Below are positions 1-64,000 of a stretch of 64,000 nt of DNA, in pieces (positions within the stretch are counted from its first letter, which is position 1; every line of letters starts with the position of its first letter). Under the pieces are notes generated by a model. It saw only the letters and a program-made list of their open reading frames with translations, did not search any database and was not told the origin of the DNA. This DNA is from an uncultured Methanosarcinales archaeon (GTDB taxonomy: Archaea; Halobacteriota; Methanosarcinia; Methanotrichales; Methanotrichaceae): assembly GCA_963843555.1 (NCBI GenBank), contig CAWJKV010000007.1, forward strand, positions 128,001 to 192,000. The letters run 5' to 3'. Both the position numbers and the translations under genes were made by a program.

Positions 1-1122
1 GCCGTAGACGCAGGTGGGAATGCGCGTCTTCTCTGTGGCATAGGCCTGATCGAGACTTCCCTGCGCTCCTGAGAGCCGGGGCATGAATCCCATGCCTCTT
101 TTCACCGCCTCCCTCACCTCAGTCACCCAAGCGTGGTCCGGATTCACGCTCATGGGAGGATAGCCCGGATAGAACTTCAGATCAAACTCGACATCCAATG
201 GCAACAGTGTCCTCTCGATCTCAGACATAGCCTCATCCATGCTCTCTTCCGGTATCACCCGCCTGTCCCCACGCAAAATGCACCTGTCCGGCACGATGTT
301 CTCTTTGATGCCTCCATTGATCATGGTGATATTGAGGATGGGCATGAGGTTTTTGAGGCCCACGGCTTCAAAGGCGGAACTGGCCGGAAGATTGGACCTT
401 CTCGCCTGTATAACCTTCTTGAGATCCATGAGCGTCTCCATGATCGGTATCGACTTTTCTACAGCATTTATGCCCATGAAACTGGAGCCGCTGTGAGACG
501 AACGGCCATGCACCACCACATCCCAGGTTATGATGCCGTTGCTGCCTATGACCACATCATCGGAAAAGCCGTCCATGCAGAGCATCAGATCTCCCTTTAC
601 CTGTCCTAAGTCGGTGAGATAGCACAGGCCGGAGTAGCCGCCTACCTCTTCATCCGTGGTTAAGAGGACCGAGAGATTGTACTTCGGCTTGCCGTTCTCC
701 AGGAGCACCTTTAAAGCGGCAATCAGGGCAGCTATCGATCCCTTACAGTCGGAGACGCCCCGGCCGTATGCTCTTCCATTCTTCTTCACCACCTGGAAGG
801 GGTCCGTCTCCCATTCTCCCTCTGCCGGAACCACATCCAGATGGGCATAGATCACCAGCGTCTTTTCGGCCCCCACAGACAGATCAGCTCGCAGATTGTT
901 GCGGTCGCCCACCAGCCGCGGGTCACTGCATTTTGCTGCAAAGACATCCTCCGGCATGACCAGCGTCTCTGTCTTGAAGCCCATTTCCCTGAAAATGGGA
1001 ACGAGCCATTCCACAATCTCTTGATAGCAGTTCCCCGGAGGGGCAACGGTCTTAAAACTTATGATTTTATTTAGCAGGTCCAGGAGGTATTTGGGATCGG
1101 GCGAGGGGATTTTTTCCGGCAT
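1..1122 (-). CDS. M20 family metallopeptidase/deacylase (ArgE/DapE-like), 3' end runs off the window
   Basis: Not in the ORF track; manual translation from ATG at 1122 gives MPEKIPSPDPKYLLDLL...YAHLDVVP...YGRGVSDCKG...TTDEEVGG...IPTCVYG, the M20 metal-binding motifs. Confidence 0.85.
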   Translation of the reverse strand, partial: MPEKIPSPDPKYLLDLLNKIISFKTVAPPGNCYQEIVEWLVPIFREMGFKTETLVMPEDVFAAKCSDPRLVGDRNNLRADLSVGAEKTLVIYAHLDVVPAEGEWETDPFQVVKKNGRAYGRGVSDCKGSIAALIAALKVLLENGKPKYNLSVLLTTDEEVGGYSGLCYLTDLGQVKGDLMLCMDGFSDDVVIGSNGIITWDVVVHGRSSHSGSSFMGINAVEKSIPIMETLMDLKKVIQARRSNLPASSAFEAVGLKNLMPILNITMINGGIKENIVPDRCILRGDRRVIPEESMDEAMSEIERTLLPLDVEFDLKFYPGYPPMSVNPDHAWVTEVREAVKRGMGFMPRLSGAQGSLDQAYATEKTRIPTCVYG

Positions 1123-1395
1123 CTTGCATTCCTTCTTGAAATAGGGCCTAATAAGCCATGACGGCCTATTAAATGCTTCGTATGTGTTTGGCCCCTCTTG
1201 TGGGTTCATCCGAATCCGCAAATGGGAATTTTCCCTGAAAGCCATATTATGTTTCTCACTTTGTACTATAATTCGCAATCTGTGTCATAAAAGGCTTATA
1301 CATACATGCCAAACAACTACAGCTAGAGAACAAGGTTTGACATCATTCGATGCATAAGCTGCATGGATGAAAGCGAAAATCGGAGGTAAGGGAAA

Positions 1396-1572
1396 ATGAT
1401 CGAAAATGAGGCGCTGATTCAAAGACGTGAGCTGCTTTTGGAGAGGATCTTGAAGATGAACGATGAAGTCGAAAAAATAGACCAGCGCATGGCTTTCCTG
1501 CAGGGGATGGCAGAATCCAGTCGCGTTGATCTATTCCAGACACAAGAGCAGTTAGCTGAGGAGGTGTCCTAA
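1396..1572 (+). CDS. Small 58-aa coiled-coil hypothetical protein
   Basis: GGAGGT RBS upstream; MIENEALIQRRELLLERILKMNDEVEKIDQRMAFLQG...; stop directly abuts the next start (TAA-TTG). Confidence 0.6.
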   Translation: MIENEALIQRRELLLERILKMNDEVEKIDQRMAFLQGMAESSRVDLFQTQEQLAEEVS

Positions 1573-1908
1573 TTGAATTCGTTATCGATTACAGATATAA
1601 GGAAGTTTGCATCACGCCGGGGTGCACATAAAGAGGACGTTGAATATTTCTTGAATACAGTTGGGCAGGCCGGCACAGAGGAAGGTGCTCTCATGAACCT
1701 GTACTATGATGCCCGTCTCTACAGCTGGAATATTTCTACGATATGGGCCATAGAGGCAGGCATAAAGTCGGCTTACACAGAAGAGGCGAATGTCGGAGCA
1801 TATGCTGCGGAAAAAGAAATCCAGACTCCTCTGCCCGGGGGCGCTTACTCGCTTTGGCCGCAGCCTCATTCCCCGGCCCAGGCAGGCGCGTCTTCGCTCT
1901 CCAGTTGA
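1573..1908 (+). CDS. Hypothetical protein
   Basis: 111-aa ORF with GAGGAGGTG RBS and TTG start. Confidence 0.6.
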   Translation: MNSLSITDIRKFASRRGAHKEDVEYFLNTVGQAGTEEGALMNLYYDARLYSWNISTIWAIEAGIKSAYTEEANVGAYAAEKEIQTPLPGGAYSLWPQPHSPAQAGASSLSS

Positions 1909-2090
1909 TACGGGTCTGCCCCTTACTTCCTTTATGAGATTATGCCTTCGCCTCAATCAATAATCAATCGTGGGCGAAGTCATCTTTCCGTTTTCCAAAA
2001 AATCGGATCTTATCTGCTTATGATTATTGGCTAAGAAAATTGCTTGCGGGCATGCCGCTCTGCGGACATGCACGGGTCGACAAACTCCTT

Positions 2091-2513
2091 TTATTTGCCT
2101 GCACCCTCCTCGGCTTGCGCCTCTTCGTCCTCCTTTTCCTCCTCTAGCGGCTCTTCGATGCCTTCGAAGGCCTTCTTCAGCAGGTCAATCGCGAAGCCAA
2201 TGACCGCTCTGCCGCGCCGGTTTACACCTGCGGCCTCATCGAGCAACTCCTCATAGAGCTCCTTGGTCACTTCCTCGTAATCATCATCATTGTACTCCAG
2301 GTTGCTGCTATCTCTTATCTCCTCCTGTAACATAACTGTGACATCCTGCAGGAGCGCGTAGTCTTCCTTAGTCGGAATGCCTAATCCTAGCTCGGCAAAC
2401 CTGTTGTCAAGCTCCTGCATGCGATCATAATTGTTGGCTCCCAAGATATCGTTAATATCTCTCTTCATGGAAGCAACTTTGCCCTCATCTCCGATTTCCT
2501 CATCTTTCTGCAT
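2091..2513 (-). CDS. Acidic hypothetical protein
   Basis: 140-aa ORF, protein-like composition, Glu-rich tail. Confidence 0.65.
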   Translation of the reverse strand: MQKDEEIGDEGKVASMKRDINDILGANNYDRMQELDNRFAELGLGIPTKEDYALLQDVTVMLQEEIRDSSNLEYNDDDYEEVTKELYEELLDEAAGVNRRGRAVIGFAIDLLKKAFEGIEEPLEEEKEDEEAQAEEGAGK

Positions 2514-2543
2514 CTTCCACTCACTTCCTGGGAGAGATAAATG

Positions 2544-3023
2544 CTATAGACTGGACCCGCGGATGCTCTTGATTAGATCGACGATCTTTGTTATCTTCAT
2601 GTTTTCGCCTTCATGGAAGATTGACACAACACTGCATATATGGTCATCGTCAATCTTGCAGAAAGCGCAGATAGCCTCAGATCCTTCTCTATCAAACAAG
2701 GCATAGTGCCAATCCTTATCACCCATGATCCAGTTAGATCCTTGTGCAATCAGGCCTTTTACATCTATTCCCTTATATATCCAATTTGATGTATCTAAAT
2801 TGTGGATCAAACTGAGAAAATGCCTCAATCCCTTATCCTTAAGATCGGTTCCTTTATGCAAATCCTCAATCTTAAGATATTCCAGCCCGATGGATGCAAA
2901 AGCTCTCTCCTCTGATTTTATATATATTATAGCAGGGCCTGCATGGATTATTTCAAGCCCTTCAATTGTGCTTGAATCGAATGCAATTCTGCAAAGTCCG
3001 TCTGTTAAGCTTATTTCAGCCAT
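2544..3023 (-). CDS. Hypothetical protein
   Basis: 159-aa ORF co-directional with 2091-2513. Confidence 0.6.
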   Translation of the reverse strand: MAEISLTDGLCRIAFDSSTIEGLEIIHAGPAIIYIKSEERAFASIGLEYLKIEDLHKGTDLKDKGLRHFLSLIHNLDTSNWIYKGIDVKGLIAQGSNWIMGDKDWHYALFDREGSEAICAFCKIDDDHICSVVSIFHEGENMKITKIVDLIKSIRGSSL

Positions 3024-3214
3024 GATTCACATATATGGTATTCATGTGCTAAATTTCTATCTCACTCGAAGATGATAACTGAATGACAACTGAGCAAAAA
3101 ATAAATAAGAATAAGGAGAAACCAAACATAATCGCGCGCACAGGCAAACAGTTCTCGCCTGCCCGGCCCGGAGTCTTCGGCCTCCTGGAGCTTTGAGGAT
3201 AACGTGAGGAATAT

Positions 3215-3901
3215 ATGACATCACAGCCAAGGTTCGATCGAAAGGAGCTAAAAACGCCTCGTGCCGCTGCTATAGCCGGAATCATTTTTGCCTTGCTGCT
3301 AATCTCTAGCATGATCCTTATCAGGCTTTCTCTCACTGCCTACCCGGATCGTTCAGCAGAATGGATCAAAGATTCTGCGCTCTCCTTCAGGATTCTGATA
3401 GGTCTGAACATGTTACCCTTTGCAGGGATCGCATTTCTATGGTTTATAGGTGTGATAAGGGATCTAATTGGAGAGCGAGAGGATAAGTTTTTTGCCACAG
3501 TGTTCCTGGGAAGCGGGCTGATCTTTGTGGCCATGCTCTTCGCCGCGGCTGCAGTTGCCGGCGGACTATTATCGAGTCTTTCGATTCAATCTGGCTCCGA
3601 GCCAGGGCCCGAAATGCTCGCATTCGGCCGGGAAGTCACCTATTCTATCTTATATGTATTTGCTATGAAGATGGCAGGAGTCTTCATGATCTCCACGACT
3701 ACCATGGGCCTGCGTACCGAGGTCATTCCCCGGTGGCTGGGATGGCTCGGGTACGCTTTTTCTGCCGTGCTGCTCGTCAGCATCACCTACTGGGAATGGA
3801 TGGTGCTGCTCTTCCCGATTTGGGTACTTATATTTAGCACCAACATCCTGGTAAAGAACTACCGACGATCGTTGAACGATGGGCAGAACCAGAACCCTTG
3901 A
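3215..3901 (+). CDS. Conserved integral membrane protein (LKTPRAAAIAGIIF N-terminus)
   Basis: 228 aa, about 5-6 hydrophobic segments, GAGGA RBS. Confidence 0.75.
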   Translation: MTSQPRFDRKELKTPRAAAIAGIIFALLLISSMILIRLSLTAYPDRSAEWIKDSALSFRILIGLNMLPFAGIAFLWFIGVIRDLIGEREDKFFATVFLGSGLIFVAMLFAAAAVAGGLLSSLSIQSGSEPGPEMLAFGREVTYSILYVFAMKMAGVFMISTTTMGLRTEVIPRWLGWLGYAFSAVLLVSITYWEWMVLLFPIWVLIFSTNILVKNYRRSLNDGQNQNP

Positions 3902-3914
3902 TTTTTTTTACTCT

Positions 3915-4700
3915 TCAAAGCATCTTCTCGATCTCCTCTAACCGCGACTTTAGAATTAGGCTAGCCTTCTCCTGTTCTTCCAGCATTTGCTTGATCTCGC
4001 CAATCTTGGCCTTGGGATCGCTCGGTTCAACAATTGCTTCTTCCTTCTTCTTTCTGGGAGCCAGGAATGAATTGGCTATGAAGCCGGTGAACACGCTGAA
4101 TATGCCCACGCCGCAGACCATGAGCGCCACGCCGATCATCCTACCGCCTGCGGTGATGGGATAGTAGTCTCCATAACCGACAGTAGTTATGGTCACAAAG
4201 CCCCACCATAGAGCGTCGGATCCGTTTACAATATTAGCGTCCGGATTCTGGCTCTCAAACCTGAGAACCCAAACACCGCCTATCTGCAGGACTAGGACGA
4301 CCAGGACAACAACGAGATAGATGGCCATTTGAGCACGGTTATCGGTTATCTCACTAATGATCCTCTTGCGGCCGTATTTCTTTGTCAACCGGTATACTTT
4401 AAGCAGACGGAATATGCGGAAAATTCGTGCATTTGGCAGACAGGACAGAATGTCTGCCCAGCCAAAGTCCCGGAAGAAGTAATAGCTCTTTGATTTAGCC
4501 GTGAAGAATCTATAAAGAAAATCAGCAAAAAAGAATACAGTTAAAAAGGCCTGTATGATAGTTAGGACTTGTTTAGTGTACGGGTTAACGCCTGGCAGTA
4601 TCAGGATAAACAGATCAAAAATTGATATTATTGCTAAGAGACCGATAAATATTTCATATCCTAAACTCTTCGAATCACTGTCCGGCCTGTCGTCAGTCAT
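3915..4700 (-). CDS. Voltage-gated-type (6TM) potassium channel
   Basis: TITTVGYGD selectivity filter; S4-like RIFRIFRLLKVYR; C-terminal coiled coil. Confidence 0.9.
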   Translation of the reverse strand: MTDDRPDSDSKSLGYEIFIGLLAIISIFDLFILILPGVNPYTKQVLTIIQAFLTVFFFADFLYRFFTAKSKSYYFFRDFGWADILSCLPNARIFRIFRLLKVYRLTKKYGRKRIISEITDNRAQMAIYLVVVLVVLVLQIGGVWVLRFESQNPDANIVNGSDALWWGFVTITTVGYGDYYPITAGGRMIGVALMVCGVGIFSVFTGFIANSFLAPRKKKEEAIVEPSDPKAKIGEIKQMLEEQEKASLILKSRLEEIEKML

Positions 4701-4709
4701 ATCAATACC

Positions 4710-5423
4710 TCATAATCGCGGAAGCACAATTAAATTCAATATACCTAATGACAGCAGCACGAAGGAGAGAATGATGAGCCCGGTTCGAATCGATCTGATC
4801 TCGAACTGCTGGCTGATGGCCATCAAAACCAGGACCGTTGCCAGGAAGACCGTGTTTCGAACATAGTCGTCTGCAGTCGCTCGAGCCTCTGTCCCATGTT
4901 CATGCTTGGTTGAGGCTTCACTGCTGAGGTTGGTCGCTTCTTCCATCTTTGAACTATGATACTCAGGCATGTAGAGCGGCCCGGGCGGAGCCTCGCTGTT
5001 GTTGATGGGGTCGAGCGCAATCCAGGCATCAAAGGCTGGTTTGAACTCTGGAAGAAAACGGCGTTCGTAGAACTCCGCTATCTCTTCATTTCCTTGCATT
5101 TTGGCATTTAGCCAGGCGTTAATCGTGTTTGAATTGTAGATAAGCTCTTGACCGTTAGCGGTTATAAGGGTTGCTGCTTCCATATTCAATAAGTTCGCTT
5201 CAGAGTAAAGCTCTGCCTGCATTCCATCCCACTGCGCTGCCTGGTAGCCGCTGTAGGCAGTGGTTATTGCAACCAGGGCCAGGATAATTGCTTCCAGAAT
5301 CTCAGTGATAAACTCGGTGCGGTTTGATTGCTGTGCATCCTTTCCATTTTTCTCGCACAGCTTGTTAGCAATTTCGATGTTTGTCCCTCCAACTTCAGGC
5401 ATACTGCTGTCCTCCGGAGCCAT
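4710..5423 (-). CDS. Membrane protein with extracytoplasmic helical loop (DUF4337-like)
   Basis: TM segment ILALVAITTAYSGYQAAQW, soluble loop, two C-terminal TMs. Confidence 0.7.
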   Translation of the reverse strand: MAPEDSSMPEVGGTNIEIANKLCEKNGKDAQQSNRTEFITEILEAIILALVAITTAYSGYQAAQWDGMQAELYSEANLLNMEAATLITANGQELIYNSNTINAWLNAKMQGNEEIAEFYERRFLPEFKPAFDAWIALDPINNSEAPPGPLYMPEYHSSKMEEATNLSSEASTKHEHGTEARATADDYVRNTVFLATVLVLMAISQQFEIRSIRTGLIILSFVLLSLGILNLIVLPRL

Positions 5424-5536
5424 AGATATGAGAGCAAAAAAGCTTTATCAAATTTGATGGGTACAAAAATTTAAGACACCGAAGAATTTTTTCCTCGATG
5501 TCTTCGATTTTAGATTTTTTCACAATTCTTGCCCGG

Positions 5537-6013
5537 TTAACTCTTTTCAGGTATCTCAAAGGCTCTCTTGGTTCCCGGCAGCAGGCAGTAGATCAGGATC
5601 AAGCCGTTAATCAGGATCGCTGTAGACATAGCTTCCCATGATGAACCACCCAGGATGGAGAGGAATGCCAACACAAGATCTAGACCTGATATGATAACCA
5701 GGAATAACCATCCCTGAGGATCTACATTCCACAACATGCGGAAAATCCACATGTAGATCAAGAAGAGTATTCCCCAACCCAGGGCTGCCCAGAAGTCAAA
5801 GGTCCAGAAGTGAATTTCGCCTATCCATACCGGAAGCAAATGCAGCATTTGAAGCGTTATGATCAGAGCTTGCGCTGCACCAATTAAGGCTAATATTGCC
5901 AGAATTGTGATAACAAATGGTCTGTCTCTCGCCATAGATTCAATCTCCTTCAATTTTGATATATAATTATCAGATAAATCTGAAGGTGGTCGGGTAAATT
6001 CAGTATCTCCCAA
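5537..6013 (-). CDS. Four-TM membrane protein (probable start ATG 5935, MARDRPFVITIL)
   Basis: Hydrophobic ORF directly downstream of a DUF1269 gene. Confidence 0.7.
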   Translation of the reverse strand: MGDTEFTRPPSDLSDNYISKLKEIESMARDRPFVITILAILALIGAAQALIITLQMLHLLPVWIGEIHFWTFDFWAALGWGILFLIYMWIFRMLWNVDPQGWLFLVIISGLDLVLAFLSILGGSSWEAMSTAILINGLILIYCLLPGTKRAFEIPEKS

Positions 6014-6045
6014 TCACCCTAGATCTAAGCATATTCATTGATCAC

Positions 6046-6528
6046 TCAGGCAAATGCATGCTGGAGCCTTTCCTCCTGTTCCTTGGAAAGAGATGTCTTT
6101 ACTATCTTGACATTCTTGTACTTATGCAAACGCTCCTCAATCTTGTCGGGTACGGCCTCTCTCACCAGCAGGAACAGAGCGGAATTGCCAGGTTGAAGGG
6201 TGTTTCCGACCTCTTTGATAAATTTATCATCGACGCCAACATCCGCATACTTTCCGCCGAGTGCACCTGCTGCTGCTCCCACTACCAGGCCGAATACGGG
6301 TACAAAGAAGATGAGACCTATCAGCAATCCCCAAAAGGCTCCCCCAAGCGCTCCGGCTCCGGCAAGGCTGGTGATCTGTTTGATCTTGACCTTGCCCTCT
6401 TGATTTCTGACTGCCACCGCAGCATCTTCCAGGCCGATTAGATGCTCCTTTTGCATTTGCATCAAATCGTCTCTCAGCTGCTCAGCACCAGTTTCAGTAT
6501 CAAAAGCCAGCACAACTAAGTTGCTCAT
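6046..6528 (-). CDS. DUF1269 family protein
   Basis: MSNLVVLAFD...LEDAAVAVR...GALGGAFWGLLIGLIFFVPVFG glycine-zipper hairpin...GVDDKFIKEVG...PGNSALFLLV. Confidence 0.9.
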   Translation of the reverse strand: MSNLVVLAFDTETGAEQLRDDLMQMQKEHLIGLEDAAVAVRNQEGKVKIKQITSLAGAGALGGAFWGLLIGLIFFVPVFGLVVGAAAGALGGKYADVGVDDKFIKEVGNTLQPGNSALFLLVREAVPDKIEERLHKYKNVKIVKTSLSKEQEERLQHAFA

Positions 6529-6565
6529 TTTTCAATTCACCTCACTCATTATAATATCTCCAGCA

Positions 6566-6614
6566 AATTTATAGATATTTGAGAAGACATCATAAAAGTA
6601 TGAAAAGTTATGAA
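6566..6614 (-). promoter_or_regulatory. 49-bp conserved promoter element, copy 1 (DUF1269 unit)
   Basis: Minus strand TTCATAACTTTTCATACTTTTATGATGTCTTCTCAAATATCTATAAATT. Confidence 0.85.
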
Positions 6615-6682
6615 AGGAATAGCCGCCACCGTCAAAGCCTTTCTGATTTATATCAGATATTGCACGGAACTGGTAGCCCGCT

Positions 6683-7849
6683 TTATCTACATTCGACAAC
6701 TATCCCCTCGCAATTCACTTGGCTGGCTGCAAACATCTTTCCAAACCGGCCGTCCATCTTCTTGCTGTAAAGCATAATTGCTTCATTGCTGGCTGCCATG
6801 GCTCTTGCATCACGAATGCACCTGTAAAAGGTGACACGAGAGATTTTGATATCATGATCCGGTGTAAAGAGCTTATCCTGGTTGCAGGCAGCCTTCCAGA
6901 TCGTCTCGTAGGCGGGGAGAACACATAACAGGCTGGCAAGGCGGTAACCTTTAGCCCGGTAGGGCAGAGCCTGGATATATGAGAAGAAGTCCTTCAGCTC
7001 ATTTAATACATCTCTCAATACATCCTGTTTCCAGCTCAGAGGTGCTCCCGCCAGGTTTAATGGCGCATACATGGCGCTTTGCATCCAACTATCTGGCAGG
7101 TAGCATACACCGCGCGATAGATCGTGGACAAAATCCTTTACAATATTGGTCTTTTGCAATCCTCGACCGCATGCTTCACTGAGGTTCAATAAGGTACTTG
7201 CTTCGTCATCATCCAGGCAATAATGATCAATGGCCAGATCAGTGCTCATATGACCTACCGTTCCTGCTACAAAATAGCAGTACTGATTGTAGTCCTGTTC
7301 TCTTGCGAGCAGGCGAACTTCCCCATGAGTTACAAATAACGGTTCGCTATCGGGATCTTCTGCATTCTCCATTCCTCTGGCCATCTCCAGGCTCCAGCAT
7401 CCAATAGCCGATCTGGGGGCATCAGGGATCAGAGAGTAAATCTGCCAGAGCGGCAAACCTTCTGCCAGGCTCATCATACGTCTCTCGTCAGGAGTTAATC
7501 CCGGCCAGTCCTCGTTTTCCCAAATGTGCAAGATCTCCCGGCTTTCAGCAGGATCCTTCAAAAGCTCTTTGAATTCAGAAAAACGCAATCTCTTCCAGTC
7601 CAGAGGCTGGCTGCAATCCTCAATATTATCAACCACCCGGCAGATCAGGTAGGCTGTGGACATGAAATAGTTAAGCGGATATTCGAAACATGGCGTAACA
7701 AGTGCAAAGGAACGAGAGACCTTATTCATGGAATCATTAAGGTACTTTTTCTGCAATTTGGTTAGGCTGAATTCATTGTTCACAATGAGCCACCGATCCT
7801 TTTTTTCAATAGGTCCATTATTTATACCCGGATCTAATTGTCGTCCCAA
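6683..7849 (-). CDS. Squalene/phytoene synthase family protein
   Basis: VSRSFAL, YLICRVVDNIED, YCYFVAGTVG, GRGLQKTNIVKDF..D..GVCYLP motifs. Confidence 0.9.
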   Translation of the reverse strand: MGRQLDPGINNGPIEKKDRWLIVNNEFSLTKLQKKYLNDSMNKVSRSFALVTPCFEYPLNYFMSTAYLICRVVDNIEDCSQPLDWKRLRFSEFKELLKDPAESREILHIWENEDWPGLTPDERRMMSLAEGLPLWQIYSLIPDAPRSAIGCWSLEMARGMENAEDPDSEPLFVTHGEVRLLAREQDYNQYCYFVAGTVGHMSTDLAIDHYCLDDDEASTLLNLSEACGRGLQKTNIVKDFVHDLSRGVCYLPDSWMQSAMYAPLNLAGAPLSWKQDVLRDVLNELKDFFSYIQALPYRAKGYRLASLLCVLPAYETIWKAACNQDKLFTPDHDIKISRVTFYRCIRDARAMAASNEAIMLYSKKMDGRFGKMFAASQVNCEGIVVECR

Positions 7850-7935
7850 TCGATATTTTTATACTGAAAAAATTCAATTGGGAAATGATCGAGCCTAAAG
7901 GATTTCCTCTTCGGCTCCACTTCCAACTGTCCTTT

Positions 7936-8427
7936 TCACTCGATGCTTATCTTGGTGTGGGTTATCACATTTTCCTTGGGAAGAGTGATGGTGAGCAGGC
8001 CATTATTTAAATCGGCTTTTGCCTGTTCCCTCTTAATGCCACATGGCAGTTTGATATCTCTCCGGAAGAGACCGTAGGACCGCTCACATTTCTGGACGGT
8101 TTCATCTTCCATCTCAGGCGCTTCAGTCTTCTTTGCCAGGACAGATAGCTCATCATCGGTTGCCGTGATTTCAATTGCTTCCTTCTCTACTCCGGGCATT
8201 TCCAGAGTAACGATGATCTCTTCATCTGTCTCCACAATATCGGTCAGAGGCTTTCTCACATTTCCCATTGCCATGGGAACGGAATCTGCGATACAGCTCA
8301 TTTTTCCGCAGAGCCCCTTCATCTTGTTTGAATAAATTGATTCAACATCTATCAGGCCGAGATCGTCTGCGAGCATATACATTCCCGTGCTCAAGCTCCT
8401 TATACCTTGATATAACATTCCGAACAT
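7936..8427 (-). CDS. Hsp20/alpha-crystallin small heat shock protein
   Basis: PLTDIVETDEEIIVTLEMPGVEK...ERSYGLFRRDIKLP...ADLNNGLLTITLPK. Confidence 0.9.
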   Translation of the reverse strand: MFGMLYQGIRSLSTGMYMLADDLGLIDVESIYSNKMKGLCGKMSCIADSVPMAMGNVRKPLTDIVETDEEIIVTLEMPGVEKEAIEITATDDELSVLAKKTEAPEMEDETVQKCERSYGLFRRDIKLPCGIKREQAKADLNNGLLTITLPKENVITHTKISIE

Positions 8428-8430
8428 ATT

Positions 8431-8718
8431 TTACCCTACCATTAGACTATTTGCTCCAAAATTCGCTTTGACTTTATCGAGCAATGCATCATGTGCCAGC
8501 AGGAACAGGGAGGATTTGCCAGGCTCGATGAAGTTTCCGGTTTCTTTAATGAATCTGTCATTAGCGCCTACGCCAGCATATTTGCCTGCCAGAGTTCCTG
8601 CTGCCGCTCCAATGACAAGTCCAAATACGGACATAAAGAGGATCAGACCTATTAGCAGTTCCCAGAGAGCCCCGCCTGGAGCTTTGGTATCTAAGGCCTG
8701 TGCAATTAAGTTGCTCAT
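8431..8718 (-). pseudogene. Internally deleted and truncated DUF1269 copy
   Basis: MSNLIAQALDT joined directly to GGALWELLIGLILF...AGKYAGVGANDRFIKE; lacks roughly 45 internal residues and the C-terminus of the full paralogs. Confidence 0.75.
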
Positions 8719-8760
8719 CTTTCTTTTTACTCCTCTTAATTCTCTTATTTGCTTCGATCA

Positions 8761-8809
8761 AATTTATAGATATTTGAGAAGCGCTCATAAAAGTATGAAT
8801 AGTTATGAG
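8761..8809 (-). promoter_or_regulatory. 49-bp conserved promoter element, copy 2
   Basis: Minus strand CTCATAACTATTCATACTTTTATGAGCGCTTCTCAAATATCTATAAATT. Confidence 0.85.
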
Positions 8810-8843
8810 TGCCTCGCAATCACCAGGGCTAAATGTTTCCTTT

Positions 8844-9791
8844 CTAAGACATCTTTGCGGATCGTATTACCAATACGGGCCTTTTTGCCTTTCTGGCCAC
8901 ATCGAAGACCACGCTTCCGACTGTTGAAGCATCGAGATATCCTTTGCCGGCAGAGCTCAGGACGATCAAGGATGCATCTATCTCCTCGGCCTTGGCCATT
9001 ATAGTTCCTTCGACGCCTCCGATATCCGGGATGGATCCGCCCTTTGATTGAGTCATGCCACCGGACCCATACGATCTATATCCAGCACCAACGGTAACCA
9101 CCTCGGAGGTTACATTGATCTTTACATGGGACATAAGATCTGTTTTGATGGCGTTGAGCTTCTCCTGTGCGTCCTTGGTTCTTGCTTCTATCTCCGCCGC
9201 GCTCTCACCTTTAGCGATCACGCTCAAGAGATGTACATCTATTGGCAGATCAATATTTTTTAACAAATTTATCGTTGCCATACCTGCCTCAGAGAAATCA
9301 ACCGGGCAGAGTATTTTGGAAAACAAATGAGGGCAGAGCTTCTCCATTGACCCGTCATCGACGATATTGTAGCGCATAATCAGGAGATTGTGGGTTCCCC
9401 GCTGCAATACTTTGGTAGAGACACTTCCCAGAAATATGCCTTTCAAGAGACTTCTTCCACGAGCGCCCATTACCACGAGATCGGCATTCTCCTCGTCTGC
9501 AACCCTCTCGATTACCTCGTACTCCGCACTGCTTGCTGACGGTTCCTCCCTAGCTTTGAAATTCAATCCCAACGCCTCGAGAGCACTCTTTGGTTTTGCC
9601 AGTTCCTCTCGGGCCTTTTTTTGGTCGTCTCCCGGAGACCATACCCTCGCCAATTCATCCTCTTTTAGCACATTCAAAAGGATTACATCTTTTACACCGG
9701 GGATCTCACCGACGCACTCAATAATTTTTTCGCCGTGTTTCGAGAAGTCGGTCGCCACCAAAACTTTTTTAAACATATTGGTTATCTCCAA
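8844..9791 (-). CDS. Tandem-domain universal stress protein (USP)
   Basis: FKKVLVATDFS...DLVVMGARGRS...LGSVS, then second domain FSKILCPVDFS...VGSVVFDVAR; alternative ATG at 9776. Confidence 0.9.
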   Translation of the reverse strand: MEITNMFKKVLVATDFSKHGEKIIECVGEIPGVKDVILLNVLKEDELARVWSPGDDQKKAREELAKPKSALEALGLNFKAREEPSASSAEYEVIERVADEENADLVVMGARGRSLLKGIFLGSVSTKVLQRGTHNLLIMRYNIVDDGSMEKLCPHLFSKILCPVDFSEAGMATINLLKNIDLPIDVHLLSVIAKGESAAEIEARTKDAQEKLNAIKTDLMSHVKINVTSEVVTVGAGYRSYGSGGMTQSKGGSIPDIGGVEGTIMAKAEEIDASLIVLSSAGKGYLDASTVGSVVFDVARKAKRPVLVIRSAKMS

Positions 9792-9833
9792 GACTTATTA
9801 TTTAGCTAATTATCTCAAAGATTACCCTGTATG

Positions 9834-9882
9834 CATTAATAGATATTTGTGATCACTGCATAATAGTATGAGAAATTATGAA
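9834..9882 (-). promoter_or_regulatory. 49-bp conserved promoter element, copy 3 (USP)
   Basis: Minus strand TTCATAATTTCTCATACTATTATGCAGTGATCACAAATATCTATTAATG. Confidence 0.8.
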
Positions 9883-9942
9883 TCTATGGATATTATTCAA
9901 ATATAAAACTTCACCATATACGAATAGTTGATCTGCTATATT

Positions 9943-11691
9943 TCATCCATTCATCCGTCTTGAGATTAAATCAACGCCCGCTATTGAGAAGCCTGTAAAG
10001 AAGAAGAATCCCCACAACCACCAAGGTAGGCCGAAGGCCGCTAATACTGCTCCTGTCAAGAGACAGATTCCGCCGAATGCTGTGCCCAAGATTACTGTGA
10101 GAGGATTGCCTTTATCCGTCCCAACTTGATATTCCAGAATACGCTTTAAATCGTTAATATATAGAGGGCTTTGCTTCAAGGTATCCAGTATCTCCGGGAC
10201 CAAAAGAATACTGGCTTTAAAGGTTTTGATCAAATTAAATTCTTCCAAGAGCAGATTTCGAATATGTTTCTTGGAAACGGCAACAACATTGATTCCTGGG
10301 ACAAGCTGGTTTCCCACTCCTTCTACCGTGACCAGTGCCTTAACCATCAGGATTATTTCACCTGGATACTCAATTCGATAGCGCCCTGCCAGTTTGACCG
10401 ATTCCAGAACGAGCTGCCCTAAGGAGAAGTCTTGGAAATTTGGATGCCTCAACCAGCGCCGGTTCAGATCCTCAACAGCCCTCCGAAAGCCATTCGGATC
10501 GCTTCTTATACCGGCATACGATAGGGCGGTCAGATAACGGGCTGCACTGGCCGAATCGCCTTCTGCTAAAGAATAAAAGTAATAGAACAACCTATTCCTT
10601 AGCTCGCTGTCAAACTGCCCTACCATTCCCAGATCGATAAAGCCAATCTTGCCCCCTTCCATTGCGATCATGTTTGCCGGATGAAGGTCCGCATGAAAAA
10701 AGCCATCCCTGAAGATCATTCTTATGATAGTCTTGATTCCCAGATCAATCAGCTTATACCTTCTTATCAGGTCTAACTTCTTAAGTTCAGCAGAGTCAGC
10801 TTCCTTTCCCTCTATGTATTCCATGCTCAAAGTATCACGATTGCTGAATTCTCTATAAATCGCCGGGAAACGTATTTTTGGCTCATCTTCGAAGTTGGCT
10901 GCAAATATCTCTGCATTATCGGCCTCAATTCGCAAATCCACCTCTCTCAGGCTGTATCTTGCAAATTCTTGGGTAAGCTTAGCCGGCTGGTAACGAGATA
11001 GAAAGATTTGTGAAATTCGTCCAAAAAAAGTCAGAAGCATGGTATCGGTCTGCACCATCTTTCTGACTCCGGGCTTGAGTACCTTGATCACAATCTCTTC
11101 TCCAGAACTCAATCTAGCTAGATGAGTCTGGGCCAGGGAACCTGAGCCCAACGGTTCCGGATCAATCCATGCAAACATCTCTTCAACAGGCCGTTTGAGA
11201 TCCGCCTCGATTAATTCTTTAAAGCGCTCAAAAGGCACTACCGGAGCTTGTCTAAGAAGATTTTTAAGCTCCTCTGTAACTGATTTTGGCAAAATATCCT
11301 CACGCAGGCTGAGAATTTGCCCTAGCTTTATATAAGACGGGCCCATCAGTTCGAGTCTCCGCCTGAATTGGACGGGGAAAGGTTGACTGATTATTTCTTT
11401 GATCATAAAAGGCCAGGCAAACACCAGTATTATGCGCAAAATGATTACCCTAAAGCTCCAGGCCCTTCCCTGATTTTTCATCTCTCTAACATAGGCAAAT
11501 CCCCCACCCAGCAGCATTCCAAGGAAATGTCTCAGAGTTCCAATGAAACGACGAATCAACCCCTGAGGAGGTTTTTCTTTGTATATTTCAAAGATGGGCT
11601 TTGGTTTTATCGGCTCAGATAAGTCTACAATCGTCACTTTCGTGGGTTCATCCCTGCATGATTTGAAACTCATAATTTTTCTTTGCCTCAC
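9943..11691 (-). CDS. ABC1/UbiB/AarF atypical kinase
   Basis: GPSYIKLGQILS, GSGSLAQTH, VIKVLKPG, FFHADLHPAN, IDLGMVG; C-terminal TMs. Confidence 0.92.
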   Translation of the reverse strand: MRQRKIMSFKSCRDEPTKVTIVDLSEPIKPKPIFEIYKEKPPQGLIRRFIGTLRHFLGMLLGGGFAYVREMKNQGRAWSFRVIILRIILVFAWPFMIKEIISQPFPVQFRRRLELMGPSYIKLGQILSLREDILPKSVTEELKNLLRQAPVVPFERFKELIEADLKRPVEEMFAWIDPEPLGSGSLAQTHLARLSSGEEIVIKVLKPGVRKMVQTDTMLLTFFGRISQIFLSRYQPAKLTQEFARYSLREVDLRIEADNAEIFAANFEDEPKIRFPAIYREFSNRDTLSMEYIEGKEADSAELKKLDLIRRYKLIDLGIKTIIRMIFRDGFFHADLHPANMIAMEGGKIGFIDLGMVGQFDSELRNRLFYYFYSLAEGDSASAARYLTALSYAGIRSDPNGFRRAVEDLNRRWLRHPNFQDFSLGQLVLESVKLAGRYRIEYPGEIILMVKALVTVEGVGNQLVPGINVVAVSKKHIRNLLLEEFNLIKTFKASILLVPEILDTLKQSPLYINDLKRILEYQVGTDKGNPLTVILGTAFGGICLLTGAVLAAFGLPWWLWGFFFFTGFSIAGVDLISRRMNG

Positions 11692-11745
11692 CTGAGCACA
11701 TAATTTTAAGATCTTATTGGTAATAAAATTTCTCTTAGATCCCGA

Positions 11746-12252
11746 TCATTCCACACGAATCCTCGTTCGAGCGGTCACAACCTCCTTAGGGATGGTGATG
11801 GTGAGCAGACCATTATTCAGAGTCGCGCCGGTCTCATCTCTCTTTATGCTACACTGCAGTTTGATCTTCCGCCGGTAGATTCCGTGTGACCTCTCACACT
11901 TAAGGGCTCTAACATCATGCATCTTTGGCTCTACCGTCTTCTTTGCGCGGACAGATAGCTCATCATCAGTTGCTGTAACCTCAATATCATCTTTTTGCAT
12001 TCCAGGTAGTTCCAGAGTTACAATGATCGCCTCGTCCGTTTTCACAAAATCAGTCAGAGGCTTCCTCACGTTTCCCGCCAGCAAAGGAATGGCTTCTGTT
12101 ATTCGGCCCATCTTCTCGTAGATGTATCTCATCTCATCAGAATAAGGGGTCTCGATATCGATCAGGCCCAAGTCATCCGCCACTAAATACATTTTTGTGG
12201 CGAGGTCATTTAACCCTTTACAAATCACTTTAGGTATCATCTGGCAAACCAC
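11746..12252 (-). CDS. Hsp20/alpha-crystallin small heat shock protein (paralog of 7936-8427)
   Basis: PLTDFVKTDEAIIVTLELPGM...ATLNNGLLTITIPK. Confidence 0.88.
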   Translation of the reverse strand: MVCQMIPKVICKGLNDLATKMYLVADDLGLIDIETPYSDEMRYIYEKMGRITEAIPLLAGNVRKPLTDFVKTDEAIIVTLELPGMQKDDIEVTATDDELSVRAKKTVEPKMHDVRALKCERSHGIYRRKIKLQCSIKRDETGATLNNGLLTITIPKEVVTARTRIRVE

Positions 12253-12269
12253 CTATAGCTAATCTAAAG

Positions 12270-12770
12270 CTAAGCATTGACAGCCTGGACCGCGAAGGCC
12301 GTCCTGAAATGATCTTCCTGCTCCTTGGAAAGAGACGTCTTCAATACCTTAATATTCTTATATTTCTTCAACTCATCCATGACCTTATCGGGCGTAGCAT
12401 CACGAACCAGCAGGAAAAGGGCAGAATTGCCGGGCTGAATGGAGTTGCCGACCTCTTTGATGAATTTGTCATCGACACCCACATCTGCATATTTGCCTGC
12501 CAGCGCTCCTGCTGCCGCTCCAATGACCATTCCGAATACGGGAACAAAGAATATCAAGCCTATCAATAGTCCCCAAAATGCACCACCAAGCGCTCCAGAT
12601 CCGGCCAGGCTGGTGACTTGTTTAACTTTAACCTTGCCATCTTTGTTTCTAACTGCTACTGCGGCATCATCCAGGCCGATTAGATGCTCCTTTTGCAGAC
12701 GCATCAAATCGTCTCTCATCTGCTCGGCACCGTTTTCAGTGTCGAAAGCCAATACAACTAAGTTACTCAT
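12270..12770 (-). CDS. DUF1269 family protein (close paralog of 6046-6528)
   Basis: Near-identical translation to 6046-6528. Confidence 0.9.
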   Translation of the reverse strand: MSNLVVLAFDTENGAEQMRDDLMRLQKEHLIGLDDAAVAVRNKDGKVKVKQVTSLAGSGALGGAFWGLLIGLIFFVPVFGMVIGAAAGALAGKYADVGVDDKFIKEVGNSIQPGNSALFLLVRDATPDKVMDELKKYKNIKVLKTSLSKEQEDHFRTAFAVQAVNA

Positions 12771-12886
12771 CGTTTCAATACCCTAATTTGTTTGAATTTC
12801 ATTTGCAAGATATAAGTAATGTCGCTGTTGGATTGGTGCATACTTCATTTGCCATTCGCTGATCGTTTTGCCATTGGCTTTCGATT

Positions 12887-12935
12887 AATTTATAGCTATT
12901 TGAGCTGTCATCATAAAAGTATGAACTATTATGAA
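12887..12935 (-). promoter_or_regulatory. 49-bp conserved promoter element, copy 4 (DUF1269-Hsp20-ABC1 unit)
   Basis: Minus strand TTCATAATAGTTCATACTTTTATGATGACAGCTCAAATAGCTATAAATT. Confidence 0.85.
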
Positions 12936-13102
12936 ATTGAAAATGCATAAGAGAACAGTAAGTGATATTTATCTGTTATAGATACCAGCAGCTTGCATTG
13001 AGAAGAGGTACCTTTGGGCAAAAGGGTGACGATACAAGAAGTGTTGCGCTTTATAAATGCACTAAGATAAATAATAATGCAATTATGTTTATAGGTTTCG
13101 CA

Positions 13103-13152
13103 TTCATATCAAATTCATACTCTTGGAAATGCTTCTCAAATACCTATTAATA
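13103..13152 (+). promoter_or_regulatory. Degenerate copy of the conserved promoter element
   Basis: TTCATATCAAATTCATACTCTTGGAAATGCTTCTCAAATACCTATTAAT: one extra base, third half-site lost. Confidence 0.55.
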
Positions 13153-13298
13153 CCTAAAATACCTATATATCTAAACTCAACAAAACATTATCGGAAAGAT
13201 ATTAAGAACCGCTATGGACCAGTCCGGGCAGATTTGTAATCGGTATCAATAGCTGAAGATGCTTCAAATATGCCCTTGAGAACTGAAATGGAGGTTTT

Positions 13299-13982
13299 AT
13301 GTATAAAAATATAGCTCTAACCTTAATGGTGCTGTGGGTCCTAGCAGCACCAACACAGAGTTCCATAGGTGAAAACTTGACAACCATGATGGAACCGACG
13401 ATAATAGGGCAGATTAATCAAACGGACCGAATCGTCACTCCTGCGGAAGCTAATCTATGGCTCCAACAGAGAACCCTCTGGCAAGAGCGCGCTTTCTGGA
13501 CCAGGATGGCCATTATGGCTATACTCCAGGATTCGGCTGATAAGGGGCCCGTCGTGAAACGATTGATGAGAAACTATGAGGATACAGCTCAAAACCTTGT
13601 GCCTTATTATGGAAATGAGACCTCAGAAAAGTACGGCAATCTGATCCGAGACAATCTTCTGATCACAGCCGATTTCGCCAATGCAGTCAGGCAAAAAGAT
13701 AAGACAGCGCTGGCGAATGCAAGCGTCGAATGGAATAAGAACGTAGAGGATATAGCCGATTTCGAAAACACACTTGGCGCCAACCTGACTCCGGTCGATA
13801 GAAAAGCCATTTGGCTGCAGCAATTGAACCTCACCAAGAATGAGACAATGCAGCTGTCCGATAAAGATTACAGCACATCCATTGATACCTTCGACCGAAT
13901 CGAGGAATTGAGCAGTATGATGGCGGACTCGCTTGCTAACGGGATCATCCGAAGGTTCTCCGAGGAGTTCCATCAGAATTGA
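13299..13982 (+). CDS. Secreted helical-bundle protein
   Basis: Signal peptide; LWQERAFWTRMAIMAI...RLMRNYED...LVPYYG core; GGAGGT RBS. Confidence 0.75.
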   Translation: MYKNIALTLMVLWVLAAPTQSSIGENLTTMMEPTIIGQINQTDRIVTPAEANLWLQQRTLWQERAFWTRMAIMAILQDSADKGPVVKRLMRNYEDTAQNLVPYYGNETSEKYGNLIRDNLLITADFANAVRQKDKTALANASVEWNKNVEDIADFENTLGANLTPVDRKAIWLQQLNLTKNETMQLSDKDYSTSIDTFDRIEELSSMMADSLANGIIRRFSEEFHQN

Positions 13983-14019
13983 TTGTGAATGATTCGTTTA
14001 GATGCTTCGAGGAAGAAAT

Positions 14020-15180
14020 ATGAAAAAAATCTTGGCTATGGCAGTGCTTCTGATACTCCTTTGCATGAATGCATGGGCTCAGCCGACACCGCCAGCAACA
14101 CCGCCCAGTCCAGAATCTCTGGGATTGCCGGTACCGGAAGCAACCAACAGTACCTCTGCTCCCCCAGTTTCTGAGACTACCCAGGCTGCAGTTTCCACAA
14201 CAGCAACCACTGCAGAAGCAGCTGCGCCCTCAACTCAGGCTACAACTACGGCCAGCACCAACATGGTAGTGCCCGTGGGAGTTCCAGTTCCTAATAAATT
14301 CTACATCCCCTACTCGCCATCAACCACGGCAAGCTGTTACTATGGTCAGTGGGTGCCTATGTGGCTTGATAATAAAGGATATGGCCCTCTGTATACATAC
14401 GAGTGGTATCCTGATGGGAGACTTGTAACACAATATCTCGCCAACATACCTTATCCGGGCTGGCTGAAGATGTGGTTCTATGGAGATGCCCCAGGCTGGC
14501 ACACCCTGCAGTACTACTGCAACGGCTGGAGCAATTACATCTATGTCTACGTAAATGGTGGCACGACGGCCCCAACTCAGCCGCCTGCTCAAGGCTGCAA
14601 TGCTAGAATTGTTGTCAGTTCACCGTATGCGAGAGGATATTCTGTTTACGTGGATGGCTACTATAAAGGAGGAGACGGCCAGAATGGAGACCCGATGGAC
14701 GGATATTATGAATTCTACGTTCCAGGAGGTCAGCTGCACACGATAAAGGTCTTCTATCAGGGTGGAACCTACCAGCAGACAAAGACCTACTACTGTGGAA
14801 GCACCTACATGATAACAATATCATCGGCACCGCCAACTGGAAGCACGCCGCCAGCGGAAACTACGCCGCCTGTAGAGCCAGTAGAGCCTACACCGCCTGT
14901 AGAGCCAGTGCCACCAGTAGAGCCTGTATATCCGACGCACCCTATAGAGTTACCTGCATATCCGACGCACCCTATAGTGATTGAACCTATACCTGTATAT
15001 CCGACACAGCCTATAGCGACTCCACCTGCTCTTCCGACACAGCCTATAGCGACTCCACCTGCTCTTCCAACACAGCCTATAGCGACTCCACCTGCTCTTC
15101 CAACACAGCCTATAGCGACTCCACCTGCAGTTCCAACACAGCCTATAGCGACTCCAACCCCTACAGTGACACCTTACTAG
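14020..15180 (+). CDS. Secreted Pro/Thr-rich surface protein
   Basis: MKKILAMAVLLILLCMNAWA signal peptide; Tyr/Trp-rich beta domains; C-terminal PTQPIATPPAL repeats. Confidence 0.8.
   Translation: MKKILAMAVLLILLCMNAWAQPTPPATPPSPESLGLPVPEATNSTSAPPVSETTQAAVSTTATTAEAAAPSTQATTTASTNMVVPVGVPVPNKFYIPYSPSTTASCYYGQWVPMWLDNKGYGPLYTYEWYPDGRLVTQYLANIPYPGWLKMWFYGDAPGWHTLQYYCNGWSNYIYVYVNGGTTAPTQPPAQGCNARIVVSSPYARGYSVYVDGYYKGGDGQNGDPMDGYYEFYVPGGQLHTIKVFYQGGTYQQTKTYYCGSTYMITISSAPPTGSTPPAETTPPVEPVEPTPPVEPVPPVEPVYPTHPIELPAYPTHPIVIEPIPVYPTQPIATPPALPTQPIATPPALPTQPIATPPALPTQPIATPPAVPTQPIATPTPTVTPY
15001..15156 (+). repeat. 33-bp coding tandem repeat, about 4.7 copies (PTQPIATPPAL)
   Basis: Units ccRacacagcctatagcgactccacctgctctt start at 15001, 15034, 15067, 15100 and 15133. 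Confidence 0.95.
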
Positions 15181-15514
15181 GCGATTGATTGTGAAGTAAT
15201 AGGGCATCCTTGGATGCTCTATTGCTGAATCAAGATCCATTTTTTTGGTATAATTATATGTCAAAATGAATAATTTATCGGCTATTTCGAGTTATAGCCA
15301 AGGATACCGAAAATTTTGAAGAGCGACTCCACCCGAGCAGACAGTGACACTTACTAAGCAATTGATTGTGAAGTAATAGGGCATCCTTGGATGCTCTATT
15401 ACTGAATCGAGATCCAATTTTTTTATAACTATGACTCAAAAAAAGTGATTGATCGGTTATTTCGATCTCGCTTCTTACTTGCTATAGCCAAGGATACCGA
15501 AAATCTTGAAGAGC
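15147..15514. repeat. Imperfect tandem duplication (~180-190 bp) of a convergent-gene junction
   Basis: 15147-15324 and 15322-15514 both read agcgactcc...acagtgacac...gtgaagtaatagggcatccttggatgctctatt...tatagccaaggataccgaaaat.ttgaagagc. Confidence 0.85.
15195..15226. terminator. Hairpin after the Pro-rich gene (second copy at 15372-15403)
   Basis: AGTAATAGGGCATCC-TT-GGATGCTCTATTGCT inverted repeat with a T-run shortly after. Confidence 0.5.
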
Positions 15515-15819
15515 TTTTTAAAATCTACGTTTTTAGTCTCCACGGTGACAGCCGCAGTCCCCGCGGCAATCAGTGTCATATCACCGCCACTGTATATCAG
15601 AGCACGTGTGGGGCTCCAATTCCTCGGTGCTTCGCGAGCAAATTCTCTAAACGTGGAGGTGATCTCCATAAGCATTTTGCTTGTGTGCTCCTTAACTATC
15701 TCGGGATCTACAATACCCTTGGCCTTCCAGTCAACGATTCGTCCCATATCATCCAATTTCGCTACGGCAATGACACCATCCACTTGAAATAAGTCGTCTG
15801 TATTTACCAAAGAAAACAC
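15475..15819 (-). CDS. DUF2173-like (roadblock-fold) protein
   Basis: DDLFQVDGVIAVAKLDDMGRIVDWK...NWSPTRALIYSGGD pattern. Confidence 0.65.
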   Translation of the reverse strand: MFSLVNTDDLFQVDGVIAVAKLDDMGRIVDWKAKGIVDPEIVKEHTSKMLMEITSTFREFAREAPRNWSPTRALIYSGGDMTLIAAGTAAVTVETKNVDFKKLFKIFGILGYSK

Positions 15820-15845
15820 CTCTATTCTTTTTTACTCTTTGCGAA

Positions 15846-15894
15846 AATAAATAGATATTTGAGATTCCATCATAAAAATATGAAAAGTTATGAA
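15846..15894 (-). promoter_or_regulatory. 49-bp conserved promoter element, copy 5
   Basis: Minus strand TTCATAACTTTTCATATTTTTATGATGGAATCTCAAATATCTATTTATT. Confidence 0.85.
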
Positions 15895-15981
15895 CCAGGA
15901 CTTGGCCCATGACCCCGGCAAGATGAAGAAATAGCGATCAGAAAAGAGGATTAGCTGCGATCTGATCGCTTATCGATCGAA

Positions 15982-16539
15982 TTATTCCGTCTCAAATGGC
16001 TTGTCCGGCGCCATTACGGAAAGAGTCAATGTATTATTTCCGGTGGTGACACCTGTTACTTTGTAGCCCTTGGCCAAAGCATTCTGATATGCATCGTTGG
16101 CGGCCACCTCTACCTCCTCCAGGGCTGACTTTATGGGGCCCACCCAGGTCTCCTCAGGCAAGTTGAGGAATCCCACCTTTAAAACCTTAGGCTCAACTTT
16201 GAGGGTATCATTTACGATGCTGACATTGGCCTCCACTGCTACATTTTGATCTACACCAATGAGTCCGCCGCCTATTCTTAGTACCGCATTTACCTCTATA
16301 GGCTCATTCTCCTTTAGCTGTACATTGATATCCTTCACTCCCTTGGGACCCAGCTCCTCCATATCTGCCGTTATGACGCGATTGAGATAGTCTTCACTTA
16401 AAGTCACAATCATATCAGGAGTGCTCTGCGATGGGAGCACGGTCCCTTCCTGGCCCAGCACCGCAGACTGTCCAACGAGAAGAACCATTAAGGCAATTCC
16501 TAGCACGCATATTTTCGGGAAAAAAAAGGGGGTTTTCAT
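15982..16539 (-). CDS. Secreted/membrane-anchored hypothetical protein
   Basis: ORF with hydrophobic N-terminus; ATG 16539 follows a GAGGT RBS. Confidence 0.7.
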   Translation of the reverse strand: MKTPFFFPKICVLGIALMVLLVGQSAVLGQEGTVLPSQSTPDMIVTLSEDYLNRVITADMEELGPKGVKDINVQLKENEPIEVNAVLRIGGGLIGVDQNVAVEANVSIVNDTLKVEPKVLKVGFLNLPEETWVGPIKSALEEVEVAANDAYQNALAKGYKVTGVTTGNNTLTLSVMAPDKPFETE

Positions 16540-16562
16540 GATGTATACCTCTAAAAATTGCT

Positions 16563-16844
16563 TCAAGCTCCAAGCAGCTTCTGCTTGGCTGCAGTGAATT
16601 CTGCGTCAGTTAGCACTCCAGATTGATGCAGCTGTGCGAGTTTTTGCAGCTCGGCAGTCACATCCACTCCTGGAGCCGGGGCAGGGGCTGGTGCAGCGTA
16701 AACCGGCTGTGCCTGCATCTGCTGAATCTGGGCGTCCTGCGCCTCCTCATGGGCGGCATTCTGTGCGCCTGCCTTTCCCATATGATATGCAGCTCCACCT
16801 ACCACGGCTGCGCCTAGCAGTCTCCTTCGTCTCATTAATGGCAT
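16563..16844 (-). CDS. SHOCT domain protein
   Basis: RRRRLLGAAVVGGAAY N-terminus, Gln/Pro linker, ELQKLAQLHQSGVLTDAEFTAAKQKLL SHOCT motif. Confidence 0.9.
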   Translation of the reverse strand: MPLMRRRRLLGAAVVGGAAYHMGKAGAQNAAHEEAQDAQIQQMQAQPVYAAPAPAPAPGVDVTAELQKLAQLHQSGVLTDAEFTAAKQKLLGA

Positions 16845-16950
16845 AATAACTCTCCTCTTTTTGATCTATTTGTATTTCCATCGCCAACAAAAGTTAGCAA
16901 GTCAGTACATGGCTTGATCAACTCTAAAAATGGGTATCAAAGCCTAATTC

Positions 16951-16974
16951 TTGAAGGGCGGGTGTGCCCTTCAA
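16951..16974. terminator. Perfect 9-bp-stem hairpin between the CMD and SHOCT genes
   Basis: TTGAAGGGC-GGGTGT-GCCCTTCAA. Confidence 0.4.
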
Positions 16975-17004
16975 ATATCGCCGATTTTTTTTGGACAAAC
17001 TAGC

Positions 17005-17355
17005 TTATTTATTCTTTGCATATTCTTCAATCTCGTACCCCAGGGCAAATGATATCTCAGTAGCAGCTGGGATGATGCGAGCCAAGCCTACTGTGGGAGC
17101 CAGTGCGACGAGAACGCCTGTTATTTCCTCGGGTGTTACTCCCGCTCCCTTGGCCAATTCAACATTCCAGACATACGAGGCTGGCGATGCATTCATGGCT
17201 ACGAGAGACGCAATTTTGACCAGGGCATAGGTTTTGGGGTCCAGGCCGGACTGCTCTATATTTTCGACTTGCGTTTTTAATAGACTATCGATTAGCTCGG
17301 GCTTCATCGTGGCCAGACCAGCTAATATTACTTCTGCGTTATTTAATTTCCCCAT
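17005..17355 (-). CDS. Carboxymuconolactone decarboxylase (CMD/AhpD-like) family protein
   Basis: SGLDPKTYALVKIASLVAM...AKGAGVTPEEI pattern; no CxxC. Confidence 0.8.
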   Translation of the reverse strand: MGKLNNAEVILAGLATMKPELIDSLLKTQVENIEQSGLDPKTYALVKIASLVAMNASPASYVWNVELAKGAGVTPEEITGVLVALAPTVGLARIIPAATEISFALGYEIEEYAKNK

Positions 17356-17419
17356 ATTTCCACCTTTGAAATTCGATTGCTGTTTTCCAGAAAGGAATAA
17401 CTCTCATTTGCTTTGTATC

Positions 17420-17468
17420 AATTTATAGCTATTTGAGAAGCTGCCATAAAAGTATGAAACGTTATGAA
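17420..17468 (-). promoter_or_regulatory. 49-bp conserved promoter element, copy 6 (CMD-SHOCT unit)
   Basis: Minus strand TTCATAACGTTTCATACTTTTATGGCAGCTTCTCAAATAGCTATAAATT. Confidence 0.85.
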
Positions 17469-17540
17469 GGTTGAACTACCGCGCATGAAGGGCACTGCTT
17501 CCCACTTTATCCCGGTAAGAATGATTGGCCAAAGAAGCTC

Positions 17541-17589
17541 ATCATAACTTTTCATACTTTTCTGACTAACTCTTAAATATCTATAAATT
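17541..17589 (+). promoter_or_regulatory. 49-bp conserved promoter element, copy 7 (radical SAM gene)
   Basis: ATCATAACTTTTCATACTTTTCTGACTAACTCTTAAATATCTATAAATT. Confidence 0.85.
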
Positions 17590-17623
17590 AAATAAGCAGA
17601 AATAGGAGCAAAGAGGAAACAAG

Positions 17624-19168
17624 ATGTCAAGAATCCATGAAGGGCCATTAGTTCAGTCGGACTCCGTCACATGTTGGGATGTGCCCATCGCGGAAAATTC
17701 GAGTGGTAGGGATATTATACTCAGCGACTATTCAAAGGCTGCTATCGATAAAACAGTATCCTCTCTATGTCCTGTATGTCTCAAGGTGGTTTCTGCACAC
17801 CTATTTCAGGAGAACGGCAAGGTCCTCATGGAGAAAGAGTGCGATGATCATGGAAATTTTCGGGAGATTTATTGGTCCGATGCAATATCATATAATAGAT
17901 TCATTAAGTATTTGCAGAACGGCCACAAATCAAGCAACTTTGCCACAGAGCAGAAAGGATGCCCTCTTGATTGCGGCATCTGCAAAAATCACATCACGAA
18001 CACTTTACTAGGGAATATTGATCTGACCAGCAGATGCAATATGGCCTGCCCTATATGTTTTGCTGATGCCGGAGGCGACCATCTGGACCCCAATTTGGAC
18101 GAAATTTGGTCTATGATGAAAAACCTCAGAGCAGAAAAACCGGCCCCCTGCCCGGCAGTACAGTTTTCCGGTGGCGAACCGACCCTGAGAGATGATCTGC
18201 CAGAGATAATCAGCATGGCTAAAAAATTGGGTTTTTCGCAGATCCAGATAGCGACTAATGGCCTGCGCCTCGCTAAAAGTCTGGAATTCTGCAAATCGAT
18301 CCAGAAAAGCGGCCTTAACACGGCCTACCTCCAGTTCGATGGTGTAACTGCTGAGCCATATATATCCAATCGCGGCCGGGATGTTCTGCCCATGAAGCTT
18401 CAAGCCCTGGAGAATTTAAAAAAGGCAGGCATGGAAAGCGTGGTGTTGGTTCCAACGCTTGCAAAGGGCATAAACGATCATCAGGTGGGAGAAATAGTTG
18501 GATTCGCCTCCAAAAACCTGGATATAGTGAATGGTGTGAACTTCCAGCCTATTTCTTTCACTGGCAGGATGGATGCAGAGGAAAGAGCAGAAAAAAGGAT
18601 AACCATACCAGATTTCTTTTCCCTTTTAGAGGAGCAGATGAATAACGAGATTACACGGGATGACTTCTATCCCATACCTTTCATAATTCCACTATCAGAT
18701 TTATTGGCCGCACAATCAGATAGAGTCCAACCGGTCTTTACCATTCATCCCTGTTGCGGCGCTGCTACCTACGTTTACAAATTCAATGGCCGTCTGATCC
18801 CCTTGACAAGATTTATCGATGTCGAAGGGCTGCTGGAAAGAATCAGGATAGAGGCTGAGAACTTCAATGGGTCCAGCTTTAGTAAGCTTAAGATGACCGG
18901 CATGATCTTAAAGGAGCTGCCCAAGTTTGTGGATGAGGACCAGGCACCTAGCGATCTGAAATTAACTCGAATGCTCATCCGCATCTTTAGAAATGGGACA
19001 CGTGAATCTTTAAGAGAGTTCCATAAAAAGACACTTTTTATTGGAACCATGCACTTCCAGGATGCCTATAATATTGATCTAGAGAGGCTGCAGAGATGTG
19101 GCATCCATTATGCTCTGCCTGACGGGAGGGTCATACCGTTCTGCGCTTATAATATCATTTACAGGTAG
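17624..19168 (+). CDS. tes: Radical SAM enzyme, tetraether lipid synthase (Tes/GDGT-MAS, MJ0619) family
   Basis: N-terminal SLCPVC..KECDDHG, CPLDCGICKNH, CNMACPIC SAM motif, HPCCG, C-terminal CGIHYALPDGRVIPFCAYN. Confidence 0.8.
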   Translation: MSRIHEGPLVQSDSVTCWDVPIAENSSGRDIILSDYSKAAIDKTVSSLCPVCLKVVSAHLFQENGKVLMEKECDDHGNFREIYWSDAISYNRFIKYLQNGHKSSNFATEQKGCPLDCGICKNHITNTLLGNIDLTSRCNMACPICFADAGGDHLDPNLDEIWSMMKNLRAEKPAPCPAVQFSGGEPTLRDDLPEIISMAKKLGFSQIQIATNGLRLAKSLEFCKSIQKSGLNTAYLQFDGVTAEPYISNRGRDVLPMKLQALENLKKAGMESVVLVPTLAKGINDHQVGEIVGFASKNLDIVNGVNFQPISFTGRMDAEERAEKRITIPDFFSLLEEQMNNEITRDDFYPIPFIIPLSDLLAAQSDRVQPVFTIHPCCGAATYVYKFNGRLIPLTRFIDVEGLLERIRIEAENFNGSSFSKLKMTGMILKELPKFVDEDQAPSDLKLTRMLIRIFRNGTRESLREFHKKTLFIGTMHFQDAYNIDLERLQRCGIHYALPDGRVIPFCAYNIIYR

Positions 19169-19301
19169 GTGATAAATTCGTCAGACATATTAGCATTTGA
19201 AGGATTACGGTTATAAAATAGTTGTGACCGGTGGGAGAGATATTGAACAAGAGGAGAAAATAAAACTCCGTTACGATTCATGATATAATGAGGTGCTGCA
19301 A

Positions 19302-19382
19302 ATGGATTTAAAGCTAATTGCTATGATATTACTGGCATTTGTTATACTGGGCTGGATCAGCTACATTTTACTCGTTCGATGA
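19302..19382 (+). CDS. Putative 26-aa single-TM microprotein
   Basis: GAGGTG RBS; MDLKLIAMILLAFVILGWISYILLVR. Confidence 0.45.
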   Translation: MDLKLIAMILLAFVILGWISYILLVR

Positions 19383-19412
19383 TGCTTAAAAATTAATAAA
19401 AAAAACACTTTT

Positions 19413-19736
19413 TTACTGCAGCCATCTGAAGCCAGGCTTATTGATATTGTTGAAATTCTTGATAGTGCCTACCGCATCGTTCTTGGGCATTTCGCTCTTG
19501 AAGATCTTCGATGCTACGCAGCGCAGAGCCGCTTTCTCCAACAATATGGATTTACTATCCTCAGGCTTATCCACTAGGCCATAATGCTTGAAGAGGTGCT
19601 CCTTATCCGCTTGCTCATGTATATATCCCTCTCCCCACTTAGTCATCATTAGCGATGCCTCATCGAGGAGTTTTTGGTCAAAGCTCTCCGGGATCTGGCA
19701 ATCCTGTATTAGCTTCATGAAATCATCTTTCTTCAT
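19413..19736 (-). CDS. Hypothetical protein
   Basis: 107-aa ORF with GAGGT RBS, downstream of element copy 8. Confidence 0.7.
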   Translation of the reverse strand: MKKDDFMKLIQDCQIPESFDQKLLDEASLMMTKWGEGYIHEQADKEHLFKHYGLVDKPEDSKSILLEKAALRCVASKIFKSEMPKNDAVGTIKNFNNINKPGFRWLQ

Positions 19737-19891
19737 CTTATACCAACCTCAACTTTAAACATTTTTTTAATCCATTTCTATTAAGACATAGCCACTATTA
19801 TGGTTCTATCCTTCTCGGGCCTTATCAACCACTTGTACTTGTGCAACCTCTCCATTCTTCATTTGGATACCATCTTAATGTTACTTATTTG

Positions 19892-19940
19892 GATTTATAG
19901 ATATTTGTGAAACCCTGACAGAAGTATGAAAAGATATGAA
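19892..19940 (-). promoter_or_regulatory. 49-bp conserved promoter element, copy 8
   Basis: Minus strand TTCATATCTTTTCATACTTCTGTCAGGGTTTCACAAATATCTATAAATC. Confidence 0.8.
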
Positions 19941-19980
19941 TAGCCCTTTCAATCGGCCTCAAGCCTACCTCTTATCTACT

Positions 19981-22900
19981 CTACCATTCCTTTATCCGCA
20001 TATTGCTTGTTTTAACGCGGGTTTTCCATATATTATAAATAATCTGCAGACGTTCGTTATCGCTTATCATAGCTTCATCAGCCAGTTTGTGTTCGGTAAG
20101 ATCCTGCTGGAGGCACAGGTATCCTTCCGGTTCTCTGGCTTCTCCCAGGGAAGCAATTATATTTTCAATGTAGATATGCCCTGCTCGACTCGGAGGCATC
20201 TTTTTATCTATGTCGGTATCCTTTGCCTTAGCGGTTTTCATCTTGATCCATCTGCCTTCACTGACAATTTGGCCGTCTTCCAGCTTATGTTTGCTTTCAA
20301 TATCTGCTATTACTTCACGGAATATGTTATACCTCTTATGCTTGCCAGTACCAATCAAGCTCATAATTTTCTCGCTTACCTGGTTGGAATTAACTATAAA
20401 ACCTTCTGAATCATACAGCTGAATGCCGATGGGAGATAGCTCAAAGATCTTCCTGAATCGCTCCTCGCGTTCGCTCAAGTCTTTTTCCATTTTCTTTCTA
20501 TCTGTTATATCCAGGCTTGAACCAATTAAGCATAAAGGTTTGCCCGCTGCATCTTTAACAATGTTTGCAGATAGATGGATATCGAATGTAGAACCGTCTT
20601 TTTTCTTACCGACAATGTCGCCTGACCAGGCTCCTTTTTTGAGTGAGGCATCTATTACTTCATCAATTTCACCAGGATCACCAAAGAACACCCGAGCGGG
20701 CTTACCCAGGACCTCATCCTTTTTGTATCCCCACAGATCTAAGGCAGCCGCATTGACATAGGTAAGAATTCCTTTGGTATCAGCAATAACCGTCGCTGTA
20801 ATTGCAGCCTCGATGGCAGCATCTTTAATCCTCAGGCTTTCCTCCATTTTCCGTTGCTCTGTTATATCTATAACTACACATAGTGCACCCCAATCAGAAA
20901 TAGGAGTGGGAACTGCTTTAGTGTTGGCCCAAACAATTTCCCCATTTTCTTTTTCAATCCCAATTTCGATGTACGGGGTAGGCTTTTTCTCATGCATCGC
21001 CTTTCCTGCAGGGAAATTTTTATATAAATTATCCTCTGTATCCTTTGGATTTGGCAAAATGCTTCCATCAGCCGAGAAGCATTTCCACTCCCAATGTTTT
21101 TTTCGATTTAATTCATCCAGGGACAAATCCGTGAAATCGATGAAGGATTGATTAGCCTCGATAATTCTGCACTCTTTATCTACCACATATATTCCAATAG
21201 GTATAAGATCAAAAATAGCCTTAAGTTTATTCTCGCTTTCCATCAATTTTTTCTGTGCCTTTTTGCTTTCGCTGATATCAACGAATGAGCTGATTATACA
21301 GACGGATCTATCTGATCTATCCTTGACAGTGCTTATGGAGAGGTGAACATCCATGTATGAGCCGTCTTTTTTCCTGAAAACCAGCTCACCCTCCCATCTG
21401 CCAGTTGCAGATATTTGCTTTGCTATTTTATCGGCATCTTTGGGGTATTGCAGGAAATCATGGAGAGAATGCCCCACAATTTCTTCTCTTTCATATCCCA
21501 TCTTCCTCAGCCAGGATTCATTGGCATAGAATAGATCTCCCGACGAATTGGCCAGAGATATGGCATTCAGGGACGATTCAATTGCCTCGTCCTTAATTCT
21601 CAGAGACTTCTCCTTCTCCGCTCGTTCAGTGATATCGCGGGTGACTACTCCTATGCTAAAACCATTCTCCGTCTTTATGGGGAAGAGCACCTCGTGAATG
21701 GTTCTGCGCGTTCCATCAGCTAGCTGGATCTCCTGGTCCTCAAACCATCCCTTCAGGGCTATTCGTCCCTTATCAGTAAGCCGGATCAAAAAGGATTTTA
21801 TCTTCTCGTAATCTTCCTCGGTTTTTTGATCATCCGGAATTAATTGAAACTCGACATCCCATGCAAATTTGCCTAGCACTTCTTCTCGCTTTAAGCCGGT
21901 GATATATTCCTGGGAGTCATTCCATTCTACAATTTTGCCGCTGTAGTCTATAAGGCTTATGCCGTCCTCCGAGTTCTCTACAATGCTGCGGAACTTTTGT
22001 TCGCTCTCTCGCAGCGCCTCATCGATCTGCTTGAGCTTCGTGATCTCCATATGATGCCATAATCGACCGTAGGATTTTCCATCGATGAATATAGGAATAA
22101 AATCTCGCAGGCATGTCTTCCCACCTTGCAGAGAGACTTCCTGACCTTTTACCGGTTGCCCTTGGTTCACGATCTCCTCGATGCGGGCGACTTCCTCATC
22201 TGGATTTAAAAAAGAGTCCTTTATCTTTCCGATAATCTCCTGAGAACCGAGCCCAACTAATTCTTGAGGCGCGTCCTTCAGATCAAATAGGCTGCAGAAT
22301 GCTTGATTGGCATACTCGATTCGATCCTCATCAGTCACAAGCAAGATGCCGGCATACAGGCTGGAAAGAATAGCGTATGAGCGCTGCAAAGTAGTGCGCA
22401 GTTGGTCTTCTGACTTCTTTCCACCGGTGATATCCTCAAAGGTGCTGTAGACCCGGTAAGGTTTTATTTCTCCCGGTAGAAATTGAGGTATAGCATTGAT
22501 ATTTATCCATCTATATTCCATGGCATTAGAGTTGAAGATCCCCATCACAATGTTCTCGACAGTCTTCCCTGTAGCTAAGGCGATCATGGCGGGATGGGTC
22601 TCTCCAGGAAAATCTGAGCCATCTTCATGTATTGCCTTCCACCCTGGATCATTGGATGTCCTGCCTTCAATCTGGCCCGAGGTCAAGCCAAGAATCCTTT
22701 GCGCGGCAGGATTTGCTGAGATTATGTTCCCATTATCATCTTGATATACTACGCCCTGCACCATAGTCTCAAAGAGCAGGCGGTATTGTTCTTCAGATTG
22801 CCTTAGCTGCTCTTCTGCTTTTTTGCGATCGGCAATTACCTGGAAATATACGGATATGCCATTCTCTCTGGGGTACACCCGTACATCATACCAATTTTCA

Positions 22901-23565
22901 TAAGGCTTTACCCCAAAGTAAGTCTCGAAAGAGATAGAGCGTTTTTCTTTATTCGCCCAGTTATATGTATCATCAAAAATGGATCCCTTAATTTCAGGAA
23001 ATGCATCGAATATATTGTATCCAACAACCTCTGGGCCAGTCCGTCCCAGCAGCAACTCCGCAGCTTTATTGAAGTAGGTGATCTTCAGGTTCTCATCCAG
23101 AACAAAAAATCCATCGCTAATGCTTTGGAGAATTTCTTTATATTCCTTCTTTGCTGCATTTGCCTCGCTCTCAGCATTCTTGAGGCTGGTTATATCCAGG
23201 AGAGCAACTTGCATAGCGGTTTTTCCCTGATATTCGATAAAATTTGCCCGCACATCTAACCAGGCAGTGTCCCCATTTTTCCTGATAATTCGAAACTCCT
23301 GACGCAGGGGCAGTTTGTTGCTAGAAATGCCGTCTATCATGGCTCCAAGGATGCTATTTTGGTCATCGGGATAGATCATCGACATGAAATCATTAGCAGA
23401 AAGAGCAAGCATATCCTCCAGAGTATGCCCGGTTATATCGGCCAAGCTCCTATTAGCATAGACCAATTTTTTGTTCTGAATTATTCCCATTCCTAGGAGG
23501 GCGTTATCAATTAATTCACGACAAATTTCCTTATTAAGCTCAATATCCGGGATCTCAGAAGACAT
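19981..23565 (-). CDS. Multi-PAS sensor protein (about nine PAS/PAC repeats, no recognisable output domain)
   Basis: Repeated N...G(Y)..EE..G and DIT(E)RK motifs over 1194 aa; no HisKA/HATPase boxes seen. Confidence 0.85.
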   Translation of the reverse strand: MSSEIPDIELNKEICRELIDNALLGMGIIQNKKLVYANRSLADITGHTLEDMLALSANDFMSMIYPDDQNSILGAMIDGISSNKLPLRQEFRIIRKNGDTAWLDVRANFIEYQGKTAMQVALLDITSLKNAESEANAAKKEYKEILQSISDGFFVLDENLKITYFNKAAELLLGRTGPEVVGYNIFDAFPEIKGSIFDDTYNWANKEKRSISFETYFGVKPYENWYDVRVYPRENGISVYFQVIADRKKAEEQLRQSEEQYRLLFETMVQGVVYQDDNGNIISANPAAQRILGLTSGQIEGRTSNDPGWKAIHEDGSDFPGETHPAMIALATGKTVENIVMGIFNSNAMEYRWININAIPQFLPGEIKPYRVYSTFEDITGGKKSEDQLRTTLQRSYAILSSLYAGILLVTDEDRIEYANQAFCSLFDLKDAPQELVGLGSQEIIGKIKDSFLNPDEEVARIEEIVNQGQPVKGQEVSLQGGKTCLRDFIPIFIDGKSYGRLWHHMEITKLKQIDEALRESEQKFRSIVENSEDGISLIDYSGKIVEWNDSQEYITGLKREEVLGKFAWDVEFQLIPDDQKTEEDYEKIKSFLIRLTDKGRIALKGWFEDQEIQLADGTRRTIHEVLFPIKTENGFSIGVVTRDITERAEKEKSLRIKDEAIESSLNAISLANSSGDLFYANESWLRKMGYEREEIVGHSLHDFLQYPKDADKIAKQISATGRWEGELVFRKKDGSYMDVHLSISTVKDRSDRSVCIISSFVDISESKKAQKKLMESENKLKAIFDLIPIGIYVVDKECRIIEANQSFIDFTDLSLDELNRKKHWEWKCFSADGSILPNPKDTEDNLYKNFPAGKAMHEKKPTPYIEIGIEKENGEIVWANTKAVPTPISDWGALCVVIDITEQRKMEESLRIKDAAIEAAITATVIADTKGILTYVNAAALDLWGYKKDEVLGKPARVFFGDPGEIDEVIDASLKKGAWSGDIVGKKKDGSTFDIHLSANIVKDAAGKPLCLIGSSLDITDRKKMEKDLSEREERFRKIFELSPIGIQLYDSEGFIVNSNQVSEKIMSLIGTGKHKRYNIFREVIADIESKHKLEDGQIVSEGRWIKMKTAKAKDTDIDKKMPPSRAGHIYIENIIASLGEAREPEGYLCLQQDLTEHKLADEAMISDNERLQIIYNIWKTRVKTSNMRIKEW

Positions 23566-23700
23566 AAATGCCGGCCACCTTATCTCGCATATGACTTAGG
23601 ACCAACCTATATTCATAACTTTCTCTCATAAAGGATTTTGCATCAAATTCCCGTTCGATAATTGAATACTTGACTGAATAAATGAGTCGCAGATCAGCTA

Positions 23701-23749
23701 ATCATAACTTTTCATACTTTTATGACATTGCCTCAAATATGTATATAAG
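23701..23749 (+). promoter_or_regulatory. 49-bp conserved promoter element, copy 9 (DUF6325-sulfatase-DUF1622 unit)
   Basis: ATCATAACTTTTCATACTTTTATGACATTGCCTCAAATATGTATATAAG. Confidence 0.85.
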
Positions 23750-23780
23750 TAATTATTCGAATTATAGGGATAGGGGATCT

Positions 23781-24329
23781 ATGATCATGGAAGAAATTCA
23801 AATTTTATTAGTAGGATTTACCGGAGATGACTTTATAAGGAGAGTCCTTCCTGAACTTCGGGCCCTGAGCGAGAAGGGCTTTATCAATATAATCGATCTT
23901 CTCTTTGCAAAGAAAGATATTAAAGGCAATATTTTAGCCTTGAAAAAACGCGAACTAACTGCCGATGAGGCAGTGCGCTTTGGATCCATTGCCGGAACTT
24001 TAATAGGTTTAGATATATTCGATGACGAAGGTGGAACGGATACTTCCGGGATGGAACATATAGCCGTAAAAGAGAGTGATTTTGGATCCGATCTTAAGGA
24101 TATCGCAATTGTTATCGAGAAAATTCCTAAAGACAGTTCATTTGGGATAATTTTAATCGAGTACTGCCGGACTATCGAATTGAAGAAGACCTTAAACGAT
24201 GCAGGCGGAGTGTTGCTGGCCCAGGGGCTGGTATCACCTCTTGCTCTGGCAAATATTGATGCGGAAATAGCTGAATATTTGCGGGCTTCAGCCAAACGTA
24301 AAGAAACGTTAATCGCGCAAGCAAGTTGA
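23781..24329 (+). CDS. DUF6325/DUF1269-like protein
   Basis: IQILLVGFTGDDF...LPELRAL..KGFINIIDLLFAKKD; aligns by eye with 51991-52512; start moved downstream of the promoter element. Confidence 0.75.
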   Translation: MIMEEIQILLVGFTGDDFIRRVLPELRALSEKGFINIIDLLFAKKDIKGNILALKKRELTADEAVRFGSIAGTLIGLDIFDDEGGTDTSGMEHIAVKESDFGSDLKDIAIVIEKIPKDSSFGIILIEYCRTIELKKTLNDAGGVLLAQGLVSPLALANIDAEIAEYLRASAKRKETLIAQAS

Positions 24330-24454
24330 ACAACAGACCGGACCTTCATACCTAAAAACATCCTGGATGCTACCGCCTGAATGATCCTGAGAGTTGAGCA
24401 GTTATTGTAATCCAATTATCTAATTAATTCTCTAAATTTGAATGGTGATACAAA

Positions 24455-26803
24455 ATGGCGAAAAGATGGAATGGAAAGCTGGCAATAGACATTCGTGATG
24501 CTAAACCTGATTGGACCCCGTTCTTGCAGCCCCAGGCGCCGGAAGGAGCGCCCAATATCCTTATGATCGTCTGGGATGATGTAGGTTTCGGGGCTCTCGA
24601 TGTCTATGGAGGGCCTATCGAAGTGCCCAATATGCGCCGCATCTCAGATATGGGCATTCGCTACAACAACTTCCACACAACGGCTCTGTGTTCACCCACC
24701 CGATCCTGTCTGGTCACAGGCAGAAACGCTACCAGCAATAACATGGCTTGCATTACCGAAGCCACAAGTGGATTTCCGGGCTTCAGCGGCCGGATACCTT
24801 TCGAGAATGGCTTCATCTCCGAGGTGCTGAATGAGCGGGGCTGGAATACTTACGCTTTGGGCAAGTGGCATCTGACCCCTGAGGAGGAGACTGATCTATC
24901 GGCCTGGAAAGGGCGCTGGCCGCTTGGAAGAGGCTTTGAACGGTTTTATGGTTTCCTGGGCGCCGAGACTCATCAATGGTACCCGGACCTCGTCTACGAT
25001 AACCACCCTATCGACCAGCCCTATCCTCCTGAGGAGGGCTACCACCTCTCCAAAGACATTACGGACAAGGCTATAGAATTCATCATGGATGCCAAGACAA
25101 TAGCTCCGGAGAAACCCTGGTTCATGTATTTCTGCCCGGGCTGCGCTCATGCTCCGCACCATGTATTCAAAGAATGGGCTGATAAGTACAAAGGCAAGTT
25201 TGACATCGGCTATGAGAAGATCAGGGAGCAGATCCTGGCCAATCAGAAGAAGATCGGTCTCCTGCCGGAGGGCACCAGGCTTTCGCCCATCAATCCTCAT
25301 GGCGAGCCTGATGTGACAGGCCCGGAGGGCCAGCCCTGGCCTAAATTGGACTTCGTGCGCCCCTGGGAATCACTGAGTGAAGAAGAGAAGAGACTCTTCG
25401 TACGTATGGCTGAGGTCTATGCGGGATTTGTATCCTACACAGACAGTGAGATTGGACGGCTGCTTGATCATCTGGTAGAGTCTGGCCAGCTCGAAAACAC
25501 CATAATAGTAGTAGTATCCGACAATGGTGCCAGTGCCGAGGGTGGACCCAATGGTTCATTCAATGAAAACAAAATGTTTAATGGTATACCCGATTCAATT
25601 GAGGACAACCTTGAATTTATCGATGAACTGGGTAGCCCAAAGACTTACAACCACTACTGCAGCGGCTGGGCCTGGGCCTTCGATACTCCGCTACCATACT
25701 GGAAGCGTTATGCGGGTTATGAGGGTGGTTCATCCGATGTCTGTATCATCGCCTGGCCCAAAGGCATAAAGGCCCGGGGAGAGATTCGCAATCAATACAT
25801 CCATGCCATAGACATTGTTCCCACCATCTACGATATGATGGGAATCGAGCCCCCTGAAGAGATCAAGGGATACAAGCAGAGCCCAATAGAAGGAGAGAGC
25901 TTCAAAGCCAGCTTTGATAACCCAAAGGCCCCGGAGCGCGAAATCCAGTTCTATTCCATGCTCGGCCAGCGTGCCATATACCACCAGGGCTGGCTGGCGA
26001 ATACGCTACACCCCACCATATCAGGCTGGAGCAAATTTGAGAAGGACGTCTGGGAGCTCTACAATCTCAAAGAAGATCGTTCTCAAATGCGTAACCTTGC
26101 AGGTCAGAATCCGGGAATGCTCGAAAAGCTCAAAGGGCTCTGGTTCTACTACGCCGGCGTCTACAAGGGACTGCCAATCGACGATCGCAGCCCGCTTGAG
26201 ATCGTCAATACACCACGACCCCAGCCCTCCAAGCCTCGCAACCGCTACATCTACTATCCCCACACGGCTGATGTCCCTGAATCGGTTGCGGTCAATATTC
26301 GCGGCCGATCGTATACAATTGCAGCAGGAGCTCTAATAGATAAGCTCGAAGCCGAAGGGGTGCTCTTCGCCCAGGGCAGCGGCCTGGGAGGTCACAGCCT
26401 GTACATAAAGGATAGGAAGCTGCACTATGTCTACAACTGGCTCGGTGTAGACATCCAGAAGATCACGTCAGATGTGGAGATTCCAACTGGAAAGCACATC
26501 TTCTCAGCCGAGTTCCAGAAGACCGGTCAGGACCCACAAACCAGGAGTTTCCTGGGAACTCTGAACCTCTATATCGATAACAAAAAGGTCGGCGAGGCTG
26601 GGATCAAGACACAGCCCGGCAAGTTCTCAATAGCTGGCGAGGGACTTTGTGTGGGCAGGGACAGCGCTTCACCAGTCTCTCCGGACTATAAGCCGCCCTT
26701 TGCTTTCATCGGTGGAATGATCGAGAAGGTGGCAGTGGATGTAAGCGGTGAGCCATTCGTGGACCATGAAAAGGAGGTTTCGGCCTGGATCATGAAGGAC
26801 TGA
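24455..26803 (+). CDS. Arylsulfatase (Cys-type, FGly-dependent) with C-terminal LamG-like domain
   Basis: PNILMIVWDDVGFG, LCSPTRSCLVTGR, GKWHL, SDNGAS. Confidence 0.93.
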   Translation: MAKRWNGKLAIDIRDAKPDWTPFLQPQAPEGAPNILMIVWDDVGFGALDVYGGPIEVPNMRRISDMGIRYNNFHTTALCSPTRSCLVTGRNATSNNMACITEATSGFPGFSGRIPFENGFISEVLNERGWNTYALGKWHLTPEEETDLSAWKGRWPLGRGFERFYGFLGAETHQWYPDLVYDNHPIDQPYPPEEGYHLSKDITDKAIEFIMDAKTIAPEKPWFMYFCPGCAHAPHHVFKEWADKYKGKFDIGYEKIREQILANQKKIGLLPEGTRLSPINPHGEPDVTGPEGQPWPKLDFVRPWESLSEEEKRLFVRMAEVYAGFVSYTDSEIGRLLDHLVESGQLENTIIVVVSDNGASAEGGPNGSFNENKMFNGIPDSIEDNLEFIDELGSPKTYNHYCSGWAWAFDTPLPYWKRYAGYEGGSSDVCIIAWPKGIKARGEIRNQYIHAIDIVPTIYDMMGIEPPEEIKGYKQSPIEGESFKASFDNPKAPEREIQFYSMLGQRAIYHQGWLANTLHPTISGWSKFEKDVWELYNLKEDRSQMRNLAGQNPGMLEKLKGLWFYYAGVYKGLPIDDRSPLEIVNTPRPQPSKPRNRYIYYPHTADVPESVAVNIRGRSYTIAAGALIDKLEAEGVLFAQGSGLGGHSLYIKDRKLHYVYNWLGVDIQKITSDVEIPTGKHIFSAEFQKTGQDPQTRSFLGTLNLYIDNKKVGEAGIKTQPGKFSIAGEGLCVGRDSASPVSPDYKPPFAFIGGMIEKVAVDVSGEPFVDHEKEVSAWIMKD

Positions 26804-26891
26804 ATCGGAGAGGTTGACTCAGGGGCCAAAGGGCCATCCAGTCAATTCTTTCTCCGAGTGGATGCAGATGATTTAGAAGGGGGGAACGCAT

Positions 26892-27338
26892 ATGTCTACA
26901 GAGGTTGTAGCGACAAGTAACGCGACTGCAGGGGCTGCAGCAGCGAGCCATGAAATCGGCGTTTGGATTGAACTATCGGTACGTCTGATAGAGGCAATTT
27001 CGGTCATCGTAATCGTTCTTGCCATTCTTTATGCGACCTATATCTTCATTCGCAGGGCGACAGGCCGCAAGGGCACAAAGGACCCCATCGAGGAGTACAA
27101 AGAAAGAATTGGGAAATCCCTTCTGTTGACTCTGGAAATTCTGGTTGCCGCAGATGTGATCGAGACTGTTGCATTTTCGAAAACGATGGAGAGCGTAGTG
27201 CTATTAGGTGTGCTTGTTATAGTCAGGATTCTCCTGAGCTGGTCTATAGTTGTGGAGATGGAAGGAACCTGGCCCTGGAGGAAAAAAGAATTCGATTTAA
27301 AAGCTGAACAGAAGGCGGCTGCCTCAAAGAAGGAATAA
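26892..27338 (+). CDS. DUF1622 family membrane protein
   Basis: IGKSLLLTLEILVAADVIETV...LGVLVIVRILLSWSIVVEMEGTWPW. Confidence 0.88.
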   Translation: MSTEVVATSNATAGAAAASHEIGVWIELSVRLIEAISVIVIVLAILYATYIFIRRATGRKGTKDPIEEYKERIGKSLLLTLEILVAADVIETVAFSKTMESVVLLGVLVIVRILLSWSIVVEMEGTWPWRKKEFDLKAEQKAAASKKE

Positions 27339-27345
27339 AATCATC

Positions 27346-27917
27346 TCAGCTATTGCCAGTGGATGCGATTAGCTGAGTCTCATTTTTTATGATAACCTCT
27401 GCGTTTTTCAGGGCGTTATAAGTCCTTATATCCAGCTTATATGGCTGAAGCTCGTATAAAAAAACCTCTGTAGGATCCCATATGGCCATCCAGATGAGAA
27501 TGGTGAGAAAACCAACAAAGACTGCAAGAAGGGTGTCACCTAAGGCATCCAATCGATAAACTGTTAGAGCCACCAACAGACAAAACGCGGAAAAAATCAG
27601 TCCAATCGTCAATGCCCGCCAGCCAGCAGCCCGTCCTATCTCAAGCTGGCGGTGGTTCTCCGATATTTTAAAATCACAATACCTGGATAAAGCATCTGCT
27701 GTCCTGTCTGGAGATCGGGCTCGATCTGCTCGCTGGGAAGGAAGATGGTTAGCCTTATCCTGTCCACCTTCCTCTTTTTTGTTCTTAGATAATTGGCCGC
27801 TTCTTCCGCCCCGGATATTTGCAGCCTCTGATAGGCAAAGGGATTCAATTCCGGGTCTACAAACAGGTGCTTAATTTCCTCTAGATGCAAATCAATATCT
27901 AAATAGGAAGTTTCCAT
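27346..27917 (-). pseudogene. Frameshifted membrane protein (or sequencing error)
   Basis: ORF 27636-27917 continues in another frame near 27707 (RTADALSRYCDFKISENHRQLEIGRAAGWRALTIG) into ORF 27346-27612. Confidence 0.7.
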
Positions 27918-28011
27918 GGCTGTGCACCTTTTGATCTTCTCCCGTTAAATGTGCATTTAATATAAACTTGATGCACAATCTGGATCAAGGTCTTGCAGGA
28001 GAGCTGGAGTC

Positions 28012-28060
28012 TTCATAACAATTCATATATTTATGAAGACGCCACAAATATCTATATCTG
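28012..28060 (+). promoter_or_regulatory. 49-bp conserved promoter element, copy 10 (BASS-MFS unit)
   Basis: TTCATAACAATTCATATATTTATGAAGACGCCACAAATATCTATATCTG. Confidence 0.8.
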
Positions 28061-28138
28061 TTCAAAGCGAAATATATGGACCGTGGAACCGCCCGCTATT
28101 AGAGAGAATGATAGCAGGACTCGGGAGCTGAACTACCT

Positions 28139-29005
28139 ATGACTCAAATAGATCCTTTCTTGATCGCCATAGGCACTTTGGGAGTGCTGGTCTTCATCAT
28201 CACCAGCATGGTTGGTATGGGCTTCAGCCTGACAATTCCTCAAATCATGGCTCCTCTCAAGAATAGACGGCTGGTTCTGTCTTCCTTAGCGGCCAACTTC
28301 GTAATAGTACCCATCCTGGTATTATTGATCGCCCGGGTCCTCCCTCTGTCAGAGGGGCTGCAGATCGGCCTGATTCTGACAGGCATGGCGGCAGGTGCGC
28401 CTTTTCTTCCCAAGCTGGTGCAGGTGGCCAAAGGCGACATGGCCTTCACAGCAGGGCTGATGGTCCTGCTCATGGTGGCAACTGTTGTCTACTTGCCCAT
28501 AGTCCTGCCGTTTGTATTGACCGGAGTGCAGGTCAGTCCCTGGGAGATCGCCAAGAGCCTGATTTTTTTAATGTTAGTCCCGCTGGCGATAGCACTCTTC
28601 GTTCGAGCCAGATATGAAGAAGTAGCTAAGGGTCTCATACCTACCATGACCATGGCCACCAATCTATCTCTTGTGGTCTTGTTCATCGGATACTTCGTGG
28701 CTTACTTCAGCGAGATCATCGGGACGATTGGGACAGGAGGGATTCTGGCAGCCATCCTCCTCATCGTGGGAGCCGCTGCTGTGGGATTTCTGCTGGGCGG
28801 AAAGAGCATGGATACCAAGAAGGTCCTAGCCCTCGGAACCGGTCAGAGAAACTTGGCGGCTGCATTTGCTGTCGCCACCAGCAACTTCGCAACCGATCCC
28901 GAAGTCCTGGTAGAGATTATGGTGGTGTCGCTTATGGGATTGGCTATATTGATGGTCATTGCCGGACAGCTTGGCAGGCATGGCAAGGCAACTGAGGTGT
29001 CCTGA
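28139..29005 (+). CDS. Bile acid:sodium symporter (BASS) family transporter
   Basis: SMVGMGFSLT, LAANFVIVP, AAGAPFLPKL..VAKGD, LGTGQRN. Confidence 0.9.
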   Translation: MTQIDPFLIAIGTLGVLVFIITSMVGMGFSLTIPQIMAPLKNRRLVLSSLAANFVIVPILVLLIARVLPLSEGLQIGLILTGMAAGAPFLPKLVQVAKGDMAFTAGLMVLLMVATVVYLPIVLPFVLTGVQVSPWEIAKSLIFLMLVPLAIALFVRARYEEVAKGLIPTMTMATNLSLVVLFIGYFVAYFSEIIGTIGTGGILAAILLIVGAAAVGFLLGGKSMDTKKVLALGTGQRNLAAAFAVATSNFATDPEVLVEIMVVSLMGLAILMVIAGQLGRHGKATEVS

Positions 29006-29070
29006 AAATTATTCTGCATCCTTTTCGAACACACTACCGATCAATATAATAAGTATGAACATGCAGTTTT

Positions 29071-30564
29071 ATGAAAGAAAATCGATTCGGGAGAGAGCCA
29101 TTTATGGAAAAAGCCGCCTATAGGGCATTGATCCTTCCGCTGGCACTTGGACAGTTCATCTGCAGCTATGCCGGCTCAAATATGAATGTGGCCATCAGTG
29201 CCATAGCCGAAGATCTGGGAACGAGCGTCAGTGGAATTCAAGTAACGATCACGCTCTTCACCTTGACCATGGCTGCCCTGATGATCCCCGGCAGCAAACT
29301 GACAGACATCTGGGGACGCAAATTCTGCTTCAGGATCGGCCTCATTATTTACGGTGTGGGGGGGCTGATAGCGGCGCTCGCATCATCCCTGGGCATCCTC
29401 ACCCTTGGCTATTCCCTGCTGGAGGGTATCGGCTCTGCATTTTTAATCCCACCCATCTATATCTTGCTCACGGTCTCTTTCCCCGACGTGAAGTCACGAG
29501 CCAAACAATTTGGTATTGTAAGTGCCGCTGCAGGAATCGGATCTGCGGCTGGACCATTGATCGGCGGTTTTGTCACAAGCGCCTGGAGCTGGCGAGCTTC
29601 TTTCATCTTACAGGTCCTGGGGGTCGCATACATTCTCTTCCTCAGCAGGCGGATTGCTGATCCCGGGATAACAGGTCCAAAGCCTCATTTCGATCTACTT
29701 GGAGCTGTCCTTTCAGCTGCCGGTCTGTTCTTTGTTGTGCTTGGCGTACTTCTATCCTCGACGTATGGGTGGTTCACGGCTGCAGAGGATTTCACAATAG
29801 GGAATACTGTCCTGATTCCAGCGGGTGGAATCTCGCCTCTTTGGGTGTCTGTTGCCATAGGCGCCGTTATCCTCCTGTTGTTCTTCTTGCACATCAGATC
29901 CAGAGAACGACATGGCAAGGAGCCCCTTGTCGCAACCCATATATTCCGGAACCGCACCTCTAACCTGGGGCTGGTGACACAAAATGTCCAATGGCTCGTC
30001 CTGCAAGGAAGCTTCTTCGTAATCTCTGTCTTCCTGCAAACGATCCGCGGATTCGACGCCATTCATACGGGCCTGATACTCACAGCGACGACTATCGGCA
30101 TACTGATCTCCTCGATGGCCGCAAGGAAGCTTGCGCTTAAGCATTCTCAAAGGAGACTCATCCGGGGTGGCTTTATTCTCACCATCCTTGGCATAGTCCT
30201 TCTGTTGTGGCTGGCAAGTGCTACCTCGCCCATCCTTAATTTCGTCCCCGGTCTCTTTTTGATGGGACTGGGCATTGGGGTCATGCTGACTTCATCGGTC
30301 AATGTCGTGCAGTCCGCCTTCCCAGAGAAAGATCAGGGTGAAATATCGGGAGTATCGCGAAGCGTTTCGAATCTGGGATCCGCGCTGGGCACTTCAATCG
30401 TCGGCTCAGTTTTGCTGATGACGTTCCTCCCGGAGACCAAGACTTTTGGTCTGGCGCTCATCGTGATGACCGTCATTGCTGGAATTGGTCTGATCGCAGC
30501 GATCCTCCTTCCCCCCGATGTTGTTCAATCTGATAAAGCCGGTAAACCTGGGGAAGCGGTTTGA
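29071..30564 (+). CDS. MFS transporter (DHA2/14-TM type)
   Basis: GSKLTDIWGRK motif A; AAGPLIGG; about 14 TMs. Confidence 0.9.
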   Translation: MKENRFGREPFMEKAAYRALILPLALGQFICSYAGSNMNVAISAIAEDLGTSVSGIQVTITLFTLTMAALMIPGSKLTDIWGRKFCFRIGLIIYGVGGLIAALASSLGILTLGYSLLEGIGSAFLIPPIYILLTVSFPDVKSRAKQFGIVSAAAGIGSAAGPLIGGFVTSAWSWRASFILQVLGVAYILFLSRRIADPGITGPKPHFDLLGAVLSAAGLFFVVLGVLLSSTYGWFTAAEDFTIGNTVLIPAGGISPLWVSVAIGAVILLLFFLHIRSRERHGKEPLVATHIFRNRTSNLGLVTQNVQWLVLQGSFFVISVFLQTIRGFDAIHTGLILTATTIGILISSMAARKLALKHSQRRLIRGGFILTILGIVLLLWLASATSPILNFVPGLFLMGLGIGVMLTSSVNVVQSAFPEKDQGEISGVSRSVSNLGSALGTSIVGSVLLMTFLPETKTFGLALIVMTVIAGIGLIAAILLPPDVVQSDKAGKPGEAV

Positions 30565-30571
30565 ATATCGT

Positions 30572-30598
30572 AAAGCGGCGGCTGAGGCCAGCCGCTTT
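30572..30598. terminator. Hairpin between convergent MFS and glycosidase genes
   Basis: AAAGCGGC...GCCGCTTT inverted repeat. Confidence 0.45.
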
Positions 30599-30690
30599 CA
30601 CGAAGAGCTGCTGATAGTTCTTCAAAGCAGTGGGGAGAGGCAGATCACACAAGGATAAAAAAAGGTGATTGGACACTCTACGAATGGTTT

Positions 30691-33415
30691 TTACTTCTTT
30701 TTGGAACCGGAAGTGAACGCCGCTCTTGTCCCCGAATTGAGCAATTCATCTGGATCCAGATTGCCGAAAAGGTGAATGAGCTCGGCCACAAGCCCTGTCC
30801 AGCCGGTCTGGTGGTTCGCACCCAAACCCGCTCCGTTGTCTCCGTGGAAATACTCGTAGAACAGGATATGGTCGCGCCAGTGAGGATCGGACTGGAACTT
30901 TTCGGTCCCGCCGAAAACAGGCCTCCGGCCATTTTCGTCCTTTAAGAAGATGCGTTCAAGGCGATCGGCGATTTCTTTGCTTACCTCGAAGAGATTCATC
31001 ATCTTTCCTGAACCTGTCGGGCACTCCACCTTGAAGCTATCTCCATAATAGAGATAGAATTGAAGAAGCGCTCTCATGAGAAGGATATTTACCGGGAACC
31101 AGATTGGCCCGCGCCAATTGGAGTTTCCGCCAAACACGCCGCTGTCCGACTCTGCTGGGAGGTAATCTACCCTGTATTCCTTGCCTTCCAAGTAGAATAC
31201 ATAAGGATGCTTCTCATGGTACTTGGAGAGGGAGCGTATCCCATAGGGGCTGAGAAACTCATCTTCGTCAAGCATTTTGGTAAGGACCATCCTCAGCCTC
31301 TCCGGCTTCAGCAGGGCGAGAATTCCCCTATCAGCTACGCCAAGATGTTCAAGTCCCGTGGGATGGATTGATTCCATCAGTTCAGGCATTTGTTGCATGC
31401 GCTCGCGCAGGTGAGTCATGACACGGGGGATGCGATCCCTTTGCCACTTTTCAATTTGAGTTGTCGCACATAGGGGGAGAAGCCCAACCATTGATCGTAC
31501 TTTCAGCCGCTTGGAACTGCCGTCTGGAAGTCGGAGGATGTCATAGTAAAAGCCGTCTTCCTCGTCCCACATCCCTTCCGCACCCGGCCGGTTCATGGCT
31601 GCGGCGATCCACACGAAATGATCTACGAACTTCTCGGCCATTGCTTCATAAGTGGAGTCGTAGCTGGCAAGCTCCATTGCGAGTTCGGCCATATTCTGGG
31701 AGAAGAGGGCCATCCAGGCTGTGCCATCTGCCTGCTCCAGGTATCCGCCGGAAGGAAGAGGAGCGCTTCGGTCGAAGACGCCGATGTTGTCGAGTCCCAG
31801 GAATCCGCCCTCGAACACATTTTTGCCAAAACGGTCCTTGCGGTTCACCCACCAGGTGAAGTTCAGCATCAGCTTGTGAAAGGCTGCCTTCAGGAAATCC
31901 ATGTCCCCCTCTTCTTGCAGGGCCTTCTCGGTGCGGTGGAGGAACAGAGTCGCCCAGGCGTGAACAGGCGGATTCACGTCGCTGAAGTTCCACTCGTATG
32001 CCGGGATTTGGCCGCTTGGGTGCAAGTAGAGCTCGGTGAGCATGAGATCTAGCTGATCTTTGGCGTAGTCCGGGTCCACAATGGATAGCGCAATTGCATG
32101 GAATGCCAGGTCCCATGCGGCATACCATGGGTATTCCCATTTGTCAGGCATAGAGATGATGTCGTCATTTACCATATGGAACCAATCACGGTTTCGGAAC
32201 TAGGCGGCTTGCAAGATGAAGCGGGTGGGCGTGGTGCTCCTCCAGCCACATGTCAGCATCAAAGTAGTAGTACTGCTTGGACCACAGCATGCCGGCCAGA
32301 GCCTGACGCATCACGTCTGCCTCTTCGGGAGAAACAGAGGCAGGAGTCAATGAACTGTAGAAATCGTCCGCTTCCTGCTGACGAGCCTGTAAGATCGCCT
32401 CAAACTCCTCGAAGGGATTATTCAGCTCTTCAGGCGGTGCCCGGACAAGACGCAGATACAAGACTTCTTCTTCTCCCGCTCCAATGGTCAGCTGGTAGTG
32501 AGCTGCGGCCTTTGTTCCGACAGCAGCAGGATTGATGGCGTCGGACTGTCCATGCACCACGAAGTCATTGATTCCGTCCTTGACAAACGGGCTGGCATTC
32601 TGGCCTCCGAAGAGCCGAAGGTTATTGGTCTCGTTATCAGTAAAGAGTAGCGGAGAACGGCCCAGGCCGTAAAGATAGTAATCGGGCAGTGAATCCCGGA
32701 ACTGGGGATCAGTGTGGTGCGCATGGATCACCCAGTCACCCGCTCCATTAATGGCTTGGAGCACAGGCTTGGAGCGGCCGCTGGACCATGACCAGGTATT
32801 GCGGAACCAGAGCGTGGGCAGCACATGGAGAGAGGCAGTCTCAGAGCCGCGATTGTGGATGCTAATCTTGATGAGCATATCTTCTGGGCCGGCTTTGGCG
32901 TACTCCACAAATACGTCGAAGTAGCTGTCACTGTCAAAGATCCCCGTGTCAATGAGTTCGTACTCCGGTTCTTTGCGGGAACGTCCGCGGTTAGTCTTCA
33001 CCAAATCGTCATATGGGTACGCCCTTTGGGGATATTTGTACAGATATTTCATGTACGAATGAGTCGGAGTGGAATCGAGGTAGTAATAGTACTCTTTCAC
33101 ATCCTCGCTGTGGTTGCCTTCGCCGTTGGTCAGGCCAAACATCCGCTCTTTGAGGATTGGGTCCTTTCCGTTCCAAAGCGCCAGGCAGAAACAGAGCATC
33201 TGGCGTTCGTCCGAGATTCCTGCCAGACCATCCTCTCCCCAGTGATAGGCGCGTGAGCGCGCCTGGTCATGTGTGAAATAGTCCCAGGCGCTGCCGTCTT
33301 CACTGTAGTCCTCCCGTACTGTTCCCCACTGACGCTCGCTCAGATAGGGGCCCCATTTTTTCCAGTCCGCTTCTTTGTTACGCGCTTCATCTAAACGTTT
33401 TTGTTCCGCGTTCAT
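30691..33415 (-). pseudogene. GH63-like (MGH1/mannosyl-oligosaccharide glucosidase-like) glycoside hydrolase split by one frameshift near 32195
   Basis: [22 protein letters not shown]-terminal half and MPDKWEYPWYAAWDLAFH...EYFHGDNGAGLGANHQTGWT C-terminal half in adjacent frames. Confidence 0.85.
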
Positions 33416-33438
33416 AATACCCTCCCTTAAATCCAATC

Positions 33439-35289
33439 TCAAAATTTCTTCTTTTCGATAAGAGTCCATGCTCTATTCACTTCAGCAACTGACCAGGCCT
33501 GAGAGATGCATCCATTCGGCCTGTGAGGTGCATCTGCATCAAAGACCTCGGGTATGGTGTTGAATCCTCCCATATCTGGCTTGATCAGAGCCTGAAGAAC
33601 TTCGGATGCTCGTTCTCTACTATCACTTGAGAAATCGTCAATCGCAAGCATGGCTTCCACGTAATGCCCCATCAGCCAGGGCCAGACTGTGCCCTGGTGA
33701 TAGGCCGCATCCCTTTGCTTGGGTCCACCCTCGTACTTTGGTATATACCTGGGGTCTCGAGGTGAGAGCGTCCGGAGTCCATACGGAGTCAGGAGATCAC
33801 GCGTTACCACCTCCAAAATGCTTCGTCGTTTGATTAACGGGAGGAGATCTGGGACGGCAGCAGCTATTATCTGGTTGGGTCTCACCGAGGCATCCTCCGG
33901 GTCCAGCACGTCAAAGAGACAGCCGTTCTCGGAATTCCAGAACATTTGAAAACTATTCTTGACCCTATTAGCTAGACTCGGGTCCCAGGATTCTTTCAAT
34001 GCCCGGGCAAGACCTTCCAATATTCCAAGACTCTTATACCAGAGAGCATTGATCTCGCAAGCTTTTCCGGCCCTGGGTGTGACTGGCACTCCATCCACTC
34101 TGGCGTCCATCCAGGTAAGCTGAGGGCCTGAAATGATGAGTCCGTCAACGTCCATGCCGAGATCCTCACCCTTGCCTGAATAACGAATTATCACCTCAAG
34201 AAGCTTGGGCCACATCAAGCGGATAAAATCCAGATCCTGAGAATAATTATAATAGCTGCCAACTGCATTTATGAACCAGAGGGAAGCATCTACGGTGTTG
34301 AAGGACGTAGCACCAAAATCGTTAGGCAGCACGCCGTTCTTCATGCCAGCAGCAAAGGCTTTCAATACTAATTTGGCATCCTCAAATCGTCCTGTGACAA
34401 GCAGCAATCCTGGGAGCGATATCATGGCGTCCCTTCCCCAGTCATCGAACCAATGATAGCCGGCAATTATGGACTTGGCTGGCCCTCTCTTTACAATGAA
34501 AGAATCTGCAGCCCAGGACAGCTCAGGAACAGGCGATGTGATTGATTTCAGCCTGGAAGTCTCCTTTGATAACGCCTCATCGACGCTGGGCATTGAAGTC
34601 CTCGAAGTTGTTGCCATTATACAGAAGGTATCATCGCCCTCCAATTCTTTCTCGAAATAACCCGGGCTGAAGAGGTCTTCTCTCCAGGAGAAACCACGCT
34701 CTCGCTCGATGTCGTACTCAAAGTTGTTATATGTCAGCTCTTTCGGCATGAACTCTGCCTCATCCGAAAGAAGAACGATCCGGCAGTTCGATTCCAAAAC
34801 GGTCCCTCTTTGCAGGGGGTATTGTTTTGTATCTGATAGTGGAGATACAGCATGAAAGCTGCGGCAGTGCACCAATGGAGTGATGCGTATGGTGCCCTGA
34901 ATCCCTTTGATTCTGTAACAAACCAGAGTTGTATTCTCTCCATGTATCATGAAGATATTCTTTTCAATAAGCCCGTCTTCTATTTCATAAATATAATGCG
35001 GAAATGGATCGAGACGGAACTCTTTCTGGAACCTGAACCCTTGCGGGTGGATTATGCCTGGATATTGATGATTCGCCAGCTCGTATCCGTTCAGCTCCTC
35101 ATCCAATGATGAGAGCAATAGTCTCCTATCTGTGGGGGGATCGAGTGCTGCCACAAGAAGGCCATGGTAGGCACGGGTGTTGGTGCCATAGGCCGTGGAG
35201 GAAGCATAGCCTCCCAGGCCATTGGCGATCAGCCATTCGCGTCTTTTTCCTGATTCGTAATTCGTTGGATTAAATTCAGTTTCCATCAT
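33439..35289 (-). CDS. Glycogen debranching enzyme (amylo-alpha-1,6-glucosidase, archaeal type)
   Basis: REWLIANGLGGYASS, IAGYHWFDDWGRD, LTWMDA, AYHQGTVWPW, QAWSVAE. Confidence 0.92.
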   Translation of the reverse strand: MMETEFNPTNYESGKRREWLIANGLGGYASSTAYGTNTRAYHGLLVAALDPPTDRRLLLSSLDEELNGYELANHQYPGIIHPQGFRFQKEFRLDPFPHYIYEIEDGLIEKNIFMIHGENTTLVCYRIKGIQGTIRITPLVHCRSFHAVSPLSDTKQYPLQRGTVLESNCRIVLLSDEAEFMPKELTYNNFEYDIERERGFSWREDLFSPGYFEKELEGDDTFCIMATTSRTSMPSVDEALSKETSRLKSITSPVPELSWAADSFIVKRGPAKSIIAGYHWFDDWGRDAMISLPGLLLVTGRFEDAKLVLKAFAAGMKNGVLPNDFGATSFNTVDASLWFINAVGSYYNYSQDLDFIRLMWPKLLEVIIRYSGKGEDLGMDVDGLIISGPQLTWMDARVDGVPVTPRAGKACEINALWYKSLGILEGLARALKESWDPSLANRVKNSFQMFWNSENGCLFDVLDPEDASVRPNQIIAAAVPDLLPLIKRRSILEVVTRDLLTPYGLRTLSPRDPRYIPKYEGGPKQRDAAYHQGTVWPWLMGHYVEAMLAIDDFSSDSRERASEVLQALIKPDMGGFNTIPEVFDADAPHRPNGCISQAWSVAEVNRAWTLIEKKKF

Positions 35290-38017
35290 GATTCTTCCTC
35301 TTCGCCAGATTGCTTGAATTTTGGAGTCGCTGGACGGTCCAGATCATCCATAATACTTTTAGCGTCTTCACGTCCGAATATGTCCAGGAGGACAGCGGTC
35401 AGACCGGTCCAACCCGTCTGGTGGCTGGCCCCAACACCCGCTCCATTATCGCCGTGGAAGTACTCATAAAACAGGATCAGGTCTCGCCAATGCGGATCTT
35501 CCTGGAACCTGGCTGTTCCTCCGTAGACAGGCCGTCGTCCATTGGTGTCACGCAAAAACGTTCCTGTCAGCCGGCTCGAGATTTCCTCTGCAACTTCGAA
35601 CAGTGTCATGTACCGGCCGGAACCGGTCGGACATTGAACCCTGAATTCGTCCCCGTAAAAGCTGGACAGGTTCAATAGCGCGCGGATGATCAGAATATTG
35701 ACCGGCATCCACACTGGACCTCGCCAGTTAGAGTTCCCGCCGAACATCCCTGAATTAGATTCGGCCGGCAGGTACTGCACCTTGTACTCCTGTTGACCCA
35801 CCAAAAACGTGAACGGATGATCCAGATGATACCGGGAGAGAGAACGAATACCGTGAGGCCCCAGAAATTCATTCTCGTCCAGCATATAACCGAGAACCCG
35901 CTCAAGTTTCTCCTTATTGAGGATCGACAACATCTTCCGTCCTTTATATCCAGTGAAATCCTCGCCAATAGGAGCCACATGAGAGATTAGCCTGGGGTGG
36001 CGCTTCCGGAACAGGTCCATACTCTCCATCAGTTTCGGATAGCGAGTGACAGCATCCGCCGCGAACACCGTAGACGCGCACAGCGGCAACAGTCCGACCA
36101 TCGACCGTACCTTCAAACTGATCGCCTTGCCGTCCGGCAGTCGCAGTAGATCGTAGAAAAATCCGTCCTGATCGTCCCACATCTGGTCGTGATGCTCTCC
36201 GAGGCGATCCATGGCATAGGAGATCCACATGAAATTCTGGGCAAATTTGAAGGCGACCTCCTCGTACATGGCGTTGTATTCGCTCAGAATAAGGGCCATA
36301 TCCAGCATGCACTGGCAGTAGAACGCCATCCAGGCCGTCCCGTCCGCCTGCTCCAGCGATCCACCAGTGGGAAGCTGCGCGCTCCGGTCGAATACGCCAA
36401 TGTTGTCCAGTCCCAGAAATCCTCCTGCGAAGGCATAGCGCCCGGAAGAATCCTTCCGGTTAACCCACCAATTAAAGTTCAGCATCAATGCCTGGAACGA
36501 TTGTTCCAGGAAATGAATATCAGCCCGGCCTAGCTTGCGTCCCATTTTGTAGAGGTAAAGCGCTGCCCATGCGTGCACTGGAGGATTTACATCGCTGAAG
36601 TTCCACTCGTAGGCTGGAATTTGCCCGTTGGGGTGTAAGTATTGATTGTGCAGCAGCATCAGAAGCTGTTCCTTGGCGAAATCGAAATCCACCAGTGCCA
36701 GGGAGAGTAGTGTGGAAGGCCAGGTCCCAGGCCGCATACCAGGGATACTCCCATTTATCCGGCATTGAGATCACGTTGGCGTTGATCATGTGAAACCATT
36801 CCGTGTTCCGAACGCCAGGCCTGGCTGATTCGAGCAGCGGATGGCTCTTATGATCGTACAGCCACTGTTCCACGTCGTAGTAGTAATACTGCTTGCTCCA
36901 CAGCATTCCTGCCAGCGCCTGGCGGTGCACCCGGCGCTCGTCTTCGCTAAGCGTTTTCGGGGTGATACTCTGGTAGAATTCGTCAGCTTCTGCAATCCGG
37001 CTTTCGAATACCCCTTCGAAGCCACTGAAGGCGTCGCCCTGCAGGCGGAGCGCCGAGCCGCAAGCGGACCGTTTGGCTGCCGCCGCCGGGCACTTCAAGG
37101 ACGTAGTGGGCTGCGGCCTTGGTCCCCACTCGAGCTGGATTCACCGCCTCCCCCTGTCCCGAGATGATGTAAGCGTGGAACGCATCCTTGACGTAAGGAG
37201 AAGCATTGGTCTGACCCCAGAGACGCTGCATATTGCTCTCATTCTCAGTGAAGAGCAGCTCCGGGGCCCCATCGCAATGCAGCCAGTAATTGCCAAGCTC
37301 ATGATGTGCGGCTAAAATCGCGCCCGGCCCCGCCTCGTGCAGGGAGGGCTTTGGATCGTCCTGGCCCCACGACCAGGTGTTCCGGAACCACAGCGTCGGC
37401 AAGAGACGGAGCCGGGCCGCTTCGGGCCCGCGATTGTGAACGGTTACACGTATGAGTATGTCTTCTGCATCACTCTTGGCATACTCCACGAACACGTCGA
37501 AATAGCGGTCCTGGTCAAACACGCCCGTATCGAGCAGTTCGTACTCGGACTCCTCCTGCGACCGTCTCCGGTTCGTCTCGACCAGGTCCAGATAGGGAAA
37601 CTCCAGCTGCGGATATTTGTACAGGTACTTCATGTAAGAGTGGGTGGGAGTGCTGTCGATGTAGAAGTAGTACTCCTTTACGTCCTCCCCATGGTTCGCC
37701 TCGCTGTTGGTCAGGCCGAACATCCTCTCTTTGAGGATAGGGTCGCGCTCGTTCCACAGCGCAAGGGCGAAGCACAGCCTCTGCTTCTCATCGCAAATTC
37801 CCCCCAGCCCGTCCTCCCCCCACCGGTAAGCCCGTGAGCGTGCATGGTCATGGGGAAAATATTCCCAGGCGCTGCCATCCTCGCTGTAGTCCTCGCGGAC
37901 CGTGCCCCACTGCCTCTCGCTGATGTAGGGTCCCCATTTCTTCCATGGAATTCCCGCATCGTGCGCCTCATTCAATCGCTTCTGTTCCGCTGTGTCGATC
38001 TTTTTTTTCTTTGCCAT
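35286..38017 (-). pseudogene. Second GH63-like glycoside hydrolase, split by frameshifts near 37040 and 36705
   Basis: Three overlapping ORFs (36983-38128, 36520-37098, 35286-36737) reassemble into a full paralog of 30691-33415. Confidence 0.85.
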
Positions 38018-38265
38018 TGTCTTCCCTGTGAGTAGCGAATACGCAGTTGATGGGGTTCCTCTATCTTTCTTGGCCTTGATTGCAAACTTACGTGGCTTCA
38101 GACAAACAGCATTGCTTTGGGCGGCCATTAAGGGAAAAATGCCCTACTCGCCTCATACATGGGCGAGCGGGTCGGGTAGCCAACCAGCTCAGTCGTTCTT
38201 AATAGCCTTGGCTTACCACCCTATCCTCCTGGACAATCTTATGTAGAAATGCCCAAACTAGTGAA

Positions 38266-38385
38266 TCATTTCTCTTCTTCTTTCTTGGCTTGATCTTGAG
38301 CTTTTGCCTCTTTTTTTGCTTCCTTTTTGTCCCTATGATGTTCAACGCCCTTTGCAGCTACTGCAGCTCTCACTAATCTTCCCAT
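38266..38385 (-). CDS. Small 39-aa Lys/Glu/Ala-rich protein
   Basis: GGAGG RBS; MGRLVRAAVAAKGVEHHRDKKEAKKEAKAQDQAKKEEEK; first ORF after element copy 11. Confidence 0.65.
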   Translation of the reverse strand: MGRLVRAAVAAKGVEHHRDKKEAKKEAKAQDQAKKEEEK

Positions 38386-38480
38386 GCTCAAATCCTCCAC
38401 ATAGTCTTAGTTATCAAAATCAGCCTCAACGAGATATCAAGTATGGCTGATTTGACGCTGAGAACTCTTATACCTTAAAG

Positions 38481-38529
38481 TATTTATAAACATTTAATCC
38501 TGACACATAAAAGTATGAAAAATTATGAA
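38481..38529 (-). promoter_or_regulatory. 49-bp conserved promoter element, copy 11 (small ORF and glycosidase block)
   Basis: Minus strand TTCATAATTTTTCATACTTTTATGTGTCAGGATTAAATGTTTATAAATA. Confidence 0.8.
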
Positions 38530-38579
38530 TCGTGAAGCCGTGGATATTTATAGGAATTTTATTATCTAATAAGGCTGTC

Positions 38580-38664
38580 GTTTCGGAGATGCAGCAGTCT
38601 TGATCACGTCTGCGGCAACTATGATTTCCATAGTCACCAGAAGGGATTTCTCAATTATGGATTC
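38580..38664 (-). pseudogene. DUF1622 gene remnant
   Basis: Minus strand ESIIEKSLLVTMEIIVAADVIKTAASPK vs KERIGKSLLLTLEILVAADVIETVAFSK of 26892-27338. Confidence 0.7.
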
Positions 38665-38855
38665 GTGCCGGCTTGAGAATCACAGCGCCTTTTCATATTT
38701 TCGAATGTTCGTGCTACACACCCGGCCCCGGGCCTACAGCTCTCAATCGAGTGTAGGGCGCCAAACGCCAAAGTTTTGCTGTTTGGTGCCCATTCTTCTC
38801 TTACTTCAGCTGTTACTTGTTTGCCAAGACCTGCTCATTCTTTGCTTCCTCCCGA

Positions 38856-40022
38856 CTACCCGAGACGCAGACCCTCGGCTTCGAGCCCTCCTCCAGTGGG
38901 AAGCTTGCTCCAGCTCTTTCGGGCCCACTCTTCCTTGAGGACTTCAACCGCTGCTTGCTCCAGGAATTCCGGTCGTGCCCACTTATCCACATCGTAGTCG
39001 TTCTTGATGTAGCCGTGGCTGAGCATGAAATCCTTACCGATCTTAATGCACTGCATGTTCTGCGCACTGAGGCTTGGCACCATGTCGACGTGCTTGATGC
39101 CCTCATACGTATCCTCAGCGTCCAGGTAGAAGGTCTGTCGGTTGAGGATCGCTGCAGCGGCGTGCTTGTGCTCGTTGGCCCAGCGTCCGACCTTGATCAT
39201 GGCCTTCATGTAGGCGATGACGAGCTCGGGATGCTCATTCGCCATCACGTCGGTGCAGGTGATGACGGCAGGGGTATTGGCAACCTGTACAGTGAAGTCC
39301 GGGTACCTTGACAGGTCCTCGATCATCTTGATCTGCCCTGTCGCCTCCTGAAGATGCTGGAAAACCTTGCTCTGGGTATAGATGGCATCGACGACGCCAC
39401 CAAGCAGCGCCTTCTCCAACGGGCGGAAGGCCAGGTCGTGCTTGTGGTCGCGGCGCATCCACAGCTCAGACGGATTGTTCATCGGCGGTACCAGCATCTC
39501 GGGCTTGTCATACCAGTCATCTGGGTAGGGGAACTCCACGAGCTCGATATCGTCCATGGTCATATCGTTCAGCCTCAGCATATTCTCGATGCCCATATGT
39601 TCCTGGATGCGCCACCAGTCGTTCTTGATGGTGTTGAGGCTCTTCGAGATGCCGATCTTCTTGCCTTTCAGGTCCTTCATCCGGAAAATGTTGTCGCGGG
39701 CGCGCACCGCCATACAACCGCCTTCGTATACCCACGTCGCTCCCAGTAGCACTGTTCGGCGGATGTCCGCATGAACATGGATTGGTGGATACAGGCCGCC
39801 GAAGCGGATGAGGTTGTCGAGGTTGTGGATGTAATGCGGGTACCAATTGTTCTCGGGGGCATGGCGGAAGTAGGCGTACTCAACGCCGATCTTCTTGAAC
39901 TCCTCCCGGCACCACCCCAGCTCCTGATCAACGTTGTTGGCGGACACCATTGGGCAGTTGGTGAACCACACCTCTTTCCAGTTTAATGGTACTGTTGTCG
40001 ATACTCTTTGCACATCTGCCAT
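38856..40022 (-). CDS. DszB-like desulfinase / SsuA-type binding-fold protein
   Basis: FTNCPMVS, PHYIHN, LIRFGGLYPP resemble DszB Cys/His/Arg catalytic segments; DLKGKKIG; no signal peptide. Confidence 0.7.
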   Translation of the reverse strand: MADVQRVSTTVPLNWKEVWFTNCPMVSANNVDQELGWCREEFKKIGVEYAYFRHAPENNWYPHYIHNLDNLIRFGGLYPPIHVHADIRRTVLLGATWVYEGGCMAVRARDNIFRMKDLKGKKIGISKSLNTIKNDWWRIQEHMGIENMLRLNDMTMDDIELVEFPYPDDWYDKPEMLVPPMNNPSELWMRRDHKHDLAFRPLEKALLGGVVDAIYTQSKVFQHLQEATGQIKMIEDLSRYPDFTVQVANTPAVITCTDVMANEHPELVIAYMKAMIKVGRWANEHKHAAAAILNRQTFYLDAEDTYEGIKHVDMVPSLSAQNMQCIKIGKDFMLSHGYIKNDYDVDKWARPEFLEQAAVEVLKEEWARKSWSKLPTGGGLEAEGLRLG

Positions 40023-40066
40023 AATTCATCTTCTCCTTTTATCTATTCTTTGGGTCTCAATTTTTT

Positions 40067-41806
40067 TTAATCTAAAGAACCAGGTACTATCTTCTCCTTC
40101 ATCAGCACTGAACGTGCCAGCATGCCCCCGGAGATGTTCTTGGCTTTGAAACCATTCTGCAGAAGTATGCGCGTCGCATAGTAGGCGCGCTGGCCGGAGC
40201 GGCAAAATACCAGTATATCGCGGTCTTTGGGCAGTTCGCCAAGGCGCATTCGGAGTTCATCCAGCGGTATGTTGCATGCGCCCGGCACATTCTCTACGGT
40301 GATCTCCTCGGGATGACGCACATCGAGCAGGAACCCGTCCTCTCCGGAATTCCAGTGGCGAAGCGGCATATCTCCCCGGAGTACATCGGCTGCAACCATC
40401 CCGGCGAAGTTAATGGCAGACTTGGCCATTCCGAACTGGGGCGCATAGCAAAGCTCAGATTCTTCCAGGTCATAAACCGTCAAGCCCATCTGGATGGCCA
40501 TGGCAATGACATCGATCCGTTTGTCCACTCCCTCCAGACCCAGTGCCTGTGCCCCGAGAACGCGTCCGTCTGATTTCCGGAAAATCACTTTCATCGCCAC
40601 CATCTTAGCATCCGGGTAATACCCTGCATGGGCATTGGGGAAGATGTAGATCTTTTCATAGTCCTTCTGGCCGAGCCGGATGAGCTGATTTTCGCTAATT
40701 CCTGTCCAGGCCACTGCACCTTCAAATACTCCGACGATTGAGGTTCCCTGGCTTCCGCGGAAACGGGAGTCACGCCCTGAGATCACATCGGCAGCGATTC
40801 GGCCCTCCCGGTTTGCCGGGCCTGCCAGCGGGATCAAAGACGATTCACCAGTCACAAAATCTTTGATCTCAACTGCGTCTCCAACAGCAAAAATGTCCGG
40901 ATTGCTGGTGCGCATGTGTTCATCCACGAGTATTCCTCCACGCTCACCGATTGTGATTCCGGCCATCTTTGCAAGGGCAGTCTCCGGACGCACGCCAATT
41001 GCCAGTATCACAATATCCGCAGGATGGGCCTTGCCGGATTTTGTGAGAACCTGGAGCGATCCGTCAGGAGATTTCTGGAATCCTGCGGCCCCATCGTTGA
41101 GTGCGAGCCGAACACCGTTCTTCTGAAGGTATCGATCAACGAAGCGCGACATCTCCGGATCAAGCCGCGGCAAGAGCTGCTCATGCTTATGGACAATCGT
41201 CACCTCAAGCCCTTGATGCATCAAGTTTTCAGCCATCTCGATGCCGATGAACCCTCCACCGATCACCACCCCGCGCATTGGTCTCTTCACTACCTGATAT
41301 CCAGTGTACGAATTCATCCCGGCTTGTTCCTGTTTATATTGTTCAATCCAGGCGCGTATCTCCCGAGCATCAGGCACGTACCTCACCCTAAAGATTCCCG
41401 GAAGATCGATACCGGGCAAATCCGGACGGACCGGAGCAGCACCGGGAGCCAATACGAGCTTATCATAGGATTCAGTGCTAACTTCGCCGGTCTTGACATT
41501 CTTCAGCTGCACTGTTTTCTGCGCTGCCGAGATCCCGACCACCTCACAGAGTGTCCGCACATCAATGGAAAACTGCTCATGGAACAGCTTTTCATCGGCT
41601 ACCAGGAGGCTTGATTCTTTTTCGATCACCCCTCCGCAATAGTAGGGCAATCCGCAATTGGCGAACGAAACATAGGTCCCTCGTTCCACCATGAGGATTT
41701 CTGCATTCTCATCCAGCCTGCGCAATCGTGCCGCACACGACGCACCACCGGCCACTCCGCCAACTATGACTACCTTCTTTCCCGTCTTCTTACCAACTGG
41801 TTCCAT
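40067..41806 (-). CDS. CoA-disulfide/persulfide reductase with C-terminal rhodanese (CoADR-RHD/Npsr type)
   Basis: GGVAGGASCAARLRR, SFANCGLPY, GGGFIGIE, LCYAPQ, FCRSGQRAY. Confidence 0.9.
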   Translation of the reverse strand: MEPVGKKTGKKVVIVGGVAGGASCAARLRRLDENAEILMVERGTYVSFANCGLPYYCGGVIEKESSLLVADEKLFHEQFSIDVRTLCEVVGISAAQKTVQLKNVKTGEVSTESYDKLVLAPGAAPVRPDLPGIDLPGIFRVRYVPDAREIRAWIEQYKQEQAGMNSYTGYQVVKRPMRGVVIGGGFIGIEMAENLMHQGLEVTIVHKHEQLLPRLDPEMSRFVDRYLQKNGVRLALNDGAAGFQKSPDGSLQVLTKSGKAHPADIVILAIGVRPETALAKMAGITIGERGGILVDEHMRTSNPDIFAVGDAVEIKDFVTGESSLIPLAGPANREGRIAADVISGRDSRFRGSQGTSIVGVFEGAVAWTGISENQLIRLGQKDYEKIYIFPNAHAGYYPDAKMVAMKVIFRKSDGRVLGAQALGLEGVDKRIDVIAMAIQMGLTVYDLEESELCYAPQFGMAKSAINFAGMVAADVLRGDMPLRHWNSGEDGFLLDVRHPEEITVENVPGACNIPLDELRMRLGELPKDRDILVFCRSGQRAYYATRILLQNGFKAKNISGGMLARSVLMKEKIVPGSLD

Positions 41807-41820
41807 GGTTGATCCCTCCT

Positions 41821-42867
41821 TTAGACCTCATTAAACTGGATGATCACTTTGATGTCGCCGGGTTGTCTCACGAGAGCCTGCTGGAAATTCTCCGGCTTCT
41901 CACGGCGGGTGATCAGGCGGTTCAGCCATGTCCGGTCCGATGCAGCCAGATTCTGACCCGCTCTATACCAGTGACGCTTGTTTGCATTCACGCTGCCGAC
42001 AATCAGGTTATTCTTCAGGACCACTGCTTTTGCGATGTCGCCCACAGCCCGACTTTGGACGCCGCCGGAGCCGACGCCCGTGAGACAGATGATCCCGCCC
42101 GATGCAACTTTCTGGATCGCGTCCCCAATCACCGATCCCACACCGGTGCACTCGACGATGATATCTGGATCGAAATCCAGATCCAGGACACTCCCGGTAT
42201 GATACGTCGCCCCCAGGGCATTGACGAGATCTGGCTTTGGTCCGGTGTCATTGCGATCGAGCACGTGGACATCAATGTTATTCGCTTTCAAACGGAGCGT
42301 CGCCAACATACCAATCGGCCCTGCGCCGGTCACCAGCGCGGTCCTGGGCTCCCAGAAGGCGCGTTGGCCAGCTCGTAAGACCTGTTCCAATGCCTTGGTG
42401 ATCACCGTCATCGGTTCGAGCAGCACGCCGAGGATGCCCAGGGAAGAGTCCACCTTGATGGCGTATTCGGGTTCGATCCGCCAGCGTTCCGACATAAATC
42501 CGTGGATTTCTTTGATTCCGCGCTCGGTGTACTGGCCGTTGGTGCACATGTCCCACTCGCCCACCGCACAGTTGGGGCAGGGAACAGGGTCCGGACGGCG
42601 GACGATGCCGACCACCAGGTCGCCCTTTTTGAAAGAACTGCGTGGCCCCGGATCGATGACGCGGCCGAGGGACTCGTGACCCAGCACCAGCCGGGACTTT
42701 CCAGGCGGCGCCCAGCCGTAATTCCCCGAGACGATGTCGACGTCCGTCCCGCAGACGCCGACAGCCACGGCTTCAACAAGGATCGAGCCCTCACTCTCAT
42801 CGGGCTCCGGGAAATCCTCGTAGCGTGCTGACCCTGGCTTCATAGGTTCTACAGTGATTGCTTTCAT
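41821..42867 (-). CDS. gdh: Zn-dependent glucose 1-dehydrogenase
   Basis: GVCGTD, LGHESLG, VRRPDPVPCPNC...DMCTNG.YTERGI, GAGPIG, GSVNA. Confidence 0.88.
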   Translation of the reverse strand: MKAITVEPMKPGSARYEDFPEPDESEGSILVEAVAVGVCGTDVDIVSGNYGWAPPGKSRLVLGHESLGRVIDPGPRSSFKKGDLVVGIVRRPDPVPCPNCAVGEWDMCTNGQYTERGIKEIHGFMSERWRIEPEYAIKVDSSLGILGVLLEPMTVITKALEQVLRAGQRAFWEPRTALVTGAGPIGMLATLRLKANNIDVHVLDRNDTGPKPDLVNALGATYHTGSVLDLDFDPDIIVECTGVGSVIGDAIQKVASGGIICLTGVGSGGVQSRAVGDIAKAVVLKNNLIVGSVNANKRHWYRAGQNLAASDRTWLNRLITRREKPENFQQALVRQPGDIKVIIQFNEV

Positions 42868-42920
42868 TCATGTAATCTCCTTGCACTTAACTAATCGAAT
42901 TGTTTTGCTTGCAGATTGTT

Positions 42921-44027
42921 TCAAGCACTTGATAGTTGGATACAAACCGGCGTTGGCACTGCGGCCACGTGCCCGGTTGCCTGCAGCATCCCGGAATCCT
43001 GATCGATCCAGAATGTGACCACGGTGTCCGTATCCTGGTTTGCCACAAGCATCAGTGCACCTGATGGATCGATGATGAAAGCGCGGGGACCTGCTCCCTG
43101 CGTCAATTCATGCCCGACAACCGACAACAGGCCGGTCTCGGGGTCGACGGCATAGATCACCAGGCTATCATGCCCCCGATTTGAGGCGTAGACAAAGCGA
43201 CCGGAAGGCGCAACCATGATCTCCCCGCCCAGGTTCTGGCCTGTGAAGTCGTAGGGGATGGTGGAAATGGTCTGTAACGCCTCAAATGTGCCCTGATGCT
43301 CCTGGTAGCGGCAAACTGTGACCGTGGATTGTAGTTCGCTGATGACGTAGGCGAAGGGTCGGTGTGGATGAAATGCCAGATGGCGCGGGCCTGTGCCGGG
43401 CGGCAGCTCTGTCCAGGGAGGATCGGCAGGGCTTAGCGTGCCCCGCTCCCTATCGAGGCAAAACGCCATCAGCCTGTCCGTGCCCAGGTCAACCGCCAGT
43501 ATGAAGCCGCCATCGGGGCTTGGCACAACCATATGGGCATGCGGGCTTTCCTGACGTTCGGGATTGGGCCCGGAACCGGAAAACTGAACTGTATCGGTTG
43601 CCTCTCCCAGGCTCCCGTCCTTTAGGATCGGCAAAACGCATATGTTGCCTGTCTCATAGTTGGCCACCAGGCAATAGCGTCCTGCAGGATCAATGCTTGC
43701 GTAGCAGGGAGCCGTGCCATGGGTTGATTGTTCATTCAGGTAGCTCAGATGCCCTGTTACCGGATCGATGGCAAAGACGCTCAAAGTCCCGTTAGGGGCT
43801 TCGCTTTTATAGAATTCGTTGACGGCGTACAGACGGTTTCTGTCCGGCCCCAGGATCAGAAACGAGGGATTGACCGTTCCGGCACCGGCTACAGTGGCGG
43901 CGTAGGTCAACTCACCTGAACTCAGATCCAGGTGATAGATGTAGATACCTTCGGCTTTGCCGTCAACAAATGACTCGCGCCGTGTATATGTTCCAATGTA
44001 GGTGATGATGCGATCTGAACTTACCAT
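42921..44027 (-). CDS. pgl: 6-phosphogluconolactonase (beta-propeller, YbhE type)
   Basis: YIGTYT, ANYETG, RQESPHAH, GPRHLAFHP, YASNRGHDS. Confidence 0.88.
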   Translation of the reverse strand: MVSSDRIITYIGTYTRRESFVDGKAEGIYIYHLDLSSGELTYAATVAGAGTVNPSFLILGPDRNRLYAVNEFYKSEAPNGTLSVFAIDPVTGHLSYLNEQSTHGTAPCYASIDPAGRYCLVANYETGNICVLPILKDGSLGEATDTVQFSGSGPNPERQESPHAHMVVPSPDGGFILAVDLGTDRLMAFCLDRERGTLSPADPPWTELPPGTGPRHLAFHPHRPFAYVISELQSTVTVCRYQEHQGTFEALQTISTIPYDFTGQNLGGEIMVAPSGRFVYASNRGHDSLVIYAVDPETGLLSVVGHELTQGAGPRAFIIDPSGALMLVANQDTDTVVTFWIDQDSGMLQATGHVAAVPTPVCIQLSSA

Positions 44028-44073
44028 ATCTGCAGCCTCCTTATGAAGAATTGCATATGAATCTAATCAGGAA

Positions 44074-45009
44074 TCAGATGGGGTGAATCCTGCTCGTTCT
44101 CCTCTCATTGGCTATGTATTCGGACTTTCCATATGGATGTCCGCCAAATCCATGGCGAATTATGGCTATTGCTCTGGCTGCATCGCTATCCTTATTTCTG
44201 GACCTGAAAAGCTCAATGACCGATTGGGTAATTACCGGCAGAGGAATCTCTTTTTCGATACCTTCCTGAACCAGCCAGTTGACCTCTCCTGTGTCCTCGA
44301 TGTAGTCAGGAACTTCTTTAAGATCCTTGAAGTCTCCCAGACCCTTTTCCATCAACTCCACCAGCCAGCTCCTTATAACTGATCCATGTGACCAGACTCC
44401 AAAGATGTCACGCATATTCAGGTCGAAATCGGCGTGTTGCAGAAGCTCTACCCCTTCGCCTATGGCCTGAAGCATTCCAAACTCAATTCCGTTGTGCACC
44501 AGCTTAACAAAATGCCCGCTCCCCGGTTTTCCCGTGTGCAGATAACCTCCTTCAACTGCCAGAGCCTTCAAGATCGGCTCGCAGATCACAGCTGCTTCGG
44601 GCCTTCCACCAATCATGAAACAGGCTCCGTGACGTGCACCATCAATTCCACCACTGGTGCCGCAATCAACGAAATAGATACCTTGCTTCGAGATCTCCTC
44701 TTCTCTGCGGATGGAATCTTTGTAGTAGGAGTTGCCTCCATCCAGGATGACATCACCTTTCTCCAGGTGGGGAATTAGCTCTTTCAAAACCAGGTCAACT
44801 GTAGGTCCTGCTGGAAGAGATAGAAATATGACTCTAGGGTGGCTTAAATTTGCCAAAAAATTTGTGTAATCCTCTACTACTAATACCCCATTTTGGGTCA
44901 ATTCAGGCTTTTGTCCCCTCGCCTTTCCCACGATCTTGATGCCCTTTTCCACACCGTGGAGGGCGATGTTCGCACCCATTTTGCCAAGACCGATAATTCC
45001 AAGTTCCAT
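44074..45009 (-). CDS. gnd: Short-type decarboxylating 6-phosphogluconate dehydrogenase (YqeC-like)
   Basis: GLGKMG, ILDGGNS, DCGTSGG, GHFVKLVHNGIEFG, RHGFGGH. Confidence 0.9.
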   Translation of the reverse strand: MELGIIGLGKMGANIALHGVEKGIKIVGKARGQKPELTQNGVLVVEDYTNFLANLSHPRVIFLSLPAGPTVDLVLKELIPHLEKGDVILDGGNSYYKDSIRREEEISKQGIYFVDCGTSGGIDGARHGACFMIGGRPEAAVICEPILKALAVEGGYLHTGKPGSGHFVKLVHNGIEFGMLQAIGEGVELLQHADFDLNMRDIFGVWSHGSVIRSWLVELMEKGLGDFKDLKEVPDYIEDTGEVNWLVQEGIEKEIPLPVITQSVIELFRSRNKDSDAARAIAIIRHGFGGHPYGKSEYIANERRTSRIHPI

Positions 45010-45051
45010 CTCCAGTACATCCAGATATTATCAAATGTTGATATTTCTGGT

Positions 45052-45100
45052 AATTTATAGATATTTGAGATGCAATCATAAAAGTATGAATAGTTATGAA
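45052..45100 (-). promoter_or_regulatory. 49-bp conserved promoter element, copy 12 (gnd operon)
   Basis: Minus strand TTCATAACTATTCATACTTTTATGATTGCATCTCAAATATCTATAAATT. Confidence 0.88.
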
Positions 45101-45209
45101 GGCTCCAACGCTCCTGGGAGACAGGCTCATTGGGGCTGGCTTTATTGGTTTCCAAAGACCGCTGGAATCACCATCATACGGCAAAGACATCCGCGATTTC
45201 GTTAATTAG

Positions 45210-45830
45210 CTATGCCTCCTTATCGCCAGTGAGATGGGGAGAGAAAGAGTAGTATAATTGCGCCGCAATATACCCGGCAAGAGCGATCTTTGGAGAGATT
45301 AATGCAAGGATCATTGCAAAGCCAGTAATAGCGGCGGCAAATTGCCGCCTCCTCTTCAAAGCATTAAGCTCGCCTCTTGCCGATTCATCGACGAGGATAT
45401 GGGGAGTGGTGACTGCTGAACGTATGATTGTGTTCATCATAGCCGATGCCGCCAGTAGATTTAAACCGTAGATTACCACCGGGAAAGCTGAATAGAGGCT
45501 ATTGATGTGAGTAGCCATGAACTTCGTAGTGAATGGAAGCAGCGACACGAAGAACAGCATTAAAAGAGTAAATCGGTATGTCCGGGGGGTCTCTTGTTTG
45601 GTCAAATAGGTAATTTCAGAATGCGCCAGCCAAAAGCTACCGATAAATGCAAAGCTAATGATGTACGCGATGAAATCAGGCCATAATGGCATGAGCGCTG
45701 TAATATCTTCGGATACCTCTGGTATAGGAAGATCGAGCACCAGTAATGTGATGACTATTGCAAACACGCCATCGGCGAATGCATCTAAACGACCTTTGGG
45801 CAGGGATTTAATCATTGTTATCAACCTCAC
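45210..45830 (-). CDS. TMEM175 (DUF1211) family channel
   Basis: RLDAFADGVFAIVITLLVLDL, FIAYIISFAFIGSFWLAH, SLLPFTT. Confidence 0.88.
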   Translation of the reverse strand: MRLITMIKSLPKGRLDAFADGVFAIVITLLVLDLPIPEVSEDITALMPLWPDFIAYIISFAFIGSFWLAHSEITYLTKQETPRTYRFTLLMLFFVSLLPFTTKFMATHINSLYSAFPVVIYGLNLLAASAMMNTIIRSAVTTPHILVDESARGELNALKRRRQFAAAITGFAMILALISPKIALAGYIAAQLYYSFSPHLTGDKEA

Positions 45831-45889
45831 ACTAGAACCTGCTTCTTCCTTCTGGCTTTTGCCCTCTCGCCTTTCCCATCTTCATCCCT

Positions 45890-47155
45890 TCATCTATCTT
45901 TTGCATCAGCTCCGGTCGTGACTGTGGCGAACTGCCGTGTCCCTCCGTCGCGGTCCGAGAGGGCGCTGATCAGGATCGTTTCCTCCGGTCTGGGCGTGTC
46001 TGGCAGTTGGACGTGCACGATCACGCTCGCCGATTCGCTGGGATTCAGAACTGGTGTCCGTCCCGGGATAAGGCTGGCTGACCAGGGCGGAGGAGCCGAA
46101 GGCCAGGTGAAGTCCTCGGCCATCAGGGCGTAATCGGTAGGCTGCGTGTCCTGGTTGGTCACCGTGACGCTGTATGATACCACGCTGCCAGGTGATCCCT
46201 GGCCCGTCTGGTTGGCCGGGCTGAGGTCGATCCCAGGATCTGACTGTAGCACGACTTGAGGATCGTCGCCCTGCTCAGGTCCCCACACCTCTCGCCAGGG
46301 ACCCGAATCGGGTTTCAGGTACAGGTCAAAGAAAGTCAACATCTCGCGGCGCGCGATCTCCAATTGTTCCGCACGCGGCAGCGAGCCTGAGTCGCAGAAT
46401 GGGATGTTGCTGTCCAGGAAGCCACAGTGACACCCTCCCTGGATGAGCAATAATTGGCGCGGTGGCCGGGCCACGGTGTACATCGCCTGCGTGTTGGTCT
46501 GCCAGTCCACGATGTCGTCCTGATCGCCCGTAATCAGCCGCACTGGCGCGCTGATGTTCGGCATTTGGGCGATGGCCGAGGGATTGGTCTCGGCAGCAGC
46601 CAGCGTGATCAGAGCCCGCACGCGCGAGTCGGCTGCCGCGGCCAGGATGCTCGAGCCGCCGCCCATCGAATGACCGGCTATGCCAAAATGGGCGGTGTCC
46701 ACCTGCCCGAAGAGCCATGAATCGGGATTCGCGTTCTCCGACTCCAAAAAGTCAAGGCTGTAGCGAAAGTCTTCTGCGAATCCCTGGTGGCTGGGGAACA
46801 AGAAGGTCATGTACGACATGGGAGCGATCACCAGGTAGCCATGGGATGCCAGGTGTTCCAAGGTGCTGCGGTAGGAGTTCGGATGCACCGTGAAGCCGTG
46901 GCCGAAGGTTACAGCCGGATAGGGTGCGCTGCTGCCATTGTACGGCGCGCCGTCGCCTGCGGTCGTGGCGGGATAGTACAACTGGGATGTGAAGGTCTGG
47001 CCGTTGGGGCGGAGAATGGTCACGACCTGAAGGCCAGCGCCAAAGGGACCTGGATCGGCCAGATCGGCGTCTACGGCTGTGCTCTGCCCCAGCACCCCCA
47101 GCAGCAAGGTGAGCAAGCAGGTCGTAGAAATCCAAACCGAGTTGTGCGTGGACAT
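45890..47155 (-). CDS. Secreted alpha/beta hydrolase (chlorophyllase/cutinase/DLH-like) with C-terminal Ig-like domain
   Basis: Signal peptide, FGHGF, HLASHGY, GHSMGGG nucleophile elbow, TGDQD, GGCHCGF. Confidence 0.85.
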   Translation of the reverse strand: MSTHNSVWISTTCLLTLLLGVLGQSTAVDADLADPGPFGAGLQVVTILRPNGQTFTSQLYYPATTAGDGAPYNGSSAPYPAVTFGHGFTVHPNSYRSTLEHLASHGYLVIAPMSYMTFLFPSHQGFAEDFRYSLDFLESENANPDSWLFGQVDTAHFGIAGHSMGGGSSILAAAADSRVRALITLAAAETNPSAIAQMPNISAPVRLITGDQDDIVDWQTNTQAMYTVARPPRQLLLIQGGCHCGFLDSNIPFCDSGSLPRAEQLEIARREMLTFFDLYLKPDSGPWREVWGPEQGDDPQVVLQSDPGIDLSPANQTGQGSPGSVVSYSVTVTNQDTQPTDYALMAEDFTWPSAPPPWSASLIPGRTPVLNPSESASVIVHVQLPDTPRPEETILISALSDRDGGTRQFATVTTGADAKDR

Positions 47156-47410
47156 GGAGTCACCTAGAACTTGTTATTGAAGGCAGTAAAGACCAGATTT
47201 GATACTGGAAGTACTTCAGAGCTATTCTGACTTGCATTGTCATGACTGGTTGGTTTAGTGAATTGGTACTTAATGGATTCTCTTGCGAGAGGGATTTGGC
47301 GGATAAAGTAGTCTTGCCGAGGTTATCTCTGACAAACTCGTCAAAGCTGGACATGCCAATGTTAATGAAGGATCGCCCATGAAGTTGTATGAAGAGCTAA
47401 ACGCGAATCT

Positions 47411-48469
47411 TCAAAATCCGGACAATGATGTTGTCATCAACTCTTGGTCCCCCTTTACGCTCACCTGAATGGAAGAGCTTCGTTTTAACATCTCCTTCAT
47501 CCAAATAGAATCCTTCACCATGCCTGCCCTGCTTACCGGATCATAATACTCAAACGACCACGATCCATTATTCTGGGAGGCATTTACGGCTACAGCGCAA
47601 GCCCTCCACCGGAAAAGCACAACCTTTGGGTCAGAATCAGCGAGATGCAAAGCCTCTTTCAGATCCGAAGCTGAATTTGGATCTCCAGAGTCCCGTTCTA
47701 CATGCAGTCGAGGGTAAGAAGCAATGTATGACATATTGTTGCTGAGAGAGTTGTAGCTATAGACCTGGAAACTGCTTTCATTCTTGTTCAGAATATTCCA
47801 TTGAAAAAGGCTCCAATCGGGAAAGATCTCAAAATCTCCTTTAAGGTTTCCCGCAATATTTCCATGATTTTCGAGAGCAAGAGCCCTCTCTTTTCCCTCC
47901 ACTCGCGCGCCTCCGACCACCAATATCATGATCAGAAACAGCACTAAGAGCTTGTTATTTGTGTTTCGGGAAACGGATTTCCTTCCAAAGAAACCTCTGA
48001 TTAACCACAGGGCTATGCACACGCTGGACACCAAGATTATGATCTCATAATGGAAGAGCAGCTCCGCTGAGAATCTTGCTGTATCCAAGGGATAAAGCAG
48101 GGGCACTCCCTTAGTGATGAGATAATCCAGGAATAGGTGCATAAGGACTCCGGCGAACGCCAGAGCTGCCACTGGCCAGGAGAGGCTGAAATCAATTCCA
48201 GTCCAGCGCATGAAGATGTCTCTGGCCGGTGGTCGCGAGATCAGGAGCATAGCTACCAGAGCTGTCAAGGAACCGAATATCAATGAATGGGTTATCCCCC
48301 GATGTACCAGGAGAAGATCTGGCGAGGGAAAGATTATTGCGAGCCAGATGATGAAGACATCCAGGTCCGGGGCCACTCCTCCGATTACAAAGGCCGCTAG
48401 CAGCTTTCTATCCAACTTGAAGGAGCTTCCCAAAAGATACGGCAACACCGCATGAGAAATTATGTCCAT
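47411..48469 (-). CDS. Membrane-bound metal-dependent hydrolase (YdjM-like)
   Basis: MDIISHA, APDLD, HRGITHSL, HLFLDY. Confidence 0.85.
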   Translation of the reverse strand: MDIISHAVLPYLLGSSFKLDRKLLAAFVIGGVAPDLDVFIIWLAIIFPSPDLLLVHRGITHSLIFGSLTALVAMLLISRPPARDIFMRWTGIDFSLSWPVAALAFAGVLMHLFLDYLITKGVPLLYPLDTARFSAELLFHYEIIILVSSVCIALWLIRGFFGRKSVSRNTNNKLLVLFLIMILVVGGARVEGKERALALENHGNIAGNLKGDFEIFPDWSLFQWNILNKNESSFQVYSYNSLSNNMSYIASYPRLHVERDSGDPNSASDLKEALHLADSDPKVVLFRWRACAVAVNASQNNGSWSFEYYDPVSRAGMVKDSIWMKEMLKRSSSIQVSVKGDQELMTTSLSGF

Positions 48470-48885
48470 TCAATTCTCTGGGCTTGATATCTCTTAATCA
48501 TTCATTTTCCGATTGATGGATTAATTTCCGCTATACCTTTCAAATAACATCTTGGATACATATAAATGCTTTGCAGTAGCAGTCAACTTTTCGGCATCCA
48601 CTTGAATCGCTTCCTATGACTTGGCCGGGGACTGGCTCGCTTCACGCAAAAGTCGTCACTTATGTCAAGCGGTCACGGCTCGTTTAAGCCTTTCTAATGC
48701 GAATACTGTCGCTTAAAAGGAGATGATGGTCCAAGTAAAATCCCTCATTTGAGTTTTTCGAAACATTTATTTACCATTACTCAGATACCCAAACTCTAGC
48801 ATTATCGTCAGATTGGCAAGCAATCAACTGGATAGACTGAGGGAATATGCGACGAAAACGGTTTCTGAGATGGAGTTGAATCGCG

Positions 48886-49971
48886 ATGACGGTAACCTCT
48901 GATATGATGATAGTATACGCCGTAATCATAAGTCGCTTCTTGTTGCCTCTTGCCATTCCGCGATTTCCTCTTCCTGCAGTCGTGGCCTGCATGCTGTTGG
49001 ATGCAGCAGACTACCAAATTTTCAACTTCTTCACAAGTCTGCCTATTGAAAGCCTGGAATTCTATCAAGGCTATGATAAATCTCTTGATATCTATTATTT
49101 GGGCATAGCCTATATTTCCACGCTTCGCAATTGGACAAATCCCTTCGCGTTCAAGCTTGACAAGTTCCTCTTCTTTTACCGTCTTGTAGGTGTGGCCCTC
49201 TTCGAGCTGACTCAGATTAGAGCAGTTCTGCTCATCTTTCCCAACACCTTCGAGTATTTCTTTATCGCAATCGAGGCCTTCCGCATGAGGCAAGACCCAC
49301 GGAAGCTCACCAAGAGATTATTGATTATCATTGCAGCATTCATCTGGATCTACATCAAGCTCCCACAGGAGTTATGGATTCATATCATCCAGCCAAATTA
49401 CCCCGATCTGATCACTGATAATCCATGGACTATATTGGTTGCAGCAGTATGGTTTGCAGGAATAGCAGCATTTGCATGGTGGCTGCTGAAAGAGAAGCAG
49501 GCCGGTAGGCAGGTTTCATTCAAGGCGGATCCCATTCCCCAGGATTTAGCATTAAAAGCCGAGCAAAGAGGCACGACTTCGAAGTCCAATCGCTTCCTCG
49601 ATGCAGCGCTCATAGAAAAGATTGCAATGATCTCGCTTCTCAGCGTTATCTTTGCCCAGGTACTCCCGGATGTAAAGGCCAGCGGCATCCAGATCGCCAT
49701 CGGAGTGGCTTTATTAGTGATAGTTAACACTGCACTCAGCCACTGGCTTTCCAGGCGCGGGACTGAGTGGAAGTCCATTTTACAGGAGTTCGTCGTCATG
49801 GCGCTGGTGAATTTCAGCCTGATCCTGGCAGCTGACTTTCTGCTGCCCAGATTCGATGGCTCAATCAATCTTAGCACCGCGTTGTTCTTTGTCCTGCTCC
49901 TGACTCTGAATGTTACCCTCTATGACAGATATCACCAGATATATGTGCACCGATTTGCAGACAGTGGATAG
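48886..49971 (+). CDS. Conserved polytopic membrane protein
   Basis: 361 aa, many TMs, LLDAAD..YQGYDKSLDIYY..FPNTFEYFF. Confidence 0.75.
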   Translation: MTVTSDMMIVYAVIISRFLLPLAIPRFPLPAVVACMLLDAADYQIFNFFTSLPIESLEFYQGYDKSLDIYYLGIAYISTLRNWTNPFAFKLDKFLFFYRLVGVALFELTQIRAVLLIFPNTFEYFFIAIEAFRMRQDPRKLTKRLLIIIAAFIWIYIKLPQELWIHIIQPNYPDLITDNPWTILVAAVWFAGIAAFAWWLLKEKQAGRQVSFKADPIPQDLALKAEQRGTTSKSNRFLDAALIEKIAMISLLSVIFAQVLPDVKASGIQIAIGVALLVIVNTALSHWLSRRGTEWKSILQEFVVMALVNFSLILAADFLLPRFDGSINLSTALFFVLLLTLNVTLYDRYHQIYVHRFADSG

Positions 49972-50203
49972 TTGAGGTTGCGACGGCGGACGGCGGAACC
50001 CTCTGCAAGCTACGGGATAGTCCTTAAGTTCGATTTCCCTGACCAACCCAGCCTGCAGTTCGAACTACCCTCCCAGTAAGGTCGTTATTATTTGCGATTA
50101 TGATTCCGATAATGGCGGTTCCTAATCCCATCGTAACCTTGGCGGATGAGTTGCGCTCATGTGCTCGGTAGTATACGATTTACAGCAACATGACACGCTA
50201 CCG

Positions 50204-50252
50204 TTCATAACTTATCATACTTCTATGATTCTTTCTTAAATAAGTATTAATT
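50204..50252 (+). promoter_or_regulatory. 49-bp conserved promoter element, copy 13 (crystallin gene)
   Basis: TTCATAACTTATCATACTTCTATGATTCTTTCTTAAATAAGTATTAATT. Confidence 0.8.
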
Positions 50253-50287
50253 TGATGGAATTCCAATAAGTCTGATTAGGTGATAAA

Positions 50288-50656
50288 ATGAAATTCACTG
50301 GAAAAATAGCCATGGGAATACTAATCGCCGCAGTTGCGCTAATTGCGGTTGGCATCGCCCAAAACGAGACTGCAACAGAGATTCCCGAAGCAATAGTATT
50401 TTCAGGTACTATGATGGAGGGTAATCACAGACATGTCTTTATGAGTATACCAGATTTGACTGTTGGCTCAAATGAGTGGAACGATGACATCTCATCGATT
50501 GTAGTCATTTCCGGGGAATGGACTTTCTTTGAGGCTCCTCTAGGCGCCGGGGAAGTGCCAAATCCATCCGTTACATTGGGGCCCGGAGTTTATCCTGATG
50601 TAGCGAAAGAGAAAATACCGGACAATTCTATCTCACAAATCCGTTTAGAAGCCTAG
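50288..50656 (+). CDS. Secreted beta/gamma-crystallin domain protein
   Basis: Signal peptide; WNDDISSIVVISGEWTFF and LGPGVYPD...DNSISQIR Greek-key motifs. Confidence 0.8.
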   Translation: MKFTGKIAMGILIAAVALIAVGIAQNETATEIPEAIVFSGTMMEGNHRHVFMSIPDLTVGSNEWNDDISSIVVISGEWTFFEAPLGAGEVPNPSVTLGPGVYPDVAKEKIPDNSISQIRLEA

Positions 50657-50947
50657 ACGAAAAAAGCAGGTAAGGCCTAAGCAGGATCCTTGGGGTCCAG
50701 GCTTTATCTGTTCTATCCTTTTTCCTTTGAGAGTGTAATAGAAAGCATCGATGAATCCTGATTCGCACCCAAAACTATGAAAACGATTTCAGGGAAACAT
50801 ATTTTGATATGGTTGAAGGCTGCTGAATAGCTAGGGATCTGGATCCCATCATAAAAGTAGCCCGACTCTCTCTTGAGCGTTGACTGAGCAATAAACAAGA
50901 TCAAGAATCGGGCCTTCTCACCATTGCCACCACTCTGTCTCCAGATT

Positions 50948-51133
50948 TTAGCGATTTAATCTTTCTTCTGTTTCTGCGACTTTCTTTTGAGTCATGGCAA
51001 GGCGTTTTTAAAGGCTCATTCTCGGCATGAGCCTGTCCGAGCAGCCTCTCAACTCCGCAATCCTTGCCTCGTACTTGTACCTCTTGCCATTGCCGCTAAA
51101 CGCTTTTTCGGGATTCTCGCCCAATTCATCTCT
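50948..51133 (-). mobile_element. Degraded IS3-family-like transposase OrfA fragment
   Basis: Minus strand ENPEKAFSGNGKRYKYEARIAEL, then in a shifted frame RLLGQAHAENE, resembling an OrfA C-terminal leucine zipper; no IRs or OrfB seen. Confidence 0.55.
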
Positions 51134-51197
51134 TGAAGTCCCGGTCATAGCGCCGCCTCGTCTTCTTCATGTACTTCCCTCCATGAGTTGATGTTAC

Positions 51198-51851
51198 TTA
51201 ACTCATTTTCCACTGGGCGGGGTTCACTCCAAAGGAGTAGTATAATTGCGCCGCAACATACCCGGCAAGAGCGATTCTTGGAGAGAATAACGCAAAGATT
51301 ATCGCACAGCCAGTAATAACGGCGGCAATTTGCCGCCTCCGCTTCAAAGCATTAAGCTCGCCTCTTGCCGACTCATCGACGAGGATATCGGGAGTGCTGA
51401 CTGCTGAACGTATGATCGTGTTCATCATAGCCGATGCTGCCAGTAGATCTAACCCGTAGATTATTACCGGGAAAGCTGGATAGGGGCCATCGATGTGAGT
51501 AGCCATGAACTTCGTAGTGAATGGAAGCAGCGACACGAAGAACAGCATTAAAAGAGTAAATCGGTACGAACGGGGGGTTTCTTGTTTGGTCAAATAGGTG
51601 ATTGAAGAATGCGCTAGCCAAAAACTACCGATAAATGCAAAGCTTATGATGTAAGCGAAGAAATCAGGCCATAATGGCATAAGCGCTGTAAAATCTTCGG
51701 ATGCCTCTGGTATGGGTAGATCGAGCACCAGTAACGTGATGACTATCGCAAACACGCCATCAGCGAATGCATCTAAACGACCTTTGGAAAGGGATTTCAT
51801 TATGTTATCCACTTCAATGAGCAATAGGCCGGAGGCTGTACCTTTTGGCAT
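51198..51851 (-). CDS. TMEM175 family channel, second copy (probable start ATG 51801)
   Basis: Near-identical to 45210-45830. Confidence 0.88.
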   Translation of the reverse strand: MPKGTASGLLLIEVDNIMKSLSKGRLDAFADGVFAIVITLLVLDLPIPEASEDFTALMPLWPDFFAYIISFAFIGSFWLAHSSITYLTKQETPRSYRFTLLMLFFVSLLPFTTKFMATHIDGPYPAFPVIIYGLDLLAASAMMNTIIRSAVSTPDILVDESARGELNALKRRRQIAAVITGCAIIFALFSPRIALAGYVAAQLYYSFGVNPAQWKMS

Positions 51852-51887
51852 GGGAATTCCAGTGCAATCATCTTTGCATGACTCATC

Positions 51888-51977
51888 TCATCCCTCCCAA
51901 ACAATGGTCACAATTGTAAGCGTCACAAACAATGCTTGGGCAGCTCCCAGCAATGCCAGGAGTGCCAAGATCGTCAT
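51888..51977 (-). pseudogene. Remnant of the four-TM membrane gene seen at 5537-5935
   Basis: MTILALLALLGAAQALFVTL vs ITILAILALIGAAQALIITL. Confidence 0.6.
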
Positions 51978-51990
51978 GATAAATGACAGC

Positions 51991-52512
51991 CTACTTCTTC
52001 TTTTTTGCCTCTGCGAGCGCTGCACCCATCAAGATTATCGCTTCAGGTTGAAGCAGACCCTGCGAGATCAAGACCCCGTTCGAGTTTCGAAGAGCTTCTT
52101 TTATGCCCTTTGCCCATAAATGCTCAACGAGCATTATAAGCGCGGAGCTATTATTGGGGATCTTGTCTGCCCCTAAATTCAAGATATCGTCTATTGAATA
52201 ACCAAAGCTCCCATCAGCCGCCAATTCTGCACCAGCCTCTGCACCGGCTTTCGCCCCTTCAATCCCGCCTGCGCCCAAACCAAGAAGTGCACCAACCGCG
52301 GCCCCCAGTTTAATAACCTCATCTTTTCCTAAATCTGTGCCTTCAATAGAGGTGATATTTCCTTTCGCATCCTTTGTTACGAAAAGGTAGTCAATTAAAC
52401 GAATGACGCCCTTCTTCTTGGCATCATTTAGAGCTGGAAGGATCTCTCCACTGAACTTGTTACCAGGAAACCCGATAACAAACATCTGTATTGGTCCATA
52501 CATCACTGTCAT
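51991..52512 (-). CDS. DUF6325/DUF1269-like protein
   Basis: YGPIQMFVIGFPGNKFSGEILPAL...GVIRLIDYLFVTKD...SSALIMLVEHLWAK. Confidence 0.85.
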   Translation of the reverse strand: MTVMYGPIQMFVIGFPGNKFSGEILPALNDAKKKGVIRLIDYLFVTKDAKGNITSIEGTDLGKDEVIKLGAAVGALLGLGAGGIEGAKAGAEAGAELAADGSFGYSIDDILNLGADKIPNNSSALIMLVEHLWAKGIKEALRNSNGVLISQGLLQPEAIILMGAALAEAKKKK

Positions 52513-52568
52513 GATTCATTCCTCTTATTTCTAATTCCACTAATAACAATTATACAAGCTTTTTTTGA

Positions 52569-52617
52569 GATATATAGCTTTTTGAGATTCCTGCATAAAA
52601 GTATGAATAGTTATGAA
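52569..52617 (-). promoter_or_regulatory. 49-bp conserved promoter element, copy 14
   Basis: Minus strand TTCATAACTATTCATACTTTTATGCAGGAATCTCAAAAAGCTATATATC. Confidence 0.85.
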
Positions 52618-52712
52618 GCATGAGGCAATAAGATCATATTTAACAGGACGATCGGAGACCTGAAGATCACCGGCTGGCTGACATCTTTTATATGATCGGC
52701 ATGCTGTAGACC

Positions 52713-52761
52713 TTCATAATTATTCATACTATTATGAAAGCATCTCAAAAATCTCTATCTA
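52713..52761 (+). promoter_or_regulatory. 49-bp conserved promoter element, copy 15 (second sulfatase)
   Basis: TTCATAATTATTCATACTATTATGAAAGCATCTCAAAAATCTCTATCTA. Confidence 0.8.
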
Positions 52762-52846
52762 CTTCAGTAGTTAACATTGAAATCCTATTAGAATCATGTC
52801 CAAAGAATACGAAAAAATTTGAAATAAAGATGCAAGGAGAATCACA

Positions 52847-55213
52847 ATGGCAACAATCAAGACTTATAAAGACGGAGCGCCGTTCACCGGCGTTATCGGA
52901 CGTACCATAGAGGAATCCTCGCCTGCCTGGCCGGAGCCCCCGCGCTCCGCAGCAGGTGCGCCCAATGTCATCTTCTTCGTGCTGGATGATGTCGGCTACG
53001 GGCAGTTGTCGAGCTTCGGCGGGCTGGTCGAGACTCCCGTGCTTGACAGCCTGGCCAAAAGAGGCCTGCGTTATACCAACATGCATACCACGGCTCTCTG
53101 CTCTCCGTCCCGAGGTTGCATCCTGACCGGCCGGAATCACCACTCGCTCGGGCTTGCATCAATCACCGAGACCTCCACCGGCTACCCCGGCTACAACGGA
53201 ATCATGCCTTTCGATAAGGGCATGCTCAGCGAGATGCTGCTGCAAAAGGGCTACAATACCTTCTTTGCAGGGAAGTGGCATCTCTCGCCTCCTGAACACG
53301 AGACGCCGGCCGGCCCCTATGATCGCTGGCCGCTTGGCCGTGGCTTCGAGCGTTTCTACGGCTTCCTGGGTGGCGACACAAATCAGTGGTACCCGGAACT
53401 GGTCTACGACAATCACTCGGTCGAGCAGCCCTCGCAGCCTGAGGAAGGTTACCACCTGAGCATCGACCTGGCTGATAAAGCCATCCAGTTCATTATGGAT
53501 GCGCATGTCAACGCGCCGGACAAACCTTTCTTCCTGGAATACTCAACAGGCGCCGGTCATGCGCCGCATCACGTTCCAAAAGAGTGGGCAGACAAGTACA
53601 GGGGTAAGTTCGACATGGGCTGGGACGAGTACCGCAAGATCGTCCACCAGCGCCAGATTGAGATGGGTATCGTTCCCAAAGGGACCGAACTTTCTCCGCA
53701 TGACCCAGATATTCCCGTCTGGGATACGCTATCACCAGATGCGAAAAGACTCTTTGCCCGAATGATGGAGGTCTTTGCTGGATTTGTAAGCTTCACCGAT
53801 CATCATTTTGGGCGCGTCGTCAAATTCCTCGAAGAGATCGGCGAGCTGGAGAACACTCTGATCATCGTCATCTCCGACAACGGTGCCAGCGCTGAAGGTG
53901 GCCTGGTCGGATCGCTCAATGAGATGTGCTTCTTTAACAATGTGGCTGAATCGGTTGAGGATAACCTCAAGATGATCGACAAGCTGGGCGGGGTGGAGCT
54001 TTTCAATCACTATGCCTGGGGCTGGACAAATGCAGGTAACACACCGTTCCGCCGCTGGAAACGTGAGACCTACCGGGGCGGCAGCACCGATCCCTGTATA
54101 GTCTTCTGGCCTAAAGGTATAAAGGCCAGGGGAGAGGTGCGCTTGCAGTATGCGCATATCATCGACCTTGTCCCAACGGTCCTGGAGGCACTTGGTCTGG
54201 AAGCTCCGACCAACATCCGGGGCGTGGCCCAGGCACCTATTGAAGGCGTAAGTTTTGCCCATACCTTTAACGACAATGCTGCGCCCAGCCATCACCACAC
54301 CCAGTACTTTGAGATGTTCGGTCACCGCTCCATCTACCATGACGGCTGGCGGGCGGTCTGCCCGTGGCCAGGCACGAGTTTCGTCGAGGCCGCCAAGAAG
54401 GGCCGTCATTTCGGCTCTGTCATCACTAACGAAGTTCTATTGGATATCGAACAAAACGACTGGGAGCTATACAACGTGGCCGAAGACTATTCCGAATCCC
54501 ACAACCTGGCCGCCACGCACCGCAATAAATTGATTGAAATGATAGGTCGATGGTATACTGAAGCGGGCAAGTACAATGTGATGCCGATAGACGGCAGTGT
54601 CATCCAGCGTTTAACTGTGGAACGTCCGACGATATCCAGACCAAGGGACAGGTTTGTCTTCTACCAGAACGGGTCTCCAGTTCCATTTGCTGCAGCGCCC
54701 AAGACATACAACCGCCCATGGTCGATCACAGCCGAAGTAGTGGTCCCAGAGGGTGGCGCCGAGGGCGTTCTAATCGCCCAGGGCGGCCGGACTGGCGGAT
54801 ACACCTTCTTCGTGAAGGATAAGCGACTCCACTTCCTTTACAATTTCCTCAACCGCGATAAATTCTGGCTGCATTCCAACGAGATGGTTCCTGAGGGTGA
54901 AGTCGAACTCCGCTACGAGTTCGAGCCTACCGGAAAACCGGATTTTGCGAAAGGGAAAGGTGTGCCGGCCCGAGGTCAGCTTTACATCAACCGCAAGCTG
55001 GCTGCAAACATCGACATGCCCCATACAGTTCCAATCATGTTCGGGACAGAAGGCCTGACCTGCGGCTACGATGGCGGCGCTCCCGTTGCCCCAGAGGAGT
55101 ACAGCGATACATTCCCCTTCACAGGGACTATCAGCCGGGTCACCCTGGACCTATCAGGAGAGTTGATCAAGGATGCTGAAGCCGATCTGAAGGTGGCAAT
55201 GGCCCGGCAGTAA
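52847..55213 (+). CDS. Arylsulfatase (Cys-type), paralog of 24455-26803
   Basis: PNVIFFVLDDVGYG, LCSPSRGCILTGR, GKWHL, SDNGAS. Confidence 0.93.
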   Translation: MATIKTYKDGAPFTGVIGRTIEESSPAWPEPPRSAAGAPNVIFFVLDDVGYGQLSSFGGLVETPVLDSLAKRGLRYTNMHTTALCSPSRGCILTGRNHHSLGLASITETSTGYPGYNGIMPFDKGMLSEMLLQKGYNTFFAGKWHLSPPEHETPAGPYDRWPLGRGFERFYGFLGGDTNQWYPELVYDNHSVEQPSQPEEGYHLSIDLADKAIQFIMDAHVNAPDKPFFLEYSTGAGHAPHHVPKEWADKYRGKFDMGWDEYRKIVHQRQIEMGIVPKGTELSPHDPDIPVWDTLSPDAKRLFARMMEVFAGFVSFTDHHFGRVVKFLEEIGELENTLIIVISDNGASAEGGLVGSLNEMCFFNNVAESVEDNLKMIDKLGGVELFNHYAWGWTNAGNTPFRRWKRETYRGGSTDPCIVFWPKGIKARGEVRLQYAHIIDLVPTVLEALGLEAPTNIRGVAQAPIEGVSFAHTFNDNAAPSHHHTQYFEMFGHRSIYHDGWRAVCPWPGTSFVEAAKKGRHFGSVITNEVLLDIEQNDWELYNVAEDYSESHNLAATHRNKLIEMIGRWYTEAGKYNVMPIDGSVIQRLTVERPTISRPRDRFVFYQNGSPVPFAAAPKTYNRPWSITAEVVVPEGGAEGVLIAQGGRTGGYTFFVKDKRLHFLYNFLNRDKFWLHSNEMVPEGEVELRYEFEPTGKPDFAKGKGVPARGQLYINRKLAANIDMPHTVPIMFGTEGLTCGYDGGAPVAPEEYSDTFPFTGTISRVTLDLSGELIKDAEADLKVAMARQ

Positions 55214-55404
55214 GTCGCTTGAGAGGTACCAAGAAGCATAGGCCTGTATGTCATCCAAAGTGGTCGTCGAAGGATAGCCGTATCGAATCCTGCGCCTGAA
55301 TAATCCCCACCAGGTAATTGTGGAAGCCTGGTGGGGGCGCCTTCATTATAAGGAGGCTCGGCCGATATCGTATGTTATTATTCCGAATTATGCTTCCAAG
55401 GCGC

Positions 55405-55880
55405 ATGAGAAAAACTGAGAAATTTGTACCGGGGATAGGACTCATTCGCGGCTATAACCGAGGTTGGCTTAAGACCGACACGGCCGCAGCAGTCACTGTT
55501 TTCGCCATTCTCGTCCCTTCGGCTCTGGCCTATGGTGAGCTGGCCGTTTCGAGCCGGTGATAGGACTGTATGCAGTTCTGGCCGCCATGGTCGCATATGC
55601 GCTCTTTGGCAGTTCAAGGCAGGTCATCATTGGGCCTGAGGCGACAACTGCTATCCTGGTGGCAACTATAGTCTGGCCGTTGGCTGGCGGAGATGTTGCC
55701 CGTTATGCCGCCCTGGAGGCGGCTCTGGCCATATCCATCGACTTCTTATGTCTTCTTGCGGGCCACTACAAGATCAGTTTTGTGGCAGATTTTCTCTCAA
55801 AGCCCATCCTCACAGGTACATAACCGGGACCGCCCTGATAGTAATCGCCAGCCAGTTGGGCAAGCTTTTCGGCATCTCAA
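55405..55880 (+). pseudogene. Truncated, frameshifted SulP transporter fragment
   Basis: WLKTDTAAAVTVFAILVPSALAYGELA / IGLYAVLAAMVAYALFGSSRQVIIGP / YITGTALIVIASQLGKLFG in three frames, then similarity ends. Confidence 0.8.
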
Positions 55881-55974
55881 GAATGCTGAGCATCAAGGAC
55901 AGACCATGCCTGATTCCTGGCCACAACGTTTTGGCCTATACACCCACCCGGCATTCATAGCTCCTGATGTAGCT

Positions 55975-57684
55975 TCAGCGATATTCTGCCAAATAGGCAT
56001 CAGCTCCCTCGCGTACCGAAATGTAGAAATGGTCGGCACCGATGACCTTCTCCAGCCCAGATTTTCGAAGGTATTCCCGCACATCCTTGTTCATGCGAGA
56101 AAAGCGCAGTTCGACATTTGATCTGACCAGTTCGCCATGAAGCTTCTCCAGCATATCAAGGGCAGTGGTATCGATGTCAGAAACGGATTCAAGATCGACG
56201 AGCACCATTCGGACAGTCGGATCCTCTGCCACAAGTGATCTAACTCTATCCCGGAAATTGGGGGCATTGGCAAAGAACAGCAAGCCGTCAAATCGCAGGA
56301 TAAGCAGGCCGGGATAAGTTTCGACCCCGGAGTAGTTATCAATATTCCTGAAAACGTCTTTACCGGGAACTTTTCCCAGGATCACGGTTGATGGCGCTTT
56401 GATCCTTCGTAGCAGCTGTAGAAGCGATAGAAGCACAGCAAACACCAGTCCAGGAAGTATGCCGAGCACCAGCACACCCAGCAAGGCCACAGACGCGGCC
56501 AGATAATCGTCAAACCGGATTCTATGGAGACGGGAGAGCTTCGAGAAGTCGATCAAATGCCACACGGCATGAATGACTATAGCGCCGAGCGTGGCTTCAG
56601 GAAGGTTTTGAAATAGTGGTGTGAGGGCAACAATAGTGATCACCACCATTGCTGCAAAAATAATAGAGGACATCTGGCTCTTGACCCCTGCCTGGTCGGC
56701 GGCCGATGAACGGGACATGCTGCCATCGACCACAAATCCCTGACTGAGGCCTGCTCCAAGGTTGGCAAAGCCAAGGGCAACCATCTCCTGGTTGGAATCC
56801 ACCTCATATCCGTGGTTGGTGGCATAAGACCGTGCAATAGCCACCGATTCCGAAAATGCCACCAGCACGATTCCGGCAGCTCCTGGCAAAAGCATTACCA
56901 GTTCTGAAAATGTAATACCTGATGGCAGTCCGAATGAAGGCAGTCCTGTTGGGATGTATCCCACGACCTGAACCCCATGCGCCTCTAAATTTAAGAGAGA
57001 TGACGCCAATATGCTCAGCACCATGACTGCCAGAGCAGCCGGTATTTTCGGAACGAATTTGTGGATGGCAAAGAGCAGGACCAGGCTGATAATGCCAACG
57101 GAAAGTGTTGGAATATGGGCCAGGCCCAGGTCACGGATGAAGAACCATAGCTCTTGAAAAAAGCCTGCACTTTCAACGCTGTAACCGAGCATTTTGTCCA
57201 GCTGGCCGGCCACAATGGTCAAAGCCAGCCCTATTATAAAGCCGGTCAGGACCGGATTGGACATGAAATCGACCAGAACTCCAAAGCGCAGCAGCCCGGA
57301 TGCGACCAAAAGGACTCCGACCAGAATAGCCAGTACAGCTGCCAGGATGACAAACCGCTCCGGGTCGCCGGTCGCCACTGGAGCCAACACCAGCGCAGAC
57401 ATGATGGCCACAGTGGAACTGGGACCAACTGTCATGTGACGTGAGGTGCCGAAGATGGCATAGCCGAGCGCAGCCAGCGGAGCGGCATAGAGTCCTGCTT
57501 CAGGCGGAACTCCCGCGAGCGATGCATAAGCCATTCCTTCCGGCACGAACATCGCCCAAACCGTCAGAGCAGCCACCAAATCCCAGCGCAGCCAGGATCT
57601 GTCGTATCTTGGCAGCCAACTTAGAATAGGAAGAAAGGATTTGATTGATGACCTGGGTCGATGATTTTGTGGCTTTTCGGACAT
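55975..57684 (-). CDS. SulP family anion transporter with STAS domain
   Basis: DLVAALTVWAMFVPEGMAYA, FGTSRHMTVGP, NQEMVALG, GSMSRS, LFFANA STAS. Confidence 0.93.
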   Translation of the reverse strand: MSEKPQNHRPRSSIKSFLPILSWLPRYDRSWLRWDLVAALTVWAMFVPEGMAYASLAGVPPEAGLYAAPLAALGYAIFGTSRHMTVGPSSTVAIMSALVLAPVATGDPERFVILAAVLAILVGVLLVASGLLRFGVLVDFMSNPVLTGFIIGLALTIVAGQLDKMLGYSVESAGFFQELWFFIRDLGLAHIPTLSVGIISLVLLFAIHKFVPKIPAALAVMVLSILASSLLNLEAHGVQVVGYIPTGLPSFGLPSGITFSELVMLLPGAAGIVLVAFSESVAIARSYATNHGYEVDSNQEMVALGFANLGAGLSQGFVVDGSMSRSSAADQAGVKSQMSSIIFAAMVVITIVALTPLFQNLPEATLGAIVIHAVWHLIDFSKLSRLHRIRFDDYLAASVALLGVLVLGILPGLVFAVLLSLLQLLRRIKAPSTVILGKVPGKDVFRNIDNYSGVETYPGLLILRFDGLLFFANAPNFRDRVRSLVAEDPTVRMVLVDLESVSDIDTTALDMLEKLHGELVRSNVELRFSRMNKDVREYLRKSGLEKVIGADHFYISVREGADAYLAEYR

Positions 57685-57840
57685 CTGATCACTTCTGTCT
57701 TTTTTGATTTTTCAGCTCTCCGAATGGCTGTTGTCTCCCGGATTAAATAGACCAACATCATGATGAGGGCCAGAATCCCTACCAACATCCCATTCTGGGA
57801 GAGCGGAGGCCTATCTCATCCAATAGCTGAAGGATTTATC

Positions 57841-58320
57841 TCAAAGATTCAATCTCCAGAGGGAGTAATTCAAGTAGGCTGCAACGCTTACCCATATAAT
57901 ATAAGGCACAAGCAAGAGCGCCGCCGTTTTGTTTATGGGCCAGAATTTTATGATAGTTATGAGAATCAAGATCCACAGAACGGCAATTACCAGGAGACCG
58001 CTGGCCGGGGATCGGAGGGTGAAAAAAGCCACGTTCCAGAGAACATTGACTACGAGCTGGGCAGCAAAGAAATATAGAGCGGTTCTTGCGGCCGGATTTC
58101 CGGGAACTTCCCGCCAGATAAGAAAAAGAGATACGCCCATTAGAGTGAATAGAATGATCCAGATCAATCCAATAGTCGAGCCGGGTGGCGTAAAAGAGGG
58201 CTTGATAAGAGTAGGATACCAATCGGCTAGAGATCCTGCTGTCAATACCGAGCCTACTATGCCTGCCGTTTGGCATATGATGATGCTCAGAATAAGACGA
58301 AAGAGGTCGTTCTTGTCCAT
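57841..58320 (-). CDS. tspO: TspO/MBR tryptophan-rich sensory protein
   Basis: WYPTLIKPSFTPP, QLVVNVLW..AFF, LLVPYIIWVSVAAYLN. Confidence 0.9.
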   Translation of the reverse strand: MDKNDLFRLILSIIICQTAGIVGSVLTAGSLADWYPTLIKPSFTPPGSTIGLIWIILFTLMGVSLFLIWREVPGNPAARTALYFFAAQLVVNVLWNVAFFTLRSPASGLLVIAVLWILILITIIKFWPINKTAALLLVPYIIWVSVAAYLNYSLWRLNL

Positions 58321-58571
58321 ATACCAGCCCTCAAAGGAGATAGCCTCTATTTTTCAACTTTAGGTCTTTAAGTTCCAATTAGTTAAATGTTTTGGTGTTT
58401 CTACTTAAATTTAAATTTCTTACCTGAAACCTGCAGAAAAGTTACCATTCCATGCTCTATTGAGGCAAAAACGAGAACCATAAAATTCTCTATAGATGCT
58501 TTGGCCAAGACAGATAAGGGCGCAAAGCCCTGTCAACCGCAGACAATATATACAAAACACCATCTATTATT

Positions 58572-58952
58572 ATGTTGATTCTTATGTTCGAAAATATCTT
58601 AATCGCAACGGATGGATCAGAACACAGTGAGAAAGCTGCAATTGCTGGTATTGAGCTTTCCAAGCTCACAAAGGGAAAGGTCACTGCTATATACGTCGAG
58701 GATCGAGACAAAAAAGGCATTGAGGCTACGGAGCACATAAGAGATTTGGCGAGCAAAGCAGGGATTCCATTTGAGGCAAAGATAGCCAAAGGAAATCCTG
58801 CAAATGAAATATTGAAGTTTGCTGAAGATGCCAAAATGGATATCATAGTCATTGGTAGTATTGGTGTCACAGGTCTAAAAAAATTCATGCTCGGGAGTGT
58901 CGCAGAGAAGGTAGTTCTTCACTCGGGAGTACCAGTAATGACAATCTATTGA
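58572..58952 (+). CDS. Single-domain universal stress protein
   Basis: FENILIATDGSEHS...GNPANEIL...LGSVAEKVV. Confidence 0.88.
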   Translation: MLILMFENILIATDGSEHSEKAAIAGIELSKLTKGKVTAIYVEDRDKKGIEATEHIRDLASKAGIPFEAKIAKGNPANEILKFAEDAKMDIIVIGSIGVTGLKKFMLGSVAEKVVLHSGVPVMTIY

Positions 58953-59157
58953 GGTCTTGGAGAAGAAAGAAGGAGCCCTTAAAGAATGATTTCGGCGTCG
59001 AAATGGGCGGTGAAGGCTTCGACGAGAAGGGAGATGGAGCGGTGCCTGTGAATCGTGGTTCCCCCATTTAGCGCCGGAATATTTCATACAAGAAAAAGCA
59101 TAGCTCCATTATACTAACAGCTAGCAATGCAATTGAGCAGATCCAGAAGGTAGTATC

Positions 59158-60232
59158 ATGAAAAAATTTCGATTGTTAAAGGCCACCCGCCAGAGCACTG
59201 AATACTCCTGCGGGGCATCGGCCCTGCAGGCAGTATTGAGCTACTGGGGAAAAGATCTGGATGAGGAAGAGCTAATGAAGCTGCTCCATACCACTCCTGA
59301 GACCGGGACTTATCCAGAAGATATTGTTAAGGTTGCTCATGAGCTTGGGTTTGATGCCGAGGTTAGGGACAATCTCAATCTAGACGATGTCGAGAAATCC
59401 ACACAAAAAGGATGTCCCGTAATCATTCTGGGTCAGGCCTGGAAAAGCCGGCAAGAAGCGGAAAAAGCCTGGTCGGATGACTGGGAAGATGGTCACTATG
59501 TCGTAATTCTGAAAGTAGATAAGGATTATGTATATTTCGAAGACCCTTATGTGAGATTGGGGAAAGGTTTCATGCCCCGTCAGGCGTTCGAGGAACACTG
59601 GCATAATATTGCTGGGAAAACACCATCCGATAGATCAAAGCAGATGCACGTAGGGATATTCATCAAAGGAGAGAAACCGGCTAAGCCCCAGTCGTTGAGG
59701 CAAATCGACACTTCAAAGCTGGATCTTGAAAAGATTCCTCCTCTGCAGCTTATTGTCGTTACCTTCAAGGGGGAGATATTGCCGTATGATTTCATTAAAG
59801 AGGTAAGACCTATTGCTGAATCCGGGCTTATCAGGCCGGCAGCGTACTTTGTCTTGCGCAAAGACAAAGATGGAAAATTAACGGCAATTGAAGGGGGCAA
59901 CTTGCAGGAAGAAGAAGAGATGATAGAAATTGATGCTCTGATAGCAGTGATGGCAGGTCTGCGCCTGGGCGAACGAGTAAATATCAAAGTCAGAGAAGAG
60001 AATGCCAGAGAGAGATGCATCCAGAGGAGATTTTGGGCTGCCTGCAGAAGATTTGGTGAGAATAGGGGAGAGGCTACCTGAAAACTCCTCGGCTTTAATC
60101 CTGCTCTTAGAGCATCTCTGGGCAAAGAAATTTAAGGATGCGGTCGCCAATTACGGCGGCGTCATAGTTAATAATGAGATGATTAAAGCGGACACGCTGG
60201 CCGGCTTATCGAAAAAGCTTTCTAAAGATTAA
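59158..60232 (+). CDS. C39-like cysteine peptidase fused to a DUF6325-like domain (frameshift near 60010)
   Basis: QSTEYSCGASAL, GHYVV, FEDP; then PLQLIVVTFKGE...SGLIR..YFVLRKDKDG and, in the next frame, LPENSSALILLLEHLWAK. Confidence 0.75.
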
Positions 60233-60256
60233 TTCAAATAATTTCGTGGTGGCAAA

Positions 60257-61138
60257 ATGCAAAAAGAGATTGGCTCAGGTATTTGGCAGTTTTCCGGAAA
60301 TCTTCCCGGAACCCATATCGTGGTGCTGGGTGGAGTGCACGGAGATGAAAAGACCGGTATTATTTGCGTAAAAAATTTGTATGATATGTTTGCCTCCGAC
60401 GAAAAGAGGGTGGACCGGGGAAAACTGACATTGATTTTGGGAAATGAAGAAGCCATCAAAATTGGCAAACGAGCAACGACTCCTGAGAACAATCTCAACC
60501 GCATGTTCTCGGATAAACATCTGAATGGGCCCATTCTGGACTTCTACGAATCCCGCCGGGCTCATGAGCTGGCTCCGATTCTCAGGTCTGCTGATATATC
60601 ACTTGATATTCACTCTACTTCTGTGCAAACCATTCCCTTTTTGCCATGCGCTTTTTCACCCCGCCACGAATTGGTCTATAGGTGGTTTGATGCTGATATC
60701 GTGCTCTCGGACCCGGATTTTGTCCTTGGCGGCGTTCGTTCCACTACTGACGAATATGTTGATCATTCTGGCGGCATTGGCATCTGCTTTGAAACCGGCT
60801 TTGCCAACGATACCAGCCGCTTGCCAGCCGTAACAAATGGCGTCTTGAATATTCTGGCCGATCAGAAATTAACTGAAGTGCCAGCATCGTTTGCGCCGCC
60901 CCAGCCTACCTACAGCGTCTACCGACTCGTAAGGAAGATAGTCCTCACAAAAGCAGGTTTTGCTTTCGTCAAAGGTTTTCCTCAATCATTCCAGGAAGTC
61001 AAAAAGGGGGAATTGATCGGATACCACGGCAGTATTCCAGAGGCTGCTGAGGAAGACGGAGTGATCGTTTTTCCAAGAGCCGCCGATCAATGGAAGATGG
61101 GTCATGATATCTTCTTTCTGGCCAGAAAAATTAAATAG
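60257..61138 (+). CDS. Succinylglutamate desuccinylase/aspartoacylase (M14) family
   Basis: GGVHGDE, NLNRMF, LDIHS, FETG. Confidence 0.88.
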   Translation: MQKEIGSGIWQFSGNLPGTHIVVLGGVHGDEKTGIICVKNLYDMFASDEKRVDRGKLTLILGNEEAIKIGKRATTPENNLNRMFSDKHLNGPILDFYESRRAHELAPILRSADISLDIHSTSVQTIPFLPCAFSPRHELVYRWFDADIVLSDPDFVLGGVRSTTDEYVDHSGGIGICFETGFANDTSRLPAVTNGVLNILADQKLTEVPASFAPPQPTYSVYRLVRKIVLTKAGFAFVKGFPQSFQEVKKGELIGYHGSIPEAAEEDGVIVFPRAADQWKMGHDIFFLARKIK

Positions 61139-61203
61139 TAAGGCTGCATCAATTCAATCAACTTGCTATAACTCTTGAGGATAAGCGGTAAGATGGAAAA
61201 TAT

Positions 61204-61962
61204 ATGATATTCCCTCTGATTTGGATAGCGATAATTCTAATTATCCTGGCAATTGTTTTAAGCCTCCTGGGCATCAACCGCATTCCTCCTCGAATAAAGG
61301 AAACCAGAATCGCAAGGCTGATTTTGAGGAATACAACCTTAGGTGACAGGCTATGCGAGATATTCTATGGAGTCACCATGGTTACCGTGGTAAGCGGCAT
61401 GGTAAATGTCGAAGCCTCAGGCTATGAGAACATAATGGCTGCCCTGCTCATCGTTTCCCTGGGCGTAAATATCACCTGGGGAATAATTGATGGAGCGACT
61501 TCCGTTTATGGCGGTCTGGTAGATAAGGCTGAAGAAGACAGGTTAGTAAATTCGCTGAGAACGGACAGGAATAATAAGGACAGGGAATCCGCCTCTGAAA
61601 TCCTCCAGGGGACCATTCTCAGGAGCTTGAGCCAGGAAGATCAATCCAAAGTCGTTGACATGCTCCAGGCGGGAACGGCCGAAAAGCCCGGCAAATATGG
61701 TGCCTCAAGCGAAGACTTTAAAATGTTTCTGGCAATTTTCTCGATGGATTTCATAACCGTCTTTCCCGTGATAATTCCATTCTATGTCCTGAAAGATCCT
61801 CAATCGGCGCTGTTCTGGTCGCACTTCATAGCCATTCTCCTCTTCGTGATAATAGGAATGGCCTGGGCGAAATACTTGAACAAAAATATGATTAGAGCCG
61901 GTTTAGCTCTGGGAGTATTGGCGATAGCGACCATCTCCATTACATATTACTTTGGCTGGTGA
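61204..61962 (+). CDS. VIT1/CCC1-like membrane protein
   Basis: DRLCEIFYGVTMV, LGVNITWGIIDG, FPVIIPF. Confidence 0.65.
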   Translation: MIFPLIWIAIILIILAIVLSLLGINRIPPRIKETRIARLILRNTTLGDRLCEIFYGVTMVTVVSGMVNVEASGYENIMAALLIVSLGVNITWGIIDGATSVYGGLVDKAEEDRLVNSLRTDRNNKDRESASEILQGTILRSLSQEDQSKVVDMLQAGTAEKPGKYGASSEDFKMFLAIFSMDFITVFPVIIPFYVLKDPQSALFWSHFIAILLFVIIGMAWAKYLNKNMIRAGLALGVLAIATISITYYFGW

Positions 61963-62008
61963 TGGTGTAATATCGAATAAAAAATAGATATGCAGATCGC
62001 TGCTTTAA

Positions 62009-64000
62009 CTATTTCAGACAATAGACAAAGTAGGTTCCATCGATATTTTCAACGCCGTGGCTCTCATGCCCGAATCCTGGAAAAAGGTGATCCCAGGCCT
62101 GAAGGGCGCGCAGGTAGCTGAGATAAGGTCCATCGTCCGGACCTGCATTTTCACCGGGCATTAGCATGGGAATGCCGGGCGGGTAGGGCACAATACCCAC
62201 TGCAACAATCCTCCCATCCATTTTGTTAACTGCAACAGACTCCACTTCATTGTGCACCAGCCGGCTGTAAGCATCACCTGGTTTCATTACCGGCTCGGGC
62301 AGCGTTGAGAAAGCCTGCGAGAGGAACTCTGTCTGCTTCGAATCCTTCATTTGCTTGAACATTTGATCGGACAAATCACGCAAACCCATGCCAAGATAGC
62401 GTTCTGAATGGCTGGAGACAAGGTCTGGCAATACATCTTTCAGAGGGACATTGGAGTCATAGTCTTCCTTGAACCTCAAGAGAGCGTTTGCGAGTGTACC
62501 CCACTTTCCTTTAGTAACACCGATGGAAAACAAGAATAGGATAGTGAAGTCAGTGGTCTTCTCCGCCACAATGCCACGGTGATCGAGATAAGCAGAGACC
62601 AGAGTAGCGGGTATGCCGGTCGCCTCCAGGCTGCCGTCCAGCGCAATTCCTGGTGTGACTACAGAGACCTTAATGGGGTCCAGCATGCAGTAGCCGTCTT
62701 CCAGGTTATGAAAGCCGTGCCATTTGTCACCGGGATGCAGCACCCATGCATTCGGATCGGTGATCAAGAGCGACTCAGGTGCATCCTCAAAGGCCATGCG
62801 CTTGCCTGTAGCGGGATCAGTTACTTCATCAGCATTCCAGGTATTGAAGAACCATTCACCTTTCGCACTATACTGCCGGTGGACCCGCCTGAGCGCCTGC
62901 CGGAAGGCGACCGCTTCTGCTATCGACTCATTGGTGAGGGTCCTGCCACCTGCTCCTTCCATCATTGCTGCCGAGATCTCATTAGAGGCAATGATGGCAT
63001 ATTGGGGTGAGGTCGAAGCATGCATCATGAAAGATTCGTTGAAGCGCTCGTGCTCCACGGGACTGCGCCCGTCTCGAACATGAATGAAAGAGGCCTGAGA
63101 GAGCGCAGCTAGCAGCTTGTGGGTGGACGTTGTCGTAAATACCGTAGGTCCCGTTATGTTCTGCAGGGTCTCCGTTCATGCCGTAACGATCCTGGTAGAT
63201 GGGGTGGAAGCGGGCGTAGCCGTACCACGCTTCGTCGAAGTGAATGCGGTCCACGCTCCGGCCTAACAGATCCAAAACCCGGGTGGCATTGTAGCACAGG
63301 CCGTCATATGTCGAGTTCGTGATAATGGCATGCATGGGTTTATGATTGGCCGCTGTTGCCAGCGGATTCTCGGCAATAGATGCCTGGATGGCCTCCGGGT
63401 CTATCCGCTCCGGGTAAATCGGACCGATAAGGCCCAGATGGTTGCGAGAAGGTACCATGTAGGTGGGAATAGCCCCTGTCATGGTGAGAGATTGTTCGAT
63501 GGACTTGTGGCAGTTGCGATCCACCAGGGCAATGTCATTTCTTGTTATGCAGGCCATGAAGATGACGCGATTTGATGTTGAGGTACCGTTGGTCACGCAG
63601 TAGGAGCGATGGGCTCCAAAGATGTGAGCCGCATACTTTTCGCTCTCGCCGATTGGGCCGGAATGGTCCAGCAAAGAGCCCAATTCCCCTACCGAAATGG
63701 ATAGATCAGATCGAAGCAGGTTCTCGCCGAAGTACTGGAAAAAGGCTCTGCCTATAGGCGACTTGAGAAAAGCAGTGCCTCCGGCATGTCCCGGTGTATG
63801 CCAGGAATACTCATAGACCTGGGCGAACTTCACCAAGGCTCTGGTAAAGGGCGGGGTGATCTGATCCCGGTAGCGGAGCATAGCGGCAATAATCCGTCCG
63901 GCAATAAAATAGCTGGTATCTTCCAGGATCCAGATGATCTCATCCACTATGCGCATCTCTTCGGAGGTTATGGAAGTGGCATGGCCGCGCTCGATCATCA
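62009..64000 (-). CDS. Orn/Lys/Arg decarboxylase (AdiA/LdcC/SpeF class), 5' end off the window, frameshift near 63151
   Basis: WHTPGHAGG, TNGTSTSN, DRNCHKS, HFDEAW; shifted frame gives STHKLL (PLP lysine) leading into HASTSPQY...LDPIKV...YPPGIP. Confidence 0.88.

Follow-up and report, generated by a model that had tools for sequence, protein, structure and literature searches.

The window, by which we mean the whole stretch of 64,000 nucleotides analysed here, belongs to the metagenome-assembled genome of an uncultured Methanotrichaceae archaeon (G000). It carries a 49-bp module in front of the genes given below; bits refer to the score of each module with a position weight matrix.

6566..6614, minus strand: module, 80.5 bits, ahead of DUF1269 (6046-6528), membrane proteins with no assigned family (5537-6013, 4710-5423) and an Ion_trans channel (3915-4700)
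8761..8809, minus strand: module, 74.1 bits, ahead of a short DUF1269 (8431-8718), Hsp20 (7936-8427) and a squalene/phytoene synthase-like gene (6683-7849)
9834..9882, minus strand: module, 62.9 bits, ahead of a tandem-Usp protein (8844-9791)
12887..12935, minus strand: module, 69.8 bits, ahead of DUF1269 (12270-12770), Hsp20 (11746-12252) and an ABC1/UbiB-type kinase (9943-11691)
13103..13151, plus strand: degenerate module with a 1-nt insertion between half-sites 1 and 2, ahead of secreted proteins (13299-13982, 14002-15180)
15846..15894, minus strand: module, 75.8 bits, ahead of DUF2173 (15475-15819)
17420..17468, minus strand: module, 71.2 bits, ahead of a CMD/AhpD-like gene (17005-17355), a SHOCT protein (16563-16844) and a 194-aa protein (15982-16566)
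17541..17589, plus strand: module, 68.5 bits, divergent from 17420, ahead of the tetraether lipid synthase Tes (17624-19168)
19892..19940, minus strand: module, 62.7 bits, directly after the stop of the PAS gene, ahead of a 107-aa protein (19413-19736)
19981..23565, minus strand: PAS-only protein of 1194 aa, between two modules
23701..23749, plus strand: module, 63.6 bits, ahead of a DUF6325-like gene (about 23784-24329), a sulfatase (24455-26803) and DUF1622 (26892-27338)
28012..28060, plus strand: module, 60.9 bits, ahead of an SBF transporter (28139-29005) and an MFS transporter (29071-30564)
38481..38529, minus strand: module, 56.1 bits, ahead of a Lys-rich 44-aa protein (38266-38400), then a glycoside hydrolase / glycogen-debranching cluster (30691-38128)
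45052..45100, minus strand: module, 80.4 bits, ahead of 6-phosphogluconate dehydrogenase (44074-45009), a lactonase (42921-44027), a glucose-DH-like gene (41821-42867), a CoA-disulfide-reductase-like gene with a rhodanese domain (40067-41806) and an SsuA/NMT1-like gene (38856-40022)
50204..50252, plus strand: module, 62.7 bits, ahead of a beta/gamma-crystallin-like secreted protein (50288-50656)
52569..52617, minus strand: module, 70.3 bits, ahead of DUF6325 (51991-52512) and a TMEM175-type channel (51198-51851)
52713..52761, plus strand: module, 64.2 bits, divergent from 52569, ahead of a sulfatase (52847-55213)

The modules are thus associated with a stress set comprising DUF1269/DUF6325, Hsp20, Usp, both Tes copies, sulfatases, glycogen breakdown and 6PGDH/lactonase. 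The Tes gene at 17624-19168 matches NF045702 at 645.4 bits (cut-off 450).

Copies in the window and in the genome

The initial annotation had described fifteen gapless copies and the degenerate one at 13103, and all 16 were recovered at these positions and in the orientation it implied. The 25-nt upstream half alone was matched at 14 places in the window with at most three mismatches, and in none of 100 dinucleotide-preserving shuffles. The sole miss among the fifteen was the copy at 19892, which has more than three mismatches in the 25-mer yet reaches 62.7 bits with the full matrix. The genome-wide scan that had been proposed as a check (2.68 Mb in 18 contigs) returned 17 matches of at least 15 bits. 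Every one of them scored at least 56.1 bits, leaving the range from 15 to 56 bits empty. Fifteen lie inside the window and the other two are C14:39302 and C2:75896, both on the plus strand. Separate scans with the operator half and the promoter half added three copies with a 1-nt indel (13103 in the window, C2:4615 and C2:293272). The metagenome orthologue of copy 13103 (L065:1508) is gapless and scores 56.2 bits. With two gapless and two indel-bearing copies on other contigs, the regulon reaches past the island to which it had been assigned. At C5:195554 (HEAT-repeat gene), the promoter block is kept and the operator is gone, so the promoter half may work alone.

In all 16 window copies the TATA end faces a start codon on the same strand, 26-155 nt after the module end (27-156 in the initial annotation). 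None of the window copies lies inside a long ORF, and all 17 gapless matches of the genome fall between genes and face a start codon in the same orientation. An operon count suggests 16 transcription units with about 39 genes in the window, somewhat more than the roughly 35 genes estimated before.

Architecture of the module

The anatomy was derived from 72 unique copies drawn from G000, G092, G195 and 45 metagenome contigs. Conserved columns are 2-7, 11-25, 32-39 and 42-48, whereas conservation is lacking in the 6-nt spacer and on both sides of the module. The columns carry 1.3-1.9 bits of information at 2-7, 11-25, 32-39 and 42-44, at most 0.5 bits at 27-30 and 40, and about zero in both flanks. 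Within positions 1-25 there are three TCATA(A/C) half-sites, a direct pair 10 bp apart and an inverted third, in agreement with the earlier description (TCATA at 2-6 and 12-16, TATGA at 21-25). The second and the inverted third half-site together read TCATAC-TT-TTATGA. C13, A14 and T15 are invariant in all 72 copies, and two T-tracts (9-12 and 18-21) lie in phase with the helix. A free spacer (26-31, 6 nt) is followed by CTCAAATA at 32-39, in which CTC (32-34) is an extra conserved element (C32 in 71/72 copies, T33 in 63/72) and AAATA (35-39) is the BRE. Positions 40-41 are free, and 42-49 are the TATA box, TATAAATT or TATTTATT. A weak A/T signal was seen at positions 61-63, the site expected for a promoter-proximal element.

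The fixed geometry noted before held throughout: the promoter block starts at offset 31 in 17/17 gapless G000 copies, and block 1-25 stops 6 nt ahead of the CTC-BRE block in the same 17 and in 72/72 unique copies. No indel occurred in the 82 copies found by the gapless matrix. We consider it extremely unlikely that the module is a mobile (MITE-like) repeat, a site of recombination or of an origin, or a structured RNA element. Many copies do lie in one region, and the origin-associated OapB and OapC are located about 6 kb left of the window, but the edges of the 49 bp are sharp, the flanks carry no information, each copy is oriented towards a gene, and a transposase or integrase was not found inside the island. 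A MITE or other mobile repeat, which should show terminal inverted repeats, target duplications and no preferred orientation towards genes, was rejected based on the flanks and the common orientation with the downstream gene. Rfam gave no match at gathering score for the module, no consistent fold was found in five copies (z-scores -1.2 to +1.8), and viral contigs contained no module match.

Core promoter and general transcription factors

Expectation maximization over 1572 upstream regions gave CRAAA-NN-TTTATATA as the promoter consensus of the genome. In 71 of the 72 modules this consensus aligns in one register, with the BRE at 35-39, NN at 40-41 and the TATA box at 42-49, so that NN coincides with the variable positions 40-41 of the module. 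The register supports the module being an archaeal promoter. The TATA box had been called non-canonical, but the module core scores a median of 9.1 bits compared to 6.1 bits in the 1572 other upstream regions, only 16.5% of which reach the module median; one deviation is a T at BRE position -4. These scores do not support a suboptimal BRE/TATA that forces activator dependence. As the core matches the consensus well, the common reasoning from a weak BRE/TATA to the need for an activator does not hold here, and repression or dual control becomes possible.

In this case the regulon and the site would be the same, and the factor would keep a strong, consensus-like promoter silent until stress sets in, possibly through spreading or bending that extends from 1-25 onto the CTCAAATA/BRE block. 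We consider such a repressor or dual regulator possible but unlikely. The rank of the core promoter speaks for it, as do the far higher conservation of CTC at 32-34 than of the matching general-BRE columns and the persistence of the promoter-only derivative at C5:195554. The CTCAAATA/BRE block also resembles a weak fourth half-site (TCAAAT), 21 bp or two helical turns from the second half-site, but by inspection this likeness extends to 4/6 positions only. The best-conserved block (1-25) is, moreover, wholly upstream, and passages of one article place archaeal repressors at or downstream of BRE/TATA and activators upstream (PMC5512572).

The suggestion of an alternative TBP or TFB was not supported by the gene inventory. 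G000 and G092, at 82% and 97% completeness respectively, yielded one TFB gene and one TBP gene each. A single TFB ORF of 338 aa was found in each of G000, G092, G195, G019 and G005, and in G000, G092 and G019 one TBP ORF passed the family cut-off. Two TBPs were seen only in G005, a genome devoid of the module. The CTCAAATA block next to the BRE is unusually uniform, as might be expected if a dedicated second TFB or TBP read the module in the manner of haloarchaeal TFB/TBP regulons. Given these counts and the near-complete G092, we give this reading very little credence, even though G000 is only 82% complete.

Distribution across genomes

The module is restricted to a clade: besides G000, it was found in a sister species (G195, 1 copy), in another genus (G092, at least 7 copies) and in metagenomes (58 copies on 45 contigs). 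The coding DNA of G092 is 66-81% identical to the window and rearranged; its modules align at 79-92%, whereas the intergenic DNA around them does not align with the window. Of the 49 metagenome modules for which a downstream ORF could be called, 37 stand ahead of gene families that also follow modules in the window, and for some of these the amino-acid identity is as low as 35-45% (Hsp20, DUF6325). This selective conservation supports the view that the module, which stands at many non-homologous transcription units, has been kept under selection across genera. Part of the similarity between copies must nevertheless come from shared ancestry of the promoter segment rather than from constraint acting on each copy.

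In same-genus relatives the DUF1269 orthologue is under a different promoter. The DUF1269 DNA of G000 is 77% identical to that of G092 compared to 72-75% for same-genus orthologues, against the trend of the core loci (81-86% within the genus and 77-80% to G092). This comparison would speak for the quite unlikely reading, taken up in the Discussion, that the regulon and its promoters have moved between Methanotrichaceae genera.

Search for a regulator

No DNA-binding regulator was visible among the window genes, as had been noted, and none turned up in 52 kb of flanking sequence or in 170 kb of metagenome contigs that carry modules plus the G092 contigs. Nine candidate wHTH genes were rejected by their distribution (with G000 82% complete). 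In the PAS-only protein of 1194 aa, neither a kinase domain nor a DNA-binding domain was found. The arrangement of its gene between two modules is kept in G092, and one may speculate that it is a sensor of the system. Literature searches returned no description of the motif, which the initial annotation had likewise not recognized from any described regulon. No RNA run was found to contain the sequence.

These results could also mean that the module has no dedicated regulator and is a strong constitutive promoter cassette spread by duplication or recombination, with 1-25 as a structural element of phased T-tracts. The failed search, the helical phase of the T-tracts and the consensus-like core promoter would all agree with this. 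However, curvature alone would not demand the base-specific conservation of the three TCATA half-sites, the genes form a coherent stress set and are not highly expressed housekeeping genes, and the same-genus relatives use a different promoter for DUF1269. We hold a constitutive cassette to be very unlikely.

Discussion

Judged from its sequence, the module is probably a complete promoter with a fixed-distance upstream site for one sequence-specific factor, most likely an activator, that serves about 20 transcription units. Of the one-activator operator-promoter proposed initially, the regulon and the upstream operator at a fixed distance are retained, while the non-canonical TATA box and the alternative TBP/TFB are not. 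Archaeal transcription is expected to begin some 22-27 nt past the TATA box. The predicted start for the module is near position 70-72, about 21-23 nt after its end. With such a start the factor would occupy roughly -70 to -46, right next to TFB/TBP on the upstream side. Archaeal factors known from this position suggest that it most likely acts as an activator, through contact with TFB/TBP or their recruitment. Activation rather than repression is what we infer from the position of the site only.

The common sequence further predicts that about 20 transcription units are turned on together. At the membrane, the regulon would include glycine-zipper proteins (DUF1269, DUF6325), ion channels and both tetraether lipid synthase copies. 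Small heat-shock proteins, a universal stress protein and glycogen breakdown enzymes would represent stress and storage-sugar functions, and further predicted members are a squalene-synthase-like enzyme, an ABC1 kinase, four sulfatases and the 6-phosphogluconate dehydrogenase / lactonase / thiol-reductase operon. This gene set resembles a programme for general stress or dormancy in the wetland Methanothrix lineage. A co-regulated gene set with such a shared rigid promoter appears not to have been described previously. We regard it as quite unlikely that the system is a self-contained archaeal general stress response in which a new type of regulator reads a BRE-locked operator of three half-sites, and that this regulon has moved between Methanotrichaceae genera. 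The regulator might then have no recognizable DNA-binding fold or might pair with the PAS-only protein. If this holds true, membrane hardening by both tetraether synthases, chaperones, channels, glycogen mobilization and NADPH/thiol redox would be parts of one dormancy programme.

The genes are of the same flavour as those of bacterial general stress regulons of the sigma-B / RpoS type, namely small heat-shock, Usp and glycine-zipper proteins, sugar dehydrogenases and redox enzymes. The bacterial regulons are read by an alternative sigma factor, whereas archaea are not known to have one, and neither an alternative TFB nor an alternative TBP was found in the module-bearing genomes G000 and G092. 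Among archaeal systems, the fla/arl promoters of EarA (Methanococcus maripaludis, Thermococcales) are similar in that the module half-site TCATA(A/C), preceded by T, resembles TACATA at 5/6 positions. EarA is described as using four sites of 6 bp (TACATA) that directly precede the BRE (PMC5512572, PMC10665913). The core word of the module is TTCATA instead (hexamers TTCATA / TCATAA / TCATAC), its three half-sites have a fixed spacing with one inverted, and it stands at about 20 promoters of stress and membrane genes whereas EarA serves one operon, the archaellum. As the hexamer differs and the downstream genes are not those of the archaellum, membership in an EarA regulon was rejected.

Ptr2 of Methanocaldococcus jannaschii recruits TBP, and TFB-RF1 of Pyrococcus furiosus recruits TFB, from sites directly upstream of BRE/TATA, as reported in sections of the same articles (PMC5512572, PMC10665913). 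The predicted factor site of the module, immediately upstream of the BRE, has the position typical of the class of Ptr2, TFB-RF1 and EarA. The promoters of Ptr2 and TFB-RF1, however, have a weak TATA box or a weak BRE, and each factor serves one or a few promoters, while the module core matches the genome consensus well and occurs at about 20. As far as we know, the binding sequences of the two factors are unrelated to that of the module. The SurR and TrmBL1/Tgr regulons of Thermococcales comprise tens of genes with one palindromic motif (GTTn3AAC and TATCAC-N5-GTGATA, respectively), and a site upstream of BRE/TATA activates. The distance of their motifs from the TATA box varies, and they can stand before or after it, whereas the distance in the module is fixed in 17/17 copies and the whole BRE/TATA block is conserved too.

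Results

The module and its copies

The initial annotation listed 15 copies of a 49-bp promoter module in the window and a degenerate one at 13103. When printed out, all 16 sites carry the full 49-mer in the implied orientation. The 25-nt upstream half of its consensus has 14 matches in the window (up to 3 mismatches) and none in 100 dinucleotide-preserving shuffles of the window. The genome scan suggested at that time was run with a position weight matrix built on the 15 gapless copies and applied to the entire source assembly (2.68 Mb, 18 contigs, 82% complete). It returned 17 matches at or above 15 bits, each scoring 56-80 bits, so no match falls in the 15-56 bit range. Fifteen of these gapless copies lie within the window; the other two (C14:39302 and C2:75896, on contigs C14 and C2) each have a sulfatase gene downstream. 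Separate scans of the operator half (positions 1-25) and the promoter half (32-48) placed the promoter block at an identical offset from the operator in 17/17 copies and revealed four variants:

Window 13103: the degenerate copy of the initial annotation, 1-nt indel
C2:4615: 1-nt indel, precedes a second tetraether lipid synthase (Tes) gene
C2:293272, + strand: 1-nt indel, precedes glnA
C5:195554, - strand: operator-less promoter block, precedes a HEAT-repeat gene

All window copies are intergenic and have a same-strand start codon 26-155 nt downstream, practically the 27-156 bp first reported, mostly with a Shine-Dalgarno-like GGAGG or GGTG before it. By our operon count, the window holds 16 units with about 39 genes. 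The glnA copy has a 1-nt insertion and reads TAAGA in place of TATGA, with the glutamine synthetase start 36 nt further on, and may be a decayed or recruited module. At C5:195554 the CTCAAATATCTATTAAT promoter block is kept (28.2 bits) and the operator is swapped for unrelated sequence, making this a natural operator-less variant; HEAT-repeat orthologues in G092, a Methanotrichaceae genome of another genus, and on two metagenome contigs have the complete module.

Conservation across copies

We collected 82 modules: 17 from the source genome, 6 from G092, 1 from the sister species G195 and 58 from metagenomes. Full flanks were missing in three of them, and the conservation profile was drawn from the remaining 72 distinct 49-mers.

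Conservation profile of the module
Positions 2-7: TCATAA, 1.6-1.8 bits
Positions 8-10: variable, low conservation
Positions 11-25: TTCATACTTTTATGA, 1.3-1.9 bits; C13, A14 and T15 invariant
Positions 26-31: spacer, 0.1-0.85 bits
Positions 32-39: CTCAAATA; AAA invariant, C32 in 71/72
Positions 40-41: variable, low conservation
Positions 42-48: TATWWAT, conserved
Flanks (25 nt upstream, 45 nt downstream): essentially no conservation; weak A/T preference at 55-56 and 61-63

Coding DNA of G092 is 66-81% identical to that of the window, with rearranged gene order. Orthologous promoters (the DUF1269 operon and the divergent PAS/DUF6325-like pair) retain the module, and the remaining intergenic DNA around them does not align to the window. 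On comparative grounds, purifying selection has left its mark on two blocks kept at constant spacing. A mobile repeat could also be present in many copies but is disfavoured by the sharp edges, uninformative flanks and strict orientation of the module; a structured RNA is likewise disfavoured, as the module gave no Rfam match and no consistent fold.

Within the upstream half there are three half-sites, TCATAA (2-7), TCATAC (12-17) and an inverted TTATGA (20-25). Measured from centre to centre, the first two lie 10 bp apart, and the second pairs with the third in an imperfect 14-bp palindrome, TCATAC-TT-TTATGA. A purely structural role of the upstream half cannot explain these half-sites, which are base-specific and repeated.

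The promoter half

The general promoter of the genome was derived by expectation maximization on 1572 motif-free upstream regions. Two different seeds both converged on (C/A)(A/G)AAA-NN-T(T/A)TATATA, a signal missed by plain 8-mer counting. When moved along the modules, the matrix settled in one register in 71/72: the BRE corresponds to A35-A39 (AAATA), the two free bases to positions 40-41, which vary among copies, and the TATA box to 42-49, where the modules read TATAAATT or TATTTATT. The TATA box had been described as non-canonical. In the genome's own register it is canonical, the earlier reading 'TCTATAAA' being off by two bases. Module cores even score higher (median 9.1 bits) than other upstream regions (6.1 bits), only 16.5% of which attain the module median. 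With the TATA centre near 45-46, transcription would start near module position 70-72; this would place the weak A/T signal of 61-63 at about -10 and the operator block at roughly -70 to -46. No RNA run was listed as containing window 6001-16000.

The supposed non-canonical box had been taken to fit activator dependence or an alternative TBP or TFB. The latter is disfavoured and a dedicated general factor is unlikely, since searches of the source genome and of G092 each turned up a single TFB gene and a single TBP gene above the family cut-off. Beside the BRE, the module has CTC as an additional conserved element, 6 nt from the end of the operator block. This CTC and the half-site-like TCAAAT (33-38), two helical turns from the second half-site, might allow the factor to touch the BRE.

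Distribution

Among 185,579 genomes, G092 is the sole other species representative with the motif; two of its contigs together carry at least 7 complete modules. The host is a Methanotrichaceae archaeon, and its genus appears to be Methanothrix. A 38-nt pattern with up to 3 mismatches is absent from 40 relatives, 24 of them of the same genus. The three-half-site pattern (up to 1 mismatch, 201 genomes across the class) occurs 16 times in the source genome and 5 times in G092; the remaining genomes have 0-4 matches each, resembling a reversed control pattern. G195 (68% complete, 91-96% identical to the source genome at core loci) has one module, upstream of its Tes gene. The metagenome contig scan gave 47 loci, 45 of which carry 58 modules at or above 40 bits, all gapless. 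The other two, L057 and L060, matched the pattern but scored 24 bits and below 20 bits; we regard them as chance matches and left them out of all counts. Viral contigs gave no module match, and a TCATCAC...TATGA near-match conserved in three same-genus genomes lies inside a coding frame.

The module was found in 0/18 relatives at or above 5 bits when we inspected their DUF1269 orthologues (67-80% amino-acid identity). In several groups of these module-less relatives another upstream sequence is conserved. In loci L103-L112 of same-genus relatives (e.g. TTTTCATGGTAACTATGCAGAAAGTATATAAG), a TCATG-N5-TATGC dyad abuts the BRE and could represent another operator or an ancestral one.

Identity to the source genome
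G019 and G005 (same genus): core loci, TFB and TBP 81-86%
Other same-genus genomes: DUF1269 DNA 72-75%
G092 (other genus): core loci, TFB and TBP 77-80%; DUF1269 DNA 77%

Set against each other, the DUF1269 and core-locus identities hint that the gene set may have been anciently transferred between lineages or lost in most of them.

Genes served by the module

Pfam and NCBIfam searches assigned the genes to the following families.

Gene families downstream of modules
DUF1269 glycine-zipper membrane proteins: three in the window, and a C39-peptidase fusion on C2
DUF6325 or DUF6325-like glycine-zipper membrane proteins: two
Hsp20: two genes
Tandem Usp: one
ABC1/UbiB-type kinase
Squalene/phytoene-synthase-like enzyme
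AhpD-like CMD protein
DUF2173
SHOCT protein and an unknown protein
Beta/gamma-crystallin-like protein
44-aa Lys-rich protein
Channels: TMEM175, Ion_trans, CLC
Transporters: SBF, MFS
Sulfatases: four
Glycogen-debranching/GH63-like cluster
6-Phosphogluconate dehydrogenase operon: first gene 367 bits (cut-off 271), then lactonase, glucose-dehydrogenase-like enzyme, a CoA-disulfide-reductase-like protein with rhodanese (under equivalog cut-offs) and SsuA-like protein
17624-19168: radical-SAM gene, Tes, 645 bits (cut-off 450)

Only two Tes copies were found in the 82%-complete genome, and modules precede both. The second (C2:2978-4519) shares 93% protein identity with the first, and the 1-nt insertion in its module lies within the BRE block. 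The same families are found downstream of 37/49 metagenome modules with a callable ORF, some as paralogues only 35-45% identical, and the metagenome contigs add HEAT-repeat proteins of 600-1000 aa. Taken together, the gene set reads as a general stress, dormancy and membrane-remodelling programme.

At window 30691-38128, a GH63/MGH1-like hydrolase is present in two tandem copies, each with an N-terminal and a catalytic ORF. The N-terminal ORFs measure 427 and 381 aa; the second differs from its paralogue in its tail, and a 79-aa ORF comes next, an arrangement suggestive of a frameshift.

Search for the regulator

As first noted, no DNA-binding regulator is visible in the window: Pfam found none among its 58 ORFs, nor did a relaxed Pfam search of 19 unknowns and the termini of a PAS protein. 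The weak Forkhead/PAS match at 13299-13982 belongs to a secreted protein. No regulator was found in 56 ORFs of the 52 kb of flanks on contig C7, where two unknown genes repeatedly linked to module genes (C7:194800-195984) encode membrane proteins. Among 67 ORFs of G092 and metagenome contigs, the only matches were a NirDL/AsnC-type protein and an HTH_45 protein of G092, the latter rejected for having no close orthologue in the source genome (best 47%). Seventeen wHTH ORFs of the source genome were named with NCBIfam, and candidates were then judged by the genomes in which they occur. For the Lrs14/Sta1-like gene C5:224526, orthologues at 91-94% are present in genomes that lack the module; all MreA paralogues and two further candidates are core genes, and the MarR gene C18:3429 is unmatched in both G092 and G195.

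A 1194-aa PAS-only protein is encoded between two modules, an arrangement kept in G092. Neither a kinase nor a DNA-binding domain was found in it, and it is a candidate sensor. Its gene (window 19981-23565) has a paralogue at C17:11529-14462 with 84% DNA identity and no module nearby.

Other features of the window and its flanks

The window spans positions 128001-192000 of contig C7. This contig is chromosomal: genes on either side of the window include LeuA, argininosuccinate synthase, OapB/OapC, eIF2-gamma and Rpo7. We found no integrase, transposase or tRNA in the window. G+C content is 43-47% at window 2001-24000, below the genome value of about 51.5%; the island's right half has 50-58%. 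Cumulative GC skew is lowest near window position 57 kb (about 56000-58000), and about 6 kb before the window's left end (C7:121053-122470) a GTPase gene is followed by the origin-associated OapB and OapC genes; a replication origin may lie close by. Two overlapping ORFs (62009-63058 and 62982-63998) together make up an Orn/Lys/Arg decarboxylase, probably split by a frameshift or assembly error. Two short family-less ORFs of 88 and 93 aa at 27346-27917 look like fragments of a single gene.

Discussion

To our knowledge, very few archaeal regulons have a sharp cis-element definition. Methanothrix is one of the principal acetate-using methanogens of wetlands and digesters, and the gene list amounts to a specific hypothesis on the survival of its wetland members under drying, oxygen or starvation. 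Both Tes genes of the source genome stand behind a stress-type promoter, which makes GDGT formation as a regulated stress response testable, a question that bears on lipid proxies. The 25-bp operator is a ready bait for regulator capture. Moreover, about 20 natural promoters of the same geometry, together with three 1-nt indel variants and one operator-less copy, offer material for studying how a BRE-adjacent factor communicates with TFB/TBP.

In the literature we found neither a Methanothrix regulon defined by a cis-element nor an account of the module motif or of a regulon of Hsp20/Usp genes in this genus. In PMC5691036, 467 genes are reported as exclusive to Methanothrix genomes from wetlands; the accessible part of that paper mentions no promoter motif. 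Our searches found no published account of the motif, of its being rigidly joined to the core promoter, of the gene set including Tes, or of the host lineage as its bearer.

Overall, the idea of a regulon under an upstream operator is probable, while the non-canonical TATA box and alternative TBP/TFB are not supported. There is a strong case that a dedicated factor of some kind, activator or repressor, reads the module through putative binding. An activator at the upstream operator is the more specific and somewhat less secure reading, and we consider it probable: an EarA-like site upstream of the BRE favours it. The consensus-like core promoter also brings repression or dual control into play, and a repressor is a real alternative. 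A regulon defined by a factor site upstream of BRE/TATA is in itself known already. According to the available parts of PMC5512572 and PMC10665913, EarA acts at promoters with a good TATA box and four 6-bp sites (TACATA) directly upstream of the BRE; from these sources, EarA promoters are the nearest described case to the module operator, whose half-site differs from TACATA by one base.
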